64,000 nucleotides of DNA from a virus. Positions 1 through 64,000 of this stretch are shown here, piece by piece. How positions within the stretch are numbered: the first letter of the stretch is position 1; every line of letters begins with the position of its first letter. The notes under the pieces are model-generated. The model made no database searches. It saw nothing but the letters and a program-made list of their open reading frames with translations, and had not been told where the DNA came from. The DNA lies in the IMG/VR virus record IMGVR_UViG_3300032304_001168; one strand, given 5' to 3'. The position numbers and the translations under genes are program-made.

Positions 1-232
1 ATTCATCTTCGTCATCATCATCATATTCTAATTCCCAATTTGCTTCATTGTTTTTGTTTGTGATATATTGTTCCAATTCTTTGGCGACTTCCAAGTATTT
101 TTCTCTTAACTCGTGGAATTTTTCATCCTCTATTTCTTCGAATGAGGAGTAGTGTTTGAAACAATAATGAAACCCTTCTGCGTCCATTCTATAATGAACA
201 TTATTCCAGTTTTCCGCTTCTTCTGCTTTCAT
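1..232 (-). CDS. hypothetical protein (3' partial at window edge)
   Basis: ATG at 232, open to the edge: MKAEEAENWNNVHYRMDAEGFHYCF..., acidic. Confidence 0.6.
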   Translation of the reverse strand, partial: MKAEEAENWNNVHYRMDAEGFHYCFKHYSSFEEIEDEKFHELREKYLEVAKELEQYITNKNNEANWELEYDDDDEDE

Positions 233-286
233 AATAATTTTATTTTTTGATGAGTTAAAGATAAGAAAAAATTTTTGTATAAAAAA

Positions 287-1087
287 TTAAATAGGTAAAT
301 TTATTTTACTTAATAACTGATTTGAAACGTGTGTATAAATTTCAGTTGTTTTAACATTATTATGACCTGCAATCTTTTGAATTATTCTCAAATCCGTTCC
401 ATTTTCTAATAAATTGGTGAAACAAGAATGTCTGAGTTGATGAATATGATATTCTTTACCTAAGTATTGCTTTACAATTTTATTACAACTCCCAAAACTA
501 TATTTTAGATTATTTTGACCATTGAATAGATGGGTGATTGGTTTATATTCTTTATAATATTCTCTTAGAAGTTGTAGGATATTTTGTGATAGTGGAACAA
601 TCCTATCTTTTCTACCTTTGGCATTTTTGATATGGATAATCATTCTTTTGGAATCAATATCTTCAATTTTGAGATTGACTACTTCTGACACTCTTAGACC
701 TACTGAAAATGTTAGTGATAGTAGTGTCTTATGTTTTAGGTTTTTGATTTTGGAGAGTTGTTCTTTAATAAAATCACCATCAATAACTTTTGGAAGTTTC
801 TTTTCTGATTTAGGTCTTTTGAAACTTACTTTATCATATTTTTTATCCAATCCAAATTTATAGAGAAATCTGATTGCGTTAATGATTTGGTTTTGTTGAG
901 AAACTGAGGTGAAGTTATAGTTATCTAAATAAGATTGAAAATCTTGAGAGGTTAATCTAGTTGGTGATGTTTTATTATTTTCTAAAAACTGATTGATGTA
1001 AAAAAGATAGGACTTGATTGTCCTATCTGAGTAATTTAAGTATTTCAATTTTTGATTACAAATTTCGTAGTAATTTGTCTTTTTCAT
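287..1087 (-). CDS. tyrosine recombinase/integrase (integron-integrase-like N-terminal SAM domain, XerC/D-type catalytic domain)
   Basis: YSDRTIKSY N-terminal domain; GLRVSE, KGRKDR, HQLRH, AGHNNVKTTEIY catalytic motifs (R-K-H-R-H-Y). Confidence 0.93.
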   Translation of the reverse strand: MKKTNYYEICNQKLKYLNYSDRTIKSYLFYINQFLENNKTSPTRLTSQDFQSYLDNYNFTSVSQQNQIINAIRFLYKFGLDKKYDKVSFKRPKSEKKLPKVIDGDFIKEQLSKIKNLKHKTLLSLTFSVGLRVSEVVNLKIEDIDSKRMIIHIKNAKGRKDRIVPLSQNILQLLREYYKEYKPITHLFNGQNNLKYSFGSCNKIVKQYLGKEYHIHQLRHSCFTNLLENGTDLRIIQKIAGHNNVKTTEIYTHVSNQLLSKINLPI

Positions 1088-1120
1088 TGTCTAAATCATT
1101 AATTATCAAGGTTTTGAAAT

Positions 1121-1145
1121 AGGTGTTGATATATTCTAGTTATAC
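1121..1145 (+). other. attI-like recombination site 1
   Basis: AGGTGTtgATATATTcTAGTTATAC just upstream of the integrase ATG; same motif and spacing at 34567 and 47195. Confidence 0.7.
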
Positions 1146-1157
1146 TCAATTAAAAAA

Positions 1158-1352
1158 TTATTTTGAGTTCTTTAATATACCTTCTTGTTTTGACATCTCA
1201 ATAAACTCTTCGTCAGAATCAACTAAAAGAATTGAAAATAATCTACCTTCAACCATTTCCGTAGGAACATTTGATGTTAAATATCCTCTAACTATCTCCA
1301 TATCCCAGTGTTTTTCAATTCTTTCTTCCATCATTTGTGTTAAGTTTTTCAT
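1158..1352 (-). CDS. cassette ORF, hypothetical
   Basis: 64 aa ORF between GTTATAC (1139) and GTATAAC (1390). Confidence 0.7.
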   Translation of the reverse strand: MKNLTQMMEERIEKHWDMEIVRGYLTSNVPTEMVEGRLFSILLVDSDEEFIEMSKQEGILKNSK

Positions 1353-1389
1353 CTATTTTTTTTAATTTGTAAAATAATTTTTTAACTAA

Positions 1390-1443
1390 GTATAACAAAG
1401 AATATGTGTCATTAAAACGAACACATATTCTCAACCGTTATGT
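1390..1443 (+). repeat. attC-like site (54 bp type)
   Basis: GTATAAC-aa-AGAATATGTGT-cattaaaacga-ACACATATTCT-caacc-GTTATGT. Confidence 0.8.
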
Positions 1444-1510
1444 GTAAGTGTTTCATTCATCATTCTAATCAACATTTCGGTTGAAAATTTTTAAAGAAAA
1501 ATCCATCGCA

Positions 1511-2503
1511 CTATTTTTTAATTACTAAATAATTTTTATTTTCTTTATTTGAATATAACTCATATTTTGGGTTAGTTGAAACAAGTTCATCATTATTTGG
1601 TTTAACATCAAAATATTCATCATTTTTTTCATTATAACCCATAATTTTATATTTACCATATAACTTAACCCATAATTTTCTTGCTTCTGGTGTTTGCATT
1701 TTATCTGAATATAATATAGTTTTATTTATAATATAGTCATACGCCTTTGTCGCAACACCTAAACCCCTTGCTGTGTCTTTAACGCCAAGTGTTGATATTT
1801 TATATCCATTATGAAATTTATTTAACCCTACATAACCAATAGGTAAATCATCATTATATATAATTAATTTAACACCATCACTATTTTCAGCCCATTGAAA
1901 CCCTAGCCCAGAGAATTTATCAATTGATTTCGTTATTTTATCTGCTTCACCCTTCGCCCAATCCACAAATTCATTGTAATCAATTTTACCACCTACTAAA
2001 GAAGTGGTTCTCTTGATTTCATTAATTGGGTTATAATTTAGTGGTAATGGGTAATTACCTTGTTCCAAATTTTTAGAATCCCAAAATTCAGTTTTTAATT
2101 TTATATTATCCCAAAAATTGTTTTCTTTATCTAAAAAATTTTTAATTAAATAAATTGCCGAAATTCTATGAGCACCATCTTGTAAACTACCATCAACCAC
2201 AATTATCGGTGGTAAATTTTTTGTTGATTTTGGGTTTTTTATTATATAATTAGCATATTCTAACACCTTTTTCGTTACACCCCAACTATAATCTTTATCA
2301 ATTACATCACTTAATACCTCTCTATAATAAGGTATATTTTTTATTCTATTTGTAATTTCATCAACAGTTAGAAACTTTATATTAGTTGGTTTAGAATTTT
2401 TCTTAAATTCTGCTGGTTTTCCAGAACTTTCACCAGATTGTGGGATATTCTCATTCAAAAAATCTCTAATTGTGGTTTTAATAAATTGTTTCAAATTTTT
2501 CAT
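1511..2503 (-). CDS. cassette ORF: ParB/Srx-like domain plus GNAT-like acetyltransferase domain, with N-terminal ...FLNE leader
   Basis: LPPIIVVDGSLQDGAHRISA (ParB-like); TLGVKDTARGLGVATKAY (GNAT motif A). Confidence 0.65.
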   Translation of the reverse strand: MKNLKQFIKTTIRDFLNENIPQSGESSGKPAEFKKNSKPTNIKFLTVDEITNRIKNIPYYREVLSDVIDKDYSWGVTKKVLEYANYIIKNPKSTKNLPPIIVVDGSLQDGAHRISAIYLIKNFLDKENNFWDNIKLKTEFWDSKNLEQGNYPLPLNYNPINEIKRTTSLVGGKIDYNEFVDWAKGEADKITKSIDKFSGLGFQWAENSDGVKLIIYNDDLPIGYVGLNKFHNGYKISTLGVKDTARGLGVATKAYDYIINKTILYSDKMQTPEARKLWVKLYGKYKIMGYNEKNDEYFDVKPNNDELVSTNPKYELYSNKENKNYLVIKK

Positions 2504-2613
2504 TGTTTTCTTTTATATAAATATTAAGATTTAAAAAAACCACACTTCTTTTTCTTTTAAATTTTTTGTTTAGTTCTTCGATTAAACATTCTACCTTAAT
2601 TAACCACACCTAC

Positions 2614-2707
2614 ACATAACAAGGTGTATAAGAAAGTTTGCTATAAAGTTTAGTGGTAATTTGAAAGTTCATCTAAGCAAACCTTCTCATACACCCAAAC
2701 GTTATAC
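2614..2707 (+). repeat. attC-like site (94 bp type, near-identical to 49314-49407)
   Basis: ACATAAC-aa-GGTGTATaAGAAaGTTTGCT...AGCAAACcTTCTcATACACC-caaac-GTTATAC. Confidence 0.8.
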
Positions 2708-2713
2708 ACAATA

Positions 2714-2926
2714 TTACGCAACCTCTTCAACAGTTACACCAATCAAAGGATATAATCTAACCATATCAGCAAATTGAGCGTGGTTTACATTCTCAATGTT
2801 TTCACCTACTTGTAATTTAAGTCTACTCAACCTATTAAATGTTGGTGTTGAATTTAATCGTTTTAGTATTTGTTCGTTGGGTATTGTAATTTTTACAGTT
2901 TTAATATTCCTAATTTTATCAATCAT
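2714..2926 (-). CDS. hypothetical protein (distal unit of array 1, no intact attC of its own)
   Basis: 70 aa ORF; only a lone GTATAAC at 2948 follows it. Confidence 0.65.
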   Translation of the reverse strand: MIDKIRNIKTVKITIPNEQILKRLNSTPTFNRLSRLKLQVGENIENVNHAQFADMVRLYPLIGVTVEEVA

Positions 2927-2989
2927 TTCTTTGTAATGTTAATAATAGTATAACCAATCAAACAACCATAAAGTTCCAAGTTTATAATT

Positions 2990-3562
2990 TTATTTTCTAC
3001 CACGAGCTCTTTGGATTTTATATTCCCCAAACGCTTCATTTATTGCAAATGGTATTGGTTCATTATTTTCTTGATGATTCCATTTAGGGTATTTATTTTC
3101 TATTTGAAAATATTGTTTCATAAACACCTCTTCTATACCCTTAGCACTTATTGGAACATAAATTATCTCATTATTGGTTAGTCCTGGTACTTTTACTTCA
3201 ATCAAATCCATATAAACCATATAAACTTCAACTTTGTTTCCTTTATCTAATTCTTCTCTGATTAATAAATTAATGAAAAATCTATTGATACCAGGGTCAT
3301 CTTGACCTGACTTGAGATAAAAATTCATACATCCAGAAATACCATTTTTCGCGGAAGATTGACCAATTTTATAAATTATATTATTGATTACAAATAGATA
3401 AACCAAAGCCAAATGTTCGTTTTTAAGATGTTTGGGGAAATTTTCATCATAGATGAGTTTCAAAGCATTTCTATGTAAGACATAAGAATTACCCTTAAAA
3501 TCAGTTTCTCCTAAAACAATCTGACCAACTCTAATACAATTTTTTGCGATTGTTATATTCAT
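2990..3562 (-). CDS. GIY-YIG nuclease, Hpy188I-like restriction endonuclease family
   Basis: LVYLFVINNIIYKIGQS GIY-YIG hairpin, NRFF...KVEVY, conserved Glu helix, 190 aa. Confidence 0.6.
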   Translation of the reverse strand: MNITIAKNCIRVGQIVLGETDFKGNSYVLHRNALKLIYDENFPKHLKNEHLALVYLFVINNIIYKIGQSSAKNGISGCMNFYLKSGQDDPGINRFFINLLIREELDKGNKVEVYMVYMDLIEVKVPGLTNNEIIYVPISAKGIEEVFMKQYFQIENKYPKWNHQENNEPIPFAINEAFGEYKIQRARGRK

Positions 3563-3618
3563 TATATTATATATTTAAGATTACAAATCTAAAAATAATG
3601 ATAAAATTTTATAAAAAC

Positions 3619-3654
3619 AAAAAAACTCCAATAATTTTTACAATTATCGGAGTT
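3619..3654 (-). terminator. intrinsic terminator
   Basis: AACTCCgATAATTg-taaa-AATTATtGGAGTT followed by a T-run on the minus strand. Confidence 0.65.
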
Positions 3655-3718
3655 CTATATATTGACCAACATAAGAAAGGGAAGTTGGGGATTTGTGAAA
3701 TATAAATATATCGAATTT

Positions 3719-4105
3719 TCAAAAAATCTTATTTATTATAAAAAAAAGTTGATTTTCTACCTTTTTGGGTAAAGTTTTTTTGGTAAACCACTTACACTCC
3801 TCGTGTTCATGCCCATCTTGAGCCTCATCCAAATCAATATTTATCTTTTTATCAATCTCATATAAGAACAAATAGAATTTCATTCTTGACCCACCACTTA
3901 ATGTCGCCACATAATCCAAGTTATCAACAATCTGATATCCAGTTTCTTCCCTAAACTCCCTTATAGCACCATCTTGAATATTCTCGTCTTTCTCCAAATG
4001 TCCTCCAGGAACTGACCAAATACCAGGTAAACTCCCTTTCTGACTTCTTTTGCATAATAAACAATGATTTTTATATTTTAATAAAATACCTGCACAATTT
4101 CCCAT
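3719..4105 (-). CDS. NUDIX hydrolase
   Basis: GGHLEKDENIQDGAIREFREETG Nudix box. Confidence 0.9.
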   Translation of the reverse strand: MGNCAGILLKYKNHCLLCKRSQKGSLPGIWSVPGGHLEKDENIQDGAIREFREETGYQIVDNLDYVATLSGGSRMKFYLFLYEIDKKINIDLDEAQDGHEHEECKWFTKKTLPKKVENQLFFIINKIF

Positions 4106-4131
4106 AATGAATTATTATTATATTTATATAT

Positions 4132-4479
4132 ATGAAGTTAAGTATAAATGACAACATTTTCAAGGTTAAAGTTCAAACATCTCCTGAAGAAACTCAAAAA
4201 GGTATGATGAACAAAACCTTTGACAAAACATTCAATGGAATGTTATTTGTTATGAAAAACCAAGACCATTGTTTTTGGATGAAAAATTGTATTATTCCAT
4301 TGGATATCATATTCATTGATAATGATGTAATAACCAAAATACACCACAATTGTCCTCCTTGTGAAACTAAGAATTGTAAATCATATTGTGGTGAAGGAAA
4401 CTTTATACTTGAAGTTAGAGGTGGAACTTGTAAGAAATTAGACATAAAAAAGGGGGATGTTGTTTCTTTCCCCCTTTAA
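4132..4479 (+). CDS. DUF192 family protein
   Basis: KGMM...GMLF...FWMKNCIIPLDIIFID...ILEVRGG. Confidence 0.85.
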   Translation: MKLSINDNIFKVKVQTSPEETQKGMMNKTFDKTFNGMLFVMKNQDHCFWMKNCIIPLDIIFIDNDVITKIHHNCPPCETKNCKSYCGEGNFILEVRGGTCKKLDIKKGDVVSFPL

Positions 4480-4481
4480 TC

Positions 4482-6152
4482 TTAACCTTTTATTGTTTTA
4501 TTTATCAAATTTCTAAAATAGTTTTCATTAACATTTTCACTTTGTATCATTTGAATTAATTTAGCCTTAAATGATTCTGCAATTCGTTTAACAAATGCAA
4601 CATATGGTGTTTCATCTTTCTTAACACCAAACGGATTATATTTGGTTATTTTAACAACAATACCATCTTCAACTTTGACAACTCTTCTCATTGTATCAAT
4701 ATAGTATAAACCATTGTCCAAAGGTTGTTTTTTCCCTCGTTTCATTTTAAATAACGAAGCATTAAGTTCTATATTTTCAATAATTAAATCATTAATATCA
4801 ACTTTAATAATCTTATCTTCATCATCAGTTTTTCTAGGGGCTTTTTGTTCTTTTTTTGGTGGTCTTTTAGACCTAACCAAATAATTTAAACCTGAAATAT
4901 TGGTTATACATTTATGTCCACCACTATTTCTAAGTACAATATTCCAACCACTTATAAAAATATTATCTAATATTTCTTTTTCTTCGTCAGATAATTTATC
5001 AAAATGTTGATTCATTATATTTTGTAATTCCTTTTCACTTACATCTTCATCTTGGATTACATAATCATTACCATACAATGCTTTTAAATCTCTATATGTG
5101 AAACCAATTGATTCTTCAGTAAACCCTGGGTCACTTTCCGAAATCCATTTTAAAGATGATAGACTAACTTTAATATTTTTAAGTTCAGTTTCAAATTCAC
5201 TCAATACTTCATCTTTGACTTCACCTAAATTAACACCTTTCAATGCTCTATCTGTCTTAAATGGATTACAAGATACTTGAACCATCCCCATTGGAAATGC
5301 TGTTATTAAGAAATCACCCTCTGGATTATTAATGAATGGGGTATATCTATCATAAGAACCTTTTTTTCCAATATAACCTAATCCATATTGGAAGATAATT
5401 TTATCTTCAACATCAATGTCTTTATCTGTTTTTCTATTTTCAATATAATCAATTTGATTTTGTAATAATTCTTCAGATTTTTCATCAAAACTACCACCAA
5501 TTAATTCTTTTATTTTCAAATAAAGATTTATTGCGGATGGGGTACAGTCCAATACTAATGTTTCCAAAAATTTATCCTTACTTTTGAATGTCAATAACCA
5601 TTTATTAACAATAAACATAAGCATAAATCTATTCTTAGTACTAGAATTTCTAAAATTAAAGTTTAGAATATCTTGTGGTGTAATATTATATCTAATAAAA
5701 TCCGCACTATCAATTGTTGATATTGCTAAAATATCAGTTCCATAAAATAAATCGTTTGGGGATATTACATCAGATACTGTTTTGACATTTGACCTTGAAT
5801 GCGAAAATTGTTTTGATTTGGTGAATTCTGCCCCAGCTTGTGTATCGTGGTGGTCGGTATGAATTAAAAACATAGGTTTACCATGTGCAAAATCTACCAA
5901 TACCGGCATAATTTCACCACTAGCATCTGGTTTCTTAACCGCAAATTCTGATGTTCCATATTGTATAACTTCGGCATCTACTATTTCAATCCCATATCTT
6001 TCCAAATATTTTTTCATGGCTAAAGCCGTAGTAACCCCATCTAGTCAAAGGTCCTGATGAAAGTAGATCTTCGCTTTTTTGTAACGAAGTGCAAGAGAAT
6101 TAATATCTCTTATTCCACTTTCAATCAGGACTATTTTTTGTTTTTTAGTCAT
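4482..6152 (-). CDS. DHH-family phosphoesterase-like protein; in-frame TGA at 6045-6047 inside the N-terminal motif
   Basis: Upstream in-frame segment MTKKQK...IYFHQDL*LDGVTTALA joins ORF 4482-6017; motifs VDFAH, TDHH, IDSAD, GGH. Confidence 0.7.
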
Positions 6153-6211
6153 GTTTTATTTTTTTATTAATAAATATCATATAAAAATAAAATAAGGGTC
6201 ATACCTGACTT

Positions 6212-7033
6212 TTATTTGATATTTTTAAAAATATGTGTTATAACATCTATAGTCCACCCATTCCCAAGTAATTTAAACCTTTCGGTGTTTGAAACTCCTC
6301 TAGTATAATTTAATGGCATTGTTTGTAATAGTTCACAATCTTGTGGTGTATATTTGTATATCTGACCTAATTCATTTTTACAATAAGATGAAATCTGTCC
6401 TTTATACATTGATGCTGTTAAACAAGATGCTTTATCACTATATGACTTAACAACATCCTTTCTTGTTCCCCTACCATAAAAAGGTAAATCTAAATAGTTT
6501 GGATATTTGTCCTTAAATTCTGGAGAGATAATATCACAAATATTTAATCCCAAGTCTTTTGGTTGTGTTATATTTGGGATATTTGTCCAATATAACCTTG
6601 GTCTATTTTGAGCTGAAACCAATCTACTATTAATCTTAATCGGTTTGACACCAAGGTGTTCAGTGATTACATCTTGCCATTCTTCTCTCATTACAACATT
6701 CTCCAATAAAAAATATTTTGGTTTAACTTCTTTTAATAGTCTAACATACTCAAAGAATAATTTACTCCTTGGGTCATTGAAATTCAATTGTTTCCCTACC
6801 TTTGAAAATCCTTGGCAAGGCGACCCACCTATGAGAAGGTCTATTGGTGGTAAATCACTTCCTTTAATTTCTGTTATATCACCCAATTGAATTGTGTTGG
6901 GATAATTTTGTTGTGTAACCTTAATTGAACTTTTATCAATCTCGGATGCAAAATACTTATCATATTTTATTCTAATTCTATTTAGGGCAATTTGACCACA
7001 ACTTAACCCATCAAAAAGACTTAATACATTCAT
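6212..7033 (-). CDS. dcm: DNA (cytosine-5) methyltransferase
   Basis: SLFDG, GGSPCQ, LLENV, QNRPR, GNGW motifs. Confidence 0.93.
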   Translation of the reverse strand: MNVLSLFDGLSCGQIALNRIRIKYDKYFASEIDKSSIKVTQQNYPNTIQLGDITEIKGSDLPPIDLLIGGSPCQGFSKVGKQLNFNDPRSKLFFEYVRLLKEVKPKYFLLENVVMREEWQDVITEHLGVKPIKINSRLVSAQNRPRLYWTNIPNITQPKDLGLNICDIISPEFKDKYPNYLDLPFYGRGTRKDVVKSYSDKASCLTASMYKGQISSYCKNELGQIYKYTPQDCELLQTMPLNYTRGVSNTERFKLLGNGWTIDVITHIFKNIK

Positions 7034-7851
7034 AATTTAATATTTTTAAAAATATGTGCAATTACATCAACAGTCCAACCATTGCCAATCATTTTGTATC
7101 TTTCTGTGTTACTAACAACAGATGTATACCCTTCTGGTATTGTCTGTAATTTCTCAAATTCAGTTGGGTTTAATAATCTACATAAAGTTTTATCCTCGTT
7201 GAAGAGATATTGATTTGTGTGACAATTCTTGGTGGTTAAACAATTTGATTTCTCATTCTTAACCCAATTAGGATTTTTATTTATTCTTTCTTTTGTTCCC
7301 CATTTATTATAAAAACATTTTGGTATTTCTCTAAACTTGTCATCAGTTAATACATCAGATAGTTTAATCTTCTTATCTTCAGGTTGGGTTATGTTTGGAA
7401 TGTTTGTCCAATATAATCTGTCCCTATTTTGACCAGATACTAGATTACTATTAATTCTTATAGGTTCAACACCCATTTCCTTTGTGATGATGTCTTCCCA
7501 TTCTTTTTTCATCTTTACATTTTCAAGTAAAAAATATTTGGGCTGAACTTCATTTAGGACTCTAACAAATTCCCAAAATAAACCACTCTTTCCATCAAAA
7601 CCTGTTCTGTTACCTGCTGATGAAAAACTTTGACAAGGACTCCCACCAAATAAGATATCTATTTTTGGTAAATCAGAACCTTTGATATTATTAATATTAC
7701 CTAACTGAATCGTGTTAGGATAGTTGTGTTGAGTTACTTTAATTGCGTGAACATCAATCTCAGAAGCATAATAGTTATCGTAACTAATCCCAACTTTATT
7801 TAAAGCGATTTGGCCACAACTTAACCCATCAAACAAACTCAGTACATTCAT
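7030..7851 (-). CDS. dcm: DNA (cytosine-5) methyltransferase
   Basis: SLFDG, GGSPCQ, LLENV, QNRDR, GNGW motifs. Confidence 0.93.
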   Translation of the reverse strand: MNVLSLFDGLSCGQIALNKVGISYDNYYASEIDVHAIKVTQHNYPNTIQLGNINNIKGSDLPKIDILFGGSPCQSFSSAGNRTGFDGKSGLFWEFVRVLNEVQPKYFLLENVKMKKEWEDIITKEMGVEPIRINSNLVSGQNRDRLYWTNIPNITQPEDKKIKLSDVLTDDKFREIPKCFYNKWGTKERINKNPNWVKNEKSNCLTTKNCHTNQYLFNEDKTLCRLLNPTEFEKLQTIPEGYTSVVSNTERYKMIGNGWTVDVIAHIFKNIKL

Positions 7852-8918
7852 AATTCTATGTTTTTAAATATATGTGTTATTACATCAACTGTCCATCCAT
7901 TACCTAACATCTTTCTTGCTTGACTATCACTTACAACATTAGTATATCCATCAGGTATTGTTTGTAGTCTTTCCATTTCAATTCGATAAAGTTTTCTGTA
8001 TTTCCAAGTTGGGTCAACAATATAATCCAATGGACTTTCAACGGTAACTAAACAATTTCCTTTGTTATTTTTATTTGGGACATACATCTTAAATTCTTTA
8101 CTCCTTGGAGTTGAATCTCTACCAGTTTCAATTCTTATTTTTCTCCTCATTTCTTTACCCTCCTTAGTTCTAGTTTCATAAAATGAAAATGGTACTTCGT
8201 TTGATAAATCTATATTAACTCTTTTTCCATTATTAGCATATAGTGTTACAATACCATCATCATTAATGGTTATAGGACTACCATAAGATTTAGTTAATGA
8301 ATCTATTTTTTCATCAATAGTCATATTACAGGGGTCATCAACAATGATATCTTTTAAAGTAATTTCTTTGTCTATTGGTTGATTAATATTTGGAATATTA
8401 GTCCAATATAATCTTCTTCTATTTTGGGCCGATACCAAAGTTGAGTTTATTTCAATTGGTTCTAATCCCAATACATTGTTTATTATGGTTTCCCACTTCT
8501 TTAACATTTTAACATTTTCTAATAAAAAATATTTTGGTTTAACTTCTTTTAATAGTCTTACATATTCCCAAAACAAATATGATTGTCCTTGAAAGTTAAA
8601 TCCATTTCTTTTTAAATCCAAATATTGTTCTAATGTTAATATTTCAATATCTTCTTTTGTTGACATCCCTTTCATCTTACCAGCAAATGAAAGATTTTGA
8701 CAGGGTAATCCACCACACATTAATGTAATTGTTGGTAAATCACTCCCATTTATTTGTGTAATATCCCCCAATTGAATCGTGTTAGGATAGTTGTGTTGGG
8801 TTACTTTGATACTATGTTTATCTACCTCAGATGCGTAATAATTATCATATTTAATTCCAGCACGATTCAATGCGATTTGTCCACAACTCATCCCATCAAA
8901 AAGACTCAGTACATTCAT
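7848..8918 (-). CDS. dcm: DNA (cytosine-5) methyltransferase with longer variable region
   Basis: SLFDG, GGLPCQ, LLENV, QNRRR, GNGW motifs. Confidence 0.92.
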   Translation of the reverse strand: MNVLSLFDGMSCGQIALNRAGIKYDNYYASEVDKHSIKVTQHNYPNTIQLGDITQINGSDLPTITLMCGGLPCQNLSFAGKMKGMSTKEDIEILTLEQYLDLKRNGFNFQGQSYLFWEYVRLLKEVKPKYFLLENVKMLKKWETIINNVLGLEPIEINSTLVSAQNRRRLYWTNIPNINQPIDKEITLKDIIVDDPCNMTIDEKIDSLTKSYGSPITINDDGIVTLYANNGKRVNIDLSNEVPFSFYETRTKEGKEMRRKIRIETGRDSTPRSKEFKMYVPNKNNKGNCLVTVESPLDYIVDPTWKYRKLYRIEMERLQTIPDGYTNVVSDSQARKMLGNGWTVDVITHIFKNIEL

Positions 8919-9163
8919 TTATTCTCCAATTGATTTATATGATGTTGGAGATAAAACATTGCTTTCTTTAAATCTTCCAATTCTTTATTGGGGTCTTTCT
9001 TTCCAGCTCTACTAATATATTTTACAGTATTACCCAAAGCAAATCCTAGTTGCCAAACATCAATCACCTTAATTGCTTCATAAACATTATTATCACCAAA
9101 TTGATAATGTTTTGGGTGGTTTACCATTTCTTTATTTTCCCAAGTTTTCATTAAGGTCTCCAT
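8915..9163 (-). CDS. DUF3310 (SaV-like) phage protein
   Basis: VNHPKHY...GNTVKYISRAGKK...EDLKKAMFYL. Confidence 0.85.
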   Translation of the reverse strand: METLMKTWENKEMVNHPKHYQFGDNNVYEAIKVIDVWQLGFALGNTVKYISRAGKKDPNKELEDLKKAMFYLQHHINQLENK

Positions 9164-9357
9164 TTTTGATAAGTTGTTTTATTTTGTTTGATATTATCTT
9201 CAACATTCTTTTGACTATCAATTAATTTTTCCAAGGTTTCATCAAGTAAACTATTTCCCTTTTCTTTTTCTAAAAGGTAGTGTGATAATTGAATAATTTT
9301 TGTTTCTTTCCAACCTTTTCCATCGGTTAGAGTCATTCTTAGTTTAAGGTTTTCCAT
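9151..9357 (-). CDS. hypothetical protein
   Basis: ORF coupled in the operon. Confidence 0.6.
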   Translation of the reverse strand: MENLKLRMTLTDGKGWKETKIIQLSHYLLEKEKGNSLLDETLEKLIDSQKNVEDNIKQNKTTYQKWRP

Positions 9358-9399
9358 TTTTTTAAAAAAAATATATAAAATTTATTTTTACTAATCAAA

Positions 9400-10101
9400 T
9401 TATCTTATTGCTAAGTTTTTTGTTTGTAATACATATGACATAACCTTTCTCTTGAATAATGGAATTAGGGTTTCTTCCATTGGTACATCTTTTTCGCAAT
9501 GAAGATAAAAAGAGGGTAACTTATTATCAATTGAATGAATATGTTTTAACAAATCATTCTCAAGTTTTTCCTCAATATTGAAGGTGTTATAACCTTTATA
9601 CTTTCTAATATTGTACTCCCAAATCTTGATTATTTGGTTAGATTTGGTATAGAAATAACCTTTCTTAGATGTTAAATTGTCTTCATTATATATTGATACA
9701 ATTTCTATTGTGTCATATACAACTATCCATATTGATTTGATAATATCAAAATAATCTTGGAGTTTGGATAAACTATATTCCAATATAATTTTGAGTTCGT
9801 TTAATTCGGTGACTTTGAGTGGGGGTAAATCTTTTGTTTTTAAATCAATAAAAGTTAACTCATCATCATAACTGGTGAGTTTCTTATCTGTATATAATAT
9901 TTTATTATTTTTGATGATGTTTTGGACATTAGCAAGATGTAGTGTTATTTCGGTAAACATAGGATAGACTTTCATCTCTTCCAATTGTTTATTCAATTTT
10001 TGGAAATAACCTAATAAAACATATTGTTTCTGTTCTGCGTCTATGACTCCATCAAATATCCAATCTGTGTCCATCACAAACTTTAATTTATTTTTTCTCA
10101 T
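9400..10101 (-). CDS. conserved hypothetical protein (resembles a Bacteroidota family)
   Basis: DWIFDGVIDAEQKQYVLLGY...YP...PMEETLIP pattern. Confidence 0.6.
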   Translation of the reverse strand: MRKNKLKFVMDTDWIFDGVIDAEQKQYVLLGYFQKLNKQLEEMKVYPMFTEITLHLANVQNIIKNNKILYTDKKLTSYDDELTFIDLKTKDLPPLKVTELNELKIILEYSLSKLQDYFDIIKSIWIVVYDTIEIVSIYNEDNLTSKKGYFYTKSNQIIKIWEYNIRKYKGYNTFNIEEKLENDLLKHIHSIDNKLPSFYLHCEKDVPMEETLIPLFKRKVMSYVLQTKNLAIR

Positions 10102-10135
10102 ATTAAAATATAATTAAAGTTTTTTAAAAAATAAA

Positions 10136-11494
10136 TTAATTTGTTCTTACGACAACAAAATTGTATCTATTGCCATCAGGTCCTGTTATATAAACATCAT
10201 CATAACTTCCATCATAACTTGATATTGTGCCAATACCATCATGATCAACAATATCTTCAGCGACTCCTCTCACATTAACATAATATTTGATATTATAATC
10301 CATGCCCATACTTTTTAACCAATAAACAGGGTCTTCCATAGCTCTTCTAACATTTTGACTTACTTTTTTTTCAATCATTTCCTCTGTTGGTTCATCGTCA
10401 GGTTCAATACTATCCAATTCGTTTTGTAATTCTTCTATTTGTTGTTCCAAGTCAGTAATTTCATCTTCCTCTTGCGTATTTTCTAATTGTTCTTGTAAAT
10501 CACTTATTTGATTCTCTAAAACTTCTTTTCTTTCCTCTTGTTCATCAGTTAGTTCATAATCGTCAGCAAAATAACTTTCTGGATCGTCTCTTATATCGTT
10601 ATCATAGAACTCCTCAATATATTCCCTAATACTATCTTCATCAAGATTACTCTCTATTAAACTTTGACTTATATCATCCAATCCAACATCATCCAATAAT
10701 TGTTCTGTATTTTCAATTGCCGCTTCATACATATCATCATATGTTCCAACCATATATTCTTCATTTCTCAATCCAATAACCTCAAAATTGTATAATGTTC
10801 CATAAGATTTATAATTTGTTGGAATTATATAATAAACATCAGCATAGTTTTCTTGTAATTCTTTTATTTCATCTTCTATACTATCTATTTCTTCATACAA
10901 TTCATCTCTTTCTTCAGAATCTGATTCTAATCCTCCTCCTTGTTGAATAAGCTCTTCTATTCTTTCTAATTTATTTTTTATTAATTCTTTGGTTTCTTCA
11001 TCCATTTCATCTAGTTTATTCTCACTAACTAAATGGTCAAATAAAGCATTTGCGGCCAATCCTTCTTCATCAATGTTTGGATTAGTCAAATCCCAATCAT
11101 TATCTTCTCTTCTTGATTCAGCATCATCCAATTTTTTTAACTCTTCTTGTCTAATTCTTTTAGCTTCAATTGGTGAGCCATAATCCGAGATATGTCCTTT
11201 AACTTGAACTCCCTCGACACTAGAAATATTTGTATCCCTTATATCCAAATTCCCATCAATATAAGCAATATTACCCAATGTTTTAATTGGTTTACCACTT
11301 AAATCCAAATTACCAGTAACATATAATTTTTTACCCTCAAAGAATTTTGGTTTTAAAGCCGCACTTGAATAAGATGCCAATTCCAATATATTCAATAGTT
11401 CTTCTGGGCTTATTTTATAATATTCCTCTTCTTGTTCTTTTATAACTTTAATCAAGTGTTTAAACTGACCTTGACTTAATATAATTTTTCTCAT
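10136..11494 (-). CDS. acidic hypothetical protein, putative virion/head-associated
   Basis: MRKIILSQGQFKHLIKVIKE leader; TATTTATA motif upstream; GNLDL repeats; coiled coils. Confidence 0.6.
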   Translation of the reverse strand: MRKIILSQGQFKHLIKVIKEQEEEYYKISPEELLNILELASYSSAALKPKFFEGKKLYVTGNLDLSGKPIKTLGNIAYIDGNLDIRDTNISSVEGVQVKGHISDYGSPIEAKRIRQEELKKLDDAESRREDNDWDLTNPNIDEEGLAANALFDHLVSENKLDEMDEETKELIKNKLERIEELIQQGGGLESDSEERDELYEEIDSIEDEIKELQENYADVYYIIPTNYKSYGTLYNFEVIGLRNEEYMVGTYDDMYEAAIENTEQLLDDVGLDDISQSLIESNLDEDSIREYIEEFYDNDIRDDPESYFADDYELTDEQEERKEVLENQISDLQEQLENTQEEDEITDLEQQIEELQNELDSIEPDDEPTEEMIEKKVSQNVRRAMEDPVYWLKSMGMDYNIKYYVNVRGVAEDIVDHDGIGTISSYDGSYDDVYITGPDGNRYNFVVVRTN

Positions 11495-11587
11495 ATTAAT
11501 ATATATTCAATTATTATTTACATAATATAAATAGTTTAGATATTTATTAATGAATAATATTCATAAAAAAAATAAAACTACTATCCA

Positions 11588-11731
11588 ATGAGCTGTGGCT
11601 GCAAAAACAAACAACCTCAACAACCTGCCCCTTCAACTTCAACTCCTGTAACACAAACTACTAATCAAACAAACAACAACATTCAGGAGTCTATCAAAAA
11701 AGTTGTAGAAAAATACTACACAAAAAAGTAA
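11588..11731 (+). CDS. small protein MSCGCK... (47 aa, not in ORF track)
   Basis: MSCGCKNKQPQQPAP...IKKVVEKYYTKK*; TATTTATT motif at 11541 upstream, terminator downstream. Confidence 0.7.
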   Translation: MSCGCKNKQPQQPAPSTSTPVTQTTNQTNNNIQESIKKVVEKYYTKK

Positions 11732-11758
11732 GATTTTATTTGGGGAGATTTAATTTAG

Positions 11759-11784
11759 AAGGGGACTATATGTCCCTTTTTTTA
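11759..11784 (+). terminator. intrinsic terminator
   Basis: AAGGGGAC-tatat-GTCCCTT followed by a T-run. Confidence 0.7.
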
Positions 11785-11835
11785 TTTAACTATTTAATGT
11801 ATGATTTTTTTTACATATAAATTTAATAAAAAATT

Positions 11836-12660
11836 ATGAAATACATTAATACATTATCAAAAGAGGGATTGGTTAATCTATTTGCGGATTATATAATAAA
11901 AAACATTAATCCAATCCATAAATCACGTTTCCAAGTTATTGATTTTAAATCCTTTTTGGTTGTTTATGGTTCAACATCATCAGATGTTGTTATAGACTTA
12001 AATAAACTCAGAGATGAATTCATTGAAGAAAACAAAAAACTATTTGATTTTATAAATCTAAAAACTCTCAGTATCATTGACTTAATTGACTATAGAGAAC
12101 CAATTAGTCTAAATCAATATTATTTCACATATTATAAAAGTGATAGACCAATATACCACAAAGAAGTCATTAAAGAAGTTAATAGACAAACAAGCGAATA
12201 TAACAAAGAGTTCTTAAATAACATCAATTATACAAACAAACTTGAACTTGAATTCTATTCTCCATTCTTACCTGACAAGTTGAATATCTTTAATTCAACA
12301 AACTTTATGTCTGTCTCTTCATCATTCCCTTATGGTTATAGTCTAAATCTTGGTAGGAGAGAGTTTTATTATGGTGAGTATGTCTGTAATCATCTTTTTG
12401 ATATTTTGGTCACAGATGAGATATTATTCAAATATACAACCGATGTGGTTGAAGATGATTTAAATATTGATATTATTTGTGATTCAATTTATTCAAATAA
12501 AGATATTAAATCATTGGTGTTGGATGTATTTGATTTTAATTTAAATAAATTCTCAAATGAATACTTAAATGAATTTAATATTGATAGTGATATAAAAAAC
12601 CAACTAGATTCAAAACCTTGGTTGGTTAAAGATAGAATAAAAGATTTGATATTATTTTAA
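11836..12660 (+). CDS. hypothetical protein, possibly a degenerate MetK-like fold
   Basis: 274 aa; weak MetK-like segments (LFADYII, VYGSTSS, PYGYS, FDF, KPW..KD). Confidence 0.4.
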   Translation: MKYINTLSKEGLVNLFADYIIKNINPIHKSRFQVIDFKSFLVVYGSTSSDVVIDLNKLRDEFIEENKKLFDFINLKTLSIIDLIDYREPISLNQYYFTYYKSDRPIYHKEVIKEVNRQTSEYNKEFLNNINYTNKLELEFYSPFLPDKLNIFNSTNFMSVSSSFPYGYSLNLGRREFYYGEYVCNHLFDILVTDEILFKYTTDVVEDDLNIDIICDSIYSNKDIKSLVLDVFDFNLNKFSNEYLNEFNIDSDIKNQLDSKPWLVKDRIKDLILF

Positions 12661-12664
12661 ATGA

Positions 12665-12704
12665 AAAAACCCCATCTTTATTAGAGAGTGGGGTTAATTT
12701 TTTT
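12665..12704. terminator. bidirectional terminator between convergent genes
   Basis: AAAAAACCCCA...TGGGGTT with A- and T-runs on either side. Confidence 0.6.
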
Positions 12705-12713
12705 GATGTTTTT

Positions 12714-13049
12714 TTACATATCTTTTAACATATCGTCAATCATTGTAATTGTATCAAAAGTTTTTTCAGACCAACTTCTTTTTCCAATTAAATCATTCAA
12801 CTTTCTTGTAATGTCTCTTACAGCCTTTCTCATAATCATATGTTGTCTGTCTGAACCTCCACCAAAAGCTGGTTTTTCTATTTCAGAGAAATCTTCATCT
12901 TCTAAATCATAAGATGTAAATTCTTCTGGTGGTGTACCTGTTGGTTTCCATCCACTTTCTTTTTTGTCTATGAAATCTCTTAATTCATTAATTGACCTTT
13001 TAACCAATCTAGTTAAATCTCTTTCAGTTAATCTTACTATTTTTTTCAT
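12714..13049 (-). CDS. hypothetical protein with head-protein-type leader
   Basis: MKKIVRLTERDLTRLVKRSINE; TATTTATA at 13080-13087. Confidence 0.65.
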   Translation of the reverse strand: MKKIVRLTERDLTRLVKRSINELRDFIDKKESGWKPTGTPPEEFTSYDLEDEDFSEIEKPAFGGGSDRQHMIMRKAVRDITRKLNDLIGKRSWSEKTFDTITMIDDMLKDM

Positions 13050-13111
13050 TGTATTTTTTTTTAAATTAATTTATTTCCATATAAATATCTATCAAAAAAA
13101 AAAAAACACTT

Positions 13112-13408
13112 TTACAAAATAAATTTTTTGATTATTTCCAATCCTTCATTCAATTCATTGAAATCAACTTCTGGTGCAAATAACATTGGTATTGGTTCAT
13201 CACTTTCACTTTCATCCACCAACATAAATGCCGGTACATAATCTTTTCCTGTTATTTCAACAAACATATCAAATTCATCCGAGTATTCATTTATATCCCT
13301 ATCATAGAATTCAATGTTATTTTCATTTAACATATCTTTGAAGTCTGTACAATGGGGGCATCCCTTCATCGTATATAATATGACTAACTTATTATCCATT
13401 GATGACAT
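13112..13408 (-). CDS. glutaredoxin-like protein
   Basis: YTMKGCPHC...VPAF. Confidence 0.85.
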   Translation of the reverse strand: MSSMDNKLVILYTMKGCPHCTDFKDMLNENNIEFYDRDINEYSDEFDMFVEITGKDYVPAFMLVDESESDEPIPMLFAPEVDFNELNEGLEIIKKFIL

Positions 13409-13700
13409 TGTTGATTATTGATTTTAATTCATTCTCAGATAACATACCAGGTTTTGAAAACATTTCAACACCATTACTGAATAGTTTAGTGGTGGGTACA
13501 GCTCTAATACCCAATTCAATAGCATATTCACCATCTTGTTCAACATCCATTATATACATAGGTATATTGACTGACTCAGATACTTTCCCAAATGTGGGTT
13601 TATATATCTTGCAGGGTCCGCACCATTGGGCCGTCCAGGCTACCATAATAGTCTCCCCAGCTTCAATTTTTGATTTTAATTCTTGTCCTGTAATTTCCAT
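13392..13700 (-). CDS. trxA: thioredoxin
   Basis: WCGPC, IRAVPT. Confidence 0.9.
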   Translation of the reverse strand: MEITGQELKSKIEAGETIMVAWTAQWCGPCKIYKPTFGKVSESVNIPMYIMDVEQDGEYAIELGIRAVPTTKLFSNGVEMFSKPGMLSENELKSIINNVING

Positions 13701-13712
13701 TTTTTTTAATTT

Positions 13713-14363
13713 TTAATCTTTCCACCTTGTTCCTTGTTTAATACTATAAATTGTATTAATGTTTATAGTGGGAAATAATTTATGAATATCAACAACTCTT
13801 TTTCCATCTAGCAGTAATTTTTTTATTTCATTTATTACGTTGATGTCATATTTTGATTTTTGTCTTTTAGTATTTTTTATTTTTTCACGAAGAATTATTT
13901 TTTGTTCTTCATTAAGAACTCTACCCCAACCTGCCATTTTTCTTTTTTCTCTTTCTTCTTGAGCTCTATTCCCATAAATTTCATCATAAGTTTTTCCTTT
14001 ATGAGACTTTCCATTTTTAACTGCTTCAGAGATTTTCACTCTAATTTCTGGTGAATGTTTATAACCTAGACAACCTTCACCACCAAGTGTAGAGTTTAAT
14101 CCATTTTCAAATGAATTGTATTCTTTAATCAGTTCTACTTCCCTTTCATAAATTTTTTCCAAAGAACATTCATCAATCAATTCAATAGTAAACTTCTCAA
14201 CACCATACTTCCTAATACTATTACATAATTTAGTATTAATATTTGTTTTTAAACAACGATAACAATGTTCTTCAAATCTATGTTTTAGGGTGTTTATCGT
14301 ACAACCAATATATAGACTATTATTTTCGTTATTTGTTATCTTATAAATTTTTCCATTTTCCAT
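13713..14363 (-). CDS. GIY-YIG homing endonuclease with NUMOD3-like motif
   Basis: GKIYKITN...YIGCT, RFEEH, GLNSTLGGEG, KHSPEIRVKISE. Confidence 0.88.
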   Translation of the reverse strand: MENGKIYKITNNENNSLYIGCTINTLKHRFEEHCYRCLKTNINTKLCNSIRKYGVEKFTIELIDECSLEKIYEREVELIKEYNSFENGLNSTLGGEGCLGYKHSPEIRVKISEAVKNGKSHKGKTYDEIYGNRAQEEREKRKMAGWGRVLNEEQKIILREKIKNTKRQKSKYDINVINEIKKLLLDGKRVVDIHKLFPTININTIYSIKQGTRWKD

Positions 14364-14412
14364 ACGACATAGTGTTTATTATAAATATCACCAAGTAGTA
14401 TAAAAAACCATT

Positions 14413-14727
14413 TTATTTGTTAAGTTTTATTAAATTATGTAATGTAAACTCCGCAACATTCAATCTATCTGTTGTGGTAAAAATAAATATATCAATACCT
14501 TCTTCTATGTAAATAAGAATTCCACTTGGGTCATATTCAACCAATTTTTCAAATTCAACTATTTTGTTATCAATAACCTTCTTATTGGTAAATATTAAAT
14601 GAGATTTACTTAAAAATTTATCCAAGTTTTCTTTGGATATCTTTTCATTTTTTATATATAAAGAAGATGGTATTTGTTTGTATCTTTCTTTAAAAATATC
14701 TTGTATTTTAGTATGGTATTTCATCAA
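14413..14727 (-). CDS. hypothetical protein
   Basis: ORF in the operon. Confidence 0.55.
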   Translation of the reverse strand: MMKYHTKIQDIFKERYKQIPSSLYIKNEKISKENLDKFLSKSHLIFTNKKVIDNKIVEFEKLVEYDPSGILIYIEEGIDIFIFTTTDRLNVAEFTLHNLIKLNK

Positions 14728-16438
14728 TTTCTAATGTTGGTGATTTTGTTCCTTTAATATCATAAATTTCTCTATTAGAAAAATATAAGGCTTTATTAAT
14801 TGTTTTTATTCCCCTCTGTCCTGGTCTCATTGCATATTCAAGACTATCTCTAAACTCCAATTCACTATACAATGTTTTTTTACCAAAACTAACTTCAAAG
14901 GTGGGTAATTTAAAAATACCATTGATTAAACAATATTCAACTCTATTATCCAATGCTTTTAATATTTCATCCCAACTAACATCCAAAACTTTATTGAATC
15001 TACCTAGTGATTGAACTCTGATTAAATTAACATCATCATTATCCCCAGTTATTCTATATTCAACTGACGCTCGTTCTTTATCTTCCATTCTTATTATTGA
15101 TAATATAATTGATTCTGGTCTACTTGCATAAGTTCTAACACAATTTGATTGGATAAAACTTTCAACGTTATATTCTTTATTATTAACTAGTATGATTGGG
15201 TGATATCCTAATATTGGTTCTTCTATAATTTTTTTGAATTCTTCATTGTAATATCTATTGTATGTTGCGGTTTGATATGAACCAAATTTCTCTGACCATT
15301 CAAAATGTTCCTCCATAAATTTTTCATATGTGTTGGATTGCCAATTTACTGGTTCTAAATTATGCAATCTATTCTTGGTCATTACGTGGTCTATAAATGT
15401 GTTAAAATTTATTTCACCAATCATAACCATTTTAAAAACCTCAAAACAATTTTTGATTTCTTTCTTGGTGAAATTATTAAGATGTAAATGTATGTTCCAC
15501 CCTTGAAAATTAAAATTGCAATTTGATTCAATAATTTTTTTAATGAGTTCATCATTTTGTGATAACATAAAATCATTCCCAAATAATCTTAAAACAAATC
15601 TAAACATAAGAATACCTGACGTTGAATTAACCATATGGAGAACTCTTTTTATCTTGTCACCACTTAGTTCATTAAATGTCATATAAGTGTCCACAAACTT
15701 GTTTTTGTGCTTTCTAAAGTCCTTTAGTTTAATCTGGGGATAAGTTCTTTCAAAACACATCCAATTGTTTGGAGTTTTAATATTATGTCCATCCAAATAT
15801 TTTTTATATAATCTATCATCTGGGTCTTTGATGGAATTATCCAATCCTGGTATATTGTTAAAGAATATTTCAAAAGCTCTGTTAATTTCCAATTGCCAAT
15901 TATGTAAGTCATCAAAATTATCTGACTTTAATTGTCTTAATGCTGAACTTATAATATTTGAGAAAAGTTTTAAACTTTTATAATTCCATTTGTTTTTTGA
16001 AAAACTTTTTCCACATTTTTTCTTGTGATAGTTTGTTATAGTTCCAGTATATTTTGAATTCGTTTTGAAGTTATATGTGATATACTGACAAGTTGTGTTT
16101 TTTGTGAAAAATTTAACCCCAACATTTTTATTCAAGTTATATGTAAAATATTTCAATGAAACTTTCTCATCAGTTTTTGTAACCACTAAACGTATTTTAT
16201 CAAAAGATATTCTAGCTAAAATATTCTTCTTGTTTTCATCGTAACTTTCATCACCAAAACTTCTATTTAAGACATCATATTCGCGTCTAAACATATTTCG
16301 GTTTTTATAAAGATAAAATCCAATATCAGAGTCATCTGATTTATGATGACCTAGAATTTCTTCTTCACTTAACTCACATACATCTTTATGTATTACAACA
16401 CCTTTGCTTGTCTTTATAAAATCAAATAAAGTTTCCAT
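14708..16438 (-). CDS. PcfJ-like domain protein
   Basis: C-terminal EYNVESFIQSNCVRTY...ERASVEY...VQSLGRFN. Confidence 0.65.
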   Translation of the reverse strand: METLFDFIKTSKGVVIHKDVCELSEEEILGHHKSDDSDIGFYLYKNRNMFRREYDVLNRSFGDESYDENKKNILARISFDKIRLVVTKTDEKVSLKYFTYNLNKNVGVKFFTKNTTCQYITYNFKTNSKYTGTITNYHKKKCGKSFSKNKWNYKSLKLFSNIISSALRQLKSDNFDDLHNWQLEINRAFEIFFNNIPGLDNSIKDPDDRLYKKYLDGHNIKTPNNWMCFERTYPQIKLKDFRKHKNKFVDTYMTFNELSGDKIKRVLHMVNSTSGILMFRFVLRLFGNDFMLSQNDELIKKIIESNCNFNFQGWNIHLHLNNFTKKEIKNCFEVFKMVMIGEINFNTFIDHVMTKNRLHNLEPVNWQSNTYEKFMEEHFEWSEKFGSYQTATYNRYYNEEFKKIIEEPILGYHPIILVNNKEYNVESFIQSNCVRTYASRPESIILSIIRMEDKERASVEYRITGDNDDVNLIRVQSLGRFNKVLDVSWDEILKALDNRVEYCLINGIFKLPTFEVSFGKKTLYSELEFRDSLEYAMRPGQRGIKTINKALYFSNREIYDIKGTKSPTLEIDEIPY

Positions 16439-16461
16439 ATATTTTTTTTCCTAACTATAAT

Positions 16462-16488
16462 AAAAAAAAAGGGGAGTGTAAACTCCCC
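16462..16488 (-). terminator. intrinsic terminator
   Basis: GGGGAGT-tta-cACTCCCC followed by a T-run on the minus strand. Confidence 0.7.
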
Positions 16489-16498
16489 AATCTTAAAT

Positions 16499-17257
16499 TT
16501 AGTAGACAAATGTTTCGGCCAATTCCCAAAGTTTGGTGTTCATTTGGTTTGTTGCCATAATGTTTTTCAAACCTTTTAGGGATGTTTTGCGGCCAGTTTG
16601 ACTTATGTACTCAAGACCACCTCTAACAAATCTCTCCTGAAGGATATTGAATGTTGTCCAAAGGTCATCGTTGTTGTCTCCAAGTCTTTGAGGAGTAATC
16701 AATTCCTCCAATTCCTCATAATCAAGGAATGGTACTGAACCCATTCCCCACTTGATGATTGAAGCACTTTTTGCAAAGTCGATTTTCTCACCTTCGGTCA
16801 ACATTCTATCCATCATCTTATCAACTGAGTTTTGTATGATGGGGAGTTTCGTTGCAAAACTCTCGGTCAATCTTTTGACTTCTTCTGAGTCAAATCCCAT
16901 ATGTCTCACATTGAATTGCTCTGCTGTAGAAGTGGGCACAGTCAAACCATTGCTACATACAAGGCGGAATAATCCAGCACCCACTGTTAGAGTGGTCATA
17001 CCATTATGTGAGTTTTTAACAATGGCTTCAACCAAGGTGTCTCCAACCGCAGGTAGTTCACCATTTCTAAATCTCAATTCGTGTATACCATAAAGACCAG
17101 TACCATTCTGTTTTACGGATTTAAGTTCCCAACCCTCGTTGGTGAATTTCTCCATAATATCAATCGTTGGTACGAATGAATATTTTTTAGACATTTTTGG
17201 GTCAGCTGAAGTTGTGAATACTGCTGGGGCGATAGACTTAATTTCTTGGATTGTCAT
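16499..17257 (-). CDS. DUF932/DUF945 family protein
   Basis: APAVF, YSFVPT, NSHNG, GLFRLVCSNGL, LWTTFNILQE. Confidence 0.85.
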   Translation of the reverse strand: MTIQEIKSIAPAVFTTSADPKMSKKYSFVPTIDIMEKFTNEGWELKSVKQNGTGLYGIHELRFRNGELPAVGDTLVEAIVKNSHNGMTTLTVGAGLFRLVCSNGLTVPTSTAEQFNVRHMGFDSEEVKRLTESFATKLPIIQNSVDKMMDRMLTEGEKIDFAKSASIIKWGMGSVPFLDYEELEELITPQRLGDNNDDLWTTFNILQERFVRGGLEYISQTGRKTSLKGLKNIMATNQMNTKLWELAETFVY

Positions 17258-17288
17258 ATTGTTATATTTTTATTGGTTAACGATGGGT

Positions 17289-17320
17289 CAAAATTACGGA
17301 TTAGATTTCTAATTTCCAAA
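17289..17320 (-). promoter_or_regulatory. Bacteroidota sigma70-type promoter
   Basis: TTTG-N20-TAATTTTG on the minus strand. Confidence 0.75.
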
Positions 17321-17335
17321 CTTTATTTACAAATC

Positions 17336-17473
17336 TTAAGAAAAAATTTCAACTTTGGTGGGTTTATAACCATAATTCATAATTATGGATGAAATCTCTC
17401 TGTCAGCCTCCTTTTCAGTCAATGGCTTTCTATTCAATTTAACATTTTGGTATTCCAAATTAAACATTTTCAT
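17336..17473 (-). CDS. small hypothetical protein (45 aa, not in ORF track)
   Basis: MKMFNLEYQNVKLNRKPLTEKEAD...VEIFS*. Confidence 0.5.
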   Translation of the reverse strand: MKMFNLEYQNVKLNRKPLTEKEADREISSIIMNYGYKPTKVEIFS

Positions 17474-17564
17474 ATTCTTTGATTTTTTATAAGGTTATTC
17501 AATCAGTCATCAATTATATAAACCATATCACCCCACCATTAGTTCCAAGATGATTGGATTTTTT

Positions 17565-17780
17565 TTAAAGAGCTTTAAAACTACTTAGGAACTCATTTTT
17601 GGTCATACATAATAGTAATTCATAACAACTAACCATACGGGTACTAAAACTAATTTCTTCAGTCAAGAAAGTAACCACATCACCTTTTTTGACTTTCCTA
17701 CCCAAAAGACCTCCACCTAATTTACGAATATACAAAAAGTTGGTATCTATTACTGCTTCAAATTTTTGTCCTTTTGTCAT
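17565..17780 (-). CDS. hypothetical protein
   Basis: ORF directly downstream of the promoter at 17811. Confidence 0.6.
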   Translation of the reverse strand: MTKGQKFEAVIDTNFLYIRKLGGGLLGRKVKKGDVVTFLTEEISFSTRMVSCYELLLCMTKNEFLSSFKAL

Positions 17781-17810
17781 AACATATATTTTTATTGGTT
17801 AACGATGGGT

Positions 17811-17842
17811 CAAAATTACAAACTACTTTTCTAATTTCCAAA
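17811..17842 (-). promoter_or_regulatory. Bacteroidota sigma70-type promoter (duplicate of the 17289 module)
   Basis: TTTG-N20-TAATTTTG; shares its downstream leader with 17264-17297. Confidence 0.75.
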
Positions 17843-17843
17843 T

Positions 17844-18122
17844 TTAATTCAAAGAAATTAATCCAAATTTTGTTTGTTGGAATACCCCATTGGTTAAAGC
17901 AATTTTGACATCACCCTTCTTGAGCTTAACGACAATGTCAATCAGTTGTTTTTGTGATAATGTTATCTCATCACCATTATTATGGTTCTTATAACATTGT
18001 TCTTTTACCTTCTCATAAAAAACTTCTTTGAGGGTATCTCCAATTAACTCAAGCAGTTCATTTGGATTATTCTCAAAGAAGTTTATAAAGTTCTTAATGT
18101 ATATTTCAACATCGATGTTCAT
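17844..18122 (-). CDS. hypothetical protein
   Basis: 92 aa ORF. Confidence 0.6.
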   Translation of the reverse strand: MNIDVEIYIKNFINFFENNPNELLELIGDTLKEVFYEKVKEQCYKNHNNGDEITLSQKQLIDIVVKLKKGDVKIALTNGVFQQTKFGLISLN

Positions 18123-18129
18123 AATTATA

Positions 18130-19845
18130 TTATTTTGGTGTCCAAAAATTGGGTTCTTCTATGTTTCCATTATCATCCCTATCTAATTCAAAATATTCTA
18201 AGAATGTACGAAGCCACATTGGTGCTCCACTACCATATTTAGCATCATACATTTTATTCAATTTATTTAACTCGTTTTCTAATTTAGATATACTTTCAGT
18301 TCGATTGTATTGTCTTCCAAATTCTAACTCTTTTTTAGTTTTATCAATCATTTCAGTCAAATCTTGTCCAAAATCAATCATACTACCTTTAAGATTTATA
18401 AATGTTATATTACATTTTTCAAAACCAATTGGTAACTTTTCTAAACTAGGATTATCAATTATTGAAACAAATTTAAGTCTTAAAAGTTGTGAAAAATCAT
18501 TAGGTAAAGATTTGGCAATATTTTTAATATTAAGACTCTGTAAATTTGTTAAATTTAATAGTTCATTAGGAATATCTACAAATAAATTTTCTTTAGTGTC
18601 GTTTTGTATCATTAATATAGTACAATCTTTTGGAACTTTCAGTATTTCTTCCTTAATTTTTTCATTTGGATTATCTTCTTCTAATCCTTCTTTACCATAA
18701 ACCTTAATATATTCACTTGTTGCACCAGGATTTGGATTATTTAATTTTATAACAATTTCACGCGGTAATTTACCCGGACTAGTACTAAAACTAGATGAAC
18801 CAACACCTTTTTTAAATTCATCTTTAAAAAATTCTTTAAACTCGGAAAACTTACCATTAGCTAACTCCTCAACAAAATTTAATATGTTACCATTTAATCT
18901 GTCTTTATATTGTCTATAATTACCGAAATGTATTTGATAACGTTCTTTAGGTAATTTACTTTTTATACCAACTTGTCCTTTGTCATCATTAGCCAAAATA
19001 ATATAAAGAGGAGCTTGTTGAATATAATTTCTAAAGTTGTGTGAGTTTTCTGGTGAAGTACACCAATTCGTTTCATTTGAACTAGGATTGGAAGATCCTA
19101 AATGATATCCACCAAAATGTGATGCTGCTTTTTGACCCAATTCACCCCCAGCAGGAATTCTAACCAATGTATAATTACCACCAACTTTTAATATCTCAGA
19201 GCCAGGATAAGAGAATCTAACTCTTGGTGAATCTGGTGACGCGTTCTCTTCTTTGTCAAAAGCTTTACTTACCAATTTACCTTCAAATTCTCTCAATGGA
19301 ACAGTTTCACCCCCAGCCGTTGCTCTTACTGGTAAATTCATTAATTCCTGAATACCTTTGATATTCATTATATTTCTCTTATCTTCCGTTACTCTTTTTT
19401 GGAATTTATGAAATTTAGCTAATAACCCTTTAATCATATCCTCATCTTCAAAAATTTCGTTTTGATAATGTTTGAATGATTCATCATATTCTGGAGTACC
19501 TTTTTCGTAATCACTAACAAAGTCACTAGGTTTTAAAAATGTTCTTAACAACCAATTAACATATTGTCCGGTTATAACATCTTTAAAATCTTCCTTTATT
19601 TTATCAGTATCTTTTGGAACACGTTTACCATCTTTATTTTTTGTCATACCAGCATTATCCCAATCAAAACCTGCTGGTATAACAGTAGTTGGGTCTATTT
19701 TCATTAATTTTTTTAAATCAGTTAAACTAATGTTTACTTGTTTTCCAGTTGATGGTTTCCCACTAACATTAACCGCATTGTCAAGTATGAATTCAAGACG
19801 TTTATCTTCTTGAATTAACTTTTTTAAAATGTATCTAAACTTCAT
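18130..19845 (-). CDS. leucine-rich-repeat protein with head-type leader
   Basis: IPNELLNLTNLQSLNI, LPNDFSQLLRLKFVSI, LEKLP LRRs; NWCTS motif; TATTTATA upstream. Confidence 0.65.
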   Translation of the reverse strand: MKFRYILKKLIQEDKRLEFILDNAVNVSGKPSTGKQVNISLTDLKKLMKIDPTTVIPAGFDWDNAGMTKNKDGKRVPKDTDKIKEDFKDVITGQYVNWLLRTFLKPSDFVSDYEKGTPEYDESFKHYQNEIFEDEDMIKGLLAKFHKFQKRVTEDKRNIMNIKGIQELMNLPVRATAGGETVPLREFEGKLVSKAFDKEENASPDSPRVRFSYPGSEILKVGGNYTLVRIPAGGELGQKAASHFGGYHLGSSNPSSNETNWCTSPENSHNFRNYIQQAPLYIILANDDKGQVGIKSKLPKERYQIHFGNYRQYKDRLNGNILNFVEELANGKFSEFKEFFKDEFKKGVGSSSFSTSPGKLPREIVIKLNNPNPGATSEYIKVYGKEGLEEDNPNEKIKEEILKVPKDCTILMIQNDTKENLFVDIPNELLNLTNLQSLNIKNIAKSLPNDFSQLLRLKFVSIIDNPSLEKLPIGFEKCNITFINLKGSMIDFGQDLTEMIDKTKKELEFGRQYNRTESISKLENELNKLNKMYDAKYGSGAPMWLRTFLEYFELDRDDNGNIEEPNFWTPK

Positions 19846-19936
19846 TTTTTTTACTATAAATATATCGTGAATATAAAAAGATTATAATTATATTCTTTAT
19901 TAATCTATGGTATTTAGTATTTTTTAATTAAAAATT

Positions 19937-20083
19937 ATGTCACAAGAAAAAAAATGCAATACATGTAAGAAGGGTTTAAGCGTAACTCACATTGGTTTAG
20001 TATCTTTATCTTTTCTTATTTTGGGTACTTCAATATATGGAACTATAATTCTTATTAAGAATTTAGTTTCTATGTTCTGGTAA
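19937..20083 (+). CDS. small membrane protein with CxxC (48 aa, not in ORF track)
   Basis: [41 protein letters not shown]... Confidence 0.55.
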
Positions 20084-21005
20084 ACTTTACGTGTAGATTA
20101 ATTATTAAATCACCATATTCAAATGAATGTTCTTCAGTAGATTTGTATCCCCTTTTTTTAACTCTTAAAGGTTTTGTTGTATCAATTTCATTTGGTAATT
20201 TAATTGATATTGTTCCATTTGGGTGGGGGATATCTAAACTATCCATTTGTATTTGTTCCAAATTCATATATGCGTGATATACCAAATCATTTTCTCTTTT
20301 CTCAAAATTCTTTTCAGGGATAACATATAATCTTATAATCAAATTACCATAACTATTGATATAATAATCTCCATGGTTTTGAAGTCTCATAAATTGACCA
20401 TCCCCAATTCCACGAGGTATTTTAATTTTAACCGAATCTTTCTTTGTTATAGTTGTTGAACCCTTACAAGTTTGACATACTTTGGTATAAAGTTCACCAC
20501 TACCTCTACAAGTGTTACAAGGTTGTCTTACCACTTGTTGAAAGAAACCTGAACCCATAGTTATAGTATGAAATCCAGCCCCATTACAACCATGACATCT
20601 AATTTTTTCACCACCTTTACCATTACAAGGTTCACATTTAATTTTTCTGTCAAAATTAATTGTTTTTTCAACACCTAAGTATGATTCAATAGCCCCGATT
20701 TCCAAATTTATTACTTTTTCTGGAGCACTTGTTTTTCTTTGTTGATGAAATCCTCCATTAAAGAACTCTTCAAACATACTACCCATTCCACCCATATTAC
20801 CAAATGGATTTTTTCTTTGGTTGTCGTATTGAGTTCTTTTACTTTCATCACCCAAGGTATCATAAGCTTCAGATATTTTTTTGAATTTCTCTTCATCCCC
20901 ACCTTTGTCTGGATGATGTTCTAAGGCTAATTGTCTATAAACTTTTTTAAGTTCATCTTGTGTTACGTTTTCACTTACTCCTAGTATTTCGTAATAGTTT
21001 TCCAT
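20070..21005 (-). CDS. dnaJ: DnaJ chaperone
   Basis: J-domain HPD, four CxxCxGxG repeats, C-terminal domain. Confidence 0.93.
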
Positions 21006-21039
21006 TTACTTATTATATTTAAGTGTATAATTTTTAATT

Positions 21040-21681
21040 ATGAATTATATTGTAGTTCTTTTCAAAGATAAGAAAAAGAAAAAAATAATCAACAAGTTTA
21101 AAACTGAGAAAAAAGCAATCGATTTTTATAAAAAGTTGATTGCTGAGAGTGATAACGTAATTTTTGAAAAAAAGACTGAGAATGGTGTTGAATGTTCATA
21201 TGAGTTGGGATTACTAAGAAAGAAAACTAAGAACCAACAACCATTGTATATTAAAGATGATTTGGGGAGGCAAATAAAAGTTGAATTGGAAGATGATGAG
21301 TATGAAATAAATAAAATTAAATCATACAATCTTGATGAAACATTTGTTGATTATTCAACAAAACAAAAAATATCAACTAATCAATTTATTAAAAAATATC
21401 TAAAAAAACCTGGTATAAAAATGTTATCCAAGTTAAATAATAAAGTTGTTCTTCAGAATCAAGATTATATAAATTTATTCACATTTAAATCTATCGATGA
21501 TTCAAATAGGTTTATAGACTCTTTACAAGAAAATTTAGATAAAGGAATAAAAAATGGTTGTATCTTCGTTAAAGATTATACAACCATTCATAGAAAATAT
21601 CTTTATAAGATATTAATCGAATATGGATATCCTATTAATTACCTTCAGAGACATTTAACAGCTCATCCTTCAAAAAAATAA
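21040..21681 (+). CDS. hypothetical protein
   Basis: 213 aa ORF. Confidence 0.6.
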   Translation: MNYIVVLFKDKKKKKIINKFKTEKKAIDFYKKLIAESDNVIFEKKTENGVECSYELGLLRKKTKNQQPLYIKDDLGRQIKVELEDDEYEINKIKSYNLDETFVDYSTKQKISTNQFIKKYLKKPGIKMLSKLNNKVVLQNQDYINLFTFKSIDDSNRFIDSLQENLDKGIKNGCIFVKDYTTIHRKYLYKILIEYGYPINYLQRHLTAHPSKK

Positions 21682-21880
21682 ATTCAATCCCAGATATATC
21701 AATTTTGAATTGATTCATATTTCCAAAATTATCTACTTGAAGTTTAGTGTTATTAAAATCAGTTTCATTTAATGAAAAAACTACTACAGACTTTCCATTT
21801 GGAAAAACTGTGCTTAAATCATCAGATATTTGAGCTAATTTTTGCATCAACCCATTAACACCTTCTTTAGTCTTTGCCAT
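21635..21880 (-). CDS. hypothetical protein
   Basis: coupled operon. Confidence 0.55.
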   Translation of the reverse strand: MAKTKEGVNGLMQKLAQISDDLSTVFPNGKSVVVFSLNETDFNNTKLQVDNFGNMNQFKIDISGIEFIFLKDELLNVSEGN

Positions 21881-22041
21881 ATTGATAATGGTTTTTGTTT
21901 TTTTGGAATTAAATCTTCCTTTTTATGTTTTTTTATATTTTCAATCAACAATTTTTTTTGTTGTTCTAATTCAAGGTTATCCCTTTGTTTCTCCTTGTTC
22001 AACCATTCTATTTGTCTCGGATTCTCCATCATCTTCTTCAA
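21847..22041 (-). CDS. hypothetical protein
   Basis: coupled operon. Confidence 0.55.
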   Translation of the reverse strand: MKKMMENPRQIEWLNKEKQRDNLELEQQKKLLIENIKKHKKEDLIPKKQKPLSIWQRLKKVLMG

Positions 22042-22429
22042 ATTTTATTTTTTTTGTTATTGGTTCTGAAATTTCAAATGATAAACTTTTCAATTTTTCA
22101 AGTCCTTGTTTTTCAAAAATCTTTTTTAGTTCATCAACTTTTAATTCAAATAATTTTTCTTTTTCCTCCCGATCCAAATTGTATCTAATAATGTTCTTAA
22201 TATTATTATAGACTCTTTCAGTATCTTCTTCAGTTATTTCACAAACATATGAAAATAATCTTTCATTGTTATTTTGTGATTGTTGTTCAACAATTTTATT
22301 TTCATCAACATATTTCTTAGGTAATTTCCAAGTTGTTGGGAAACTTATATCAAATGATAAATAATTTTTTATTTTCCTAACTGACTGTAAATATGGAAAT
22401 AATGTTGAAAATTCTTTATATAAACTCAT
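21977..22429 (-). CDS. hypothetical protein
   Basis: 150 aa, coupled operon. Confidence 0.6.
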   Translation of the reverse strand: MSLYKEFSTLFPYLQSVRKIKNYLSFDISFPTTWKLPKKYVDENKIVEQQSQNNNERLFSYVCEITEEDTERVYNNIKNIIRYNLDREEKEKLFELKVDELKKIFEKQGLEKLKSLSFEISEPITKKIKFEEDDGESETNRMVEQGETKG

Positions 22430-22614
22430 AATTTTATTAGATATGTTATAATATATGAAATGGTAAACCCTAAAAATAATAACTCTCTATTGTTTAAAAT
22501 TAACCTTTGTGGTGGATTTTGGAATAGAGAGCTAATAAACCTTACACAAATTCTAACTATTGTTAGAATTGAGAAGATAAATACGAACAAAAATAAACTA
22601 TCTAAACTAAACAT
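22426..22614 (-). CDS. small two-TM membrane protein
   Basis: two hydrophobic segments. Confidence 0.55.
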   Translation of the reverse strand: MFSLDSLFLFVFIFSILTIVRICVRFISSLFQNPPQRLILNNRELLFLGFTISYIITYLIKL

Positions 22615-22789
22615 TTCCTGGTTTATTTCTTTCTTTCAAAATTTCATTTCTAAGGTTTTGTAACTCATTTTTTAATTCTTGAGCTAATTTTCTTGCTCTA
22701 GTTCCCGCACTATTATTCCCTTTGAAAAATTTTGTAGTGTCTAATGATAGTTCTTCAGTTAAGATTTTGATTTTTTCTAGTGTATCCAT
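22607..22789 (-). CDS. histone H1-like Hc1 family protein
   Basis: KFFKGNNSAGTRARKLAQELK motif. Confidence 0.8.
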   Translation of the reverse strand: MDTLEKIKILTEELSLDTTKFFKGNNSAGTRARKLAQELKNELQNLRNEILKERNKPGNV

Positions 22790-22846
22790 TTGTTTATTTT
22801 TTTTATAAGTTTAATTTTATTTTTATTGATTGTAAATAGATTAACA

Positions 22847-23314
22847 TTAAATGGACATATTCTTATCCAAGTTTTTATAAATTAATTGTAAAACATCCAA
22901 ATCCGATTTAGAATAGGGTTTATCCATATCAAATAAATCATTAAAGAAGATATTAATAGATGATTTGATTTTATTATCTTTTTGGTTATAAAAGATATCA
23001 TTATAAAACGTTTTGAAATACGTAATATGGTCTCCTTTGTTTTTGAAAAAAAACCCTTCTTTACCAAAATTATCAATTGTTTTATTTAAACACCATTCGA
23101 AATGTTTGATGTTATCATCATCAGTTAAAACTACTTTCGTTTCATTGCTTTGACCTATTTCACCCAAGTATGTTTCAAAAATTAATAAATTCAAAGACTG
23201 ACAAAAATCAGAAAATAATTCCATTTTTTCAGGTATAATGTTATTAATCTTAAACCATATTTCCACGTCTTCAGGTGGTAAAGGTTTTGTTATGTAATTA
23301 AAAAAATTCTCCAT
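22847..23314 (-). CDS. hypothetical protein
   Basis: 155 aa ORF. Confidence 0.6.
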   Translation of the reverse strand: MENFFNYITKPLPPEDVEIWFKINNIIPEKMELFSDFCQSLNLLIFETYLGEIGQSNETKVVLTDDDNIKHFEWCLNKTIDNFGKEGFFFKNKGDHITYFKTFYNDIFYNQKDNKIKSSINIFFNDLFDMDKPYSKSDLDVLQLIYKNLDKNMSI

Positions 23315-23336
23315 AAGACATAAATCTTATGGAGAA
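23307..23336 (-). terminator. perfect 12-bp hairpin (terminator-like) overlapping the next start codon
   Basis: TTCTCCATAAGA-cataaa-TCTTATGGAGAA; T-rich tail on the minus strand. Confidence 0.5.
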
Positions 23337-23361
23337 TATAATAACAATATGAAAATAGTAA

Positions 23362-24885
23362 CTACTGAGTTTTTCTATTATAACCTAATAATTCTCTCAT
23401 TCTATTAAATTCTTCATTTAATATATTAACTTTTCTTTCATTCATTGTTTCTAATTTAAGATTCAATTTACCCTCATCATCTGTTGATGTTTCATTGAAA
23501 ACTGGTTGAGGTACTCTTTTGTATGATTGGTCTTTAATCTTTTTAAGAGTATTTTTCTTTCTCATTTTATTAAATCTTTCATTAGTCTCGGAATCTAAAG
23601 CATTTCCACCTGGGGCATTACCTGTTGTAGAATCTCCTTTGAAATATTTTTCCATTCTTTTTTCATCATAACCTATTTCATCAGGAATTGGGAATTGTTG
23701 TCCAGCTATTTCATAGTTAATATCTTCAAGTTCATCACTCATTTCAAAGGCCTTCTTAGTCATTTTTCCTAATTCGCCATTACCCTTTGGGAATGTTTTT
23801 GGATTCATATCAAATTTACCCTTAGAACCATCTTTTAAGTAATCTTTCATCTTAGTACCTAAAGACTTCATATATTCTTTATTTTCTTTTCCAGAATCCT
23901 TGTGAGCTTTTTCATATGTCGCTAATCCTACAGGTTTTCCCATTGATTTTAATTTTTCTTCTTTTACGATATGTTCAATCAAATCAATAACCTCATTCTC
24001 ATTTAGTTTGATAATGTCTCCTTGATTATCTAAAATATGATATTCAATTGATTCTTTAACAGGATATGTCTTTCCATCAACTTTGAATGTTTTCTTACCA
24101 GCTTTTTTAGCTTTAGCTAATTCTCCAGAAAATTCGTTACCTTCTTCCATTTCTTCCTCATCAACTTCGGATTTACGTTTTTTACTTTTATGTAAAAGTT
24201 TAAAATCTTCAGAGTCAATTCTGTTATTTTTGTTTTTATCTATCTTGAATTGTTTGCCAACCAATTTTTTACTTTCATTTAAAAAACTTTCTAACTCCTT
24301 AATTTTTTTAGTATCATTTTTTTCTTCTAAAGCGTCCATAGCTATACCACATTCATTTTTAGCATGATTCATTGAGACTTTATCTTTAGATTCTTTGGCA
24401 AGTTTCATTGATGATTTACATCCTTCTACTAAATTTTCTAATTCAAAAGGAGTTGTTTCTTCTTCCTCCTCAGTGTAATCAAATTCATTTTCACCATTTA
24501 AATCATATGTTGCACTTTCATACATACTTTTACTCCCACATTCCATACATTCACCTTCTCTCATTTCACCTGACCCACATTGTTCACACGTTTCACCTTC
24601 AAACATTAAATCCCTATCATCATCCTCATCCTCATCGTCATATCTACGTTTACGTTTACCTCCTAGTGTATAGTCTGAATATTTAATGATGTCTTCAATA
24701 TCATATTCTTCCCAATCTTTAGGATTGTAATCTAATGGGCCACCTTTAGTGAATTCATCATCCCCTCCGAGTTCATCTATCTCATATTTTCTAATTTTTT
24801 CTTTTAACATATGAGTTTTTTCATCTAGTGTTTCATTAAGAGTTCTTCTTAATAATTTTTTTAAATATAAGTCAGTATTTTTCAT
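23362..24885 (-). CDS. acidic/charged putative head-associated (core or scaffold-like) protein
   Basis: LRRTLNE leader, many (L/I/M)xE sites, C-terminal ILNEEFNRMRELLGY; TATTTATA upstream. Confidence 0.55.
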   Translation of the reverse strand: MKNTDLYLKKLLRRTLNETLDEKTHMLKEKIRKYEIDELGGDDEFTKGGPLDYNPKDWEEYDIEDIIKYSDYTLGGKRKRRYDDEDEDDDRDLMFEGETCEQCGSGEMREGECMECGSKSMYESATYDLNGENEFDYTEEEEETTPFELENLVEGCKSSMKLAKESKDKVSMNHAKNECGIAMDALEEKNDTKKIKELESFLNESKKLVGKQFKIDKNKNNRIDSEDFKLLHKSKKRKSEVDEEEMEEGNEFSGELAKAKKAGKKTFKVDGKTYPVKESIEYHILDNQGDIIKLNENEVIDLIEHIVKEEKLKSMGKPVGLATYEKAHKDSGKENKEYMKSLGTKMKDYLKDGSKGKFDMNPKTFPKGNGELGKMTKKAFEMSDELEDINYEIAGQQFPIPDEIGYDEKRMEKYFKGDSTTGNAPGGNALDSETNERFNKMRKKNTLKKIKDQSYKRVPQPVFNETSTDDEGKLNLKLETMNERKVNILNEEFNRMRELLGYNRKTQ

Positions 24886-24907
24886 TTTTTGTTTTTTTAT
24901 AAATATC

Positions 24908-25705
24908 TTATTTTTTATTACGAGACTCTAAAGTTATTAATTTCTTAATTAGTTTTTCATCAATATTGTGTTCTTTACTTAATTCTTTAATTATTTGTTC
25001 AGATTTTATTTTTTTATTTGGTTTAGTAATTTTAAGGGCATTAATATCACCTTGATTACAATATGGAAATGTTTTACATTTTTTCTTTACTTGAACAAAC
25101 GCCCCACCAGGTATTTGAGTTTTACTTTTACCTCTCCAATCTTTTTTACTAGTTGACTTAGCCCAAGCTGCTGGAGTTTCATATGACCCAGACGATGCTG
25201 ATAAAGTCCCTTCTTTGAATTCTCCTTTACTTGGTGTTTCTTTGAGACTATCACTAACAAATTTACTTGGTTTAAATCCTATAGGTGGTGAAAATCCGCC
25301 ACCAACAGCGCCTGAATCTGTCGCCTCTTTTGATTCAATTTTATTTGAATTTTTCTTTTTACCTTGACAATGGGCTTTTTGACTAAATCCTTTTGGATTA
25401 TTACAATCAATAGAGTCTTTGTATTTTTTACTCCATTTTTCTAATATTTGTTCTTTAGTTGTTGTAAACACTTTAGTTATTGGTTTATCCAATTTTCTTT
25501 TTTTATTTGATAAAATATTAGTAATATCACTTTTTTTAATTTTTCTTTTAATGATTTCTTCTTCTTTAGTTTCTTCTTTTTTTAGATTTGTCATTTCTTG
25601 GGAAATAGCAGTCATTGATTCTGGTTTTTGAAATGTTCCAAAATCAGAAAATGCTTTCATAATAATACTGTCTAAATTTTTATTTGTTTGTTCTATTATT
25701 TTCAT
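24908..25705 (-). CDS. hypothetical phage protein
   Basis: contains the EKWSKKYKDSIDCNNPKGFSQKAHC motif seen in large myophage proteins. Confidence 0.6.
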   Translation of the reverse strand: MKIIEQTNKNLDSIIMKAFSDFGTFQKPESMTAISQEMTNLKKEETKEEEIIKRKIKKSDITNILSNKKRKLDKPITKVFTTTKEQILEKWSKKYKDSIDCNNPKGFSQKAHCQGKKKNSNKIESKEATDSGAVGGGFSPPIGFKPSKFVSDSLKETPSKGEFKEGTLSASSGSYETPAAWAKSTSKKDWRGKSKTQIPGGAFVQVKKKCKTFPYCNQGDINALKITKPNKKIKSEQIIKELSKEHNIDEKLIKKLITLESRNKK

Positions 25706-25711
25706 AAAATA

Positions 25712-26362
25712 TTATTCTAGTTTTGTCTTTTTTCTCATTCCTAAAATTTTAGACCATTTAGATTTAAACTTTTCATAATACGTTTCTAATTTATTAGATA
25801 ATTCTCGAAACTCCTTATCAAGTTTAATCATCTTTCCCTCAATATATGTTCCACTATCTTCACCAACAGATAATTCAAAATCCAAATTAAAATCAATTAA
25901 TTTACCAGACCAAACAACATTGTTTTTATATATATTTAACGCATTAAAGTCAACCAAATCAGAAACTTCATTAACAAATTCTTCCATTGATTCTTGAAAC
26001 GCTATTTTTTCGTCTGTAGTTAACATAACATCTTTTTTATCCTTACCGTAAATATATAACGCACCATTAGAGATTTGATAACCTTGACTTATATCTTCTT
26101 TAGCTGGTCTAATTTTACTAGTTTTACCAATTTTAACTGTTTCGTATTCTTCATCATTATCTATATTATCTTCAATGGACTGTCCAATATCTATTTTATC
26201 TATTGGACTATTAGCGCCTAAATTCATTGATTGCATTTGTTGTTCATTTAATATACCATATTGTTTTTTTATCTCATTAGTTTCATATAATGAATTTCTA
26301 CTTGACAACATATCTCGTGATGCCTTTATCAAATTTTTAATTTCATCGTGTCTATTGCTCAT
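25712..26362 (-). CDS. hypothetical protein
   Basis: 216 aa, ILNE site. Confidence 0.6.
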   Translation of the reverse strand: MSNRHDEIKNLIKASRDMLSSRNSLYETNEIKKQYGILNEQQMQSMNLGANSPIDKIDIGQSIEDNIDNDEEYETVKIGKTSKIRPAKEDISQGYQISNGALYIYGKDKKDVMLTTDEKIAFQESMEEFVNEVSDLVDFNALNIYKNNVVWSGKLIDFNLDFELSVGEDSGTYIEGKMIKLDKEFRELSNKLETYYEKFKSKWSKILGMRKKTKLE

Positions 26363-26951
26363 TGTCTAATTTTTTTCTAAATTTTTCAAAATCAAAGGCC
26401 GGACTTAAATCCGTAATGTTCGAATCAAAATTACTTCTAGTAACTATCCCCTCAAACATTTCAACATTTCTAACCTTTGTATTATGACCTATTAAGTCTT
26501 TATTTATTCTTTTTTCTTTTGTTATTTTCCGACAAAGGATTGCTAAACTATTAATCTGTTCTTCTGTGTATTCATCCCAAAAAAAATAATCCCTCCATTT
26601 CCTTTCAAATACCTTACCTTTATAAATATCACCAATCCAATTAACATACTGATTTTCCAATGGTTGTTTTTCTAACCAACCCAAATTTTCTAAACAGATA
26701 ATAACCCCATTCCTATTGATATTTGGTTCTTTAAAATAATTTGTATGTTCAATATCATTCAATAATTGTAATACTACCCCATCTTTTTTAATTACATAAT
26801 TTGGAATTCTATCAAATTTACCATTGTATCTATAACGTAAAGAAACCAAATAATTCTCCACATTTCTTCCTGTATGTGTGAGAATTATTTGGTTCTTCTT
26901 CTTTTGTTTTCCCAAAGGTTTAAAGTCCCCATATTTGATTATGTCAATCAT
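26352..26951 (-). CDS. N-acetylmuramoyl-L-alanine amidase-like protein (Amidase_2 fold)
   Basis: IILTHT, NYVIKKDGVVLQL, ICLEN, YTEEQINSL, IGHN, SPAFDF. Confidence 0.7.
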   Translation of the reverse strand: MIDIIKYGDFKPLGKQKKKNQIILTHTGRNVENYLVSLRYRYNGKFDRIPNYVIKKDGVVLQLLNDIEHTNYFKEPNINRNGVIICLENLGWLEKQPLENQYVNWIGDIYKGKVFERKWRDYFFWDEYTEEQINSLAILCRKITKEKRINKDLIGHNTKVRNVEMFEGIVTRSNFDSNITDLSPAFDFEKFRKKLDNEQ

Positions 26952-27787
26952 AATCTATCTATTGAAACATTAGGTTTGGTGTATGTCAATTTTGATGGAC
27001 GTATAGATTTTGGTTGTTCTATTTTTGGTTCAAGAGGTATTGGGATTATTTCTTCTTCAACTTTTTCATTTTCAATTCTTTCCGACTCATTTAACACTAT
27101 TTCATCAATTTGTTGTTCTTGATTTGGTTCTAAAATTGATGGAATTGGTGATGTCTCACTCATTGGTTTTAATCCCTCTAATATTCCACTATTTCCCCAT
27201 TCATCTACTATTTCTTTTTTCTTTCTACCTCGTTTTGTTTTAGGTTTTTCTTCTTCTTTTTCCAAAGTTTCCAAATCCATCAGTGACACTATTTCCAAGT
27301 CTCTATCATTTTCAATAACTTTTTCAGATTTCTCATATTTTACAAAGAAATGTAAGGAAGTTAAAGATATAATTGGAAGTAATCCTCCACCCAATATTGC
27401 CAACCATCTTTTATGTGATATTATATCCGTTGGTTCTGTTCCAAATAATTCAAAGATTGGTGATGTAAGTTCAACCCAAGCAATAAATAATTCTCCATTT
27501 GGGTCAATCTCTTTATATGAATAGAATATATTCCCCACCATTTGAACGAATGTGACCAGTCCAAACATAAACCACACCCCACCTTTAATCTTCTGTGTGG
27601 CGGCAATCAGTGCTGTTATAGCCCCAATCTCAATTGCTATTGATAGATAAATCGCCCAACTGAATGGGTTTGTTATATCATACCACGCAACAACGTGAGA
27701 TATTGATATTCCCGCAACCAAAAAGATGGGTACAAGGAACATTGAACGAATGGGGTTGTCTTTAATCCAGGTTAGTAAGTTATTCAT
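26948..27787 (-). CDS. multi-pass membrane protein
   Basis: four N-terminal TM segments, charged tail. Confidence 0.6.
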   Translation of the reverse strand: MNNLLTWIKDNPIRSMFLVPIFLVAGISISHVVAWYDITNPFSWAIYLSIAIEIGAITALIAATQKIKGGVWFMFGLVTFVQMVGNIFYSYKEIDPNGELFIAWVELTSPIFELFGTEPTDIISHKRWLAILGGGLLPIISLTSLHFFVKYEKSEKVIENDRDLEIVSLMDLETLEKEEEKPKTKRGRKKKEIVDEWGNSGILEGLKPMSETSPIPSILEPNQEQQIDEIVLNESERIENEKVEEEIIPIPLEPKIEQPKSIRPSKLTYTKPNVSIDRL

Positions 27788-28074
27788 TATTTGTTTTCTA
27801 ATTCTTTACGAATCTCAGTTTGACGTTCTTTATCCATCATACGTCTATCAGTAGATTCAATCATTCTTAATTCAGTTTTCAATCCTTCAACTTTGATTTC
27901 TTTTTTCAAATCATTCTTCAATGTTTTGATTTCAGTTTTCAAACTATCAAATTGGTCACTTATTTTTTTCTCACTTCTTCGTTTACTCATACCACTAGAA
28001 CAAGTACTGGTTACGATTAAAACAACCAAAAGTATTAATCCATATTTTTCTATAAAATCCGTTACTTTTTTCAT
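27787..28074 (-). CDS. membrane-anchored coiled-coil protein (spanin- or lipoprotein-like)
   Basis: hydrophobic N-terminus, TSTC, coiled coil. Confidence 0.45.
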   Translation of the reverse strand: MKKVTDFIEKYGLILLVVLIVTSTCSSGMSKRRSEKKISDQFDSLKTEIKTLKNDLKKEIKVEGLKTELRMIESTDRRMMDKERQTEIRKELENK

Positions 28075-28108
28075 ATTCTTTATTTTATAAATATTAGTTT
28101 ATTATTTA

Positions 28109-28909
28109 TTACATCCACTCGAACAAATCACTAGATAAGTTTCTCAACTTTCTCAAACTTTTCTCTTTTATTTGGCGCACCCTCTCTTTCGTAAGATTGA
28201 AGTCCCCACCAATATCTTCCAATGTTCTTGGTGAACCTGTAAGACCAAAATAATCTTCAATGATGGTTTTCTCACGTTCATCCAAACAAGTCAATAATCC
28301 AAGTAGTTTGGTTTTAAGAATGTCTTTGGTATTAAATGATTCATCAGGCATATCAGCTTCATCATTCTTTAATACATCAAATAGTGTATCACCCTCTTCA
28401 TTGATGTCCATATCAAGGTCAATCATTGATGGTAATCCAGTGAATCTTTCATCTAGTTCACCACCTTTTTTATCAACCTCTTTCTTTGCTCTATGTAAAT
28501 CTTGAACCACATTTGTTGGGAGACGAATTGTTCTTGCATTCTCATTAAGAGATTGTAGAATTGACTGTTTAATCCACCATACAGCATAAGATATGAAACG
28601 TAAATCTTTGTTCCAATCAAAATTTTTGATGGCTTTCATAAGGCCAAAATTACCTTCGGCAATAAGGTCGGGTAAATCCAATCCTTGATTTTGATATTGT
28701 TTGGCCACGGTAATTACGAATCGTAGATTACCCTCCAATAATTCTTTATTTACTTTTTCCCTTTCTTCAATGGTCAACGTATCAGACTTCATTAGTTCTG
28801 CAAGTTGTTTCTCTCTCTCTGGGGTCATTACCTTTTTCTTTCTTATGTCTTTAAGATAAGATTGGATTTCTTCTTGATTGATTGGAATACCTGAATTTTT
28901 TTCTTTCAT
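28109..28909 (-). CDS. RNA polymerase sigma70 factor (RpoD/SigA-like)
   Basis: YLKDI (region 1.2), NLRFVITVAKQY, DLIAEGNFGL, FISYAVWWIKQ (2), TLEDIG...LTKERVRQI (4). Confidence 0.93.
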   Translation of the reverse strand: MKEKNSGIPINQEEIQSYLKDIRKKKVMTPEREKQLAELMKSDTLTIEEREKVNKELLEGNLRFVITVAKQYQNQGLDLPDLIAEGNFGLMKAIKNFDWNKDLRFISYAVWWIKQSILQSLNENARTIRLPTNVVQDLHRAKKEVDKKGGELDERFTGLPSMIDLDMDINEEGDTLFDVLKNDEADMPDESFNTKDILKTKLLGLLTCLDEREKTIIEDYFGLTGSPRTLEDIGGDFNLTKERVRQIKEKSLRKLRNLSSDLFEWM

Positions 28910-28910
28910 T

Positions 28911-29450
28911 TTATTTTGAATATTGTGTTAACAAATTTTTTTCATCAGCTGTAAGTGAACTCATACCACTAACATTAATCTTATCCAAGAGTTCATCCAA
29001 AGTTGGTACTTTAGGTTCACCGAATAATTTTTTCTTAATGTCAATTGATATTCTTTCCATTTTTAAATCATCCATAGGTTCATCTACACTCATATACATT
29101 GCATCTTGAACCATCTTTTGTTCTTCCTCCGTATATTCATCATTTGTCTTACACAAATCCGTACCAAATATATGTTGTTCATGTTCTTTTGGAAACCAAT
29201 ATGACATTTTGTCAGGTTTTATTGGGGTGAGGATATAAGTTATAGATAAATCACCCAAGATTACGTCAAATAAATTTTTAACCTTATCAAATCCTAACTT
29301 GGTTTCAAAGGTAATCAAAATTGTTTGTTCACCAAAAAAATATTTGATTGAACTACCCACAGGTATTGAATCTCTAATTTCGGTTGCAAGACTATGTGCG
29401 AACATTTCTTGTTTGTCGTGTTGGATAAAAACGTTTAATAGGTACTTCAT
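28911..29450 (-). CDS. hypothetical protein with C-terminal DUF6576-like domain
   Basis: PTLDELLDKINVSGMSSLTADEKNLL. Confidence 0.65.
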   Translation of the reverse strand: MKYLLNVFIQHDKQEMFAHSLATEIRDSIPVGSSIKYFFGEQTILITFETKLGFDKVKNLFDVILGDLSITYILTPIKPDKMSYWFPKEHEQHIFGTDLCKTNDEYTEEEQKMVQDAMYMSVDEPMDDLKMERISIDIKKKLFGEPKVPTLDELLDKINVSGMSSLTADEKNLLTQYSK

Positions 29451-29452
29451 AG

Positions 29453-29662
29453 TTATTTTGAATATTTGTTTAATAATTCCATTTCTTTTTTAGTCAGTGA
29501 CTCTAAACCATAACCAATTATCTTGTCTAAAAGTTCATCCAATGTTGGAATTTTTTCTCTGTATTGGTCTCCCAATAAACGTCTGAGTTTAAAATCTTTT
29601 CTATTATAACCTGGTCTCCAATCTATTTTTGGTCTCCTTGGTTGTTCATCTGGTTCTCTCAT
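29453..29662 (-). CDS. stand-alone DUF6576-like protein
   Basis: PTLDELLDKIIGYGLESLTKKEMELL. Confidence 0.6.
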   Translation of the reverse strand: MREPDEQPRRPKIDWRPGYNRKDFKLRRLLGDQYREKIPTLDELLDKIIGYGLESLTKKEMELLNKYSK

Positions 29663-29684
29663 ATTACTGTTCTTTTGTGTGAGT

Positions 29685-29715
29685 CAAAGATAATTTATAA
29701 CTATGAATTTTCAAA
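29685..29715 (-). promoter_or_regulatory. Bacteroidota sigma70-type promoter
   Basis: TTTG-N19-TATCTTTG. Confidence 0.65.
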
Positions 29716-29717
29716 AT

Positions 29718-32156
29718 TTATTTCAATAAAAATCCAAGTTCATAAACAAGTGGTCTCATTCTATCTTCCAAGTTTTTGTATAATTGTCTAAACTCTTTGA
29801 ATTCATCTGGAAAATATTCTTTCCAAACTAGTTTAAGTTGTGCATATCCAGCATCCCAACTATTTAAATGATTTGAGTTATCGGCCATAAGATGTCTTTG
29901 TCTCATAGATTTTTCAACTAATTCAATTGCTTTATCTAATACAAGTTTTGCATCAGGACTTAGTTTGTTGTAAATGTCTTGTTCACCGAATAGTAATTCA
30001 TAAACATATCTATTGTTACTGGTTCTAGCATCGTTGTATAATTCTGTGTAGTGATTATCATTAGCTAACTTCAACATCCTCTCTTTTGACATCCAAAAGA
30101 ATTCATTATTTATGTCCCAAAGTTTGTCTTTGTAAGTTACTTGTCTTAATGAACTTTGTTGACTTGAATTATTAAATAATGAATATACCACACTATCGTA
30201 TGTAAATTGTTGATATTGGGGGTGTTGTTCGTTGGGTTCAAGGTATTCATCTTTACAATTCATCCAATTTGGTTGTATTGTTTTTCTTGAGGTAAATGAT
30301 AATAAACATTTTTTAAAGTTAGATTGTTTAATAACTATTCCATGCGCATCAGAAAAAGCTCCACTAAAAATAGATACTTCCTTGATATTTTTTTCAACAT
30401 AATTTGACTTATTAAACATATACCCCAAAAAGTTTAGGGGTAATTTACAATTTCCAATTTGTTTAATATTTAATGAACTACTTAATTGAGGTGTATTATA
30501 TAAATTTTCTTTTTTATCAATATTCTTAACCCAATTAGATAAATTATTTAAATAATCTATGTTATATAGATTTTTGTTTCCTATTTTTTTTATTAATAAT
30601 TCTTTTTTATCATATTCTAATAAATCATATTCAAAATTAGTCTTAAATGTATTTGGTTTATCGTATATTGAAAATCCTATTCCCCAACCTTTGGCTACAT
30701 CTGAAAAGTTAGAGGCTTCAAATAAAAATCCTTTTTTATAACCAAAACTTTCAAGATATTCTTTTCTAAACTTTTTATATGAACTTCCAGTTAAATATAA
30801 GGGTGGACAAAATATTGAAATTTTTATATTATGATTAATTTCTTGTATTTTTGTTAATCTATACAAAAATTGAGCATACAAGTTTTCACTACATCTTCCC
30901 CATTTTTTTTCTTTCATTTCACTACCCATAATTGTATTATTTATACCACTTTTGTGGGTTTCACCAAAATTACCAGCTGTAGCATAAGGCGGATTTATTA
31001 AAATAATAATTTCCCTCCCACTTTCAATAGCATTTCTCAAACCTTTTGGTAATAGGTCATAATCATCATTCAAGAAATCAAATTGAAATTTTATTGCTTC
31101 AGGATTATATCCCATTTGTTCCGCAGTTTGAATATCTGAATAATTTAAAGTTGATACATATAGTTCTTTAAATTTAATTCCCCTTGTTAAATTACCAGTA
31201 CCCCAAGCTGGATCCCATACAATATACTTTTCTTTCCAATCCTCACCAAACACCGATGCTATATATTCATGTGCTTTATTCGCCCATATTGTTGGTGTAA
31301 AAAACTCACCTTGTTTTCTTCTAGTAATGTCTTGAATTAATCTATCAACAACTGCAGTTAATTCTTCTTTTTGTGTTGGTGAATAATTATGAGAAAAGTG
31401 ACTAAAAAAAGATGTAAAAGCTTCCTTAGATTTAACACTAACTTCGTTAAAAGATTTAGTAACTATTGTTTTTCTTTTAACAACAGGGTGCAAATAATTT
31501 TCATCAGGATTAATTAACAATTGTACAAATAAATTAGCCAATTGATTTGTATTTAAGCTATGTTTACCTAATACATTATTTTCAAAATAATTAAATACTT
31601 CAGTTATGTTATGTGGAGTAATTGGTATTAATCTCGTTACATTTTTAGCTAAATCTATGATTTTTTCAACAACAATATCCAACTCATTTATTGAAAAAAT
31701 AAATGGAGCAATCTTTTCATCTTGCATCAACTTTTCTTTAAGAGGAAATATCATATGAGCTTTAGATGCCGCTAATTCCCAATTAATATCCAAAGAAAGG
31801 TATTCAAATATTGTATTTGTATGGATTAAAAACCACTCGTTTTTATCTGCCAATAGTAAAACATTTGGTAACATCAATCCATTAAGTTCAAATTTTTTAA
31901 CATAATAGATTGCTTGTATTAATACATCAACTTGATTAGATTTATCTCTTAAATCAACATCTTTTTTGAATTCACACAATAATTTAATACCGTATTTTTG
32001 TGAAACACCATAACCATCACATTTGAATGGTGATGTAAATACCATATCAGGTATTTTTGTTGAGATGAATTGTCTGTAACTACTATTAACATCCATTTCA
32101 TCTTTTGATAAAGTTAATTGTGTTATGGTTTGGCCTGTTAAATTTCTCATAATCAT
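29718..32156 (-). CDS. N6-adenine methyltransferase with N-terminal nuclease-like domain (type IIG-like RM enzyme)
   Basis: GEFFTP, WDPAWGTG, NPPY; N-terminal CDG...LCEFK...Q..YY PD-(D/E)XK-like. Confidence 0.75.
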   Translation of the reverse strand: MIMRNLTGQTITQLTLSKDEMDVNSSYRQFISTKIPDMVFTSPFKCDGYGVSQKYGIKLLCEFKKDVDLRDKSNQVDVLIQAIYYVKKFELNGLMLPNVLLLADKNEWFLIHTNTIFEYLSLDINWELAASKAHMIFPLKEKLMQDEKIAPFIFSINELDIVVEKIIDLAKNVTRLIPITPHNITEVFNYFENNVLGKHSLNTNQLANLFVQLLINPDENYLHPVVKRKTIVTKSFNEVSVKSKEAFTSFFSHFSHNYSPTQKEELTAVVDRLIQDITRRKQGEFFTPTIWANKAHEYIASVFGEDWKEKYIVWDPAWGTGNLTRGIKFKELYVSTLNYSDIQTAEQMGYNPEAIKFQFDFLNDDYDLLPKGLRNAIESGREIIILINPPYATAGNFGETHKSGINNTIMGSEMKEKKWGRCSENLYAQFLYRLTKIQEINHNIKISIFCPPLYLTGSSYKKFRKEYLESFGYKKGFLFEASNFSDVAKGWGIGFSIYDKPNTFKTNFEYDLLEYDKKELLIKKIGNKNLYNIDYLNNLSNWVKNIDKKENLYNTPQLSSSLNIKQIGNCKLPLNFLGYMFNKSNYVEKNIKEVSIFSGAFSDAHGIVIKQSNFKKCLLSFTSRKTIQPNWMNCKDEYLEPNEQHPQYQQFTYDSVVYSLFNNSSQQSSLRQVTYKDKLWDINNEFFWMSKERMLKLANDNHYTELYNDARTSNNRYVYELLFGEQDIYNKLSPDAKLVLDKAIELVEKSMRQRHLMADNSNHLNSWDAGYAQLKLVWKEYFPDEFKEFRQLYKNLEDRMRPLVYELGFLLK

Positions 32157-32157
32157 T

Positions 32158-34527
32158 TTATTGTTTTACACTACTAATATTGTTTTCTTTAGATATTTTA
32201 ACCACGTTGTCCGCCCAATTACTTACAAGTGGATTATGGGTGATGACAAATATCTTTTCAAAATAGTTCTTGATTTTAATAAAAAATTCACCAACCATAT
32301 CCAAGTTCTCATTTGATATCTTTCCAAACACCTCGTCAAACACCACCAGGTTGGGTTTTGGTAATGAACTAATCTTACTTAACACCGCTCTCAATGCTAA
32401 TGATGCTATGGTTCTCTCATAACCCGATCCTGATGACATAAGTTTCTCAACCTGGGTATTATTATCAATCATCAAAAATTCAACCTCATTCTTATCATTA
32501 ATATTAATCTCCAATCTAAAATGACAACTATCTTCCAGCAACCTCTGTAACTCAGAATTCAACATTGGAATCATTGTTTTCATTATTGTCTTAGATATTC
32601 CATTCTTTCCAAAGATTTCCAAATATAACTTATATATTTTTTCCTTTTCAGATTCTTCCTTTATTTTTTCAATTTTTTGAAGATTATCTTTAATCTTATC
32701 TTTTAAACTATCAATTTGATAATTGTTAGAATCAATGATTCTCTGTACAGATACTTTTTCTCTATCCAATTCATCAATTCTCAGATTGGCTTTGATAAGT
32801 TGGGTTTCAATTTTGTTATTGGTGGATATTTTATCTTGTAACAAATTGAATTTTTCCAACTTATCTTCCAACCCTTTGATTTTCATCTCATAACCCTCAA
32901 TTGTAAGTTCATATTTTTCTTTGATAAGTTTGTTTTTCTCATACTCATCAAATTCTTTTTTCAATAGAACATACTTAGCTTCTCTGACTATTATATTAGA
33001 CATTAACCCCTCAAATTCAACTTTTTGACTATTATAATAGTCAAGTTCTGCTATCTTGTTTTGAGTTATTGATGCGGTTATTAATTCAATTCCACAATGT
33101 TCACATTTAATTCCCCCATCAACTGAAGACTTTAATTCTTCAATCGAATTGATTGTTTGTTCAACTTGAACAATCTTTTTATAGTATAGTTTGTGTTCAT
33201 CTTTTATCCAGTCGTGTTCTTGTTCCGAGTAAAACTCTGTAGGTTCAACTACTTTGAGTTCTTTTAATTGTCTTTCAACACTTTGTTTTTGGGTTTTTAT
33301 TCCCATAATTTCACTTTCAATACGTTCAGGAACAATATTGGAGATTTCAACATCAATATCCGTGTGTTTGGATTTTAATAATCCATCTCTATATTCTTGT
33401 CCTTTGATTATTCTGTTTTGAACATCAATAAGATTGTTTTGTTGGGTTATATTATCTGTTGTTAATTCTTGGATTCTTGAATTATAACCATCATTATCTG
33501 ATTTCAATTTCTCACTGGAATATACATTTGACAACATTGATTTTGAGAAGTCAGAATATATTTCTTTTGCAAGTTCTTCTTTCTTTTTGAGAAAGTCTAA
33601 CCCCATAAATTTTGATAATACTTGACCTCTTGCTGTTGGTTTGGAGTCAATCAAATCTTCAAGATTTGTTGCTGTTGTTAAGATTGTCATCAAGAAATCA
33701 TCTTTTGTTCCAATTGATGTTTTGATGAAATTCTCTGTTTCCCTCCTTTGTTCACCAGTAAAGTTTTGTAATGACCCATCGGATAATTTCTTATAAAAAT
33801 CCAATTCGGTTTTTACATTCCAAGTATCATCTTTCTTCTTCTTTCTTTCAATGTTTCTAATGATTACATATTCTTCCCCATCAATGATAATTTCACCTTT
33901 GACGTGGACTTTATCTTGAGTTGAGAATCTATTAAAAATTTCTTCAGCTTTTGTTGTCTTGGTGGTTTCATTGAAGAATAGGAATAACAATAGGTCAACG
34001 GTTAAAACTGTTTTCCCACCAAAATTTGCTGGATCTGATTCAACCACAGATATTCCATTACATTTTTCAAAATCTATTTTTTGATTTTGTCCATAAGATA
34101 AGAAATTGGAGAATTCAATATTTTTGATATACCATTTTTTGAATGGGGTAATATCTTCATCTGTCAATAATCTATTATCAACAATTCTATCTAGATTAAA
34201 GATTTCATCAGATAATTGATTTTGATTTTTGGAATCGAGATATGATTTAACCAATTCATATTGATAATTTTTATCCAAGATATTAAAGGAAACATCAACC
34301 GAGTGATTGGTTGTTTCTGTTATTTTTGTTTTGGTAATTACATTAACATTGGTTGAATTGTATTTTTTTTGGAAGTAATGTTTGATGCTCTTTATTTTTT
34401 CTTGTGTAAAGTTTTCAGCATAATCTTCCCATATTACCTGGATGTATGGATTATCAAACTTGGTAAAATCTATATCTTTAATCATATAATTGTAATTGTA
34501 TTCTATTGGTGGATTGAATAAATCCAT
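32158..34527 (-). CDS. sbcC: SbcC/Rad50 (gp46-like) recombination ATPase
   Basis: NFLSYG, NFGGKT Walker A, CEHC hook, SGSGYE signature, FDEVFG, ITH. Confidence 0.92.
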   Translation of the reverse strand: MDLFNPPIEYNYNYMIKDIDFTKFDNPYIQVIWEDYAENFTQEKIKSIKHYFQKKYNSTNVNVITKTKITETTNHSVDVSFNILDKNYQYELVKSYLDSKNQNQLSDEIFNLDRIVDNRLLTDEDITPFKKWYIKNIEFSNFLSYGQNQKIDFEKCNGISVVESDPANFGGKTVLTVDLLLFLFFNETTKTTKAEEIFNRFSTQDKVHVKGEIIIDGEEYVIIRNIERKKKKDDTWNVKTELDFYKKLSDGSLQNFTGEQRRETENFIKTSIGTKDDFLMTILTTATNLEDLIDSKPTARGQVLSKFMGLDFLKKKEELAKEIYSDFSKSMLSNVYSSEKLKSDNDGYNSRIQELTTDNITQQNNLIDVQNRIIKGQEYRDGLLKSKHTDIDVEISNIVPERIESEIMGIKTQKQSVERQLKELKVVEPTEFYSEQEHDWIKDEHKLYYKKIVQVEQTINSIEELKSSVDGGIKCEHCGIELITASITQNKIAELDYYNSQKVEFEGLMSNIIVREAKYVLLKKEFDEYEKNKLIKEKYELTIEGYEMKIKGLEDKLEKFNLLQDKISTNNKIETQLIKANLRIDELDREKVSVQRIIDSNNYQIDSLKDKIKDNLQKIEKIKEESEKEKIYKLYLEIFGKNGISKTIMKTMIPMLNSELQRLLEDSCHFRLEININDKNEVEFLMIDNNTQVEKLMSSGSGYERTIASLALRAVLSKISSLPKPNLVVFDEVFGKISNENLDMVGEFFIKIKNYFEKIFVITHNPLVSNWADNVVKISKENNISSVKQ

Positions 34528-34566
34528 TGTGAATCTTTTAATTGATTTTGGGGGTGAGTTATATTG

Positions 34567-34591
34567 AGGTGTGTATATATTTTAGTTATGT
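34567..34591 (+). other. attI-like site 2 (no adjacent integrase)
   Basis: AGGTGTgtATATATTtTAGTTATGT, same spacing as 1121 and 47195. Confidence 0.6.
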
Positions 34592-34608
34592 GTAATAAAA
34601 AACTAAAA

Positions 34609-34830
34609 TTAAACTACCTCAACTTTATACAGTGTTCTATTACCTAAAATTTCTTTTGAAAAACTTTTAATCACATCATTATTTTTGTGTGAAATAGTTT
34701 CCACATCTGAATTATTCTTAAATTCTTCTAATGTTTTACTTAACCTGTTAAAGTAGATTTGTTCCCACAAAAATATACCAGTCCATTGTAAGTTTTTCAA
34801 AATAAAATCTGTTAATTTAGTTCTTTTCAT
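34609..34830 (-). CDS. cassette ORF, hypothetical
   Basis: 73 aa inside the cassette. Confidence 0.6.
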   Translation of the reverse strand: MKRTKLTDFILKNLQWTGIFLWEQIYFNRLSKTLEEFKNNSDVETISHKNNDVIKSFSKEILGNRTLYKVEVV

Positions 34831-34848
34831 ATTGTTTAATTTTTAAAA

Positions 34849-35064
34849 TTATTTACCATATCTACTATTAACAAAAACTCTATTAGCTCCCGTTGTAAGT
34901 GATAATTGATTTTGTTGCTTCATCAATAGTTCAAATTGATTTTCTATTCTTAACCTGTCTGAATTACTTTTTAACATATTAATCAATTTATCCAACTCCA
35001 TATCTCTTTTTGAAGTTAGAAAACCAATTTGTTCCTTGTAATGTAGTTCGAGTTTTTGTTCCAT
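34849..35064 (-). CDS. cassette ORF, hypothetical
   Basis: 71 aa inside the cassette. Confidence 0.6.
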   Translation of the reverse strand: MEQKLELHYKEQIGFLTSKRDMELDKLINMLKSNSDRLRIENQFELLMKQQNQLSLTTGANRVFVNSRYGK

Positions 35065-35093
35065 TTGTATAATTTTTTAGTTTTTTTACATAC

Positions 35094-35178
35094 ACATAAC
35101 AACAAATATAAGAAATAAATTTTGATTTATCTATTTTTTATAGGTAAAATTTACTTCTCATATTTGCAACCGTTAGCG
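35094..35178 (+). repeat. attC-like site (85 bp)
   Basis: ACATAAC-aa-CAAATATaAGAA...TTCTcATATTTG-caacc-GTTAGCG. Confidence 0.75.
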
Positions 35179-35436
35179 GTAATGTTGAAAAGACAGCGTA
35201 TCGCCAGCATTGAACCTACCAACGCTATCCACAAACCAAGTTCCATACATATTCAAATCCATTTTATCAATAGGCTCGACTAAGTAAAGACTAGTTCCTT
35301 TTGTTTTGTTAGGTTTAATTCTTGTTACTACAAATTTTGATTGGCTATTAGGGAATTTGGTTTCTTCACCACAAGAAGAAAGTACTACAGCTAAAAACAC
35401 ATAGGCAAAAAAGCCGTTCAGTTTTCTATTTACCAT
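35173..35436 (-). CDS. putative lipoprotein
   Basis: lipobox-like VLSSC; its stop codon lies in the GTTA core. Confidence 0.6.
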   Translation of the reverse strand: MVNRKLNGFFAYVFLAVVLSSCGEETKFPNSQSKFVVTRIKPNKTKGTSLYLVEPIDKMDLNMYGTWFVDSVGRFNAGDTLSFQHYR

Positions 35437-35441
35437 TTGTT

Positions 35442-35615
35442 TTAATTTTTAGAACACTCAAATATTATTTCAATTTCATCTCCGTGGGTTTGAGTATCAA
35501 TTGCACCCACCATTGTAAGTCCACATTGATACTCCATTTCCCATACGTGAAGAGAATTGTCCTCTCGTTTTATTTCACACCCACATTTTGGACAATTATC
35601 AAATTCAATTTTCAT
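35442..35615 (-). CDS. small zinc-finger-like protein
   Basis: MKIEFDNCPKCG...YQCG. Confidence 0.5.
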   Translation of the reverse strand: MKIEFDNCPKCGCEIKREDNSLHVWEMEYQCGLTMVGAIDTQTHGDEIEIIFECSKN

Positions 35616-35865
35616 TTTGTGATTCAGGTTCAACATTGTTTTCCAATTCACTTGGGTCAACAACTGAAAATCCAAGTTCTTGTCCACCTAGGGTAACTTT
35701 CAACTCATTTTCTAATTGTTCGTTTTCAGTTAATTTTGCTTGATATTCTTTCAATTTTTGTTCCAACAATTGTGTGTATTGTTTTTGGAATTTTTTCTTT
35801 TCTGTTGCAATTTTTTCATTTCTTTTTGCAACTTTTTTTTTGTGTTCTTTAGTTTTCTTTCCCAT
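35605..35865 (-). CDS. hypothetical protein
   Basis: basic N-terminus, coiled coil. Confidence 0.6.
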   Translation of the reverse strand: MGKKTKEHKKKVAKRNEKIATEKKKFQKQYTQLLEQKLKEYQAKLTENEQLENELKVTLGGQELGFSVVDPSELENNVEPESQNEN

Positions 35866-35877
35866 CTGTAATATTAA

Positions 35878-36117
35878 TTATTTGTTTATTTTATTTATAA
35901 GTTTAACCCATCCCAATCCATTACAATAAGAATATCCAGCATCTTTGGCCTTCATTCTACATTTATCATTATCATTTTGAAATTCTTCTGGAGCGAAATT
36001 AACCCCCCATTTAATAATGGTGTCTTGTCCATCCATTTCAGCAATATCTTGTTCTGATGTTAGATAATGAATAAGAGTATCATTATTACCTTTCATTGTG
36101 TATTCATAAACTATCAT
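35878..36117 (-). CDS. hypothetical protein
   Basis: 79 aa ORF. Confidence 0.55.
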   Translation of the reverse strand: MIVYEYTMKGNNDTLIHYLTSEQDIAEMDGQDTIIKWGVNFAPEEFQNDNDKCRMKAKDAGYSYCNGLGWVKLINKINK

Positions 36118-36201
36118 TGTCTTATAAATTTTAAATTGTTAAACATTTAAGATAATATAGAAAATCAACCTTGGATTGTCAAATGGTGTGATATAATGAT
36201 T

Positions 36202-37038
36202 TCATTGAGGTTTAACTCTTTTAATAATATCTTTCATTCTTGAGAATACTTCCATACCAACAGGAAATGACATCAATGAAATTAAGAATTGATTGATATA
36301 AGCATACATTGATATTGCCTGACCTTGAGTCATTTGGAAATTGAAATTGGTAAATATTATTAAGGATCCCACCAAGAATATACTTTTTGTTATGTTCAAT
36401 GATGCCCAATTTCTACCTTGTAATGTTGATTGTAATATTATTACTCTTGCTCTACGTTTATAAAATGTCTCAATTACTTCATCGTCATTTGATTCCATTG
36501 CACGAGTTTTTTGTTCGTAGTGGGTATGTTCAACTTTTGTAACCTGGTCAATCTTACTATAAAAAATATAAACAATTATTATGATTGGTAAGATACAACA
36601 CATCACAATTAAACCTGTAATCCAACTCTGATAGAATATAAAAAATAAACTACCAAATAAACTCATAAATGACCATAAGAAATAATAAAGTCCATGTTCC
36701 AAGAAATTTATAACATAGTTGGATAAATCAGTTCTTGCAACTTTAACTGAGGTGTCAGCATCTTTATTATTCTTTAAGAATTTAAAAATTAAATCATTAT
36801 AAATTTTGGTATATATCTTGGTGTCAAATACCATTCTTCTATACATAAAAAAATTATGTAATAACTCTATAATCAAGAATACAAATAACCAAACATAATT
36901 TTTATTCAACAATCCATCAATTGCTTTTCCTAGAATAAAAGGCTCAACTAAAAACAATAGTTGAGCTATGAATATGTAAAAGTATATCATTAATAAAGAA
37001 AACTTATATTCCTTTATTATCCCATAAATGTATTTCAT
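36202..37038 (-). CDS. stand-alone ABC-exporter transmembrane domain (6 TM)
   Basis: EPFILGKAIDGL; TM spacing typical of ABC exporter TMDs; no NBD. Confidence 0.7.
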   Translation of the reverse strand: MKYIYGIIKEYKFSLLMIYFYIFIAQLLFLVEPFILGKAIDGLLNKNYVWLFVFLIIELLHNFFMYRRMVFDTKIYTKIYNDLIFKFLKNNKDADTSVKVARTDLSNYVINFLEHGLYYFLWSFMSLFGSLFFIFYQSWITGLIVMCCILPIIIIVYIFYSKIDQVTKVEHTHYEQKTRAMESNDDEVIETFYKRRARVIILQSTLQGRNWASLNITKSIFLVGSLIIFTNFNFQMTQGQAISMYAYINQFLISLMSFPVGMEVFSRMKDIIKRVKPQ

Positions 37039-37161
37039 TAATCTAAATCTTATTTTGAATTTTCAATTTTTGATAAGTTTCTTCTGTTATATAACCAGTT
37101 TCACCATCTGGTGCCATTATAATATAACCATTTTCCAATTCTTTGACAACTACAAATGTAT

Positions 37162-37995
37162 TCATATTGCTAACTCTAATTTTGAATTAATTTTAGTTAT
37201 ACCACTCATATTGTGAATCTTAAAATCATCTATAGTATAATCATAGAAGTTTTTATCAGTTAATAACTCAATGAATGGATGATTTTGTTTAATAGGTTCT
37301 TTATTTATCAACTCAGTCACCGCATCAAAATGTCTATCGTAAATATGTAAATTACCAACTAAATGACAAAATTTTCCTAATCTATATCCACAATGTCCTG
37401 CAACCATCATTTGTAGTGCAACATATTGGATTTTATTTATGTATCCAGCAACCAAGTAGTCATTTGACCTTTGGTATAAAGTTAAATCTAAAATATAATC
37501 GCCATTAACTTTTCTTACATGGAATTCAGCTAAAAATGCACAAGGATGAAGTCCATCACTTTCAATCAAATCTGATTCTTGATAAAGATTTATGATATGT
37601 CTTCTTGAAAATGGATTATTTTTCACTGAATCTAAAACTTTATTCATAATATCCCACTTCTTAACAGTTGCACCATATCTTAATCCTATAGTATCGTCAC
37701 CTACATTCCATTCATCCCACCAATTAATACCCATATCACGAGCAACTTGTAATGAGGATGTTTGTTTTTGGTAAATCCATAATATTTCTTTAATACCAAT
37801 TTTGATTGCCGTTGGTCTTAATGTGGTTATTGGAAATTCACCTTTTGAAATATCATATTCCTCATAGACCTGAGTGATAAATTTGGTATGTGCTGGTGTT
37901 CCATCCTCATATTTTGGTCTAGGATTCTCATCCCAAGAACCCTCTGACATAATTTTGGATATATTTTGGGTATAGTACTTATCAGCTTTGTTCAT
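37162..37995 (-). CDS. thyA: thymidylate synthase
   Basis: FPITTLR, WWDEW, SRRHII, LHPC, YQRSND, NLHIYDRH. Confidence 0.93.
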   Translation of the reverse strand: MNKADKYYTQNISKIMSEGSWDENPRPKYEDGTPAHTKFITQVYEEYDISKGEFPITTLRPTAIKIGIKEILWIYQKQTSSLQVARDMGINWWDEWNVGDDTIGLRYGATVKKWDIMNKVLDSVKNNPFSRRHIINLYQESDLIESDGLHPCAFLAEFHVRKVNGDYILDLTLYQRSNDYLVAGYINKIQYVALQMMVAGHCGYRLGKFCHLVGNLHIYDRHFDAVTELINKEPIKQNHPFIELLTDKNFYDYTIDDFKIHNMSGITKINSKLELAI

Positions 37996-37996
37996 T

Positions 37997-38314
37997 TTAT
38001 TCATATTCAATTTCGAATGTGTTGGGATTAATGTATTTTATTCTTTTACCTCCTGTTAAATCAACTATCTTATCATCAGGTATTCTACTTTCAATAATGG
38101 TATCTTTTAATTCCTGCGGTACATCAGGATTATTTAATATTTCATTACGCTTTTCTTCATGCTTACGTGCTAGTTCAGTACCGCATTCTATTAATTTATC
38201 TAGTTTGTTCATTTTTTTTAATCCATTTGATTTTAATTGGAGTGGCTGCATCCCATTGAGAAATGCAGTAGTGTGTGGATGTTTCCCAACTAACCCATTC
38301 GTATTGTTTATCAA
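37997..38314 (-). CDS. hypothetical protein (true start possibly 38212)
   Basis: ORF track. Confidence 0.5.
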   Translation of the reverse strand: MINNTNGLVGKHPHTTAFLNGMQPLQLKSNGLKKMNKLDKLIECGTELARKHEEKRNEILNNPDVPQELKDTIIESRIPDDKIVDLTGGKRIKYINPNTFEIEYE

Positions 38315-38323
38315 TGTTGTTCA

Positions 38324-38647
38324 TTATATTTTATTTTTAATGTAACCTTCTATATCGTTTATACATTCTCCAAGTGTTTGCCAAAAGTGAGATGGTAAAT
38401 TTGATAGAGAAACACCTCTACCACTATCAAGTATTATAATGTGTTCTTCAAGTTCTTTCTTAAATTCTATCAAATTTATTAAAGTGTTTGTTAAAGTGTG
38501 TTCTTCATTCATTTTAATCTTCTTTTCATTATTCATATATAATTGTGGATTATTTTCTAAAATGGTAGCAATTGCCCCCACTATTTGTTTTGGTCTAAAT
38601 GAAATTTTCCAATCGCATTCTTCTGCAACTTCATCTACCCACTCCAT
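38324..38647 (-). CDS. hypothetical protein
   Basis: ORF track. Confidence 0.5.
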   Translation of the reverse strand: MEWVDEVAEECDWKISFRPKQIVGAIATILENNPQLYMNNEKKIKMNEEHTLTNTLINLIEFKKELEEHIIILDSGRGVSLSNLPSHFWQTLGECINDIEGYIKNKI

Positions 38648-38658
38648 ATAGTTCTTCT

Positions 38659-38871
38659 TTATTGATTTTCATTTGTTCCTAAGTTTTTTAATCCTTCAAC
38701 AACTTCATTATTAAATTCTAAGGCGAAATCTCTTTCAAGCATATTCATTAGTACTTGTTCAGCATCTAACTTTCCATTGGTAGTTGCCATTTCAATACAA
38801 TCATCATCAGTTTTTTCACTCCAAAACATCATATGTTTGAGTAGTGCATTTCCATCAATATTAATTTTCAT
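38659..38871 (-). CDS. hypothetical protein
   Basis: ORF track. Confidence 0.55.
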   Translation of the reverse strand: MKINIDGNALLKHMMFWSEKTDDDCIEMATTNGKLDAEQVLMNMLERDFALEFNNEVVEGLKNLGTNENQ

Positions 38872-38877
38872 AACTTT

Positions 38878-39210
38878 CTATTTTTTTGGTTTTAATTCGT
38901 TTTCTATTAGTTTCATTATATCTCTAGTGAGAGAACCTGCAGTTTTAGTTCCATCAATATTCCACTTAATAATAAGTGTTTCAATTTCTGAGTAGAGTGA
39001 TTGTTTATTAACAACATTATGTTCTATGTCAAGTTTCTCTCTTTCTATCTCTTCAACTTTTAGTATTTTACAATCTTCAATGTTAGAACATTCTAACATT
39101 TCTTCTTTCCACTTTTTTAAAGTTTCCAAATCGGTGGTTTCTCTATAACCAATAGTATAATGGTCATTTCTTTCATCTAAGATGAGACCTATGTATTTTT
39201 CTTTATTCAT
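38878..39210 (-). CDS. hypothetical protein
   Basis: ORF track. Confidence 0.55.
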   Translation of the reverse strand: MNKEKYIGLILDERNDHYTIGYRETTDLETLKKWKEEMLECSNIEDCKILKVEEIEREKLDIEHNVVNKQSLYSEIETLIIKWNIDGTKTAGSLTRDIMKLIENELKPKK

Positions 39211-39224
39211 AACTCGTTATTGTT

Positions 39225-39665
39225 TTATGGTTGTATCTTAATGTTATTTTCTTTCATCCATTCATTATCAGGATAAACTCTATCTGATAATTTACAAAGT
39301 TTTTTTCTTTCTTCATAACTCAACTCTCGTTCTTCAATGGTTAATCTCCACTTTTCAGAGAATTCTTTATCTTCTTTACATTTGTTGATGAATTCTTCTT
39401 GTGTGTATGGTCTGAAATTTGTATATTCCATCACCATCCAATGTAGGGGATTTTTTTGGAGTTTCTTTTGTTCTTCGTTATATTCATCAGCATAGTGCTG
39501 TAAGTAGTTTTTATAAGCCTCATCAATTAGTAGTTGTTGTTCTTTATTTGATAATAACCCCTTCCAAAATTCATTACTTGTAATAATTCTATTATGTTTT
39601 AAATCGGAGAGTCCTCTTTCAAGGGATTCCAATTGTTTCTCGTTTAATGAATCAAAATCTTCCAT
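39225..39665 (-). CDS. hypothetical protein
   Basis: ORF track. Confidence 0.55.
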   Translation of the reverse strand: MEDFDSLNEKQLESLERGLSDLKHNRIITSNEFWKGLLSNKEQQLLIDEAYKNYLQHYADEYNEEQKKLQKNPLHWMVMEYTNFRPYTQEEFINKCKEDKEFSEKWRLTIEERELSYEERKKLCKLSDRVYPDNEWMKENNIKIQP

Positions 39666-39677
39666 ATTGTTTTGCGT

Positions 39678-40154
39678 TTATACAATCTTTTTTAATTCTT
39701 GTGTTGGATAAGCCTCGTGGAATACCATTTTAAGAATATCATAACTTGAAACAATTCCTACTAGTTCATTATCTTCAGTGATAATTGGTAAAGCGTGAAA
39801 ATAATTTTCTAAAAAGATTTCTACCGCAGTTCCAATTTTTTCATTTGGTTCAATCCTCACAACTTTTTTTGTCATCAAATCTTGGGCTGTATAATTTTCA
39901 AGTAATTTTTGATTTTCCGTTACAACAATATCAAGACTTTCAAATCTTGTATCGTGTATTGCTTTGTAAAAGTCAACTTTACTAATTATACCCACAAGGT
40001 CAAGGTAACGAACAACAGGAATATGGTGAATATTGTGTTGTTCAAAAATGTCCTTAACCATTTGTAATGAATCAGTTGGTAGAATTGTGATTAGTTTTTT
40101 TGTCATAATTTCCGATACTGGTCGGTTCATCATTTCTCTTAAAATTTTGTTCAT
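39678..40154 (-). CDS. CBS domain pair protein
   Basis: VSEIMT...HHIPVV...LVGIIS; MT...HALPII...LVGIVSSYD. Confidence 0.9.
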   Translation of the reverse strand: MNKILREMMNRPVSEIMTKKLITILPTDSLQMVKDIFEQHNIHHIPVVRYLDLVGIISKVDFYKAIHDTRFESLDIVVTENQKLLENYTAQDLMTKKVVRIEPNEKIGTAVEIFLENYFHALPIITEDNELVGIVSSYDILKMVFHEAYPTQELKKIV

Positions 40155-40175
40155 ATATTGTTATTTTTTTATTTT

Positions 40176-40808
40176 TTATTGGGAAATCTCACCAATTTTT
40201 TCTCTATCATAATTACTTTTTTTAACAATGTCAAATATATATTTTCCAACATTGGGATTAACACAATTTCTAATAATTTGGTCTTTCCTATGTTTTAATT
40301 TAAACCCCCTCAAATCAAAATAACCCTTATCTGAGCTTCCCCTCTCATTATGGGTCAACCCATCCTTAATATCAATAATTGGAATATCAAAGTTTGTCCA
40401 AAATAAATGTCTACCCAGTTTCAATGATGGTTTAACAAATGGTTCATAATAGGGTTTAACATTCTCAACAACAAACTTTATATTGGTATTCTTTGTGAAG
40501 TTTTGTAAGAAGATTATCTCCGCCCATAATTTCATATCTGGCATTACTGAATCATAACTTCCACCCTTACTTGCCATCATCCTAACTTTGCTATGACTTT
40601 GACAAGGGGGACTACTCCATATAAAATCAAAGTTTCTCCAATTCTTTGCAAGATATTCGTGGGCATCATCAACAATAACTTTATCATTGGGAAAAAAATG
40701 TTGATATACATTTGCGATTTCTTCATTATATTCAACCGCTGTTACTTCAACATCTTCCCAATATTTTCTATTCCCACCAATACCAGCGTATAGATTTAAT
40801 ACTTTCAT
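40176..40808 (-). CDS. short DNA (cytosine-5) methyltransferase
   Basis: NLYAGIGG, WSSPPCQ, VVENV. Confidence 0.85.
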   Translation of the reverse strand: MKVLNLYAGIGGNRKYWEDVEVTAVEYNEEIANVYQHFFPNDKVIVDDAHEYLAKNWRNFDFIWSSPPCQSHSKVRMMASKGGSYDSVMPDMKLWAEIIFLQNFTKNTNIKFVVENVKPYYEPFVKPSLKLGRHLFWTNFDIPIIDIKDGLTHNERGSSDKGYFDLRGFKLKHRKDQIIRNCVNPNVGKYIFDIVKKSNYDREKIGEISQ

Positions 40809-41428
40809 AATGTTGATGTTAATATTTCATTACAAAGTTGTTCAGGTATTTTACTTCTTTCATAACTTCCTTTTCTACCTTGAGTTCCAGTTTTACTTCC
40901 CCTTGGTGCTGGTTGGTGATGACATTCCGTATTACCATTCTTGCAAACAGGTCTTGGTATCCAAGTTGTACTATTTGTCCATATATCGGTGGGTTTAGCC
41001 CTTTCATCCCCATATTTGCAGTACCATAGGGTATGTCTTGTGAATTCTAACATCCAGGGCATCTTTCTTAACATACCCCTTGGATTTTCAATAAAGAAAA
41101 CCATATTTGGATTAATGGTTAACCATTGTTTTATCAATGAAATAAAATGTTGATTAACCATATCACATTTTTTGGCATATTCACTTTTGGCTTTAGTTCC
41201 GTTTCTGTGATGTGATATTGCAGCAATTGTATATGTTGTACAATCTGGTGAAGCCCAAACAATATCAGGGGTGAATGGAACATCTTCCATTGTTAATTCA
41301 CCAATATCTTTTGATAAATTTATCCCCTCATATTGTTCCCAATCAACTGAAAATACTTCCATTCCAAGTGATTCTGCGGCTTTACCAATAGAACGACTAC
41401 CAGCAAATAACTCTAAAACTTTTTTCAT
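40805..41428 (-). CDS. short DNA (cytosine-5) methyltransferase
   Basis: LELFAGS, WASPDC, IENP, YCKYG, KPTDIW. Confidence 0.8.
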   Translation of the reverse strand: MKKVLELFAGSRSIGKAAESLGMEVFSVDWEQYEGINLSKDIGELTMEDVPFTPDIVWASPDCTTYTIAAISHHRNGTKAKSEYAKKCDMVNQHFISLIKQWLTINPNMVFFIENPRGMLRKMPWMLEFTRHTLWYCKYGDERAKPTDIWTNSTTWIPRPVCKNGNTECHHQPAPRGSKTGTQGRKGSYERSKIPEQLCNEILTSTL

Positions 41429-41763
41429 TTGGGTCTATTCTCTTCATAATATTCAACAATTGCATTGATTGCCCATACAGCTCCTGATGATAAAATACCA
41501 TCAAAGAACCAACTAAACCATAGTGATGTTCCTATTAATGAAGCTGAAGGTGAATAATAAAAAATTGATAGGAAAAAACCAACCCAAGTTGATGTACACA
41601 TCATACAAGATAGTAAATCCCCAAAGAATTTTCCTAACACATTTAAAGGTAATCGTGAATTACCCCACTCTTTTATTCCATTTCTCACTCCCTGAAATAT
41701 TGACCCATAAACTAATATATTTGACATTCCGTACGCCGTTAATAACCAAATTAATATTATCAT
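41425..41763 (-). CDS. membrane protein, DUF1360-like
   Basis: TM segments with LLSCMMCTSTWVG. Confidence 0.6.
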   Translation of the reverse strand: MIILIWLLTAYGMSNILVYGSIFQGVRNGIKEWGNSRLPLNVLGKFFGDLLSCMMCTSTWVGFFLSIFYYSPSASLIGTSLWFSWFFDGILSSGAVWAINAIVEYYEENRPK

Positions 41764-42482
41764 ATCTTTCCTCCTTTTTTTAAATTATCTTCCGCCCATA
41801 ATGGTTGGAGATTTGTATAATGGTTTAATATTAAAATCTCTTCTTTATTTTTAGCACTACATAAAGGAATTATGTGGTCTAAATGCCATTTTCCATAATT
41901 TTCCCAACTCATACCATCAGAAAATTTACTTGAAATAAATTCTTTAAATTCGTTATAGTCAAGTCCTATTATTTCCTTAGTTTTAACTCCTTTATTCTCA
42001 CCTTTCATATAATCTCTAATTCTTTCCCTTATTCTTTTTTTCATTCTAAAAAAACCATCTTCTTTGTTTTTTTTGTTTTCCCAATCACGACTTAATTTTC
42101 TCATTTTTTCTTTATTTTTTTCCCTATACTCTTTTGATTTTTTAATTAAAATTTCTTTGTTTTTTTCATAAAATTCTTTTGAACATTTTCTAAATTTTTC
42201 TCTCCATTCCTCACTCTCTCTATATTTTTTAGTTCTTTCTTTGGAAGTCATATGAGGATTCTTATCCAAATACTTTTTTATAGTTTCTTTATATTTTTCA
42301 GGATTGTTTTTTCTATACAATTTAGAGCTTTCGTTTATTTTATCTCTATTTTTATCCCTATATATTTTTTTTCTTACCCTTTCACATTCAATACAATAAA
42401 TTGATAACCCATCTTTATTATTTTTGTTTTTACTAAACAAATTTTTATTCATAATAACATTACATTTTTTACAAGTTTTCAT
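41760..42482 (-). CDS. HNH homing endonuclease
   Basis: N-terminal CxxC...CxxC; WHLDHIIP...NHYTNLQPLWAEDNLKK. Confidence 0.85.
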   Translation of the reverse strand: MKTCKKCNVIMNKNLFSKNKNNKDGLSIYCIECERVRKKIYRDKNRDKINESSKLYRKNNPEKYKETIKKYLDKNPHMTSKERTKKYRESEEWREKFRKCSKEFYEKNKEILIKKSKEYREKNKEKMRKLSRDWENKKNKEDGFFRMKKRIRERIRDYMKGENKGVKTKEIIGLDYNEFKEFISSKFSDGMSWENYGKWHLDHIIPLCSAKNKEEILILNHYTNLQPLWAEDNLKKGGKI

Positions 42483-42533
42483 ATTTTCTTTTTTATATAA
42501 ATATCTTGTCCAATGTGTTTTATTAGAAAAAAA

Positions 42534-42698
42534 CTAAATTAAATTGTTTTTAAGTTGTTCACTCTCTTTTGGAGTAAGAATTTTAATGTTTCTAACAAGA
42601 GTTCCATCTTCGTGGGATAAAAGTTGTGGTGCAATAATTCCTTGTTTGTATAGCCAACTTGCTATTCTAAATCCAATTTTTACTAAAATGTTTTTCAT
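42534..42698 (-). CDS. small hypothetical protein (54 aa, not in ORF track)
   Basis: MKNILVKIGFRIASWLYKQG... Confidence 0.45.
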   Translation of the reverse strand: MKNILVKIGFRIASWLYKQGIIAPQLLSHEDGTLVRNIKILTPKESEQLKNNLI

Positions 42699-42702
42699 AA
42701 GT

Positions 42703-42987
42703 TTAATCTTTTTGTATGTTTATGTGAAATTCTCTAATCATATTATAAATTTCGTTGTCTTTGGGTACTAATATTCTCATTGGATTTTGAGTACCAACAT
42801 ATCTCAACTGATATATTTCTTCCAAATTGGAATCACTATGTAAATAGTAATCTGCAGTCTCTAAATAAAGTGATATATCATATTTAGTTACATCAAACTC
42901 AATATCATTAGTGTCAAATGTAAAGTAGTCATTTATTTTTGGTTTATCATTCCAAAAAACTTCATCAACTTTAAATAACCAAATCAT
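42703..42987 (-). CDS. hypothetical protein
   Basis: ORF track. Confidence 0.55.
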   Translation of the reverse strand: MIWLFKVDEVFWNDKPKINDYFTFDTNDIEFDVTKYDISLYLETADYYLHSDSNLEEIYQLRYVGTQNPMRILVPKDNEIYNMIREFHINIQKD

Positions 42988-42990
42988 AAT

Positions 42991-43797
42991 TTATTTTTTA
43001 TGTTTATTTAAAAATTCATTTATTTCTTGTCTTGTAACATTAATTCCTTTATGACCTAACTCTTCGATATATTTACTACCTAATTCGGATGGAATTAACA
43101 TTGAACGAAGTGCCACAGAAAAATCACCATCTTCAGCTCTTTGTTTTTCTAAAAAAAATAAGTTACTATAAGGATTAATTGTCTCTATATGGTTTGGATG
43201 AGTTAATTCTACCTCATCATTTTTTTTGATTTCAAACACCCCTCTAATCATTACACCCCTTTCACCTTTAATTTGATAATCTTGTGGTGAATCCAAAATG
43301 TTATCCAATGTTTGATGTAATTTTTTTCTTATACTTTTATATCTTTCATTTTCAGCATCCTCAATCATACTAGGACTTCCAAGACCATAAATTGCTTCGT
43401 CTTGTAATGTTTCAGGTTCAAACTCTATGATAATTTTCTTTTTTAATGTCAATGTTGATGGGTCAACTATTGCAGGAGTGATTGATGCACCATCTTTAAC
43501 CAAATCATTAATTTTATTTGGGTCAAACATTTCAGGTGTTAAAAAAATTGAGTGGAGATAACATTTACCTTTAAAAGATGTGTTGTCATCTACTTTAAAA
43601 GTTTGAGTCATCTTTGTTTTCCCATTTTCATCTTGAAACACTGGTTCTTTTATGATAATTAATTCATCACAATTTTGCAATTCCTCACATTCTTTTAATA
43701 AATCAATCATTACTGATAATTCATCTCCTCTGATAATTTCATCAGATAATTCATTTCCTTTGATAATTTTATTCTTAATTAATTCTTTTAATTTCAT
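42991..43797 (-). CDS. hypothetical protein
   Basis: 268 aa ORF. Confidence 0.6.
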   Translation of the reverse strand: MKLKELIKNKIIKGNELSDEIIRGDELSVMIDLLKECEELQNCDELIIIKEPVFQDENGKTKMTQTFKVDDNTSFKGKCYLHSIFLTPEMFDPNKINDLVKDGASITPAIVDPSTLTLKKKIIIEFEPETLQDEAIYGLGSPSMIEDAENERYKSIRKKLHQTLDNILDSPQDYQIKGERGVMIRGVFEIKKNDEVELTHPNHIETINPYSNLFFLEKQRAEDGDFSVALRSMLIPSELGSKYIEELGHKGINVTRQEINEFLNKHKK

Positions 43798-43798
43798 A

Positions 43799-44089
43799 TT
43801 AAAATTTATTTTCTTTTATTGAGTTTATACCCTCCTCCAAAATATGACAAATTTTTTTTAAATTGTCAATAGTGAAGTCAGTTAAATTAAACCACTCCCT
43901 CTCAATATTATGTTGTTTGAATCTAAAATGTAAGGCTTTTTCTAGTTGGGTGGGGTACTTCGACTCAAATTCAAGAATAACACTTAAATTTGGTGAATTC
44001 AACTCTTTTAACCTCTTTTGTACATCTCTTTTTGTGTACCCTATTTTAACTTGGTCAGAATTGTCTTTGACAAAGTAAACAAATCCCAC
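43799..44089 (-). CDS. T5orf172/MUG113-type GIY-YIG domain protein
   Basis: GFVYFV...VKIGYT...RLKELN...LEKALH...EWF. Confidence 0.85.
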   Translation of the reverse strand: MGFVYFVKDNSDQVKIGYTKRDVQKRLKELNSPNLSVILEFESKYPTQLEKALHFRFKQHNIEREWFNLTDFTIDNLKKICHILEEGINSIKENKF

Positions 44090-44144
44090 TATCTTTTTTA
44101 GTTAAAAATAGTGGGACTTTGTAAAAGTTAAATGTTAAAAAACT

Positions 44145-44468
44145 TTATAAGAATTTTGGATTAGTTCCAATATAATTACCATCATCATCTAAATCTTCAA
44201 ATGGTGGTAATTCAATATCAACATATCCAACTTCTTTATAATTTATTTCACCATCTTCATCAACACTCGCCAAACCAAGTGTTATTAGATTTTCATATTC
44301 CAAATTACTGAGTGGAATATCATAATCACCAATCATTGACCACATTTCATTGGCAATATCAATGTTTTCTTGAACTGGATTGTTTGCCAACACTTCAAAT
44401 ATTCTTTCAAATATTTCTGTACCACTTCTATCTGCCATATTATATATTATCTTTTTTATAGGTTTCAT
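44145..44468 (-). CDS. hypothetical protein
   Basis: MKPIKKIIY... acidic. Confidence 0.55.
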   Translation of the reverse strand: MKPIKKIIYNMADRSGTEIFERIFEVLANNPVQENIDIANEMWSMIGDYDIPLSNLEYENLITLGLASVDEDGEINYKEVGYVDIELPPFEDLDDDGNYIGTNPKFL

Positions 44469-44673
44469 TGTAATAGGTTTCACTTTCTGTAAACATTGAA
44501 TTAGGATAATAATAATCTTCACTATTAACACCAGCATTAAAAGCATTTTCTATCTGCTGTTTTTCAAGTTCAAGAGCTTGTTGAAATTTACCGTGCAATT
44601 CAATAGATACACCAAATGGAATATATTTACCTAAATCGGGTATGTTTTCAGTTAACCATTCTACTGCTGTCAT
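44440..44673 (-). CDS. hypothetical phage protein (TAVEWL...EKQQI family)
   Basis: MTAVEWL...ELEKQQIENAF...YYNETY. Confidence 0.65.
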   Translation of the reverse strand: MTAVEWLTENIPDLGKYIPFGVSIELHGKFQQALELEKQQIENAFNAGVNSEDYYYPNSMFTESETYYNETYKKDNI

Positions 44674-45170
44674 AAGTTATTTTTTAAATTTGAACCCTTC
44701 ATAAATACAGCACCAGTATTGGATACCAATTTTTCAAGTTGTTCAATCTTGTTATTTAATTCAATTATTGTTTTATCTTTCTCCCCAATCTCTTTTCTGA
44801 GTTTCATTAATGTCTCTTGTAACATTCCCATCTTATCATTTGGTTTCTCAACTTGTACAATTTTTTCCACTATCTTCTCAACTTCAATAGGAACTTGCAC
44901 AATTTTTTCTACTATAACCTCATTTGTGGAAAATATTTTCTGCTCAACTACCACTTCTTTTATTACCTCAACAATGACTTCCTTTTCAATGTATTCGATA
45001 ACTCTCTCATTATTTTCTCCTATTAATCCATATTTTTTTATATCAAATCCTTGTTTGAAACATTGTTGGAAAAATATCTCAACATCTTCAATATTGTTTA
45101 ACTTACAATAATCAGTTAAATCTTTTTGATTTTGTTTGTTAAGCGTTAGTGAGTTTTTCTTTTCCATCAA
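44670..45170 (-). CDS. hypothetical protein with VEKIV repeats and coiled coil
   Basis: EVIVEKIVQVPIEVEKIVEKIV. Confidence 0.6.
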   Translation of the reverse strand: MMEKKNSLTLNKQNQKDLTDYCKLNNIEDVEIFFQQCFKQGFDIKKYGLIGENNERVIEYIEKEVIVEVIKEVVVEQKIFSTNEVIVEKIVQVPIEVEKIVEKIVQVEKPNDKMGMLQETLMKLRKEIGEKDKTIIELNNKIEQLEKLVSNTGAVFMKGSNLKNNL

Positions 45171-45366
45171 TTATATCTTCAAATGAATTTATTGCAAATT
45201 TAAGAAAAGGTTTTGGATTATCCAAATCAACAAATGAATATTCATCCTTAACCACATCATAAATTCCAAATCCGTGATTCTTAATTGACTCCCCATAGTT
45301 CTGTTGGATTGTTGAACCCACTTGAATTATTGGTATTTTTCTTTTTATTTTAATTTTTCTATCCAC
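45139..45366 (-). CDS. sbcD: SbcD/Mre11 nuclease C-terminal fragment (split gene)
   Basis: IPIIQVGSTIQQNYGES...HGFGIYDV, the segment that normally follows GDIH. Confidence 0.75.
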   Translation of the reverse strand: MDRKIKIKRKIPIIQVGSTIQQNYGESIKNHGFGIYDVVKDEYSFVDLDNPKPFLKFAINSFEDIIDGKEKLTNA

Positions 45367-46211
45367 TCTGTTATGTTTTTATATTTTTTTTGATTTTTGG
45401 GTAAGAAAAAATTCATTTCATATTTTAAATTATTTTCTTTACAAAATTTTATAGTTTCTTGTATTTGGGCTTTAATTCTTTCCTCTTCTAATATGAGTCC
45501 TTTAATTTCTTCTAATACTTTTTTTCCATCCTTGTACAAAATTAAAAAATCAGGTAAATAATTTCTTTTTAATCCTCCAAAATCATATTTGATAGATATT
45601 TTGTGTTTTTTTGTCCAAAATATAACTTTTTCATCCTCATTAAGTTCTATCATTCTTTTTTGCTCCCAAGATGAATGGTAAAATTCATTTTCATTTGTTG
45701 TAGTGTTTAATATAAACCCTCTTTTATGATTACCATTTCTTTCATTTTCACTTTCTTTTATTAATCTTTCAATATTTTTTAAAGAAATATTTTCCCTAAA
45801 TTCTTTAGTATGCCAATCCATAGAACCATTAGATAATCGGTGTCTGTCAAAAAAAATTAAATGTTTCTCTAATCTTTCTTTTTTTCTCCAACTATCTTTA
45901 ACTTTTTCTTTTATCTTTTTTTTAGCATCATCAGTATGTTTAAACATGCCAGGTTTCCTATTACCAAAATTACCATTTTTTTCCCCTAATTGTGAGAATT
46001 TTTGCCACTCAACTTGACACAATCTACTACAAAATTTTTTTTTGGAGTTAGGTAATTTTATAAAATTATTTGTACATCCACTAAATTCACAATTTACTTC
46101 AATTTTGATTTGTTTCTTTTCACATTGACCACAAATTTTAGAGCAATATTTTTGTTTTTCCCTTCTAGGTTTGAAATCTAAATTACAACAATCGCATTTT
46201 TTATTTTCCAT
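45345..46211 (-). CDS. free-standing homing endonuclease (Zn-ribbons, NUMOD3-like, TnsA-N-like PD-(D/E)XK)
   Basis: KYCSKIC/KFCSRLC, GEKNGNFG, YHSSWE...YLPDFLI...EEIKG. Confidence 0.8.
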   Translation of the reverse strand: MENKKCDCCNLDFKPRREKQKYCSKICGQCEKKQIKIEVNCEFSGCTNNFIKLPNSKKKFCSRLCQVEWQKFSQLGEKNGNFGNRKPGMFKHTDDAKKKIKEKVKDSWRKKERLEKHLIFFDRHRLSNGSMDWHTKEFRENISLKNIERLIKESENERNGNHKRGFILNTTTNENEFYHSSWEQKRMIELNEDEKVIFWTKKHKISIKYDFGGLKRNYLPDFLILYKDGKKVLEEIKGLILEEERIKAQIQETIKFCKENNLKYEMNFFLPKNQKKYKNITEWIEKLK

Positions 46212-46253
46212 ATTTATATTTTTAAGTATAAATATAAATATCACCAAAAAACA

Positions 46254-46898
46254 CTAAATCACAATTTCCCAACCTTTTTTCAAATAAAAATCTAAATCTT
46301 TTTCATCAATTTCTATTTCTCTTTCTAAATAAATTGTTTGTCTGCGATGTATATCCCCACATAGAACGATATCACATCCCTCAAATTTACTCACCTCATA
46401 TCCTGTTTCAAACTTATATCCAATGTCTGTATATAACCCTATAATAGGTCCGTGAAACAATCCAATTTTAAGGTTATTAGATTTCTCAATTGTTGGGGGA
46501 ATATTGTGTTCAAATAAAGAATATACAACCCAATCAATATTCTCATCAACATATACACCTCTATCTTTGTAATAGACAATGTTATCATTATTCATTGATT
46601 CAATGATGGGGGTTAATGTATCCAATCTTGATAAATTGTTCTCAAGCATATCATGATTTCCAACAATGATTATTGTTTTTGCAATCTTGGAACATTTATC
46701 TAATGTCCATCTAACCATTTCAATAAGTTCTGGGCTGACTTGGTTTTTACTATGGACTAGGTCGCCACTGAATACCAGTCTATCAGGTTTAATCTCTTTG
46801 AATTGATTAAACATATCAATCAATATTGATTTGTATAAATCGTGGTCTTTTATTAATCTCAAATGTAAATCAGAGAAGTGACAGATTGTTTTTATCAT
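46254..46898 (-). CDS. sbcD: SbcD/Mre11 (gp47-like) metallophosphoesterase N-terminal fragment
   Basis: SDLH, GDLVH, GNHD, FHG, GDIH. Confidence 0.9.
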   Translation of the reverse strand: MIKTICHFSDLHLRLIKDHDLYKSILIDMFNQFKEIKPDRLVFSGDLVHSKNQVSPELIEMVRWTLDKCSKIAKTIIIVGNHDMLENNLSRLDTLTPIIESMNNDNIVYYKDRGVYVDENIDWVVYSLFEHNIPPTIEKSNNLKIGLFHGPIIGLYTDIGYKFETGYEVSKFEGCDIVLCGDIHRRQTIYLEREIEIDEKDLDFYLKKGWEIVI

Positions 46899-47134
46899 TT
46901 CAGTTTTTGTTTTGATTTAATAATATTCACCAATTCTTCTTTTATTTCGTTTTGAATATCCTCATCAATATTTCCCCACCAACCATCAAAACCACCTCTA
47001 TCACATAGAGCATCAATAATTTCATTTACAATTTCTTTTTCCATTTTATTTATTTTTTTCTTCCATCAAATACAACAATCATACTAAATCAGAGAAGTGA
47101 CAGATTGTTTTTATCATTTCAGTTTTTGTTTTGA
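46866..47134 (+). repeat. 50-bp direct repeat (46866-46915 and 47085-47134) containing the sbcD start
   Basis: TAAATCAGAGAAGTGACAGATTGTTTTTATCATTTCAGTTTTTGTTTTGA present twice. Confidence 0.9.
46895..47044 (-). CDS. small hypothetical protein (49 aa, not in ORF track)
   Basis: MEKEIVNEIIDALCDRGGFDGWWGNIDEDIQNEIKEEL...; ATGA-coupled to sbcD. Confidence 0.6.
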   Translation of the reverse strand: MEKEIVNEIIDALCDRGGFDGWWGNIDEDIQNEIKEELVNIIKSKQKLK

Positions 47135-47154
47135 ATTTCGTAATAGTTTCCCAT
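47134..47154 (-). pseudogene. remnant of integrase 5' end
   Basis: MGNYYEI versus MKKTNYYEI of 287-1087, with homologous upstream DNA. Confidence 0.65.
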
Positions 47155-47194
47155 TTTTACCTCTTAAATCATTGATTATTTGAGGTTTTAAAAT

Positions 47195-47219
47195 AGGTGT
47201 TGATATATTATAGTTATAC
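47195..47219 (+). other. attI-like site 3
   Basis: AGGTGTTGATATATTATAGTTATAC, one mismatch to 1121-1145. Confidence 0.75.
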
Positions 47220-47231
47220 TCAATTAAAAAA

Positions 47232-47378
47232 TTATTTTGAGTTATATAATATATTCCATTCAGTATATGTATTTGATAATAATTCTTCTATTGTAATCCC
47301 AAATCTTATACAATCACCTAAACATATTTTGTAAAAATTCACACTTCTTTCGTTTATTATATATTCTGAAAATGTCAT
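47232..47378 (-). CDS. cassette ORF, hypothetical (48 aa, not in ORF track)
   Basis: MTFSEYIINERSVNFYKICLG...ILYNSK*. Confidence 0.6.
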   Translation of the reverse strand: MTFSEYIINERSVNFYKICLGDCIRFGITIEELLSNTYTEWNILYNSK

Positions 47379-47416
47379 ATTTGTATTTTTAATTTGTAAA
47401 ATAATTTTTTAACTAA

Positions 47417-47470
47417 GTATAACAAAGTGTAAAAAACATTAAAACTATTTTTTACACTCAACCGTTATGT
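47417..47470 (+). repeat. attC-like site (54 bp type)
   Basis: GTATAAC-aa-AGTGTAAAAAA-cattaaaacta-TTTTTTACACT-caacc-GTTATGT. Confidence 0.8.
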
Positions 47471-47474
47471 GTAA

Positions 47475-47792
47475 TTAAACAGAGAAACCCTCGTTAATCA
47501 AATATTTTGTTATTGAATGATGGTTGCTCAATGGTCTGTGTTCAATTGAAATATGTCCTTTGTTGTTTTTCCAAGTCCAAGTATGGTCAACTTCTAATTC
47601 TGAATTTACAGATAAACCATATTCAATTGTATGATAGTTATCAGATACAACACAATCTTCTACTTTAAATACAGCAATAATAAAATCTTTTTCAGGTGTC
47701 CATTCAACTTTACCAGCATTACAAGGTTTTCCGATAATCAAAGAGTATATCTGATTAATGTTTTCTATTGTTAAATCTTTTATCGTTTTCAT
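47475..47792 (-). CDS. cassette ORF, hypothetical
   Basis: MKTIKDLTIEN...; start chosen downstream of the attC-borne promoter. Confidence 0.65.
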   Translation of the reverse strand: MKTIKDLTIENINQIYSLIIGKPCNAGKVEWTPEKDFIIAVFKVEDCVVSDNYHTIEYGLSVNSELEVDHTWTWKNNKGHISIEHRPLSNHHSITKYLINEGFSV

Positions 47793-47816
47793 AAATTTTT
47801 CGTTTAAATTAACTAC

Positions 47817-47910
47817 ACATAACAAGGTGTATATGTAATTTTTTTACAAAGGTACGAATAAGTTTTGACATTTCCAAATAAAAAACTACATATACACCCA
47901 TACGTTATAA
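47817..47910 (+). repeat. attC-like site with internal promoter
   Basis: ACATAAC-aa-GGTGTATATGTA...TACATATACACC-catac-GTTATAA. Confidence 0.8.
47847..47878 (-). promoter_or_regulatory. Bacteroidota promoter inside attC loop
   Basis: TTTG-N20-TACCTTTG. Confidence 0.75.
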
Positions 47911-47922
47911 GCAATATTATTT

Positions 47923-48165
47923 TTATTTTGAGTATCTATTTTTAAAATCCTCAAATGCTTCTAAAATTGTGTTTCCCACACCATAGTTCACATGTTCCCA
48001 TTCTTCTTTCATAAAGTGATGTGGGTCATATTGCCACTCTTCGTTTCCTTCAAGTGAGTTTACACAATCAGCATCACAACATGTTTCTACAATAGCAAAT
48101 TTACCGTGTCTCATGTGAACTATGGTCATTGGGTAAATGTCTTCAATTTTGTTTATATTCTTCAT
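47923..48165 (-). CDS. cassette ORF, hypothetical
   Basis: 80 aa between cassette inverted repeats. Confidence 0.65.
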   Translation of the reverse strand: MKNINKIEDIYPMTIVHMRHGKFAIVETCCDADCVNSLEGNEEWQYDPHHFMKEEWEHVNYGVGNTILEAFEDFKNRYSK

Positions 48166-48207
48166 AATTTTAAGTTTTTTAAATCGGTAAAATAAAAATA
48201 ATACAGC

Positions 48208-48261
48208 TTATAACAACAAATATATTGCATTAAAACGACAATATATTTGCAACCGTTATGT
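48208..48261 (+). repeat. attC-like site (54 bp type)
   Basis: TTATAAC-aa-CAAATATATTG-cattaaaacga-CAATATATTTG-caacc-GTTATGT. Confidence 0.8.
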
Positions 48262-48278
48262 GTAATAAAAAATAACTA

Positions 48279-48482
48279 TCAAACCTCGTTTCCATCATCA
48301 AAGATTGTAAAACACGATTTGTCTGATAAAGTCACCTTATATCCAACATATCCACCATCTGCAAAAATGTGCAAGTCTGTTATCCATTCATCAGTTGCAC
48401 CTTTTTCATCTAATTTGCTTTGTATTTTCACTCTTGCTGCATCGTGTTTTACAAAGTCTAATGTTATTCTATTTGCCCACAT
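48279..48482 (-). CDS. cassette ORF, hypothetical
   Basis: 67 aa between cassette inverted repeats. Confidence 0.65.
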   Translation of the reverse strand: MWANRITLDFVKHDAARVKIQSKLDEKGATDEWITDLHIFADGGYVGYKVTLSDKSCFTIFDDGNEV

Positions 48483-48517
48483 ATTATTAAGTTTAGTTTA
48501 AGTTATTTTTTACATAC

Positions 48518-48610
48518 ACATAACAAGGTGTATATGTAATTTTTTACAAAAGTACGAATAAGTTTTGACATTTCCAAATAAAAAACTACATATACACCCA
48601 ACCGTTAGCA
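48518..48610 (+). repeat. attC-like site with internal promoter (near-identical to 47817-47910)
   Basis: same stem; loop contains minus-strand TTTG-N20-TACTTTTG at 48547-48578. Confidence 0.8.
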
Positions 48611-48634
48611 CCAATACTACGAAAGTGCTTCGAT

Positions 48635-49252
48635 TTAAATTTCGTTTGGATTTTCATAGATTATTACTGGGATTTTTTTAATTTTTAATCTTTTTGCAGC
48701 TTCCCATCTATGATGTCCATCTAATATACCAAAATCATAATCAAGTAATATTGGTGGTAATTCATCACCATTTTTTAATTTCTTAATTATGTTCAATATA
48801 TTTTGTTCTTCTTGTTTTTCAGTTCCATATATTCTCGAATCATTGGTATCAATATATTTCAATTTACTCAAATATCTCCCAATCTCAATACCTCTCGTAT
48901 CACTCCACAAATATTTTTGTTTATTAACCAAATCTGTGTCAGTATTATACACCAAATCTGGTTTCTTTTCTTTTGGTTGTTTTAATTTTGGTTCAATTTT
49001 TATACCTTTTTTGGTTTCAACAAAATTGAAAAGATTTATAATATCACTTGGATTATCTTCACCAAATATTTTGCTAAATTGTTTATTATTATGCTCAACG
49101 GCACGATTCACATCATTGTATGCAGTCTCCAAATCTTTATAGTATCTATCTTTAAAAGATGAATACCACCCATACATTTTTTTTACATCTAAATCTTGGC
49201 TTTCATTAAGATATTCTCTTATTGTAGTTGCTATAAATTTTCTCAATTCCAT
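48635..49252 (-). CDS. cassette ORF: ParB/Srx-like domain protein with ...YLNE leader
   Basis: LPPILLD...ILDGHHRWEAAKRL...IPVI. Confidence 0.75.
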   Translation of the reverse strand: MELRKFIATTIREYLNESQDLDVKKMYGWYSSFKDRYYKDLETAYNDVNRAVEHNNKQFSKIFGEDNPSDIINLFNFVETKKGIKIEPKLKQPKEKKPDLVYNTDTDLVNKQKYLWSDTRGIEIGRYLSKLKYIDTNDSRIYGTEKQEEQNILNIIKKLKNGDELPPILLDYDFGILDGHHRWEAAKRLKIKKIPVIIYENPNEI

Positions 49253-49313
49253 GTTCTTTTACTTTATATATAAATATTCCAAAATTAAATTTTTGCTAAA
49301 CAAACCGTACTGG

Positions 49314-49407
49314 TGCTAACAAGGTGTATAAGAAAGTTTGCTATCAATATTTGTGGTAATTTGAGAGTTCATCTAAGCAAACCTTCTAATACACCCAACC
49401 GTTAGCA
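49314..49407 (+). repeat. attC-like site (94 bp type)
   Basis: TGCTAAC-aa-GGTGTAT...ATACACC-caacc-GTTAGCA. Confidence 0.8.
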
Positions 49408-49419
49408 GTAATATTGTGG

Positions 49420-49659
49420 CTACTTCCCAATTGGTCTATTACAAGTTGCACAGATATAACTACCATTCATTAAATAACATTGAGATTGCTGACAGCCACA
49501 ATACATACTGCTAACATCGGCTATACGCAAGTTTTTTGCTTCCGTTAGTCGGTTAATAACATTGTTTGCCTCTATCAACATTTCAATCAATTTGTCTTTT
49601 TCTATCATTTGATACATCTCTACTTTTTCAGAGTGTGTCATTTCAATTACTTGCATCAT
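49420..49659 (-). CDS. cassette ORF starting inside its attC loop; C-terminal Cys-rich zinc finger
   Basis: KNLRIADVSS encoded by the attC arm; CGC...CATC. Confidence 0.65.
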   Translation of the reverse strand: MMQVIEMTHSEKVEMYQMIEKDKLIEMLIEANNVINRLTEAKNLRIADVSSMYCGCQQSQCYLMNGSYICATCNRPIGK

Positions 49660-49722
49660 ATATTTTAATTTTAGTGTTTCAAATTCGCAAAAAACCTGAC
49701 GTATAGCCGAGAACCGTTATAG
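49509..49722 (+). repeat. attC-like site with long coding loop (214 bp)
   Basis: TGCTAAC-a-TCGGCTATACG-CAAGTTTTTTGC...GCAAAAAACCTG-a-CGTATAGCCGA-gaacc-GTTATAG. Confidence 0.75.
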
Positions 49723-49980
49723 ATAATAAGCATCCAACACACTTTCAATATAACCTATTGATATGTGTATTTTAACTAAATCATCATATGTTTTTATACG
49801 TTCAAAAAATTCCTCTTTATTCAACCACTCCACATAGAAACCACCTTCATGTAAATTCATACAATATCCATCATATTCCGTATAAAAACTATCTAACAGC
49901 TTACTATCTATAACATCAGATATATGTAATTTTTCATTACTCTTATCTAAGTTTTGTTCTAAATTTTTATCTTCTTTCAT
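49717..49980 (-). CDS. cassette ORF starting inside its attC loop
   Basis: KLHISDVIDS encoded by the attC arm; stop codon in the GTTA core. Confidence 0.65.
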   Translation of the reverse strand: MKEDKNLEQNLDKSNEKLHISDVIDSKLLDSFYTEYDGYCMNLHEGGFYVEWLNKEEFFERIKTYDDLVKIHISIGYIESVLDAYYL

Positions 49981-50027
49981 CTTATTAAATTTTGTGTTAA
50001 AACTACATATATCTGTAACCGTTATAA
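49908..50027 (+). repeat. attC-like site with coding loop (120 bp)
   Basis: CTATAAC-at-CAGATATATGTA...TACATATATCTG-taacc-GTTATAA. Confidence 0.8.
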
Positions 50028-50031
50028 AACA

Positions 50032-50682
50032 TTATAAACGACCACCCCACTCAAATCTAACATATTCAACTTTAAAATCAACATCGTAAATCTCTTTTAG
50101 TAAATTTACAGCATATTGTTCATAACTACAATTCTTATCATATTCTAAACGATGTTGATTATCGTTTACTTCCATTGTCATATGTTCACCTTCGAAACTA
50201 TGACTTTCAATAAATTTGATTTCCATATTTTTAATTTTTCTTCCATCAAATACAACAATCATACTATCTTTTGTACCACTTTGTACTTTACCCTTTGAAT
50301 TTACAGGATAATAAAAATTACCATCATTGTCAACTTTCCCAAATTTAATCCTCCCCCTTACAAATTCAATTTCAGTCGCATTTGGTTTAATATAATCGTG
50401 AAATAACTTTGTGGAGGTGGAAACTGGTATCAAAAATACACAAACTTTTCCCTTCTTCATCTCCTCAATCCCTTTCTTAATAAAGGCCTCCTTTAACTTC
50501 TGACTATATGGGGGATTTATGAAAGTTGACATCCCCCATTCAATATTTAAACCATCAATATCAACATCCTTTTCATTATATGGACAAGGGTCAAAATCAA
50601 ATTTAAACCTCTTATTTAACTCCTCATAAAATTCTGGGGGTGTTGCATAATTATCATCATTATTAATGTGAATCTTTTTCAT
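50032..50682 (-). CDS. phage DNA N6-adenine methyltransferase (Dam-like), apparently fused to a downstream small ORF
   Basis: YATP, FDFDPC, FINPPYS, LIPVST, RGRIKF; extra MEIKFIES... tail. Confidence 0.85.
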   Translation of the reverse strand: MKKIHINNDDNYATPPEFYEELNKRFKFDFDPCPYNEKDVDIDGLNIEWGMSTFINPPYSQKLKEAFIKKGIEEMKKGKVCVFLIPVSTSTKLFHDYIKPNATEIEFVRGRIKFGKVDNDGNFYYPVNSKGKVQSGTKDSMIVVFDGRKIKNMEIKFIESHSFEGEHMTMEVNDNQHRLEYDKNCSYEQYAVNLLKEIYDVDFKVEYVRFEWGGRL

Positions 50683-50906
50683 TAGAACAATTCAAAATCT
50701 TTGTTTATGTGACCACAATCGTCACAACGATATGTTGGGAATGGTACTAATGTGTCCTCCAAACTACCAGTAAATAGTTTTGATACCTTTTTAATCATAA
50801 CCACTTCTTTGAAGTACTTTGAACCACATTCTTCACAAGTAACGGTGGGCTGTTCTTTTAAATCAATCTTTGGTAAACTCTTTTCCGTATTAATTAAATT
50901 ATCCAT
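50682..50906 (-). CDS. zinc-ribbon protein
   Basis: CEECG...CDDCG. Confidence 0.7.
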   Translation of the reverse strand: MDNLINTEKSLPKIDLKEQPTVTCEECGSKYFKEVVMIKKVSKLFTGSLEDTLVPFPTYRCDDCGHINKDFELF

Positions 50907-51056
50907 TATTTTTCGTTTTTATATATTAGTTTATATGTATTTGGATTTATTCCAATTATTTCTTTGTCTGATACAAATTTAACACCATTATAAACATAAT
51001 GATATTTCTTTGATTTCATCCCAATGTAATTTAATAACTTTTCAATCTTTGTCTTT

Positions 51057-51284
51057 TCACAATTCATTTAAAATTTGTTTTGAATACTCTATATAAAATT
51101 GATTTCCATTTAATACTTCACTTAATCCAGCTTCATTTAATCTTCCATCCTCCCAAGCATCAACTACCATTTTTTCTTCTTTATCCTTCAATTCCAATAT
51201 CTTCAACATAATTTCTTTATGTTCATATCCATCCAATCTTAGTTCTTGGTCAACCCAATTTAATAGTTCTTGTAGTGGTGTCAT
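51057..51284 (-). CDS. hypothetical protein
   Basis: MTPLQEL...E..MVVDAW family-like. Confidence 0.55.
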   Translation of the reverse strand: MTPLQELLNWVDQELRLDGYEHKEIMLKILELKDKEEKMVVDAWEDGRLNEAGLSEVLNGNQFYIEYSKQILNEL

Positions 51285-52129
51285 AAATCTAATTTTAAAT
51301 TAAAAACTTGTGCAATTACATTCATAGGGATTCTAAACTCTTCAAATGTCCCATCCTCTTTCAATAATACAATTATTGCCCCAAAAAGTCCAATATTTTC
51401 ATATTTACTTCCAATCAACATTTTAAACAATAATCTCAAATATAATGGTAATTGAACATAATAATGTCCTAAAGCATTGTTGGGTAACTTATTGAAGGGG
51501 TATTTCATCGGTTTTGTAAAATGATTTGATTCAAAGTTCTTAACCTTATTGGTTTTCCAGTCTGTACAAAATATTCCAATTTGATTCTTCTCCTTATTCT
51601 CAATTAACCACATCTTATCTGGTTGTCCCACATAACATAATTCATTATCCCCCAACACCATTTCAGTATCCAATAATACAGCACCTCGTTCTTTCATCAA
51701 TTCCAAACATTTAATCCCACCACTGACCATTCTATCACTCTTTAATATTTGGTCAAAATCACAATCAAAGATTGGTTGTCTGACATCCTTTTTAATATCA
51801 AACATTTTAAGTGATTTTTGTTCCAATAAAAAGTGGGTTCTACTACCTAAGTTAGTTGAATATGTTCCGGCATCAGACCATTCTTTTAACAATTTTTGTT
51901 GCTCATCAATATTACCCTTTGTTTTCTTTAATGCAATTTCTTCAGCTGGAAACTCATCGTAATACTTTTTTATTATTTTTGATACAGAATACCAATCATC
52001 TTTCAATACAGAATTATTATCCAACATTGTGTATTGGTGTTTTTCTTCTTCAAATGTCAATTGTAATTCTTGTTGTCTTTTTTTAACTATTTCTAGTATT
52101 TCATCTCTTACTTTATATAAATCTGTCAT
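51281..52129 (-). CDS. PD-(D/E)XK (RecB/Cas4-like) exonuclease
   Basis: YSVS, GSRTH, TE, GQPD, DWKT, QLPLY. Confidence 0.8.
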   Translation of the reverse strand: MTDLYKVRDEILEIVKKRQQELQLTFEEEKHQYTMLDNNSVLKDDWYSVSKIIKKYYDEFPAEEIALKKTKGNIDEQQKLLKEWSDAGTYSTNLGSRTHFLLEQKSLKMFDIKKDVRQPIFDCDFDQILKSDRMVSGGIKCLELMKERGAVLLDTEMVLGDNELCYVGQPDKMWLIENKEKNQIGIFCTDWKTNKVKNFESNHFTKPMKYPFNKLPNNALGHYYVQLPLYLRLLFKMLIGSKYENIGLFGAIIVLLKEDGTFEEFRIPMNVIAQVFNLKLDL

Positions 52130-53037
52130 TTTATTTCAATATAATATTCATTTATTTGTCCCCTCAAATCAGCAATATCCTTATCCAAAGGTAATTTAAC
52201 TATTTTAATTTTTCCATACAAATTCCCGCCATTTAACTCGTGATATAATTTGATTGCATTATCCCAAGCATCACCATCCAAAGCAATTGTTATATTTCCA
52301 TTACACTTTTCATATAAAGTATCAAACAATAATGAACTCATATGTTTTCCCAACATTGGAATACTATTTGGGATGAATATGGAATCAAATGCTCCTTCAA
52401 CTAAGGTAATGTCTTTATTCCAATCAATCAAACTCTCAAAGAAAATGATTTCATCTTTTGGATTTTCAGGGTTTTTATATTTTGCTTTGGTATGTAAATC
52501 CCAACTTCTGGCAATATAGTAATTTAATTTGTTATTTTTATCATAAGATGGAATTATTATTCTACCAGCGTGACTGCCATTATCACAAAAACCAATTCCG
52601 TATCTTTCAATTATTTCATCAGTAATACCCCTATTCATTAAATAATTATGCGCTTGTCTTCTAACTGGGTATATTGATGAGACCTCATTGAACTTCCGAG
52701 TAAAACTCGGTAGTTCAAGTTTGTTTACCTTTTTCTTTTGTATTGGTTTGTTTTCCTCTGGTACTAATACGGAATAAGTTTTAAGGTGGGATTTTTTTCC
52801 ATATTTTTTTATTAACTTGTATAGTGTTCCGTGCATATCACTTGTATCACCACAACTCCAACAATGAAATAAGTGTTGAAAGTAATTTATTTCCAAATTA
52901 CCTTTATGTCTCCCCTCATCGCAGTTTGGGCAATGATGTGCGATTTGGCCCTTAGATTCATAATGTTGTTTTTCATCCCCAAATATATCACGTAGTAATT
53001 CTACGATTATTTCATTATCATCAGACATAATATTCAC
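52126..53037 (-). CDS. DNA primase (CHC2 zinc finger plus TOPRIM)
   Basis: CPNC...HCWSC, YLMNRGI, RIIIP, KYKNP, VEGAFD, LDGD. Confidence 0.9.
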   Translation of the reverse strand: MNIMSDDNEIIVELLRDIFGDEKQHYESKGQIAHHCPNCDEGRHKGNLEINYFQHLFHCWSCGDTSDMHGTLYKLIKKYGKKSHLKTYSVLVPEENKPIQKKKVNKLELPSFTRKFNEVSSIYPVRRQAHNYLMNRGITDEIIERYGIGFCDNGSHAGRIIIPSYDKNNKLNYYIARSWDLHTKAKYKNPENPKDEIIFFESLIDWNKDITLVEGAFDSIFIPNSIPMLGKHMSSLLFDTLYEKCNGNITIALDGDAWDNAIKLYHELNGGNLYGKIKIVKLPLDKDIADLRGQINEYYIEIK

Positions 53038-53081
53038 AAAGTTTTATTACATAATATATTTATTAAAAACAATTTTGTCAA

Positions 53082-53297
53082 ATGCCAACAACAATAACAA
53101 TAAATGGAGTTTCAGGTTCAACACCTTTTGACATTTATCTATGTGATGATCCCTTAACAACTTGTGTATATGTAGATACCATAACTAGTGGTACTTATTC
53201 ATTTGATGTTCCATTAATTATGGATGGTCAATTATCTTATAATCTTAAAGTTGTTGACGATAATGATTGTCAAATAATCTCAAATTTAGTAGTTTAA
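53082..53297 (+). CDS. small putative virion protein
   Basis: GSTPFDIYLCD...KVVDDNDC; similar to 55398-55697. Confidence 0.6.
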   Translation: MPTTITINGVSGSTPFDIYLCDDPLTTCVYVDTITSGTYSFDVPLIMDGQLSYNLKVVDDNDCQIISNLVV

Positions 53298-53300
53298 GAA

Positions 53301-55373
53301 ATGAGTTGTTTTTGTCCATTGGGTTATACCCCAACCATAGATTATGATGATTGTATTAATACCTTAACTGCCGCGACAAGTGGGGGTACATATTTTTATA
53401 CCGCAACAACTGGGAGTCAAAGTGGTTCATTTTGTAATTTAGGTACAATATTTTATGAAGATATAACAAATCTTTCATTCCCAATTACCAATTCAGGAAC
53501 AACAACATCTGCATTCACTCAAAATGGTACATTACTTTTTAATACAGAGTTCTTAGTAGATAATAGTGGAAGGGTTTTAAATATTCAAGCTGGGGGTCAA
53601 GGTGGTGGTTATTCTGGTTGTTTTGGCGGGATATCCCCGTACTATGGTCCACCAAACTTACAAAATTCATTGTGGGGTTCTGGTAGTACAACATCTGGTA
53701 GATTAAATGTTGCAGGTATTTTTGCAACCACTAATCCTAATCCTATTAATGAATGGATTGGTTTTTCATATTGTTTAGACATTCCTATCAAAGGAACTTA
53801 TTTTATTGGATTTGCGGCTGATGATTTAACTAGAATAAAAATAAATGGTGATTTAATATATGAAACATCCACAATAAATTATTGTAATTCAATACCCCAA
53901 ACATTGAATACTAATACTTGGACAATACTCCCATTTGCGTTTAACTCTGGGTTAAATATTGTTGAAATGGAAGGTTTAAACCTTGGGTCTAGTGCCGCAT
54001 TTGCCGCTGAAATATATTCAGGTTCAGTTGCAACACTTAGTGCTTATACCACAACAATACAATTAACTGCAGATACATTATTTAGTACTTTAGATTTTAT
54101 TGGTCAAGATATCCCCTTAACAAGTTCAATAACTGGTGGTACTTCTAATACTGGTTATACTTGTCCAAGTGGTTATACATTATACACTTGTAGTGGAACA
54201 CCATATTGTATTCAAATTGATAGAGTTGGTTTAATTAAATTCTGTATTAGTGATACTGGATTAGGTTATGATGATAATTTTTCGTTATCAGGCACATACA
54301 ATTCAGAACCATATTGGACTGGTGATACTAGCGGTAGATTTATTTATTTAACCTCAAGTGGTTATTGGTGTTTATCAGATTCTTTGGGGGGTACTTGTCT
54401 TTTGGAAGGTGCTTATCCATGCCCATCAACTTGTCCTGATTTATGTGATTCTTATTTCAATGAAGGTATTTGTCCAACACCAACTCCAACACCTACTGTT
54501 AATTGTTCCGTATTAGACTTTAACGCAATTTTTGATTGTGAGGTAACTCCAACACCAAGTATAACACCAACTAACACACCAACGCCAACTGTAACTCCTA
54601 CACCAAGTATTAGTGAACCTTGTGGGGGTAGGGCGGTTAATGTAACAATTACTGGTTATACACCAACACCAACACCGACCCCATCAATAACACCATCAAG
54701 TACACCTCAAATAACAAGACCTTGTAGTGTCTCTGGAAATGTTGTTTTTAATACAGTCCTTGGACTAATTGAATGCCCTAGTAGTAAAAAATTCATTGAT
54801 TGTGAAAATGGTAATTTATATTACGCATCCAATGCTCTTCCTTTACCTTCAGGTGGTACACTATCTCAATTATCAGTTTTCAAAGCTAATGTTGATGGTA
54901 TTTCAAGATGTATAACATATGTTGGTATAGACTTAACAATTAATGGTATGAATATTATTGAATTGGTTGATGGTCCTTTAGATTTTGATGCGGATTGTTC
55001 AGTTTGTGTTCCAAATGTAACTCAAACACCTACACCAACTCCAACACCATCAATTACTCCAACAATTACACCAACTCCAACCGCATCAGCTCTTGTTGGT
55101 TATTATTTATTCCAAAGATGTAACACAAATTCATATGTTATACAAACATTACCTGGTCCTACATCAGTAATTAACCAAGTATTTAGTTTAACTGATTATC
55201 CGTATTCAAATGAATGTTGGAAATATATCTCATATTCAAGTAGTTATCCATCATTACCATTAGGTTCAACATCGTCATTCTTATCAGGTAATAGTTTTCA
55301 AAGTTTGGGTGTTTTTTATTATTCAGATTGTAGTGAATGTATTGCAATAGTTGGGGATTCTGGTGAGTTATAA
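53301..55373 (+). CDS. putative virion/fiber protein with PA14-like domain and Thr-Pro repeats
   Basis: [11 protein letters not shown]...IKING; three TPTPT tracts; Cys-rich. Confidence 0.6.
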
Positions 55374-55397
55374 TATTTATATTATAATCTAAATTAA

Positions 55398-55697
55398 ATG
55401 AACGCACTTGTTTTTAATAATATTATTGGGTTAAATCAACCATATACCATTTATGTATGTGATGTATTTGGTAATCAATGTATTTTATTAGCTTACATTT
55501 CAACAACTGTTCCCGCAATAAATACAATAACACTCCCACCTCAATTTAATTCAGCTCCAGCAATTGGTGTCAAAGTTATAACAAGTGATGGTTGTGAAAG
55601 ATTTAAGGTTTTATATTGTAGTGAGGATATAAAAACTTTTATGGATTTGGATGATTTCTTTTTTATGGATGGTGTTGGATATTTCTTTATGTCCTAA
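55398..55697 (+). CDS. small putative virion protein
   Basis: PYTIYVCD...KVITSDGC. Confidence 0.6.
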   Translation: MNALVFNNIIGLNQPYTIYVCDVFGNQCILLAYISTTVPAINTITLPPQFNSAPAIGVKVITSDGCERFKVLYCSEDIKTFMDLDDFFFMDGVGYFFMS

Positions 55698-55719
55698 CTA
55701 TTTATAAATAAAATATTAA

Positions 55720-56703
55720 ATGGCATTTCTTACGGATAGAACTTTAGCAACTGGTGTAACGCCTAATGATTTGATTCATATTGTTGTAACTGGTGATACG
55801 TCTCAGAATCCAGCAGGTTCTTCATTCAAAGCAACAATGGGTCAAGTTTTGGATTTGATTAATCCAACAACGATAACTGGAGGTACTTATAATCCAATAA
55901 CTGGAGATATAACTTTTACCAATTCTTCTGGTGGTACTTTTGTTGTTACGGGACTTGTGACAGGTTATACAAATACCGCAGTAACTGCTTTTACTTATAA
56001 CAATTCAAATTCTTTTACAATATTTGAGAATGATGGTTCAACTTATAGTGCAAGTATTAATGTTGTTACTGGTTTAACTATTAATGGTGATTTAAATGTA
56101 ACTGGAACAACATCATCACAAACTATTTCAGCAACAACATATCAAAACTTACCTACAGATATAAGGGTGACTGGTGGAACTTACTCAAATGGTACTGCGA
56201 CTTTTACAAATAATACTGGAGGTACATTTAATATCACTGGATTCTTTACAAGTGCTAATGACATTAGAGTAACTGGCGCAACATATTCAAATAACACATT
56301 CACATATACAAATAATACAGGTGGAACTTTTAGTGTATTGTTTAACACGATGACTGGTTTAACTATTAATGGTGATTTAAATGTGACTGGAACTATTTTT
56401 TCTACTGGGTCAACCCAATTTATCAGTACTACGGGTATTACCATATCTGCGGTGACTATAAGTACGGGTACAACATACAATGGAATTAACTACGCTGGAA
56501 ATGTTGATTTAACAATACCTTCACCAAGTGGATTTACAGGTCTAAAAATCATAGTTAAAGATGAAAGTGGAAATGCTGGTACTTATAGAATAAGGTTAAC
56601 ACCATCAGTTGGAACAATAGATGGTAGCCCTTACGTTGATATGAACATAAACTATATGTCACTTACATTGGTGGCAAGAAATAATAATTGGTGGATAATA
56701 TAA
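55720..56703 (+). CDS. putative tail fiber-like protein with internal repeats
   Basis: repeats TGGTY..G..TFTN..GGTF and GLTINGDLNVTG; C-terminal KDESG...IDG...WWII. Confidence 0.65.
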   Translation: MAFLTDRTLATGVTPNDLIHIVVTGDTSQNPAGSSFKATMGQVLDLINPTTITGGTYNPITGDITFTNSSGGTFVVTGLVTGYTNTAVTAFTYNNSNSFTIFENDGSTYSASINVVTGLTINGDLNVTGTTSSQTISATTYQNLPTDIRVTGGTYSNGTATFTNNTGGTFNITGFFTSANDIRVTGATYSNNTFTYTNNTGGTFSVLFNTMTGLTINGDLNVTGTIFSTGSTQFISTTGITISAVTISTGTTYNGINYAGNVDLTIPSPSGFTGLKIIVKDESGNAGTYRIRLTPSVGTIDGSPYVDMNINYMSLTLVARNNNWWII

Positions 56704-56704
56704 T

Positions 56705-57928
56705 ATGGCATACATTTTTAACAACTCAATAAAATACTCAAATAGTCCAAACATAGATGCGTTTGGTAGGTTACGTGTTAGTAGTCCATTAACATTGTTT
56801 GACTCAAGTCATAGATACGCTGACAATGGACTATGGTCAACTAGTGCGTCTACAGGTGGTTCGGCAACATTTAATTCAAGTCAAGGTTTAGTAGACTTAG
56901 CTGTAACATCATCATCAGGTTCTCAAGTTATAAGAGAAACTATTAAGGTATTCGCATATCAACCAGGTAAAAGTTTACTTGTGTTAAGTACTTTTGTAAT
57001 GAGTCCCGCCAAGACTAATTTAAGACAAAGGGTCGGATATTACGGAGTAGAAAATGGTTTATATGTTCAACTAAATAATTCTACACTTAGCTTTGTTGAA
57101 AGAAGTTTAGTTACTGGAGTAGTTACTGAATCTGTAGTAAATCAATCATCATGGAATGTTGACACTATGGATGGTAGTGGTCCTTCTGGTATAGTATTAG
57201 ATATTACAAAAGCACAAATATTATTTATGGATATTGAGTGGCTAGGTCTTGGAACAGTTAGATTAGGTTTTGTTATAGATGGTAATTTTTATGTTTGTCA
57301 TAAATTTAATCATGCTAACTTAATAACTTCTACCTATATTACAACTGCTTCTTTACCACTTAGATATGAAATAACAAATACAGGTGCTACAAGTGGAACA
57401 AGTACATTAAAACAAATATGTTCTTCCGTAATATCAGAAGGTGGTTATGAATTAAGAGGTTTACAACAAGCTGTAGGTACACCAATAAATGCTCCTAGAA
57501 CATTAACAACAGCTAATACATATTATCCTATTGTTTCTATAAGACTTAAGTCTACAAGATTAGATGGTATAGCTGTAGCGACAGCTCTCTCTGCAATAGG
57601 CAACACAGCTGCTAATTTTAATTGGCAAGTTGTAGCAGCGGGTACAACAACAGGTGGTTCATGGGTTAGTGCAGGAACAAATTCTTGTATAGAGTATAAT
57701 ATAACAGGAACATCTTTTACAGGAGGTAGAATTATAGCATCAGGTTATTTTACAGCTACATCAAGTACAAGTGTATCTGTAGATATATTAAGAGCTGCAT
57801 TATTATCCACTCAATTAGAAAGAGATGGTTTAACGTCAACACCTTATGAATTTACATTAACTTTAGCATCAGGTACAAATAATGAAAGTGTATTTGGTTC
57901 AATGGACTGGGAGGAAATAAGTAGATAA
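56705..57928 (+). CDS. putative virion structural protein (beta-rich)
   Basis: DAFGRLRVS.P.TLFDS, YQPGK, EWLG.G motifs of a jumbo-phage family. Confidence 0.6.
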   Translation: MAYIFNNSIKYSNSPNIDAFGRLRVSSPLTLFDSSHRYADNGLWSTSASTGGSATFNSSQGLVDLAVTSSSGSQVIRETIKVFAYQPGKSLLVLSTFVMSPAKTNLRQRVGYYGVENGLYVQLNNSTLSFVERSLVTGVVTESVVNQSSWNVDTMDGSGPSGIVLDITKAQILFMDIEWLGLGTVRLGFVIDGNFYVCHKFNHANLITSTYITTASLPLRYEITNTGATSGTSTLKQICSSVISEGGYELRGLQQAVGTPINAPRTLTTANTYYPIVSIRLKSTRLDGIAVATALSAIGNTAANFNWQVVAAGTTTGGSWVSAGTNSCIEYNITGTSFTGGRIIASGYFTATSSTSVSVDILRAALLSTQLERDGLTSTPYEFTLTLASGTNNESVFGSMDWEEISR

Positions 57929-58051
57929 AAAACTTATATAAAATGTAAAGTTTTTATTTATAGGTAACCCCCTCCAACTTTTAATAGAACTACAGATATT
58001 CTATATTATTTATATAGTCAAATTATTATCTATATTTTTCATAAAAACTTT

Positions 58052-59032
58052 ATGGATAATAATTTGATATTTGTTTCTGCACATCCTGACATACCTTATT
58101 TTCATTGGCAAACAAAAGTATATACGAACAACTTTATTGAAAAAGGAATAAAACCTAAAAATATTCACGTTTTGTTTGTAATGGTTAATGGTAATACCAA
58201 CCCAACTGAGGAATCATTGAAATTAAAAGAATTGGGAATAAATGTTCATCATTATTTGGATGATAGAAAAGATAAAAAATATATCCCAAGTTTAAGGCCA
58301 ATGGCATTATCTAGATGGTTAAAAGAATATCAAGAATTAGGAAAATGTTATTTTTATCACGATTCAGATATTATTTTTAGAGAACTACCAAATTTTGATA
58401 AATTATTAAATGATGATATTGTTTATTTATCAGACACCTTAAGTTACATAAGTTATGATTATATTCTAGGATGTAATAATAGATATGAAACTCATCATCC
58501 AAAATTAGAAAAAGGTTATTTACTTAAATTAATGACAAATATTGTAGATATTTCAATTGATGTTGTTAAGGAAAATAATAAAAATTCAGGTGGTGCTCAA
58601 TATCTAATAAAAAACACCGATTACACATTTTGGGAAAAAGTTTTTGATGATTGTGAAATGTTATATCGTAAACTTTTTGATTTTAATGTAAGACATAGAA
58701 TACCATCAGGTGAACTTCAGATATGGACTGCAGATATGTGGGCAGTTTTATGGAATCTTTGGAGAACTAATCATAAAACAAAAATCGTAAATGATTTAAG
58801 CTTTTCTTGGGCAACTGACACTATTTTAACCTATGAGAAACATCCCATATTACATATGGCTGGTGTTACTGAAGATTTAAAATCAACAAAGTTCTACAAA
58901 GGTGAATTTATTAATGTTGACCCATTAATTAAATTAAAGGAAAATATTAATTATTTTGATTATATAGAAAAAAATAGTTCAACTATAAAATATGTAGAAC
59001 AAATGAAAAAAGTTATAAAAAATGAACAATAA
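58052..59032 (+). CDS. GT-A glycosyltransferase-like protein
   Basis: WQ...Y.PS.RP...WL...HDSDIIF (DxD), GGAQY, WTADMW, H.AG. Confidence 0.6.
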   Translation: MDNNLIFVSAHPDIPYFHWQTKVYTNNFIEKGIKPKNIHVLFVMVNGNTNPTEESLKLKELGINVHHYLDDRKDKKYIPSLRPMALSRWLKEYQELGKCYFYHDSDIIFRELPNFDKLLNDDIVYLSDTLSYISYDYILGCNNRYETHHPKLEKGYLLKLMTNIVDISIDVVKENNKNSGGAQYLIKNTDYTFWEKVFDDCEMLYRKLFDFNVRHRIPSGELQIWTADMWAVLWNLWRTNHKTKIVNDLSFSWATDTILTYEKHPILHMAGVTEDLKSTKFYKGEFINVDPLIKLKENINYFDYIEKNSSTIKYVEQMKKVIKNEQ

Positions 59033-59056
59033 ATCTATTTATAGAAAATTAATTTT

Positions 59057-59758
59057 ATGTCATATTTGAACCCTGGTTATTTACCTGTTAATAGTTGTAG
59101 TGTTTTTACTGTCGCACCAATGATAGTAAAATGTAATGTTACTAATGTTACTGGTAAAGAAGGTTCTGCTAATGGTTCTATAACTTTAGGGATAACTGGA
59201 GGTACAACACCATATACTATAACTTGGACTTATCCAAATGGTGTAACACTACAAGGTTCTCAAACTATTGATAATTTATCCGTTGGAACTTATATCGCGT
59301 CAGTTACTGACTATTATGGTGATTTTATGGTAACTACTAGTTGTACTGTTGGCGCACCTACAACAACAACTACCACTTCAACCACGACATCACCACCACC
59401 ATATACTGAATATAGTTTTTGTTATACTATTTTTATAAAGGATATTAAAGGTAATATTTTAGATGTAATTCAATTTAATTTTATACCAAATACATATATA
59501 AATGGTTATCCTAGTTGGATTTCTGACCCTGGTAATCAAGAAATAATATACTATGAACCAACAATACCAAATAATGGTGGTTGGTCTTTATCTGGTTCAC
59601 CTTCAAGTATTATAACGAGTAATAATATTGTCTCTTTTAATTCTGAACCCTCATACCCACCTATTGCAGGTATAAACCCCAACTTCACTGCTTGGACTGT
59701 ACTTATAGCTGGAAATCCAAATAGTTCAGTAACGGCTTCAGAAGGTTTATGTTTTTAA
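59057..59758 (+). CDS. SprB-repeat-containing putative virion protein
   Basis: NGSITLGITGGTTPYTITW...NLSVGTYIASVTD; poly-Thr. Confidence 0.6.
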   Translation: MSYLNPGYLPVNSCSVFTVAPMIVKCNVTNVTGKEGSANGSITLGITGGTTPYTITWTYPNGVTLQGSQTIDNLSVGTYIASVTDYYGDFMVTTSCTVGAPTTTTTTSTTTSPPPYTEYSFCYTIFIKDIKGNILDVIQFNFIPNTYINGYPSWISDPGNQEIIYYEPTIPNNGGWSLSGSPSSIITSNNIVSFNSEPSYPPIAGINPNFTAWTVLIAGNPNSSVTASEGLCF

Positions 59759-59761
59759 CAT

Positions 59762-60487
59762 ATGGCATTATTTTCATCAATTAATACAAATCAAGGTATA
59801 TGTGGATGTGATGGTTCTTTATCCATTACAGCACAAAATGGTGTACCTCCATATTCATATTCAATAGATGCTGGAGTTTCTTTTAGAAATACACCTCTAT
59901 TTACCAATTTATGTACTGGTGCTTACACGGTAGTCGTTAAAGATTCTTTATCCGCTGTTAGTACTAATACAATAGTAATTAACAAACCAAATGAACCTAT
60001 AACATATAGTATTTTTTTAAATACAACAACATCAATATTACAAAATAATGGTATAAGTATAACAAAAAAATATGAAACAAGTTTTGTTGTCACACCACCA
60101 TTACCTATTGGTACTTATATCACATTTGATATTAATCATACAAATGTTAGTAAAGTTTCACCAACATATTCAGCGTCAACAACTACAACAAATTCTCAAC
60201 TTGTAATTGATTCAATTGTTATTTCACCAACTCTAACTGGATTAACAACTGGTTCAACATATAATTCAATACCAGGTTGTCAATCAAATACCTTGTATGT
60301 TGACACAATTACCGATTCTTGGAATACTTTAACCTTAAGTGGTACAACAGATTTTTTACTTACAACAACAACATCATTAGTTAAAAATGTGGATGTGGAT
60401 TGTTATTACTCAACAAATGAAGATTTTTATTCTCTGAGTAATCTTAATATTTTTGGGTGTAGTTGTTGTAAAGTTTCAACTACATAA
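59762..60487 (+). CDS. SprB-repeat-containing putative virion protein
   Basis: CDGSLSITAQNGVPPYSYSID...FTNLCTGAYTVVVKD. Confidence 0.6.
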   Translation: MALFSSINTNQGICGCDGSLSITAQNGVPPYSYSIDAGVSFRNTPLFTNLCTGAYTVVVKDSLSAVSTNTIVINKPNEPITYSIFLNTTTSILQNNGISITKKYETSFVVTPPLPIGTYITFDINHTNVSKVSPTYSASTTTTNSQLVIDSIVISPTLTGLTTGSTYNSIPGCQSNTLYVDTITDSWNTLTLSGTTDFLLTTTTSLVKNVDVDCYYSTNEDFYSLSNLNIFGCSCCKVSTT

Positions 60488-60511
60488 TTTAAAACATTAT
60501 ATTTATATTTT

Positions 60512-63500
60512 ATGGGATACATTTTAAAAAATACATCAGGTTTAATAAATACGAGAATCACCGACACAGGTAGATTGAAAATCTCACAAGGTAATTTTAA
60601 TATTTCTTATTTCCAACTTGGAGATAGTGAAGTTTCATATAATGCGTTACCACAATCAACTTACAATCAATTTAATAATTTCATACTTGAACCTAGTTTT
60701 AATGCTCAAAACTCAGCAGGTGTTCCACAATCAAATAAAGAAAACATAAAATATCCATATTACGTGGATGGTAGTGATGGGAACACTTATGGTATTCCAT
60801 TTATGTCTTCTATTGTTGAACCCGTGTATAATAGAGCAACACCAAGAGGATTTTTTACAGGTATATCAGTTGATGATGTCTTTAATTGGAGTGCTAAAAC
60901 AAATAATACTCACGTTATTAATTCTAACTATGTTGTGGATATGAGTACATTACTAGGTACTAATACTATTGTAGTTACTGACAATTCTTGTAACGATAAT
61001 CCAATAAGAGGTATACAAGCTGGAGATATTATAACAATATACTACGATGGGAATGGATTGAATGATTGTCAATGTACTACGGCCACAACAACAACAACTA
61101 GTACTTCGACTACTACTACAACAACAAACCCATGTGTCACACCAATTCCAACAACTACAACTACAACAACTACTTGTTCGTTTATAAATCCTTGTTGTCC
61201 ACCACCAGTAGTTGATTGTTTAGTAAATGTATCATCTTGTTATTCAATTCTTACATATAGAGTAATAGCTGCTTGTAATAATACTTTAACTTTGGATAGA
61301 CCTGTTCCAGATTTTTCATACTTGTATTCTAGTTGTTTTGCAAGAGTTTTAGTTTATCCCCCAATTATTACTGAAATTTATGATAGTATAACACCAAGTA
61401 ATCATTGGTCGAATAACGTTATTAATTATGAATCAGTTTGTTCTACGGATGAATTTGATGTGAAAATATGGAATATGAATATTCCTTGGTCTGAAACACC
61501 AGCAGGTATTGATTCAAATGTTTATAAGGATTATACTAAATTCGGTTCAATTAATTATTTAGGTTCTAAAGAATATTTTGGTTACGCCTCAAGTAGTGGA
61601 CAAACTGATACAAGTTCAGTTTACTATTATAATTCATTTGATGAAAAAATAATAGTTAAACCTGAAGAACAAAAAACCATTGCAATAGTTCATTATACAA
61701 ATCAAACTATTGATTTATTTTATGGTGAAAAATTCGCATTAGAACCTTTTGATGAAACTGCTGAAGATACCACAGGACAAGCAAGAAATTTTAGAATTGA
61801 TTTACCTTGGTTAATGTGGCATAAAAATCCAAATTGTTGTAATGGTCAATCATTCTATATTGACCCTCCAGGATTTGATGATTTGAATCTATATACTATT
61901 CATTATTTAGAGTCAACCAAAAACTCGGATATGAATACCCCAGGTATTCGTTATTATCACTTGTGGGACACTAATCCAAATTTGGATGGTTATCCTAGTA
62001 GAGTTGGTAAAGTGTTCCCAGATAGTAAAATAATTATCTTTGATGATGAAGAAATCATTGCCGCTATGTCTTATAAGTCTAATAGGAATTGGACTTTGCC
62101 AGCACCAAAAGTTTCGTTGATAACACCTAATATATGTGGGTTAGATAATAATTCAGTCGAGGGTATTTTAACGGGTAATAGTGAATATCTTTATGTGACT
62201 TATAGATTATCGAATAATTTTGGATTTACAAATTCATTACATTGTAATTACTGCCAAAGTATTCAAGGACCAAATGTTTCTTGCAATCCTATTACATCTC
62301 AAAATGTTAGTGTGAGATTTGGTGATGAATTTTTATGTTTATCGACCGCTAATACATCGATTACCCCTTGTTGGTATTCTGGTTTCACATTTTGGGGTTT
62401 ACCACAACCAGAAACATCCCCTAATACTTATATCGCCTACCCATTTATTAACACAGAGCAAAATTTGAATGGTTATCCAATATTTAGAAGTCTTGTTGAT
62501 GAGGGTGCAATTTATAATATTTTTTATGATGGTAATGATTGGATTTTTAGAAACAACAATTATAGTGAGGATGAAATAATTAATTTCACGAATGGTGGAT
62601 TAATAGGTGACTTCACAATTGATTTTGAAGGAGGTATAACAGGTTATACTCAATGTAATTACAATCCTTTATTGTGTGTTACTTCGTGTGTTGAAAACGA
62701 ATCTTGTGTAATATCAACATACACCAATACTTTGAGTGGGTCAACAAACCTATATTTATCAAATTTTGATGTAACTAGTAGGTTGGTTTATTATAATTCT
62801 ACTTGGGAGATTTACTCAGCGGATACAAGAATTGCTATTTTAACAGGATTAACAAATAACGATATACCAATAGGTACATGGATTCCTGATGTTGTTCCTT
62901 TAACTGGTTTAACAACAAGTTTATTTGAAAGTTGTGGAAGTATTACTTGTAGTAGTTACTCAGCAAGTACTACGGCAAATAGTACAACAATTAAAGTTGT
63001 TGATTGTAGTTTTATTATTTCAGATGAAACAATTATAGTTTCAGGAATTACATATAGTGGTTGTGCAATAACTTTGGATGGTTCTTTAGACTCTGCAATT
63101 GTTCAAGTCTCAGGGGAAACTACGTATGGAAGTTACACTGGAACTTGTCCAACATATTCAGCCGTTACCGCAAGTACTATTTGTTCCGGGTTATGTAATG
63201 TAAATAATGGATTTATTGCTAATAAGTTTGAAATAATTTGTCAAAAAGTGGATGACACCGGAAGACCTATTTCTGATGAATGGAAAATCATTGATTTTAC
63301 AGACCAATTAAGTGGTTCAACAATAAATGGTTTCTTAACCCAATCAGGATTAACTGGTAACACTTTTGTAATTACTCAAGATTTATATGATAATGCCGAT
63401 ATATACGATTTAAATGATTATATTGATTTAACACCTATTGGTTTTACTGGTCATCAATTGAATTTTGGGGATGAATATTACTTCTATGGTAATGTTGAAA

Positions 63501-63721
63501 CTGATATTCAAGCAACAATATATGAAATGGTATATAAAATAAATTTGAGTAGTGTTGAATTTCAAACACCATCAAATCCAACTTGGTCTTCAAGTAATAG
63601 TCGTTATATCACTGAAATTGGTCTTTACGATTCTGATAAAAATCTTATGATTGTATCAAAAATGCAGTCACCCATATTAAGACAAGGTATTCAGCAATTT
63701 TTGATTAAATTAGATATATGA
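60512..63721 (+). CDS. large tail/baseplate-associated structural protein
   Basis: N-terminal ITDTGR..I..G.F.ISYFQLGDSEVSY and C-terminal YITEIGLYD....M..SK...PI; poly-Thr/Cys inserts. Confidence 0.65.
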   Translation: MGYILKNTSGLINTRITDTGRLKISQGNFNISYFQLGDSEVSYNALPQSTYNQFNNFILEPSFNAQNSAGVPQSNKENIKYPYYVDGSDGNTYGIPFMSSIVEPVYNRATPRGFFTGISVDDVFNWSAKTNNTHVINSNYVVDMSTLLGTNTIVVTDNSCNDNPIRGIQAGDIITIYYDGNGLNDCQCTTATTTTTSTSTTTTTTNPCVTPIPTTTTTTTTCSFINPCCPPPVVDCLVNVSSCYSILTYRVIAACNNTLTLDRPVPDFSYLYSSCFARVLVYPPIITEIYDSITPSNHWSNNVINYESVCSTDEFDVKIWNMNIPWSETPAGIDSNVYKDYTKFGSINYLGSKEYFGYASSSGQTDTSSVYYYNSFDEKIIVKPEEQKTIAIVHYTNQTIDLFYGEKFALEPFDETAEDTTGQARNFRIDLPWLMWHKNPNCCNGQSFYIDPPGFDDLNLYTIHYLESTKNSDMNTPGIRYYHLWDTNPNLDGYPSRVGKVFPDSKIIIFDDEEIIAAMSYKSNRNWTLPAPKVSLITPNICGLDNNSVEGILTGNSEYLYVTYRLSNNFGFTNSLHCNYCQSIQGPNVSCNPITSQNVSVRFGDEFLCLSTANTSITPCWYSGFTFWGLPQPETSPNTYIAYPFINTEQNLNGYPIFRSLVDEGAIYNIFYDGNDWIFRNNNYSEDEIINFTNGGLIGDFTIDFEGGITGYTQCNYNPLLCVTSCVENESCVISTYTNTLSGSTNLYLSNFDVTSRLVYYNSTWEIYSADTRIAILTGLTNNDIPIGTWIPDVVPLTGLTTSLFESCGSITCSSYSASTTANSTTIKVVDCSFIISDETIIVSGITYSGCAITLDGSLDSAIVQVSGETTYGSYTGTCPTYSAVTASTICSGLCNVNNGFIANKFEIICQKVDDTGRPISDEWKIIDFTDQLSGSTINGFLTQSGLTGNTFVITQDLYDNADIYDLNDYIDLTPIGFTGHQLNFGDEYYFYGNVETDIQATIYEMVYKINLSSVEFQTPSNPTWSSSNSRYITEIGLYDSDKNLMIVSKMQSPILRQGIQQFLIKLDI

Positions 63722-63725
63722 CAAT

Positions 63726-64000
63726 ATGAATAAAGATATTAAAGAAACACCGAAAGTACTTGGTCTAGATGTATCAACTAGTACAATAGGTTGGGCACTT
63801 TTTGATTTAGATTCCAAAGAATTATTAGAATTAACACATATTTCACCAAGAACAAAACCAAAAGAAGAAAACAAAATAAAGGAACTCATTCTTAAAAGTG
63901 AAATTTTTAAAATAAAATTAAAAGATTACTCAAGTTTTAATATCACAAAAGTTATAATTGAAGAGCCATTGTTAAATAGTAATAATGTTTATACTGTACA
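63726..64000 (+). CDS. RuvC-like Holliday junction resolvase (3' partial)
   Basis: VLGLDVSTSTIGWA...VIIEEP RNase H-fold motifs. Confidence 0.75.
   Translation, partial: MNKDIKETPKVLGLDVSTSTIGWALFDLDSKELLELTHISPRTKPKEENKIKELILKSEIFKIKLKDYSSFNITKVIIEEPLLNSNNVYTV

Follow-up and report, generated by a model that had tools for sequence, protein, structure and literature searches.

Integrons are regarded as bacterial, and lately also archaeal, platforms. In classical integrons, especially the sedentary chromosomal ones, transcription of the recombinase gene proceeds away from an attI site next to it, and every cassette of the tandem array is closed by an imperfect palindrome (attC) whose cores are AAC/GTT and whose central spacer is unpaired. 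The stems of these palindromes are conserved structurally rather than in sequence, their bottom strand is the better folder, the start of a cassette complements its end as for a circle opened at G|TT, and the function of most cargo is unknown; all of these features are shared by the phage locus described here. Xer enzymes act in dimer resolution at one double-stranded dif site per replicon, and in dif a spacer of 6-8 bp separates two conserved arms of ~11 bp. The I2 insertion of the integron integrase IntI is said to be essential for integron function (PMC8138268, PMC7790495), and the gain of this helix is said to have moved integron integrases from double-strand to single-strand recombination (PMC7790495). 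In phages, bacterial-type attC sites, mostly two per phage, were detected by IntegronFinder and tested with the bacterial IntI1, and complete integrons were confined to contexts of prophage or P1 type (Qi et al., 2023, PMC9892861). T4-type phages possess PeSLs, conserved stem-loops with expression signals that lie between small accessory ORFs in hyperplastic regions, and their shuffling has been ascribed to recombination between repeated motifs (PMC2839356, PMC4122927). Our literature search found no description of the phage system reported below.

The DNA analysed, hereafter the window, is a 64,000-nt viral stretch whose source is a large phage of Bacteroidota type. It carries one recombinase gene (int), three attI-like sites and ten attC-like hairpins. 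The first-pass annotation had read this DNA as the phage's own integron-like int-attI-(ORF-attC)n system; every architectural feature of that reading was found to be present, and the boundary rule detailed below was met at all window junctions. Judged from comparative sequence evidence, the locus is most likely a phage-borne integron analogue, in which a small Xer-type recombinase would insert and excise circular one-gene cassettes; neither recombination activity nor a product of it (circle, empty site or deletion junction) has been shown. The phage CALINs and integron fragments reported previously (PMC9892861) resemble it in their attC-type sites, cassettes and orphan DNA methyltransferase cargo, but those reports concerned stray bacterial-type attC, whereas what is new here is a whole lineage of large phages with its own recombinase, docking-site (attI) and hairpin families. 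PeSLs, with which it shares the small accessory ORFs separated by stem-loops, have neither a dedicated recombinase nor a docking site, and a PeSL unit does not start and end in complementary sequences; the Xer/dif system differs from the ten hairpin and three attI-like sites in 64 kb, with their variable arms and cassette arrays.

The recombinase, Int, is encoded by a 266-aa ORF (287..1087, minus strand) with Pfam matches to PF00589 (5.7e-34) and PF13495 (1.3e-13), as the initial claim of a tyrosine recombinase would have it. Among 26 relatives, residues R132, K157/K160, H216, R219, H242 and Y251 were invariant and correspond to the tyrosine-recombinase catalytic set (R-K-H-R-H/W-Y); catalysis by this particular enzyme is inferred. 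The top NCBIfam model was XerA_Arch (179 bits, under its cut-off of 220), and the cut-off was reached neither by the IntI model TIGR02249 (154 bits versus 265, with the match split into two stretches) nor by NF011946 (93 bits versus 435). The closest structures were 4a8e by sequence (3.2e-39) and 5hxy, which ranked first in Foldseek. Xer enzymes (archaeal XerA, XerC/D and XerH) provide the best sequence and fold matches, and Int shares their two-domain 'simple' build without an arm-binding domain. In the alignment to 2a3v, the IntI-specific insertion (I2 helix) was absent, Int having 33 aa against 81 aa in VchIntIA, and the AF2 model predicts a 16-residue loop in its place, between H168-181 and H198-209. 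The window recombinase is not an IntI, and it is set apart from classical integron integrases by its 266-aa Xer-like build, its lack of I2 and its score below the IntI cut-off. No IntI above the model cut-off was found in the control genomes.

The 21-bp motif AGGTGTnnATATATTnTAGTT occurs exactly three times in the window (at 1121, 34567 and 47195), each time on the plus strand, against 0.03 matches expected by chance from shuffles; the recurrence of the attI-like site at the latter two positions that had been noted earlier is confirmed. The site of array 1 (1121..1145, plus strand, GTTA at 1139-1142) precedes the int start codon by 34 nt, that of array 2 (34567..34591, plus strand) is located directly upstream of an SbcC-like gene (32158..34527, minus strand), and that of array 3 (47195..47219, plus strand, GTTA at 47213-47216) adjoins an 11-codon stub of the integrase N-terminus (MGNYYEIQNKN*; 47115..47154, minus strand). 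No integrase gene is adjacent to arrays 2 and 3. The attI core TT(T/A)ATATAT(A/T)nTAGTTA(T/G) was observed at a distance of 30-60 nt from int, on its upstream side, in almost every one of 32 inspected relatives, down to ~40% identity, and the transcription of int away from its adjoining attI, as in the window, likewise recurs in nearly all of them. Unlike in classical integrons, several attI arrays are found within one phage genome. One int probably serves several arrays in trans, an inference that fits the single int and three arrays of the window and the single int and two arrays of a 276-kb relative.

The arrays have the polarity of classical integrons: the first site of each is GTTA only, and the last is a complete hairpin. 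In array 1, cassette 1 (1140..1437, plus strand) embeds a 64-aa ORF (1158..1352, minus strand) and a 48-nt attC-like site (1393-1440), and GTTA-TACT at its start pairs with AGTA-TAAC at its end; cassette 2 (1438..2701, plus strand) embeds a 330-aa ORF (1511..2503, minus strand), which has a ParB-like motif and matches GNAT weakly, and an 88-nt attC-like site (2617-2704). The sole cassette of array 2 (34586..35172, plus strand) has two ORFs (34609..34830 and 34849..35064, minus strand) and an attC-like site at 35097-35175. Array 3 (47214..50021, plus strand) is composed of seven cassettes with one minus-strand ORF each: cassette 1 ends at G 47464 (attC-like site 47420-47467, ORF of 48 aa), cassette 2 at G 47904 (47820-47907, 105/116 aa), cassette 3 at G 48255 (48211-48258, 80 aa), cassette 4 at G 48604 (48521-48607, 67 aa), cassette 5 at G 49401 (49317-49404, 205 aa), cassette 6 at G 49716 (49512-49719, 79 aa, ORF 49420..49659) and cassette 7 at G 50021 (49911-50024, 87 aa). 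A gene with a weak TnsA-like domain is present near array 3. All ten hairpins listed in the first-pass annotation exist, except that the one placed at 49509 is no short hairpin but the 208-nt site 49512-49719, whose loop contains the start of ORF 49420..49659. When the window was scanned strictly for TAAC...GTTA sites in which nine or more of ten stem pairs are Watson-Crick, ten hairpin sites were detected on the plus strand and none on the minus strand, which served as the control. Beyond the array ends in the window, neither matching inverse cores nor additional attI-like sites were found. The GC content and gene orientation of the cassettes are the same as those of the phage backbone.

Each unit reads as a circle opened at G|TTA, in that the bases following the GTTA of one site complement those preceding the next TAAC; circular intermediates themselves are inferred. 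This complementarity was observed at 10/10 window junctions, and in the relatives 147 of 200 consecutive pairs were perfect over 4 nt, against 4% under random pairing, while head and tail of one and the same site were complementary in only 9/261. Beyond GTTA, the complementarity of cassette ends extended over a median of 11 nt; position +7 was A in 130/130 cassette starts, and the opposite base was C in 93/130. When the loci of relatives were oriented by int, 254 hairpin sites fell on the expected strand and 12 on the other. The hairpins display an attC-like anatomy: the imperfect palindrome runs R''-L''...L'-R', its cores are AAC/GTT, and the spacer at its centre is unpaired and of conserved asymmetry. 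Three classes, of 48, ~88 and ~120 nt, may be distinguished. Conservation is structural, the stem sequence being variable, with 103 distinct 8-nt stem starts among 216 sites. In the 48-nt class, which has no promoter, start codon or wobble, 99.7% of cells were paired and compensatory changes were observed at 9/11 stem pairs. From this short class the absence of wobbles had been read as indicating a DNA-level structure; that reading was dropped, the long classes having fixed G·T on the gene strand. The stems are continuous and without extrahelical bases, their asymmetry consisting of a 3-nt bulge and of fixed A·C (top strand)/G·T (bottom strand) positions, namely stem positions 7-8 and 12-13 and R-box position +7; of 221 internal stem mismatches, 185 fall at fixed positions and read A·C in the top strand. 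In classical integrons, polarity is set by extrahelical bases and the I2 helix of IntI. A covariance model of the hairpins, which the first-pass annotation had proposed, was built for the 48-nt class and recovered just the three short sites of the window; since the long-loop classes were beyond its reach, a rule-based scanner with opposite-strand control was used.

Every cassette ORF of the window lies on the minus strand, and 140/147 cassette ORFs lie on the strand opposite to the sites, so the hairpin is upstream (5′), not downstream, of its gene and no common Pc can drive the cassettes. In contrast, the promoterless cassettes of classical integrons are co-oriented with their sites and have Pc at attI/intI. 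Also unlike a classical attC, the phage hairpin often contains the promoter or start codon of the gene: a complete TTTG-N20-TAnnTTTG promoter is found inside two window loops (sites 47820 and 48521), and an ATG with the gene leader falls within 79/96 of the ~120-nt sites. A promoter in every loop was considered and rejected, the strict Bacteroidota form TTTG-N17-22-TAnnTTTG being found in 9/191 long sites versus 5 on the control strand. As the strand bearing G·T is the mRNA strand, the hairpins could have, or also have, a role at the RNA level.

The recombinase is carried by 63 IMG/VR contigs of up to 465 kb, and over 120 protein clusters (77% identity or higher) bear no annotation beyond 'XerD'. 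The int-attI-array module is kept among recombinases whose identity ranges over 41-86% and whose catalytic residues are intact, and arrays in viral relatives reach 16 sites. A search of species genomes gave just seven cellular contigs with a relative of the recombinase, nearly all from Bacteroidota, and no arrays were found within up to 8 kb upstream in these seven. Among deposited phage genomes, the nearest integrases are those of Cellulophaga phage Ingeline (40%) and Polaribacter phage Freya (37%), in neither of which the hairpin scanner detected arrays. The 276-kb relative is labelled a provirus in IMG/VR; its GC is uniform throughout. The window contig is phage-like and not a host-chromosome chimera, which the first-pass annotation held would refute its reading.

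Comparison of cassette content between relatives revealed that arrays 2 and 3 are replaced where the flanks are 93-98% identical, in keeping with the shuffling that had been proposed, and the breakpoints of replacement were located at attI and, in array 2, at the last GTTA too. In the relative L001, other DNA takes the place of the array 2 cassette, with one breakpoint following attI GTTATGT and the other at G|TTAGCGG, and the right flank GTTAGCGG, the same as that of the window, is joined to an attI-like site rather than to attC. In a second relative, L002, the content of array 3 diverges from attI onwards. On its right side, the replacement in array 3 ends ~190 bp past the last hairpin, at a breakpoint flanked by ordinary direct repeats, which indicates that homologous recombination also shapes these loci. 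One cassette (89% nucleotide and 95% protein identity) is common to two divergent phages at different array positions. Exact look-ups of two array 3 proteins found the array 3 gene order of the window unchanged in three contigs including an ENA scaffold, meaning that there is no variation at that depth. Integrase genes of 80-87% identity were found in surroundings that are otherwise unalignable, and the entire int module is an indel between close relatives. Like the absence of I2, the possible RNA-level role, the distant right breakpoint of array 3 and the unchanged gene order, these two findings count against the integron analogue.

In the mechanism that we propose, exchange would take place at G|TTA, either between a double-stranded attI-like site and a folded attC-like hairpin or between two hairpins; the single-strand folding that this demands is inferred. 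Four parts may be told apart in the hairpin: the R box, an asymmetric 3-nt bulge (2/5 nt, A/AA facing xAACC), an L stem that covaries, and a loop that varies. The R box would comprise, in the circular form, TAAC/GTTA plus about 8-11 more paired bases, and at ~12-15 bp it is longer than the 7 of classical integrons. The fixed A·C of the top strand equals a G·T wobble in the bottom, gene-sense strand, which is predicted to fold better, and this probably sets the polarity. Cassette genes, which face attI and int, would be expressed from signals in or upstream of their own hairpin without a common Pc.

An explanation that needs no such mechanism is that the hairpins are regulatory RNA or DNA elements, such as promoter, terminator or processing stem-loops, after the manner of PeSLs, in which a conserved early promoter and a terminator stem-loop stand between ORFs. 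The genes would be shuffled by homologous recombination between the repeats, and the recombinase would have no part in it and might be a lysogeny integrase. Such shuffling has been documented for PeSLs (PMC2839356, PMC4122927), array 3 is flanked by ordinary direct repeats, and the hairpins stand upstream of ORFs on the transcribed strand, where the wobbles would be G·U in mRNA and where two window loops hold a complete promoter and 79/96 of the ~120-nt sites hold ATG and leader. However, homologous exchange gives no start/end complementarity (~11-15 nt) that holds within a unit yet differs between neighbours, and it leaves unexplained the invariant TAAC/GTTA cores, the GTTA-only first sites and the linkage of the latter to the int start codon in nearly all 32 inspected relatives. 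Moreover, the 48-nt class covaries perfectly though it lacks promoter, start codon and wobble, and strict promoters are hardly more frequent in long sites (9/191) than on the control strand (5). We regard this explanation as very unlikely.

Much the same distrust applies to a cellular origin, by which the arrays would be fragments of a host (Bacteroidota) cassette array on which the phage recombinase no longer acts; we find it decidedly improbable. Phages with integron fragments and integrase-less attC clusters have been reported (PMC9892861), the seven cellular contigs with recombinase relatives are nearly all Bacteroidota, and the 276-kb relative bears its provirus label. Against these points stand the 63 viral loci versus seven cellular ones without arrays, the conservation of the module with intact catalytic residues at 41-86% recombinase identity, cassettes that match the phage backbone in GC and orientation, the uniform GC of the 276-kb relative, and a cargo of phage type (Tad6, orphan methylases, YopX, DUF551). 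Scarcely credible to us are mini-elements, that is, ORFs with 12-15-bp terminal inverted repeats (GTTAnnnnYAAT ... ACTRnnnnTAAC) moved into palindromic hairpins by an enzyme other than Int. Formally, the unit ends are terminal inverted repeats, arrays 2 and 3 have no adjacent integrase, and the gene with the weak TnsA-like domain near array 3 could be cited in support; but no transposase family was found linked to the arrays, the recombinase and attI are linked in the examined relatives, and attI of array 3 keeps the stub of an int gene. It also speaks against mini-elements that units are inserted in tandem, in one orientation only and at one docking site, as site-specific recombination does.

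Returning to the integron analogue, the linkage of an enzyme without I2 to attC-like hairpins makes the question of integron origin, and of the role of I2 in it, directly testable. It may be that an Xer-type enzyme lacking I2 recombines folded hairpins in integron style, with G·T wobbles encoding the strand choice, either as a separate invention of the integron or as an early form of it that has survived, and that the arrays form a swappable counter-defence store of large Bacteroidota phages; on this broader proposal our judgement is evenly divided. If true, it would be a viral mirror image of the bacterial chromosomal integrons that store defence systems. The compact recombinase with its small hairpin sites could serve genome engineering. 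The arrays appear to act as stores of accessory genes and of genes for counter-defence: cassettes of relatives that conform to the boundary rule encode the Thoeris inhibitor Tad6 (4.6e-41) and three orphan DNA methyltransferases. Roughly 95% of cassettes belong to no known family, and with exact boundaries and the known cargo as a guide, these unassigned cassettes are a ready candidate list for counter-defence and host-takeover genes. Further phage-type cargo identified in the relatives comprises YopX and DUF551.

The tyrosine recombinase gene (266 aa, 287..1087, minus strand), which encodes an N-terminal SAM-like domain and a catalytic domain, is preceded by the 21-bp motif AGGTGTnnATATATTnTAGTT, located 34 nt upstream of the start codon. 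Further copies of this motif were found in the window only at 34567 and 47195, with 0.03 matches expected, which bears out the first-pass annotation of a recombinase pointing away from a site that recurs at these two positions. Each copy is followed on its right by small minus-strand ORFs with imperfect palindromes between them. Using a strict scan for TAAC...GTTA hairpins with ≥9/10 Watson-Crick pairs in the adjoining stem, 10 attC-like sites were identified on the plus strand and none on the minus strand: 1393-1440 and 2617-2704 in array 1, 35097-35175 in array 2, and 47420-47467, 47820-47907, 48211-48258, 48521-48607, 49317-49404, 49512-49719 and 49911-50024 in array 3. The initial count of ten palindromes therefore stood, but the hairpin placed at 49509 did not, being actually a 208-nt site at 49512-49719. 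Neither additional hairpin sites nor attI-like motifs were found beyond the array ends in the window.

On the plus strand, each site opens with a 4-nt head and TAAC, followed by a 1-2-nt spacer (A or AA), the stem, the loop and the second arm of the stem; it closes with a spacer of 4-5 nt (mostly xAACC), GTTA and a tail of 4 nt. The two spacers differ by ~3 nt, and this asymmetry is preserved in nearly all of the 216 distinct sites compared, taken from the window and from related loci. By length, the sites group at 48, about 80-90 and about 120-130 nt, and the distribution tails off at about 290 nt. The stems are diverse in sequence (103 distinct 8-nt stem starts), and complementarity is nevertheless retained. 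In the 48-nt class, comprising 20 sites in five stem families with the invariant loop CATTAAAACGA, 99.7% of cells were paired and both-sided changes were observed in 9 of the 11 stem pairs, whereas slid controls were only 30-48% paired. The first cassettes of arrays 1 and 3 have attI, both cassette ends, and the hairpin loop and cores in common, and their 11-bp hairpin stems differ at 7 positions, in both arms. Among 221 internal stem mismatches, 185 were an A in the 5′ arm opposite a C in the 3′ arm on the plus strand, clustered around stem positions 7-8 and 12-13, with 3 reciprocal C·A and 11 G·T/T·G mismatches; extrahelical bases were absent from the stem. The bottom (gene) strand can fold into an uninterrupted hairpin in which these positions, and position +7 of the putative R box (TAAC/GTTA plus an extension), are G·T wobbles; the top strand has A·C mismatches instead. 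We read this asymmetry as the polarity device of the system; since the bottom strand is also the mRNA strand, an added RNA-level role for the hairpins is equally compatible with it.

Cassettes, taken as units from one G|TTA to the next, obey a boundary rule: the 4 nt that follow GTTA in one site read as the reverse complement of the 4 nt that precede TAAC in the next. The rule held at 10/10 junctions in the window, namely attI to the first hairpin in the three arrays and all consecutive hairpins, and perfectly for 147 of 200 consecutive pairs in 68 related loci, compared with 4% upon random pairing. It is not a within-site property, as the head and tail of the same site were complementary in just 9/261 cases. 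Complementarity of cassette ends reaches a median of 11 nt past GTTA. Cassette starts follow the consensus GTTA-nnnn-YA-A-T and cassette ends A-C-TR-nnnn-TAAC; in the starts, A occupies position +7 in 130/130, with C opposite in 93/130. Judged by this end complementarity, each unit looks like a circle with one complete hairpin that has been opened at GTTA. Arrays start with a GTTA half-site only and end with a complete hairpin, from which we infer that crossover occurs in the right-hand core, the same position as in classical integrons.

Relatives of the recombinase with 39-86% identity were found at 63 loci in IMG/VR, many of them in contigs spanning 100-465 kb, and >120 clusters at ≥77% identity, nearly all of 266 aa, were present in a large protein collection, to which all sources give only 'XerD' variant names. 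With int setting the orientation of each locus, hairpin sites were on the opposite strand in 254 cases and on the int strand in 12, with as many as 16 hairpins in the 8 kb upstream of int. Nearly all inspected relatives, including those with as little as about 40% identity, have the attI core TT(T/A)ATATAT(A/T)nTAGTTA(T/G) 30-60 nt before the int start codon. One 276-kb relative (IMGVR_UViG_3300020048_006428) carries one recombinase gene and two arrays starting at attI-like sites, one adjoining int and the other 50 kb off, which hold 15/22 sites of that strand. The site anatomy, the boundary rule without exception in the window and the int-attI linkage in relatives substantiate the integron-like int-attI-array architecture proposed at first reading. 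Among 185,579 prokaryote species (one genome each), seven recombinase relatives were detected, nearly all on Bacteroidota contigs, and no hairpin arrays were found on these seven cellular contigs; deposited phage genomes contained no recombinase relative above 40% identity.

The comparison of cassettes among relatives, suggested in the first-pass annotation as a check, revealed that content varies, with breakpoints at attI. At array 2, the window and contig UViG_3300036770_002726 (L001) are 95-98% identical in both flanks with unrelated DNA between; left identity stops after the attI GTTATGT and right identity resumes at GTTAGCGG, and in L001 the right flank is joined to an attI-like site, not a hairpin. 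We also observed on the reverse complement of L001 (about 2893-3186) a hairpin site of ~290 nt, whose loop holds a complete 75-aa ORF and whose right core is ATTA, not GTTA, followed by a second attI-like copy directly joined to the conserved flank GTTAGCGG. At array 3, contig UViG_3300042691_014512 (L002) matches the window up to attI and carries different cassettes thereafter, the right breakpoint lying about 190 bp past the last hairpin. Arrays adjoining int genes that are 80-87% identical have no cassette in common. Two divergent phages have one cassette in common, tenth in one array and third in the other, with 89% identity in nucleotides and 95% in protein; on the right, this identity stops at GTTA.

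Close phages differ by an indel of the integron platform itself: the int module (window about 251-2940), consisting of int, attI, two cassettes and the 70-aa ORF 2714..2926, is missing from L080, a relative with 90-92% identity, and two other small ORFs (G001:C1 47194-47697) take its place. Array 3 retains an 11-codon int stub. The neighbouring Dam and SbcD-like genes have been duplicated in part, and the duplicated pieces frame array 3 as two pairs of direct repeats (46868-46914 / 47087-47135 and 47056-47087 / 50236-50266); one pair is the duplicated start of the SbcD-like gene (MIKTICHFSD...) and the other comes from the C-terminal part of the Dam gene (...SMIVVFDGRK). The block of stub, attI and array 3 looks as if it had been inserted or duplicated through ordinary recombination. 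A Dam-like ORF at 50032-50682 (minus strand) matches PF05869 over residues 7-157; its ~60-aa C-terminal extension is not conserved in L002 and might represent a small gene, either fused or separate, or else what is left of a decayed cassette past the last hairpin.

The top curated model for the recombinase was archaeal-type XerA, at 179 bits below the cut-off of 220, and the IntI model TIGR02249 scored 154 bits in two stretches against a cut-off of 265. Alignment to VchIntIA (2a3v) breaks at the IntI-specific insertion, with 33 residues versus 81 in VchIntIA, and the AlphaFold model (pLDDT 85.5) has only a 16-residue loop at this position; Foldseek ranked XerA (5hxy) and VchIntIA about equally, and the catalytic residues are unchanged across 26 relatives. 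Therefore, the enzyme belongs to the Xer/IntI neighbourhood but lacks the defining IntI feature. Because this insertion is stated to be essential for integron function and to underlie single-strand recombination (PMC8138268, PMC7790495), an enzyme without it that is tied to attC-like hairpins is the most surprising element of the system.

In the mechanism we propose, the recombinase would bind attI as a duplex and a hairpin site through its folded bottom strand, in which, besides the R box, the first turn of the stem would serve as L box and the asymmetric bulge as central region, and would swap strands at G|TTA; a circular cassette would integrate at attI and excision would take place between two hairpins, as in integrons. 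The site anatomy and the comparative footprints are observed, and the chemistry, the single-stranded substrate, the circles and the action in trans on int-less arrays are inferred. Alternatively, the hairpins could be regulatory stem-loops like the PeSL cassettes of T4-type phages, shuffled by homology, the arrays could be relics of a cellular integron, or the units could be small elements that carry terminal inverted repeats and are mobilised by a different enzyme. None of these, however, jointly explains the end complementarity, the single orientation, the viral distribution and the one-sided docking site, which is tied to the int start codon in almost every relative inspected. Full-text literature searches found no description of the integron-like system; the nearest report (PMC9892861) deals with phages carrying integron fragments and attC sites of bacterial type, which were tested with IntI1.

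In 140/147 rule-conforming cassettes, the longest ORF is encoded against the orientation of the sites; on that strand the coding fraction has a median of 72%, compared with 20% on the site strand; therefore, the hairpin lies upstream of its own gene, and all genes are directed towards attI and int. In the ~120-nt class, the loop carries an ATG with a frame open through arm and core in 79/96 sites, and unrelated cassette proteins with loop starts have leaders such as MKDLKHIKRFNESEENLNISDV in common; the window ORFs 49420..49659 and 49717..49980 start in this manner. A complete TTTG-N20-TAnnTTTG promoter was found in the loops of the window sites at 47820 and 48521, other ~88-nt loops have another conserved motif in common, and across the sites of the window and its relatives the strict Bacteroidota promoter is not a general feature of hairpin loops.

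The window cassettes encode ORFans except for two ParB-like proteins, one with a weak GNAT match. Pfam searches on 120 distinct cassette proteins of relatives identified the Thoeris inhibitor Tad6 (4.6e-41), three DNA methyltransferases (types N6_N4, D12 and MT-A70), a dual-specificity phosphatase, YopX, DUF551, DUF4326 and DUF7448, the other proteins among the 120 having no Pfam match. The Tad6 homologue, a type I Thoeris inhibitor, is encoded at L029:6211-6843 (plus strand; contig IMGVR_UViG_3300033068_000668) in the cassette between sites 6856-7145 and 6034-6159, and the adjacent cassette encodes an MT-A70 DNA methylase. The ParB-like proteins of the window (1511-2503 and 48635-49252, both minus strand), although in different arrays, have an N-terminal leader in common (MKNLKQFIKTTIRDFLNE, MELRKFIATTIREYLNE). 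The internal proteins of T4 carry short capsid-targeting leaders ending in (L/I)xE, which the ParB-like leaders resemble; this pattern fits only some window cassette proteins.

The window has 27% GC with uniform skew, and nearly all genes are on one strand up to 53 kb. Its products include a virion structural protein (phrog_1645, 3e-143; about 65% identity to marine phage proteins), SbcC-like, SbcD-like, phage-type Dam and NUDIX proteins and many ORFans, and it contains no tRNA genes. A host-chromosome chimera, which would have refuted the original reading, was not upheld, as the uniform skew, virion protein and viral relatives are phage-like. The 276-kb relative is classed as a provirus in IMG/VR, yet its GC is flat at ~25% along its length. 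Bacteroidota hosts are inferred from the promoter type and the seven cellular matches. No hairpin arrays were found when Polaribacter phage Freya_10 (MT732472.1) and Cellulophaga phage Ingeline_1 were scanned. In both Freya and Ingeline, GGGTGTTAGCAACAAT occurs upstream of int. The Freya_1 to Freya_10 records show differences of up to 4.9 kb, and the Freya integrase, 37% identical to that of the window, is displaced from position 83 to 4180, where a series of small co-oriented ORFs precedes it.

What the first reader, a model, noticed from the sequence alone, without database searches (positions are those of the whole stretch)
1139..1400. Same cassette 'shell' reused with unrelated cargo
Seen: the first cassettes of arrays 1 and 3 share the left end GTTATACTCAATTAAAAAATTATTTTGAGTT, so both ORFs end ...NSK*. 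They also share the right end TTTTTAATTTGTAAAATAATTTTTTAACTAAGTATAACAAAG, yet the ORF bodies (1158-1352 vs 47232-47378) are unrelated. Cassettes at 34585 and 48255 likewise share GTTATGTGTAATAAAAAA...TTTTTTACATACACATAACAA around different ORFs and different attC loops. Inference: new cassettes may arise by swapping cargo inside a pre-existing shell. How integron cassettes originate is an open question.
Basis: partly seen in the sequence, partly recalled or inferred. Interest (0 to 1): 0.7.

Follow-up and report, generated by a model that had tools for sequence, protein, structure and literature searches.

The report
One cassette shell, many unrelated genes
In this lake-water phage the two ends of a mobile gene cassette form a standard "shell", a split recombination site, that encloses at least eight unrelated small genes in related phages, so shell and gene have separate histories and the origin of such cassettes can be studied directly.

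Summary
The first cassettes of arrays 1 and 3 share 31 identical bases on the left and 42 on the right (0 expected by chance). Their ORFs (64 and 48 aa) show no similarity by BLASTP or profile comparison.

The shell is the cassette-borne part of an extended attC-like site. The two arms are inverted repeats. When the cassette ends are joined, they zip with the inner hairpin into a three-tier stem of 15+8+11 bp.

In viral and lake metagenome contigs the identical arms enclose eight unrelated ORF families; a ninth has the right arm only. All eight use the arm's own TAA in one frame, giving tails of the type ..SK*. The ATG lies 38-47 nt from the AAC core.

Three cargo families have relatives outside the shell, either as ordinary phage genes or in a sister shell. 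Their similarity stops near the ATG and at the last two or three codons. Its direction and mechanism remain inferred.

The second pair (34585/48255) is weak: it shares only an R-box class and an A-run.

This scan had already noted the phage integron-like system on other genomes, and the long inverted ends on this one.

The parts
287..1087 (-). 266-aa tyrosine recombinase beside array 1
   Evidence: Pfam PF00589 (E 6e-34) and PF13495. The best solved relative is archaeal XerA 4a8e (E 3e-39). Vibrio IntI 2a3v matches only in two stretches. 63 relatives were found in viral contigs, and attC-like sites lie on one strand beside them.
1088..1138 (.). attI-like head of array 1, ending at the crossover G (1139)
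   Evidence: Roughly 80% identical to 47115-47212. Similar ..ATATAT(N)TA heads precede the same cassettes in L087, L089, L091 and L106.
1139..1169 (+). Left arm of the shell: R' core GTTATAC, outer arm, stop codon (1158-1160) and the last three codons N-S-K of the cargo ORF
   Evidence: Identical to 47213-47243. The same 28-31 nt head eight cargo families.
1158..1352 (-). Cargo ORF c2 (64 aa, MKNLTQ..)
   Evidence: Only close relatives (88-97% identity) were found, all ending ..NSK (one reads through the stop). No Pfam family.
1359..1396 (+). Right arm of the shell: A/T-rich 5' leader, outer arm and R'' core GTATAAC (1390-1396)
   Evidence: Identical to 47386-47423. It is the inverted repeat of the left arm.
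1397..1437 (+). Inner hairpin of attC 1: spacer AA, 11-bp stem, 11-nt loop, spacer CAACC, crossover G
   Evidence: Own detector. Its stem differs from that of 47424-47464 but is paired in both.
47115..47212 (.). attI-like head of array 3, with a relic of the recombinase 5' end
   Evidence: Alignment. Sequence read.
47213..47243 (+). Left arm of the same shell in array 3
47232..47378 (-). Cargo ORF c1 (48 aa, MTFSEY..)
   Evidence: It belongs to a family with conserved TFSEYII..RS..FY and WNILYN blocks, found in proteins of 47-209 aa. The whole cassette sits in 10 or more different neighbourhoods.
47386..47423 (+). Right arm of the same shell in array 3
47424..47464 (+). Inner hairpin of the first attC of array 3
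34585..35172 (+). Two-ORF cassette of array 2 (ORFs 34609-34830 and 34849-35064 on the - strand) with its 72-nt inner hairpin
   Evidence: A 92%-identical copy in L054:7575-8158 carries compensatory changes in both R boxes.
48255..48604 (+). Fourth cassette of array 3 (ORF 48279-48482 on the - strand). It shares only the R-box class and an A-run with 34585.
1437..2701 (+). Second cassette of array 1 (ORF 1511-2503 on the - strand). This is another shell, whose right arm encodes an 18-23-aa N-terminal leader.
   Evidence: Relatives in the same shell share only residues 1-23 (MKxLKQFIKTTIRxFLNE) on bodies of 142-330 aa. Contigs in three metagenomes join 1447-1514 to 2444-2611 with other letters between.
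2..232 (-). Gene with no shell at its 5' end that is homologous to cargo family c6. Its 3' end is cut by the window edge.
   Evidence: 64.5% identity over 62 aa to the shell-borne c6. Where c6 ends ..KNSK*, this gene runs on as ..KNNEANWELEYDDDDEDE.

Best explanation
The shell is the part of an extended attC-like recombination site that travels with the cassette.

Anatomy. The left arm is 31 nt: core GTTATAC, an outer arm, the stop codon and the last two or three codons. The right arm is about 38 nt: an A/T-rich leader, an outer arm and core GTATAAC. The arms are inverted repeats. When the cassette's ends are joined, as in an excised circle, they zip with the inner hairpin into one three-tier hairpin.

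Two processes act on these cassettes.
1. The recombinase moves whole cassettes (arms plus cargo, usually with their hairpin) by crossover at G|TT.
2. A rarer, non-site-specific event exchanges the ORF between constant arms. The exchanged piece runs from about the ATG to the third-last codon and always lies in the frame of the arm's own TAA.

New cassettes thus arise as chimeras of a stock shell and a gene from the phage gene pool.

What is shown and what is inferred. Shown: the chimeric structure, the mobility of the whole unit, the fixed geometry, and cargo relatives outside the shell. Inferred: that the swap uses short homologies in the A/T-rich gene ends, and that cargo enters an existing cassette rather than arms being added to a gene.
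For: - Identical arms around unrelated ORFs in the window.
- The same arms enclose eight unrelated ORF families of 31-82 aa in viral and metagenome contigs. In all eight the stop lies at nt 20-22 in one frame and the ATG lies 38-47 nt from the R'' C. There is no cross-similarity apart from the tails.
- Contigs from three lake metagenomes match up to 1166-1179 and again from 1357-1359, with other letters between.
- Whole cassettes recur in 10 or more neighbourhoods, bounded at GTT.
- Circle-junction fold: 15+8+11 bp, dG -21.7 against -9.3 kcal/mol in array context, z = -8.
- Own-end complementarity has a median of 15 nt, against 4 nt for random pairs, over 216 cassettes.
- Cargo outside the shell:
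  - c6 is a large phage family (phrog_17752; cultured phages). It includes shell-less genes in the window (2-232) and in L112.
  - c7 is about 90% identical in three shell-less contexts, with identity confined to the stretch from stop codon to ATG. Its native end TTATTTTGTT differs from the shell's TTATTTTGAG by 2 nt.
  - c1 is 75% identical to a copy in a sister shell.
- Data-set-wide: 305 of 355 shell-sharing pairs have unrelated cargo.
- An almost empty shell exists at L058:9303-9459.
Against: - No intermediate of a swap was caught, so direction and mechanism are inferred.
- Arms are more uniform between cargo families than cargo copies are within a family. Homogenisation of arms could also produce this.
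- c2 has no relative outside the shell, so for the finding's own array-1 ORF the 'captured gene' step is unshown.
- Relatedness of very short proteins is hard to exclude; no structures were compared.
- A shared site around unrelated ORFs could also come from a dedicated cassette-making route.
- Metagenome contigs can be chimeric, although the same junctions recur in many samples.
Confidence: 0.55

Rival explanations
1. Arms spread, not cargo. Resident genes or older cassettes acquire this arm pair by gene conversion, or by hairpin-templated repair from neighbouring cassettes. On this view the shell is homogenised across cassettes (concerted evolution) and cargo never moves.
For: - Arms are 100% identical across cargo families, while copies within a family differ by 2-25%.
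- The array-2 cassette and its 92%-identical copy differ by compensatory changes in both R boxes, so arms can change in concert without any cargo exchange.
- Inner hairpins are exchanged at the R'' core between otherwise identical cassettes.
Against: - Two arms would have to be installed at ORF-precise places and in one frame in eight families.
- The sister shells (GTTATAC.. and GTTAGGTT..) coexist in the same arrays without being merged (L075, L086, L004).
- Shell-less relatives lie in unrelated gene neighbourhoods, such as next to ThyX or DNA polymerase genes.
Confidence: 0.2
2. A dedicated cassette-making route attaches a standard site module to each ORF independently. An RNA-mediated route has been proposed for group IIC-attC introns. 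The shared shell would then be the stamp of that machinery, not of swapping within cassettes.
For: - Junctions are ORF-precise (at the ATG and at the last codons) in all families.
- Homogeneous attC sites around unrelated ORFs in chromosomal integrons have led to the same idea (PMC8352920, PMC8618304; reference list of PMC8946536).
Against: - I did not come across an intron or a reverse transcriptase, but I made no dedicated search.
- Left junctions are graded (28-47 nt) rather than fixed.
- The c1 and c2 cassettes share 10 nt beyond the common arm.
- The same ORF-precise mobility is seen between shell-less contexts.
Confidence: 0.12
3. The paired ORFs are fast-diverging homologs inside a conserved frame.
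For: The tails are shared (..ILKNSK* and ..ILYNSK*), and all the products are small.
Against: - No alignment at E<=100.
- Profile comparisons give probabilities below 1%.
- Lengths range from 31 to 82 aa, and one family is a membrane helix.
- c1 and c6 each have their own conserved motifs, which the other families lack.
Confidence: 0.03
4. Chance resemblance of low-complexity A/T-rich ends.
For: The window is 28% G+C.
Against: No matches in 100 shuffles even with 3 mismatches allowed. Exact copies occur in 40 or more independent contigs.
Confidence: 0.01

Closest known systems
Sedentary chromosomal integrons with homogeneous attC sites (e.g. the Vibrio cholerae repeats)
   Same: - Arrays of mostly single-ORF cassettes.
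- A family-type recombination site around unrelated ORFs.
- Cores ..TAAC and GTTA.., with exchange at G|TT.
- The start of each cassette complements its own end.
- Cassette formation is an open question in that field too (PMC8618304, PMC8352920).
   Different: - The recombinase is a 266-aa Xer-like enzyme.
- ORFs lie on the strand opposite to the classical layout.
- The conserved part is the arms outside the R boxes (up to 26 bp of pairing), not the whole site.
- The inner hairpin varies and is itself exchangeable.
- The arms supply the stop codon and tail, or in another shell an N-terminal leader.
attC clusters without an integrase (CALINs) reported in phage genomes (Qi et al. 2023, PMC9892861)
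   Same: attC-type sites and cassettes carried by virulent phages, including a phage of a Bacteroidota host.
   Different: Those were found with classical attC models and tested with IntI1. That paper's section on virulent-phage CALINs (3.4, the only section I read) describes no phage-encoded short recombinase, extended arms or shell/cargo modularity.
PeSL regulatory cassettes of T4-type phages (Arbiol et al. 2010, PMC2839356)
   Same: Short repeated modules flank small genes of unknown function in the plastic regions of large phages. They shuffle these genes one by one and can release mini-circles.
   Different: PeSLs are promoter-plus-terminator repeats exchanged by recombination between PeSLs. 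Here the module is an inverted arm pair plus a hairpin with a GTT/AAC core beside a tyrosine recombinase. No promoter was recognised in the arms.
Group IIC-attC intron model of cassette formation (Leon and Roy 2009; cited in PMC3001079 and PMC8946536)
   Same: It addresses the same step: joining an ORF to a recombination site.
   Different: I did not come across an intron or a reverse transcriptase (no dedicated search). Junctions are graded and lie inside the coding sequence.

Membership tests
Classical integron (IntI, attI, attC) | Integrase of the IntI clade with its extra segment | tested here: inconclusive
   The protein is 266 aa and Pfam finds only PF00589 and PF13495. The best solved match is XerA. 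IntI 2a3v matches in two stretches that break near residue 177/180. The insertion was not examined residue by residue here. Earlier notes of this scan report it as absent.
Classical integron (IntI, attI, attC) | attC sites: R''-L''-loop-L'-R' imperfect hairpins with cores RYYYAAC and GTTRRRY | tested here: met
   10 sites on the + strand of the window and 0 on the - strand. Across all loci, 464 sites on the main strand against 43 on the other.
Classical integron (IntI, attI, attC) | Cassettes exchanged as units at G|TT | tested here: met
   The c1 cassette occurs in 10 or more neighbourhoods and the c2 cassette in 6, and identity starts and stops at GTT.
Classical integron (IntI, attI, attC) | ORF reads towards its own attC and is expressed from a promoter at the integrase end | tested here: not met
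   All cassette ORFs lie on the - strand, so the attC adjoins the 5' end of its ORF and the ORFs read towards the recombinase gene.
Classical integron (IntI, attI, attC) | Extrahelical bases in the L stem that set strand choice | tested here: inconclusive
   The 11-bp L stems of the 54-nt sites are perfect. The asymmetry is a 2-nt against 5-nt internal loop. No functional test was made.
Homogeneous attC family of a chromosomal integron (VCR-like) | One near-identical site around many unrelated ORFs | tested here: met
   Met for the arms: eight ORF families. Not met for the inner hairpin, which differs between c1 and c2 and is swapped among copies.
PeSL-type modular shuffling | Module consists of a promoter plus a terminator stem-loop | tested here: not met
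   Reading both strands of the arms by eye found no match to the Bacteroidota -7 box TAnnTTTG. No U-run follows the hairpins. No expression data.
MITE / TIR transposon | Terminal inverted repeats with target-site duplication and a transposase | tested here: not met
   Inverted repeats are present. But the units abut at GTT cores inside arrays, with no duplicated flank, and they lie beside a tyrosine recombinase.

The most novel reading that the evidence does not exclude
Large phages of lake bacteria mint integron-type cassettes themselves. A small stock of arm pairs would act as ready-made mobility-and-expression vectors: they supply the recombination half-sites, the stop codon and tail or an N-terminal leader, and perhaps RNA end-pairing. 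Genes from the phage gene pool would be dropped in ORF by ORF through short-homology recombination. That would give a concrete, testable route for the long-unknown step of cassette genesis.
Probability: 0.3. Interest if true: 0.85.

Novelty: new variant of a known kind. Interest (0 to 1): 0.6.

Why it matters
How integron-type cassettes are made is listed among the outstanding questions of the field (PMC8618304). This window and its relatives provide a natural series bearing on that question:
- one arm pair around eight unrelated genes;
- the same genes in a sister shell or as ordinary phage genes;
- junctions mapped to a few bases.

That turns "where do cassettes come from" into something that can be dated, counted and rebuilt in a test tube.

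It also shows that in these phage arrays the unit has three separable modules: arms, cargo and inner hairpin. The arms reach into the coding sequence, so every captured protein gets a shell-encoded end.

Tried and rejected
- Rfam and tRNA scans of the window found nothing.
- No whole genome is held for this window, so the 3' end of the gene at 2-232 and the rest of the phage could not be read.
- DNA search of 1-6000 against cultured phages gave only weak hits. The best was an endonuclease-like gene at about 3014-3440, similar to Synechococcus phage S-PM2.
- I first read the shared ..Y(I/V)N(D/N)KNSK* of families c6 and c7 as a relic of c6 left inside c7. I rejected this because shell-less c7 genes natively end ..YVNNKK(T/P/V)...
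- The context of P0004 (c6 ending ..NSKQ) could not be fetched.
- The c2 family has no distant relatives. c1 has none in cultured phages.
- The RNA run X19 holds only a relative of the cassette-2 gene at 90-95% likeness, so it says nothing about expression of this shell.
- My first regular expression for attC sites was too loose and was replaced by a stem-checking detector.
- In my first all-against-all comparison, nested mis-called cassettes and shell-encoded leaders inflated 'related cargo'. This was corrected by trimming ends and dropping nested units.
- No structure prediction or complex prediction was run: the proteins are very short and the question was answered by sequence.

Full report
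**Setting**

The window is 28% G+C with densely packed genes, mostly on the - strand. It carries three arrays of hairpin-bounded units:
- array 1 from 1139, next to a 266-aa tyrosine recombinase (287-1087, - strand);
- array 2 from 34585;
- array 3 from 47213 to 50021.

A detector that asks for ..TAAC, a 9-bp stem and GTTA.. finds 10 sites on the + strand and none on the - strand. Every unit starts with the reverse complement of its own end, as integron cassettes do. All ORFs lie on the - strand, so each attC-like site adjoins the 5' end of its ORF.

The recombinase has the Phage_integrase and SAM-like domains. Among solved structures it is closest to archaeal XerA. Vibrio IntI matches in two stretches only.

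Earlier notes of this scan describe the same kind of system on this genome and on other genomes. I re-derived what I needed rather than relying on them.

**The observation**

- 1139-1169 equals 47213-47243 (31 nt), and 1359-1400 equals 47386-47427 (42 nt). Each pattern occurs twice, with none expected from shuffles.
- Identity continues to nt 41 with two mismatches. It also continues leftwards into the attI-like heads, which are about 80% identical; array 3 keeps a relic of the recombinase 5' end there.
- The products are 64 aa and 48 aa. They give no BLASTP alignment at E<=100.
- The second pair (34585 and 48255) shares only 18 and 21 nt: an R-box class that is common in the data set, plus an A-run. 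Their outer arms differ, and each pairs with its own partner.

**What the shell is**

The left end and the reverse complement of the right end match over 26 nt with three mismatches. When the cassette's ends are joined, as in an excised circle, single-stranded DNA folds into a 15-bp outer stem, an 8-bp R stem and the 11-bp inner stem. The energy is dG -21.7 kcal/mol (z about -8). The same site in its array context gives -9.3 and forms the inner stem only.

Over 216 cassettes from relatives, a cassette's own ends pair over a median of 15 nt, against 4 nt for random pairs.

The shell is therefore the cassette-borne part of one long split palindrome, not two unrelated flanks.

**The same shell elsewhere**

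Exact-pattern scans of viral contigs and of metagenome contigs returned 48 occurrences. They fall into eight ORF families with both arms, plus a ninth (L085) with the right arm only:

| Family | Product | Note |
|---|---|---|
| c1 | MTFSEY.., 48 aa | the array-3 ORF |
| c2 | MKNLTQ.., 64 aa | the array-1 ORF |
| c3 | 68 aa | |
| c4 | 31 aa | membrane helix |
| c5 | 49-51 aa | |
| c6 | 63 aa | |
| c7 | 82 aa | |
| c8 | 74 aa | |

- The families share nothing but their tails.
- In all eight the stop codon is the arm's TAA at nt 20-22, read in the same frame. The tails are (N/Y/K)(S/L)K*. The ATG lies 38-47 nt from the C of the AAC core.
- If frames were independent, seven further families would share the first one's frame with probability about (1/3)^7.
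- Between families, identity stops 28-47 nt from the left end and 25-52 nt from the right end. That places the junctions at the second- or third-last codon and 1-11 nt upstream of the ATG.
- As an independent check, contigs of three lake-water metagenomes match the window up to 1166, 1169 or 1179 and again from 1357-1359, with other letters between.

**Whole cassettes move as units**

The c1 cassette, always with its own inner hairpin, lies behind attI-like heads and behind several different attC sites. It is followed by ten different next cassettes, and identity starts and stops at GTT. The c2 cassette behaves likewise.

This is the site-specific process. It cannot by itself put a new ORF between the arms.

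**Cargo has a life outside the shell**

- c6 belongs to a family of at least 72 protein clusters. It matches phrog_17752 and occurs in cultured Mannheimia and Tunturiibacter phages.
  - Most members carry an acidic C-terminal tail. Shell-borne members stop at ..KNSK*, and variants end ..NSKQ* or ..NSE*.
  - The window itself holds a relative with no shell at its 5' end, at 2-232 next to the recombinase gene. It is 64.5% identical and runs on as ..KNNEANWELEYDDDD.. where c6 stops.
  - L112 has a shell-less copy of equal length next to thyX. L109 is a decayed cassette beside DNA polymerase genes.
- c7 is about 90% identical at the DNA level in the shell and in three different shell-less neighbourhoods. 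In every case the identity runs from the stop codon to the ATG and no further. Its native 3' end differs from the shell's inner block by two bases.
- c1 belongs to a family in which the block WNILYN(S) is native, including a 209-aa protein. A 75%-identical copy lies in a sister shell that starts GTTAGGTTCAATTAAATTATTG and ends the protein ..NSKQ*.
- c3 occurs at 76% identity in a shell with the same outer arms but covarying R boxes. c8 occurs at 37% identity in the sister shell.
- The two sister shells coexist in the same arrays.

**Generality**

From 125 loci I obtained 283 unique cassettes.
- 355 pairs share both ends over at least 20 nt, and 305 of these have unrelated cargo bodies.
- 97 pairs have related cargo, and 30 of these sit in shells that share 12 nt or less at either end.
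- In most cassettes the stop codon lies in the first 25 nt, often in the GTTA core itself.
- The second cassette of array 1 shows the mirror case. Its shell carries an 18-23-aa N-terminal leader on unrelated bodies of 142-330 aa, and metagenome contigs again show replaced interiors.
- A nearly empty shell, with arms and 30 nt between them, exists at L058:9303-9459.

**Interpretation**

Shown:
- The shell is a split recombination site.
- It is reused with unrelated cargo.
- Shell and cargo have separate histories.
- The junctions sit at ORF ends, in one frame.

Inferred: the exchange is most simply explained by recombination at the short A/T-rich sequences that all genes of these phages share at their starts (..AAAT-ATG) and ends (..AAA-TAA). 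This would account for three things:
- the ORF-precise junctions;
- the preserved frame, because the homology includes the stop codon;
- the same ORF-precise mobility between shell-less contexts.

I cannot tell whether cargo enters an existing cassette or arms are installed around a gene. The uniformity of the arms and the concerted change of R boxes in a 92%-identical cassette pair keep a conversion model alive.

**Comparison with what is known**

- Conserved attC sites around unrelated ORFs are the rule in sedentary chromosomal integrons, and cassette formation is an acknowledged open problem (PMC8618304, PMC8352920).
- attC clusters in phages have been reported (PMC9892861).
- In T4-type phages, repeated promoter-terminator modules shuffle small genes and release mini-circles (PMC2839356).
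- What differs here:
  - the conserved part is a pair of inverted arms beyond the R boxes, reaching into the coding sequence;
  - the inner hairpin is a separate, exchangeable module;
  - the enzyme is Xer-like;
  - gene orientation is reversed;
  - donors of the cargo can be named.

I file it as a new variant of a known kind.

Noticed in passing
L075:1307-1521 vs L090:68-283; L120:681-936 and L122:1156-1414 vs window 1139-1437; L077:122-405 vs L078:3296-3581: Identical shell-plus-cargo units carry quite different inner hairpins (41-nt, about 72-nt and 27-nt types). The break lies exactly at TAAC|AA. The hairpin is therefore a third exchangeable module, and crossovers seem to occur at the R'' core as well as at G|TT. 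This might reflect recombination of either strand.
   Followed up: partly
window 34585-35172 vs L054:7575-8158: Two copies of the two-ORF cassette are 92% identical but differ by compensatory changes in both R boxes (GTTATGTGTA/TACACATAAC against GTTATAAGTA/TACTTATAAC). This is direct covariation of a cassette's two ends.
   Followed up: yes
L061:9409-9582, L021:9803-9948, L045:9751-9936, L058:9303-9459: Cassettes without any ORF of 25 aa or more. Three share the GTTATAAGTAAT.. shell and hold 100-113-nt bodies, one of which has a G+C-rich hairpin (possibly small RNAs). One is an almost empty shell.
   Followed up: no
window 1437-2701 (ORF 1511-2503, - strand): The right arm of this shell encodes the leader MKNLKQFIKTTIRDFLNE. 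Relatives carry the same leader on unrelated bodies. The left arm is a shared non-coding stretch of 64-83 nt.
   Followed up: partly
window 47090-47135 and 46870-46918: About 48 nt covering the 5' end of gene 46254-46898 and the bases just upstream are duplicated between that gene and the recombinase relic at the head of array 3. This looks like a scar of the deletion that removed the recombinase gene.
   Followed up: no
L096, L108, L109, L085 (around the AAATAATTTTTTAACTAAGTATAAC match): Decayed or fused cassettes. In some the left arm or its GTTATAC core is deleted, so the cargo abuts the previous unit. L109 keeps only the inner block TCATTCTGAGTT beside DNA polymerase genes. These look like cassettes becoming fixed genes.
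   Followed up: partly
window 2990-3562 (- strand): A 190-aa ORF just beyond array 1 is about 70% identical at the DNA level to an endonuclease gene of Synechococcus phage S-PM2. It is possibly a homing endonuclease.
   Followed up: no
window 2702-2954: The third unit of array 1 starts GTTATACACAAT and ends with the matching GTATAAC, but has no complete hairpin after it. This is a truncated array end.
   Followed up: no

Follow-up and report, generated by a model that had tools for sequence, protein, structure and literature searches.

The central spacer of integron attC sites is unpaired and usually measures 5–6 nt per arm (Nivina 2016, PMC5027507). Phage CALINs described by Qi et al. 2023 (PMC9892861) include P12002L_attC1 of Polaribacter phage P12002L, which was predicted by HattCI and not by INFERNAL, and which gave no recombinants in an IntI1 attC × attI1 test in which the other five of the six sites worked. 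Its publication treated it as an integron attC within a cluster lacking an integrase and connected it neither with a Xer-like recombinase nor with a geometry of its own. Recombination of a folded single strand is also known from enzymes outside the integron family; XerCD, without any IntI domain, performs it during integration of the CTX phage (PMC3442271).

The stretch of DNA analyzed here, a window of 64,000 nt, comes from a large freshwater phage in which hairpins stand between small genes. Its + strand carries three 54-nt sites (1390–1443, 47417–47470, and 48208–48261) with the shared layout ATAAC-AA-[11 nt]-CATTAAAAC(G/T)A-[11 nt]-CAACC-GTTAT. All three share the loop CATTAAAAC(G/T)A, and the 11-bp stems all differ (AGAATATGTGT, AGTGTAAAAAA, and CAAATATATTG for sites 1390, 47417, and 48208, respectively). 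When the sites were re-read, every partner arm proved exactly complementary, which bore out the initial annotation of one loop on different, perfectly paired 11-bp stems. With R1, a model built from this phage lineage and used to score short sites, they reached 72.7 (on the + strand), 70.2, and 75 bits; an Rfam scan of the window gave no matches. Seven more hairpins on the + strand bring the total to ten: a 94-nt-class site at 2614–2707; an 85-nt site at 35094–35178; a 94-nt-class site with an outer stem of 12 bp at 47817–47910; a 93-nt site at 48518–48610; a 94-nt site at 49314–49407 with 88% identity to 2614–2707; a 214-nt site at 49509–49722; and a 120-nt site at 49908–50027, the last of the third array. 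Spacers of 2 nt on the left and 5 nt on the right (2/5) separate box from stem in nine of the ten. The exception, 49509, has a right spacer of 6 nt, AGAACC (2/6), which fits the extra A that had been reported on the right arm of several sites. The window holds three arrays, two of them 34 and 46 kb from the sole recombinase gene.

Overall stem covariation in larger alignments was 0.40–0.48, compared with 0.11–0.12 in shuffles. For 30 distinct short sites (alignment A1) the covariation score was 0.402 versus 0.124 shuffled, none of 500 shuffles reached 0.402, and slid controls scored at most 0.077; the 11-bp stem was 99% paired, with nine of its 11 pairs varying on both sides and none on one side alone. 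For 55 distinct 94-nt-class sites (alignment A2) the values were 0.483 and 0.114, again with 0/500 shuffles reaching the observed score, and 10 pairs varied on both sides. Because stem positions 1–7 belonged to the search criterion and bias the pairing counts by selection, only stem positions 9–12 and a loop-anchored census, which used no pairing criterion, are free of this bias. The census returned five stem types, each paired over 11–12 bp, and ~35 copies of the loop motif outside the arrays, with stems of only 0–3 bp. Compensatory change that maintains pairing, a defining property of integron attC sites, was found in A1, in A2, and in the census. These results support selection on stem pairing. 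The earlier statement that structure and not sequence is selected held for the covarying stems, but sequence is constrained as well: R-T-A-W occupies stem positions 4–7, A-A and C-R-R-M-C make up the spacers, and the loop, too, is conserved. Positions 1–3 and 9–12 vary freely, with only pairing kept. Every site carries the core TAAC and GTTA unchanged. Immediately outside TAAC stands A (73%) or C, and immediately outside GTTA stands T (66%) or G, so the R/Y consensus of RYYYAAC/GTTRRRY applies only to the minority of sites with C/G.

Spacer geometry was assessed over a wider set of ~237 sites from the window and 63 related phage loci (1.04 Mb). In a 9 × 9 matrix of left and right spacer lengths, counting perfect stems of at least 7 bp over the 1.04 Mb, the 2/5 cell contained 115 stems; the adjoining cells contained 33 (1/5), 14 (2/4), and 9 (2/6), and all remaining cells 0–6. 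The commonest form is TAAC-2nt-stem...stem-5nt-GTTA, and the spacers are exactly 2 and 5 nt in 122/237 sites. The right arm is the longer one in all 237, the excess being 3 nt in 63% of sites, 4 nt in 26%, and 2 nt in 11%. The asymmetry first annotated as a fixed 2-nt/5-nt arrangement is thus real in its direction and commonest form, but "fixed" is too strong because the right-arm excess ranges from 2 to 4 nt. Orientation relative to the recombinase gene is the same in 175/177 sites.

The two strands of a site are not equivalent. The bases flanking the loop beside the box are A/C in 184/201 sites, and A (left)·C (right) accounts for 198 of the 226 single stem mismatches, which are not independent events because most were inherited within a few hairpin families. 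In folding predictions, the complementary strand folds better in 188/201 sites, with a mean advantage of 2.06 kcal/mol, about half of which reflects base composition because the − strand of matched cassette-body segments also folds better, by 1.03 kcal/mol. When cassette junctions were reconstituted (n = 81), a 10-bp box helix formed on both strands; the + strand gave a 2 × 5 loop in 36/37 and the − strand a 3-nt bulge in 28/37, positioned on the arm bearing TAA|C. On the complementary strand, the conserved A/C juxtapositions at both ends of the 2 × 5 loop are predicted to turn into G·T wobbles, yielding a more stable fold with a 3-nt bulge. In these models, the asymmetry would be better described as a 3-nt bulge between G·T wobbles on the complementary strand. 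Since this better-folding strand is the mRNA-sense strand, a constraint at the RNA level comes into consideration.

The recombinase gene (287–1087, − strand) encodes P0001, a Xer-like tyrosine recombinase of 266 aa with Pfam Phage_integrase and Phage_int_SAM_4 domains. Its best NCBIfam match is of the XerA type (179 bits, under the cutoff of 220), and the integron-integrase model TIGR02249 gave 154 bits, under its cutoff of 265, in a match split into two pieces. Residues 18–177 and 211–261 of P0001 align to residues 17–180 and 262–312 of VchIntIA (2a3v). Between VchIntIA residues 180 and 262, ~48 residues are missing in P0001 where the IntI-specific domain sits, and this domain is therefore absent; neither the TIGR02249 profile nor the VchIntIA alignment revealed the additional domain (I2 helix region). 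The low TIGR02249 score and the missing domain ruled out P0001 as an integron integrase IntI, and the hairpins were rejected as attC sites of an IntI since the adjoining recombinase lacks that domain. In 36/40 loci, a hairpin site is found within the 2.5 kb preceding the recombinase start, and 180 sites are on the upstream side of the gene versus 4 on the other. An attI-like site without a hairpin is located 22–61 nt upstream of the P0001 start (1109–1148, + strand), and its box GTTATACTCA (1139–1148) is complementary over 8 nt to the first hairpin's left box; in related loci, the motif TATATAT-N2-3-TA|GTTA is found 30–110 nt upstream of the recombinase start. A second attI-like site (34568–34594, + strand) stands just upstream of the start of an SbcC-like gene, with a box, GTTATGTGTA (34585–34594), that is complementary at 10/10 nt to the left box of hairpin 35094. 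The third (47183–47222, + strand; box GTTATACTCA at 47213–47222) repeats the region at 1109, which is 94% identical to 47183–47253.

Units between successive hairpins have a signature of their own. Across the cassette, the outer bases of the boxes complement each other in 124/158 cases (16 expected), with a reach of 10 nt; across the hairpin they do so only at the null level (19/212). Pairing thus joins the 10 nt that flank GTTA externally to those that flank the following TAAC, over the gene and not over the hairpin. In ~20 arrays, a lone complementary box occurs past the last detected hairpin. Judged from sequence, this 10-nt cross-gene complementarity is the trace that exchange of strands at the TAAC/GTTA core leaves behind. 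Homology to metagenome contigs breaks at C|GTTA or right after GTTA(T), at 48254, 48258, 47908, and 49400. The left box, hairpin, and GTTAT of 47817–47910 are shared with a lake-metagenome contig that diverges beyond, and in one lake-metagenome contig unit 49411–49508 and hairpin 49509–49722 stand together behind a different hairpin. Contigs pile up highest at site 49314–49407, and in lake metagenomes depth is heaped on the hairpins, with cassette bodies rare. The longest ORF is on the opposite strand in 147/158 units, i.e., directed at the attI-like site and the recombinase gene. The outer left box has 57 distinct values and the outer right 81, indicating a closer linkage of the left box with the hairpin core. 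The hairpin on the higher-coordinate side is common to both ParB-like cassettes, and protein homology between cassette bodies gives a mixed picture of hairpin-gene assignment. The cases on which that assignment rests are few.

Many of these features recall integrons: an AAC/GTT core inside TAAC...GTTA; pairing that is kept while sequence is little conserved; a terminal structure variable in length; A...C flanks of the core that read G...T on the opposite strand; a folding advantage of ~2 kcal/mol for one of the strands; a single gene between successive sites, with cassette ends complementary to one another and not across the site; and a hairpin-less attI-like site adjoining the recombinase gene. 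Others set the phage sites apart. Their central spacer is 2/5 nt (a 3-nt bulge when the complementary strand folds) against the 5–6 unpaired nt per arm of attC (PMC5027507), a difference already recognized in the initial annotation. The box helix is 10 bp in place of 7, and the box consensus is (A/C)TAAC / GTTA(T/G) in place of RYYYAAC / GTTRRRY. The G/T extrahelical pair, 6 bp apart on the opposite arm, is lacking; conserved single-base bulges like the attC extrahelical G and T (L'' arm of the bottom strand) were not found in the hairpins, the irregularities being A·C mismatches and the 3-nt bulge. The recombinase, at 266 aa, has no IntI-specific domain. Integron cassettes face away from attI and carry attC at the 3' side, whereas the phage genes face the attI-like site and, in the favored model, would have the hairpin 5' of the gene. 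P12002L_attC1 (NC_028924, 30005–59), located between minus-strand genes, shares with the present sites its 11-nt loop, CATTAAAACGA, and the frame TAAC-AA...5 nt-GTTA. Its R1 score is 53.9 bits, and it is a member of this hairpin family. P12002L differs from the present phage in having isolated sites only and no such Xer-like recombinase.

Xer systems offer further parallels. The pdif modules of Acinetobacter plasmids are, like the phage units, small gene modules that have inverted Xer-type (XerC/XerD) sites at their ends and occur in many contexts. Unlike the phage sites, pdif sites are conserved double-stranded 11-6-11 sequences and are not known to form a hairpin or to covary. The two conserved 11-bp arms that surround a 6–8-bp central region in Xer/dif sites are not seen here; the arms vary freely except for R-T-A-W and the TAAC/GTTA core. 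CTX attP(+) resembles the phage sites in that a Xer-type enzyme without the IntI insertion acts on a hairpin and a single strand pair is exchanged; its paired arms mimic a core site and its central region is incompletely paired. In contrast, the whole CTX genome is inserted at the host dif site by host enzymes, arrays and cassettes are absent, and the arms of the hairpin are XerC and XerD sites of specific sequence.

We favor, with moderate confidence, the interpretation that the hairpins are recombination sites of a phage-borne integron-like cassette system, served by a compact Xer-like tyrosine recombinase and read as a folded strand. Alternatively, pairing could be selected mainly in RNA, with the hairpins acting as terminators, processing sites, or stabilizers between genes and the TAAC/GTTA boxes alone serving recombination. 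This would fit the sense-strand bias in folding, the + strand A·C bias (G·U in the transcript, a classic mark of RNA structure), and the location of every hairpin between two co-directional genes. We nevertheless consider it unlikely: a simple terminator scan of 47000–50200 gave no terminator-like match at any hairpin site, no T-run accompanies the stems, which are rich in AT and enclose loops of 11 to 200 nt, and the spacers are measured from the recombination core, a distance that a terminator has no reason to hold. On the bottom strand of canonical attC oligonucleotides, moreover, G...T likewise flanks the AAC/GTT core, which RNA cannot explain. It is decidedly improbable that the sites are ordinary double-stranded core sites or cruciforms, in which the right half (stem arm, 5–6 bp, and GTTA box) would be an 11-6-11-type site, comparable to dif or the attI-like site, and the left half a by-product. 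Such sites need conserved arms, yet stem positions 1–3 and 9–12 are free to change as long as they pair, and a by-product half would not keep a 2-nt spacer and conserved A/C flanks. The right arm and 5-nt spacer do match tyrosine-recombinase core spacing, and a hairpin-less attI-like site with TATATAT-N-TA|GTTA is present; P0001 also lacks the IntI domain that Escudero and co-workers (PMC7790495) tie to single-strand recombination, but XerCD recombines folded CTX DNA without it (PMC3442271).

Were the sites genuine attC sites of a host integron integrase, the phage arrays would be CALINs and the nearby Xer-like gene unrelated. The TAAC/GTTA core, cassette-end complementarity, and A...C flanks shared with attC, and the HattCI call of P12002L_attC1, agree with this, but the 2/5 spacer, the failure of P12002L_attC1 with both INFERNAL and IntI1, the ties of the sites to the Xer-like gene in position and orientation (180 vs. 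4; 36/40 loci), and a gene direction opposite to that of integron cassettes make it very unlikely. Least credible of all is that selfish palindromic repeats (MITE- or REP-like) have spread between genes and that the recombinase plays no part. Nearly all sites have one orientation and lie on one side of the recombinase gene, gene-specific 10-nt complementary ends bound every unit, and homology breaks at the GTTA core, although repeats of this kind could account for the few hairpin families with many copies and for lake-metagenome depth that falls on hairpins and rarely on cassette bodies.

In the integron-like cassette system that we favor, the left side of a site on the + strand comprises a TAAC-ending box, 2 nt (mostly AA), and a stem of 7–12 bp or more, free in sequence except for R-T-A-W at positions 4–7; next come a terminal part that varies from 11 to ~200 nt, the return arm, the 5-nt spacer (consensus C-R-R-M-C), and a GTTA-starting box. 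The site would be recognized in folded single-stranded form, and the complement of the strand as given would be the reactive one; there the 2 × 5 loop would collapse to a 3-nt bulge on the TAA|C arm. The cleaved strand would thereby gain a 6-nt central region (C + 5 nt), equal to the spacing of tyrosine-recombinase core sites. Bulge and wobbles may stand in for the symmetric 5–6-nt bubble and extrahelical bases of attC, marking one strand and setting cassette orientation. The favored mobile unit joins a gene to the hairpin 5' of it, which in the window is the one at higher coordinates, and the cassette genes of this phage would therefore face the attI-like site, opposite to those of integrons.

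Ten hairpin sites in three arrays, all on the plus strand, were recovered by a mechanical scan of the window: sites 1390 and 2614 in array 1, site 35094 in array 2, and sites 47417, 47817, 48208, 48518, 49314, 49509 and 49908 in array 3. All ten are flanked by minus-strand genes, the G+C content of the DNA being 28%, and an Rfam scan of the window returned no match. On the plus strand, sites 1390, 47417 and 48208 read ATAAC-AA-(11 nt)-CATTAAAAC(G/T)A-(11 nt)-CAACC-GTTAT, with stems AGAATATGTGT, AGTGTAAAAAA and CAAATATATTG, respectively, each followed by a perfectly complementary return arm. The initial annotation had described three 54-nt sites that keep one loop on differing, perfectly paired 11-bp stems, and this is exactly what the window sequence contains; an upstream flank of ~30 nt is also common to the three. 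The accompanying statement that nearly all sites follow AAC-2nt-stem...stem-5nt-GTT agreed with 9 of the 10 window sites, site 49509 being 2/6 with the 6-nt right spacer AGAACC.

The window is phage DNA encoding a virion structural protein (phrog_1645, E 3e-143), a primase and an SbcC-like nuclease. The minus-strand ORF at 287-1087 encodes a 266-aa tyrosine recombinase with SAM_4 and catalytic domains. Its best curated match was the archaeal XerA type (179 bits against a cutoff of 220), whereas an integron-integrase model gave 154 bits against a cutoff of 265 in a match split into two pieces. In an alignment with VchIntIA, both sides of the IntI-specific region aligned, with 33 residues here where IntI has 81. 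Because of these three results, the enzyme is assigned on its sequence as Xer-like and not as an IntI. Metagenomes are rich in close relatives (77-96% identity, nearly all of 266 aa), whose contigs reach 354 kb, and 63 related loci, with contigs reaching 464 kb, were taken from IMG/VR. A blastn search of isolated phages with a 4.8-kb piece of the window gave no match. Polaribacter phage Freya and Cellulophaga phage Ingeline, which carry the closest recombinase homologues among isolated phages (37-40% identity), were rejected as models, with no arrays adjoining the gene.

The sites are positioned with respect to the recombinase gene: 180 were found upstream of its start and 4 on the other side, and in 36 of 40 loci at least one lies no more than 2.5 kb from the start. 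Arrays are preceded by a hairpin-less, attI-like motif, TATATAT-N2-3-TA/GTTA. The window has one recombinase gene and three such attI-like sites, at 1109-1148, 34568-34594 and 47183-47222. Array 2 begins ~40 nt upstream of the start of the SbcC-like gene (32158-34527; phrog_77, "palindrome specific endonuclease"), a curious juxtaposition of a gene for a hairpin-cutting nuclease with hairpin arrays. The beginning of array 3 is upstream of the Metallophos gene at 46254-46898, whose start region contains one copy (46866-46918) of a 53-nt direct repeat; the other copy (47085-47137), 98% identical and 219 nt away, directly precedes the third attI-like site. Elsewhere in the window, three tandem paralogous genes (~273-356 aa, 61-76% DNA identity, ~820 nt spacing) occupy 6212-8918, and 12-nt periodic repeats rich in Thr/Pro (ACNCCAAC-like) occur at 54545-55082, 59344-59400 and 61084-61164, inside plus-strand genes adjoining the virion structural gene.

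Spacer geometry was tabulated over the window and the 63 loci (1.04 Mb) as TAAC-s1-stem...stem-s2-GTTA, with a perfect stem of at least 7 bp and s1 and s2 each 0-8. The (2,5) combination (s1 = 2, s2 = 5) was found 115 times, followed by (1,5) with 33, (2,4) with 14 and (2,6) with 9; each unrelated cell held 0-6. Orientation relative to the recombinase gene was identical in 175 of 177 sites. The right arm exceeded the left by 3 nt in 63%, 4 nt in 26% and 2 nt in 11% of the 237 sites from a relaxed scan. The asymmetry had originally been called a fixed 2-nt/5-nt one; (2,5) is indeed the commonest arrangement and the longer arm never switches sides, but with a right-arm excess of 2-4 nt the 2/5 spacing is modal rather than fixed. 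Among 107 distinct (2,5) sites, the left side reads TAAC, A (100%), A (82%), three free stem positions and then R-T-A-W; an A·C mismatch is frequent at stem position 8, and the right spacer is C(89%)-R-R-M-C(95%) before GTTA. In attC sites, the unpaired central spacer usually measures 5-6 nt on each arm and is not conserved in sequence, and extrahelical bases lie near L'' (Nivina et al., PMC5027507). The spacer of the phage sites differs from this, in keeping with the earlier remark that their geometry is unlike the canonical R/L box spacing. Defining sites by box complementarity alone (at least 9/10) was abandoned as too noisy, with about half of the candidates having no stem. This definition did, however, bring to light a family that the stem criterion had overlooked, TAAC-A-GCACCTA...TAGCTGC-AAACC-GTTA, in which stem position 4 is a conserved C·C mismatch; it occurs in related loci L002 (flipped 11032), L016, L017, L033, L046, L051 and L003.

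Covariation was assessed in two site classes. The short class (30 distinct 54-nt sites, aligned without gaps) had an 11-bp stem that was 99.1% paired, with two-sided change in 9 of 11 pairs and one-sided change in none. The covariation score was 0.402, compared to 0.124 for shuffled alignments (0 of 500 reached it) and at most 0.077 for slid controls. For 55 distinct sites of the 94-nt class, RNAalifold predicted an outer stem with two-sided change in 10 of 11 pairs, and the score was 0.483, compared to 0.114 shuffled (0 of 500). Stem positions 9-12, which lie outside the search criterion, were 70-95% paired, compared to 32-43% expected from column composition. In a census anchored on the loop motif alone, with pairing not required, all but three copies in array frame had a perfect 11-12-bp stem of one of five types, and one of those three is a two-type hybrid; ~35 copies outside arrays had stems of 0-3 bp. 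A sixth type was contributed by Polaribacter phage P12002L. In locus L019 (flipped ~16846-16900), a short-class site has unpaired arms, CAAATAAAACA and TTGTTTATCAT, of different stem types; exchange within the loop is a possible origin. Collectively, both larger sets scored far above their shuffles, as expected if pairing is under selection. The stronger proposal, that structure is selected rather than sequence, holds for the covarying stems but not for the R-T-A-W and spacer bases, which are conserved.

The two strands of a site fold differently. DNA folding of the plus strand gave the stem only, with a 2x5 loop. On the complementary strand, G·T wobbles close both loop ends to leave a 3-nt bulge, TAAC-G(3 nt)G-stem...stem-TT-GTTA. 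The loop-flanking bases are A/C in 184 of 201 sites beside the box and in 76 of 124 beside the stem, and single mismatches within stems are A(left)·C(right) in 198 of 226 cases. Of 201 sites, 188 folded more stably on the complementary strand, the mean difference being 2.06 kcal/mol; since control segments from cassette bodies gave 1.03 kcal/mol in the same direction, about half of this asymmetry reflects composition. The bottom strand of attC is favored by 2.12 kcal/mol (Nivina et al., PMC5027507). A covariance model built from the short class scored 70-75 bits on one strand and 12 on the other; as a detector it recovers the short class only, and it was of use for strand asymmetry and for phage P12002L. 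When 81 cassette junctions were rebuilt with their own 10-bp boxes, the box helix formed every time on both strands, with the 2x5 loop in 36 of 37 on the plus strand and the 3-nt bulge in 28 of 37 on the minus strand. On the minus strand, the C and the 5-nt spacer would together make up a 6-nt central region 3' of TAA/C, a length that in this model would match the usual core spacing of tyrosine recombinases.

The strand bias could instead reflect RNA hairpins, as the better-folding strand is the mRNA-sense one, but terminator-like features were not found at the sites within 47000-50200. Recognition of the sites as double-stranded or cruciform DNA is unlikely because their arms are free in sequence and covary.

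The boxes bear a signature of cassette exchange. Across the hairpin, the outer three box bases all pair in 19 of 212 sites, which is chance level (null ~16/158). Across the gene, complementarity between a right box and the following site's left box was found for 124 of 158 pairs, usually over exactly 10 nt, a footprint expected by analogy with integrons if units exchange at the TAAC/GTTA core. The cassette bodies are almost all unique, with one DNA-level homologous pair among 158 units. The favored model takes the plus strand as the "top" strand, in which case the mobile unit would be a gene with its higher-coordinate hairpin, 5' of the gene. Four observations favor it: the attI-like site is on the recombinase side; the left box, with 57 distinct outer values compared to 81 for the right, is more tightly tied to the hairpin core; two ParB-like cassettes have their higher-side hairpin in common; and the TAAC-A...C-GTTA strand matches the non-bottom strand of cloned attC oligonucleotides (Qi et al., PMC9892861). 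Metagenome contigs point the same way: in one, unit 49411-49508 and hairpin 49509-49722 stand together behind another hairpin, and in several the divergence point is exactly C/GTTA or just after GTTA(T). Short contig joints, with a side of 21-31 nt, resemble assembly paths through repeated hairpins and were left out of this evidence. A protein comparison that included hairpins favored the higher-side hairpin and was rejected as biased by hairpin-encoded leaders; confined to gene bodies, the comparison was mixed and uninformative as to the hairpin that moves with each gene.

Lake-water metagenomes, from 17 studies in all, showed high contig depth on hairpins and near-zero depth on cassette bodies. 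Over window positions 47100-50100, depth per hairpin was tens to hundreds (maximum 972 at 49322-49422) and ~0 for most bodies; a few hairpin families are therefore common to many other cassettes in nature. The loop CATTAAAACGA was also seen with nothing else between a right box and the left box that follows it (GTTAnnnnn-loop-nnnnnTAAC), in loci L016 (reverse strand, flipped ~10850), L063, L006, L045, L032 and L024 (cf. 1410, 47437 and 48228 in the window). Two such units lie directly at an attI-like site, and by sequence they look like "empty cassettes". As the loop occurs both there and in short hairpins, it caps two helices, the stem that points inward and the box helix that points outward.

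Literature searches on integron-like systems of jumbo phages and on phage hairpins resembling attC turned up no account of the present system. Clusters of canonical attC sites in phages were reported by Qi et al. in 2023 (PMC9892861), who predicted P12002L_attC1, a site of phage P12002L, with HattCI but not with INFERNAL. This site has the same loop and frame as the short sites of the window and scored 53.9 bits with the short-class model; on sequence grounds, it is placed in the same family. IntI1 recombined five of six sites, and only P12002L_attC1 failed (Qi et al., PMC9892861), a result that a distinct geometry with its own enzyme would explain, although one negative assay is weak evidence. 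The P12002L locus contains further model matches at 38876-38939 (35.8 bits), following a DNA methyltransferase gene, and 32220-32284 (26 bits).

Integron recombination is held to need an IntI-specific domain that reads the extrahelical bases of a hairpin with a symmetric unpaired spacer. The phage sites have the AAC/GTT core and cassette logic of integrons, but their asymmetry is different and very regular, and the recombinase lacks the IntI-specific domain. Tentatively, and with rather less than even confidence, these features could be read as integron-type, strand-selective recombination of folded hairpins by a Xer-like enzyme without that domain, in Bacteroidota phages and at sites 5' of their genes. 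Strand choice would then be encoded by the 3-nt bulge and G·T wobbles instead of extrahelical bases, and the system would either have arisen independently or be a relative of the integron ancestor that has survived. Should the enzyme act on the folded strand, the system would be a second route to a structure-specific, orientation-controlled recombination site, would provide a compact new pair of site and enzyme for engineering, and would bear on the origin of integrons from Xer-like enzymes. The results also suggest that this cassette system, common in freshwater and marine phages, is under-detected by tools designed around canonical attC geometry.
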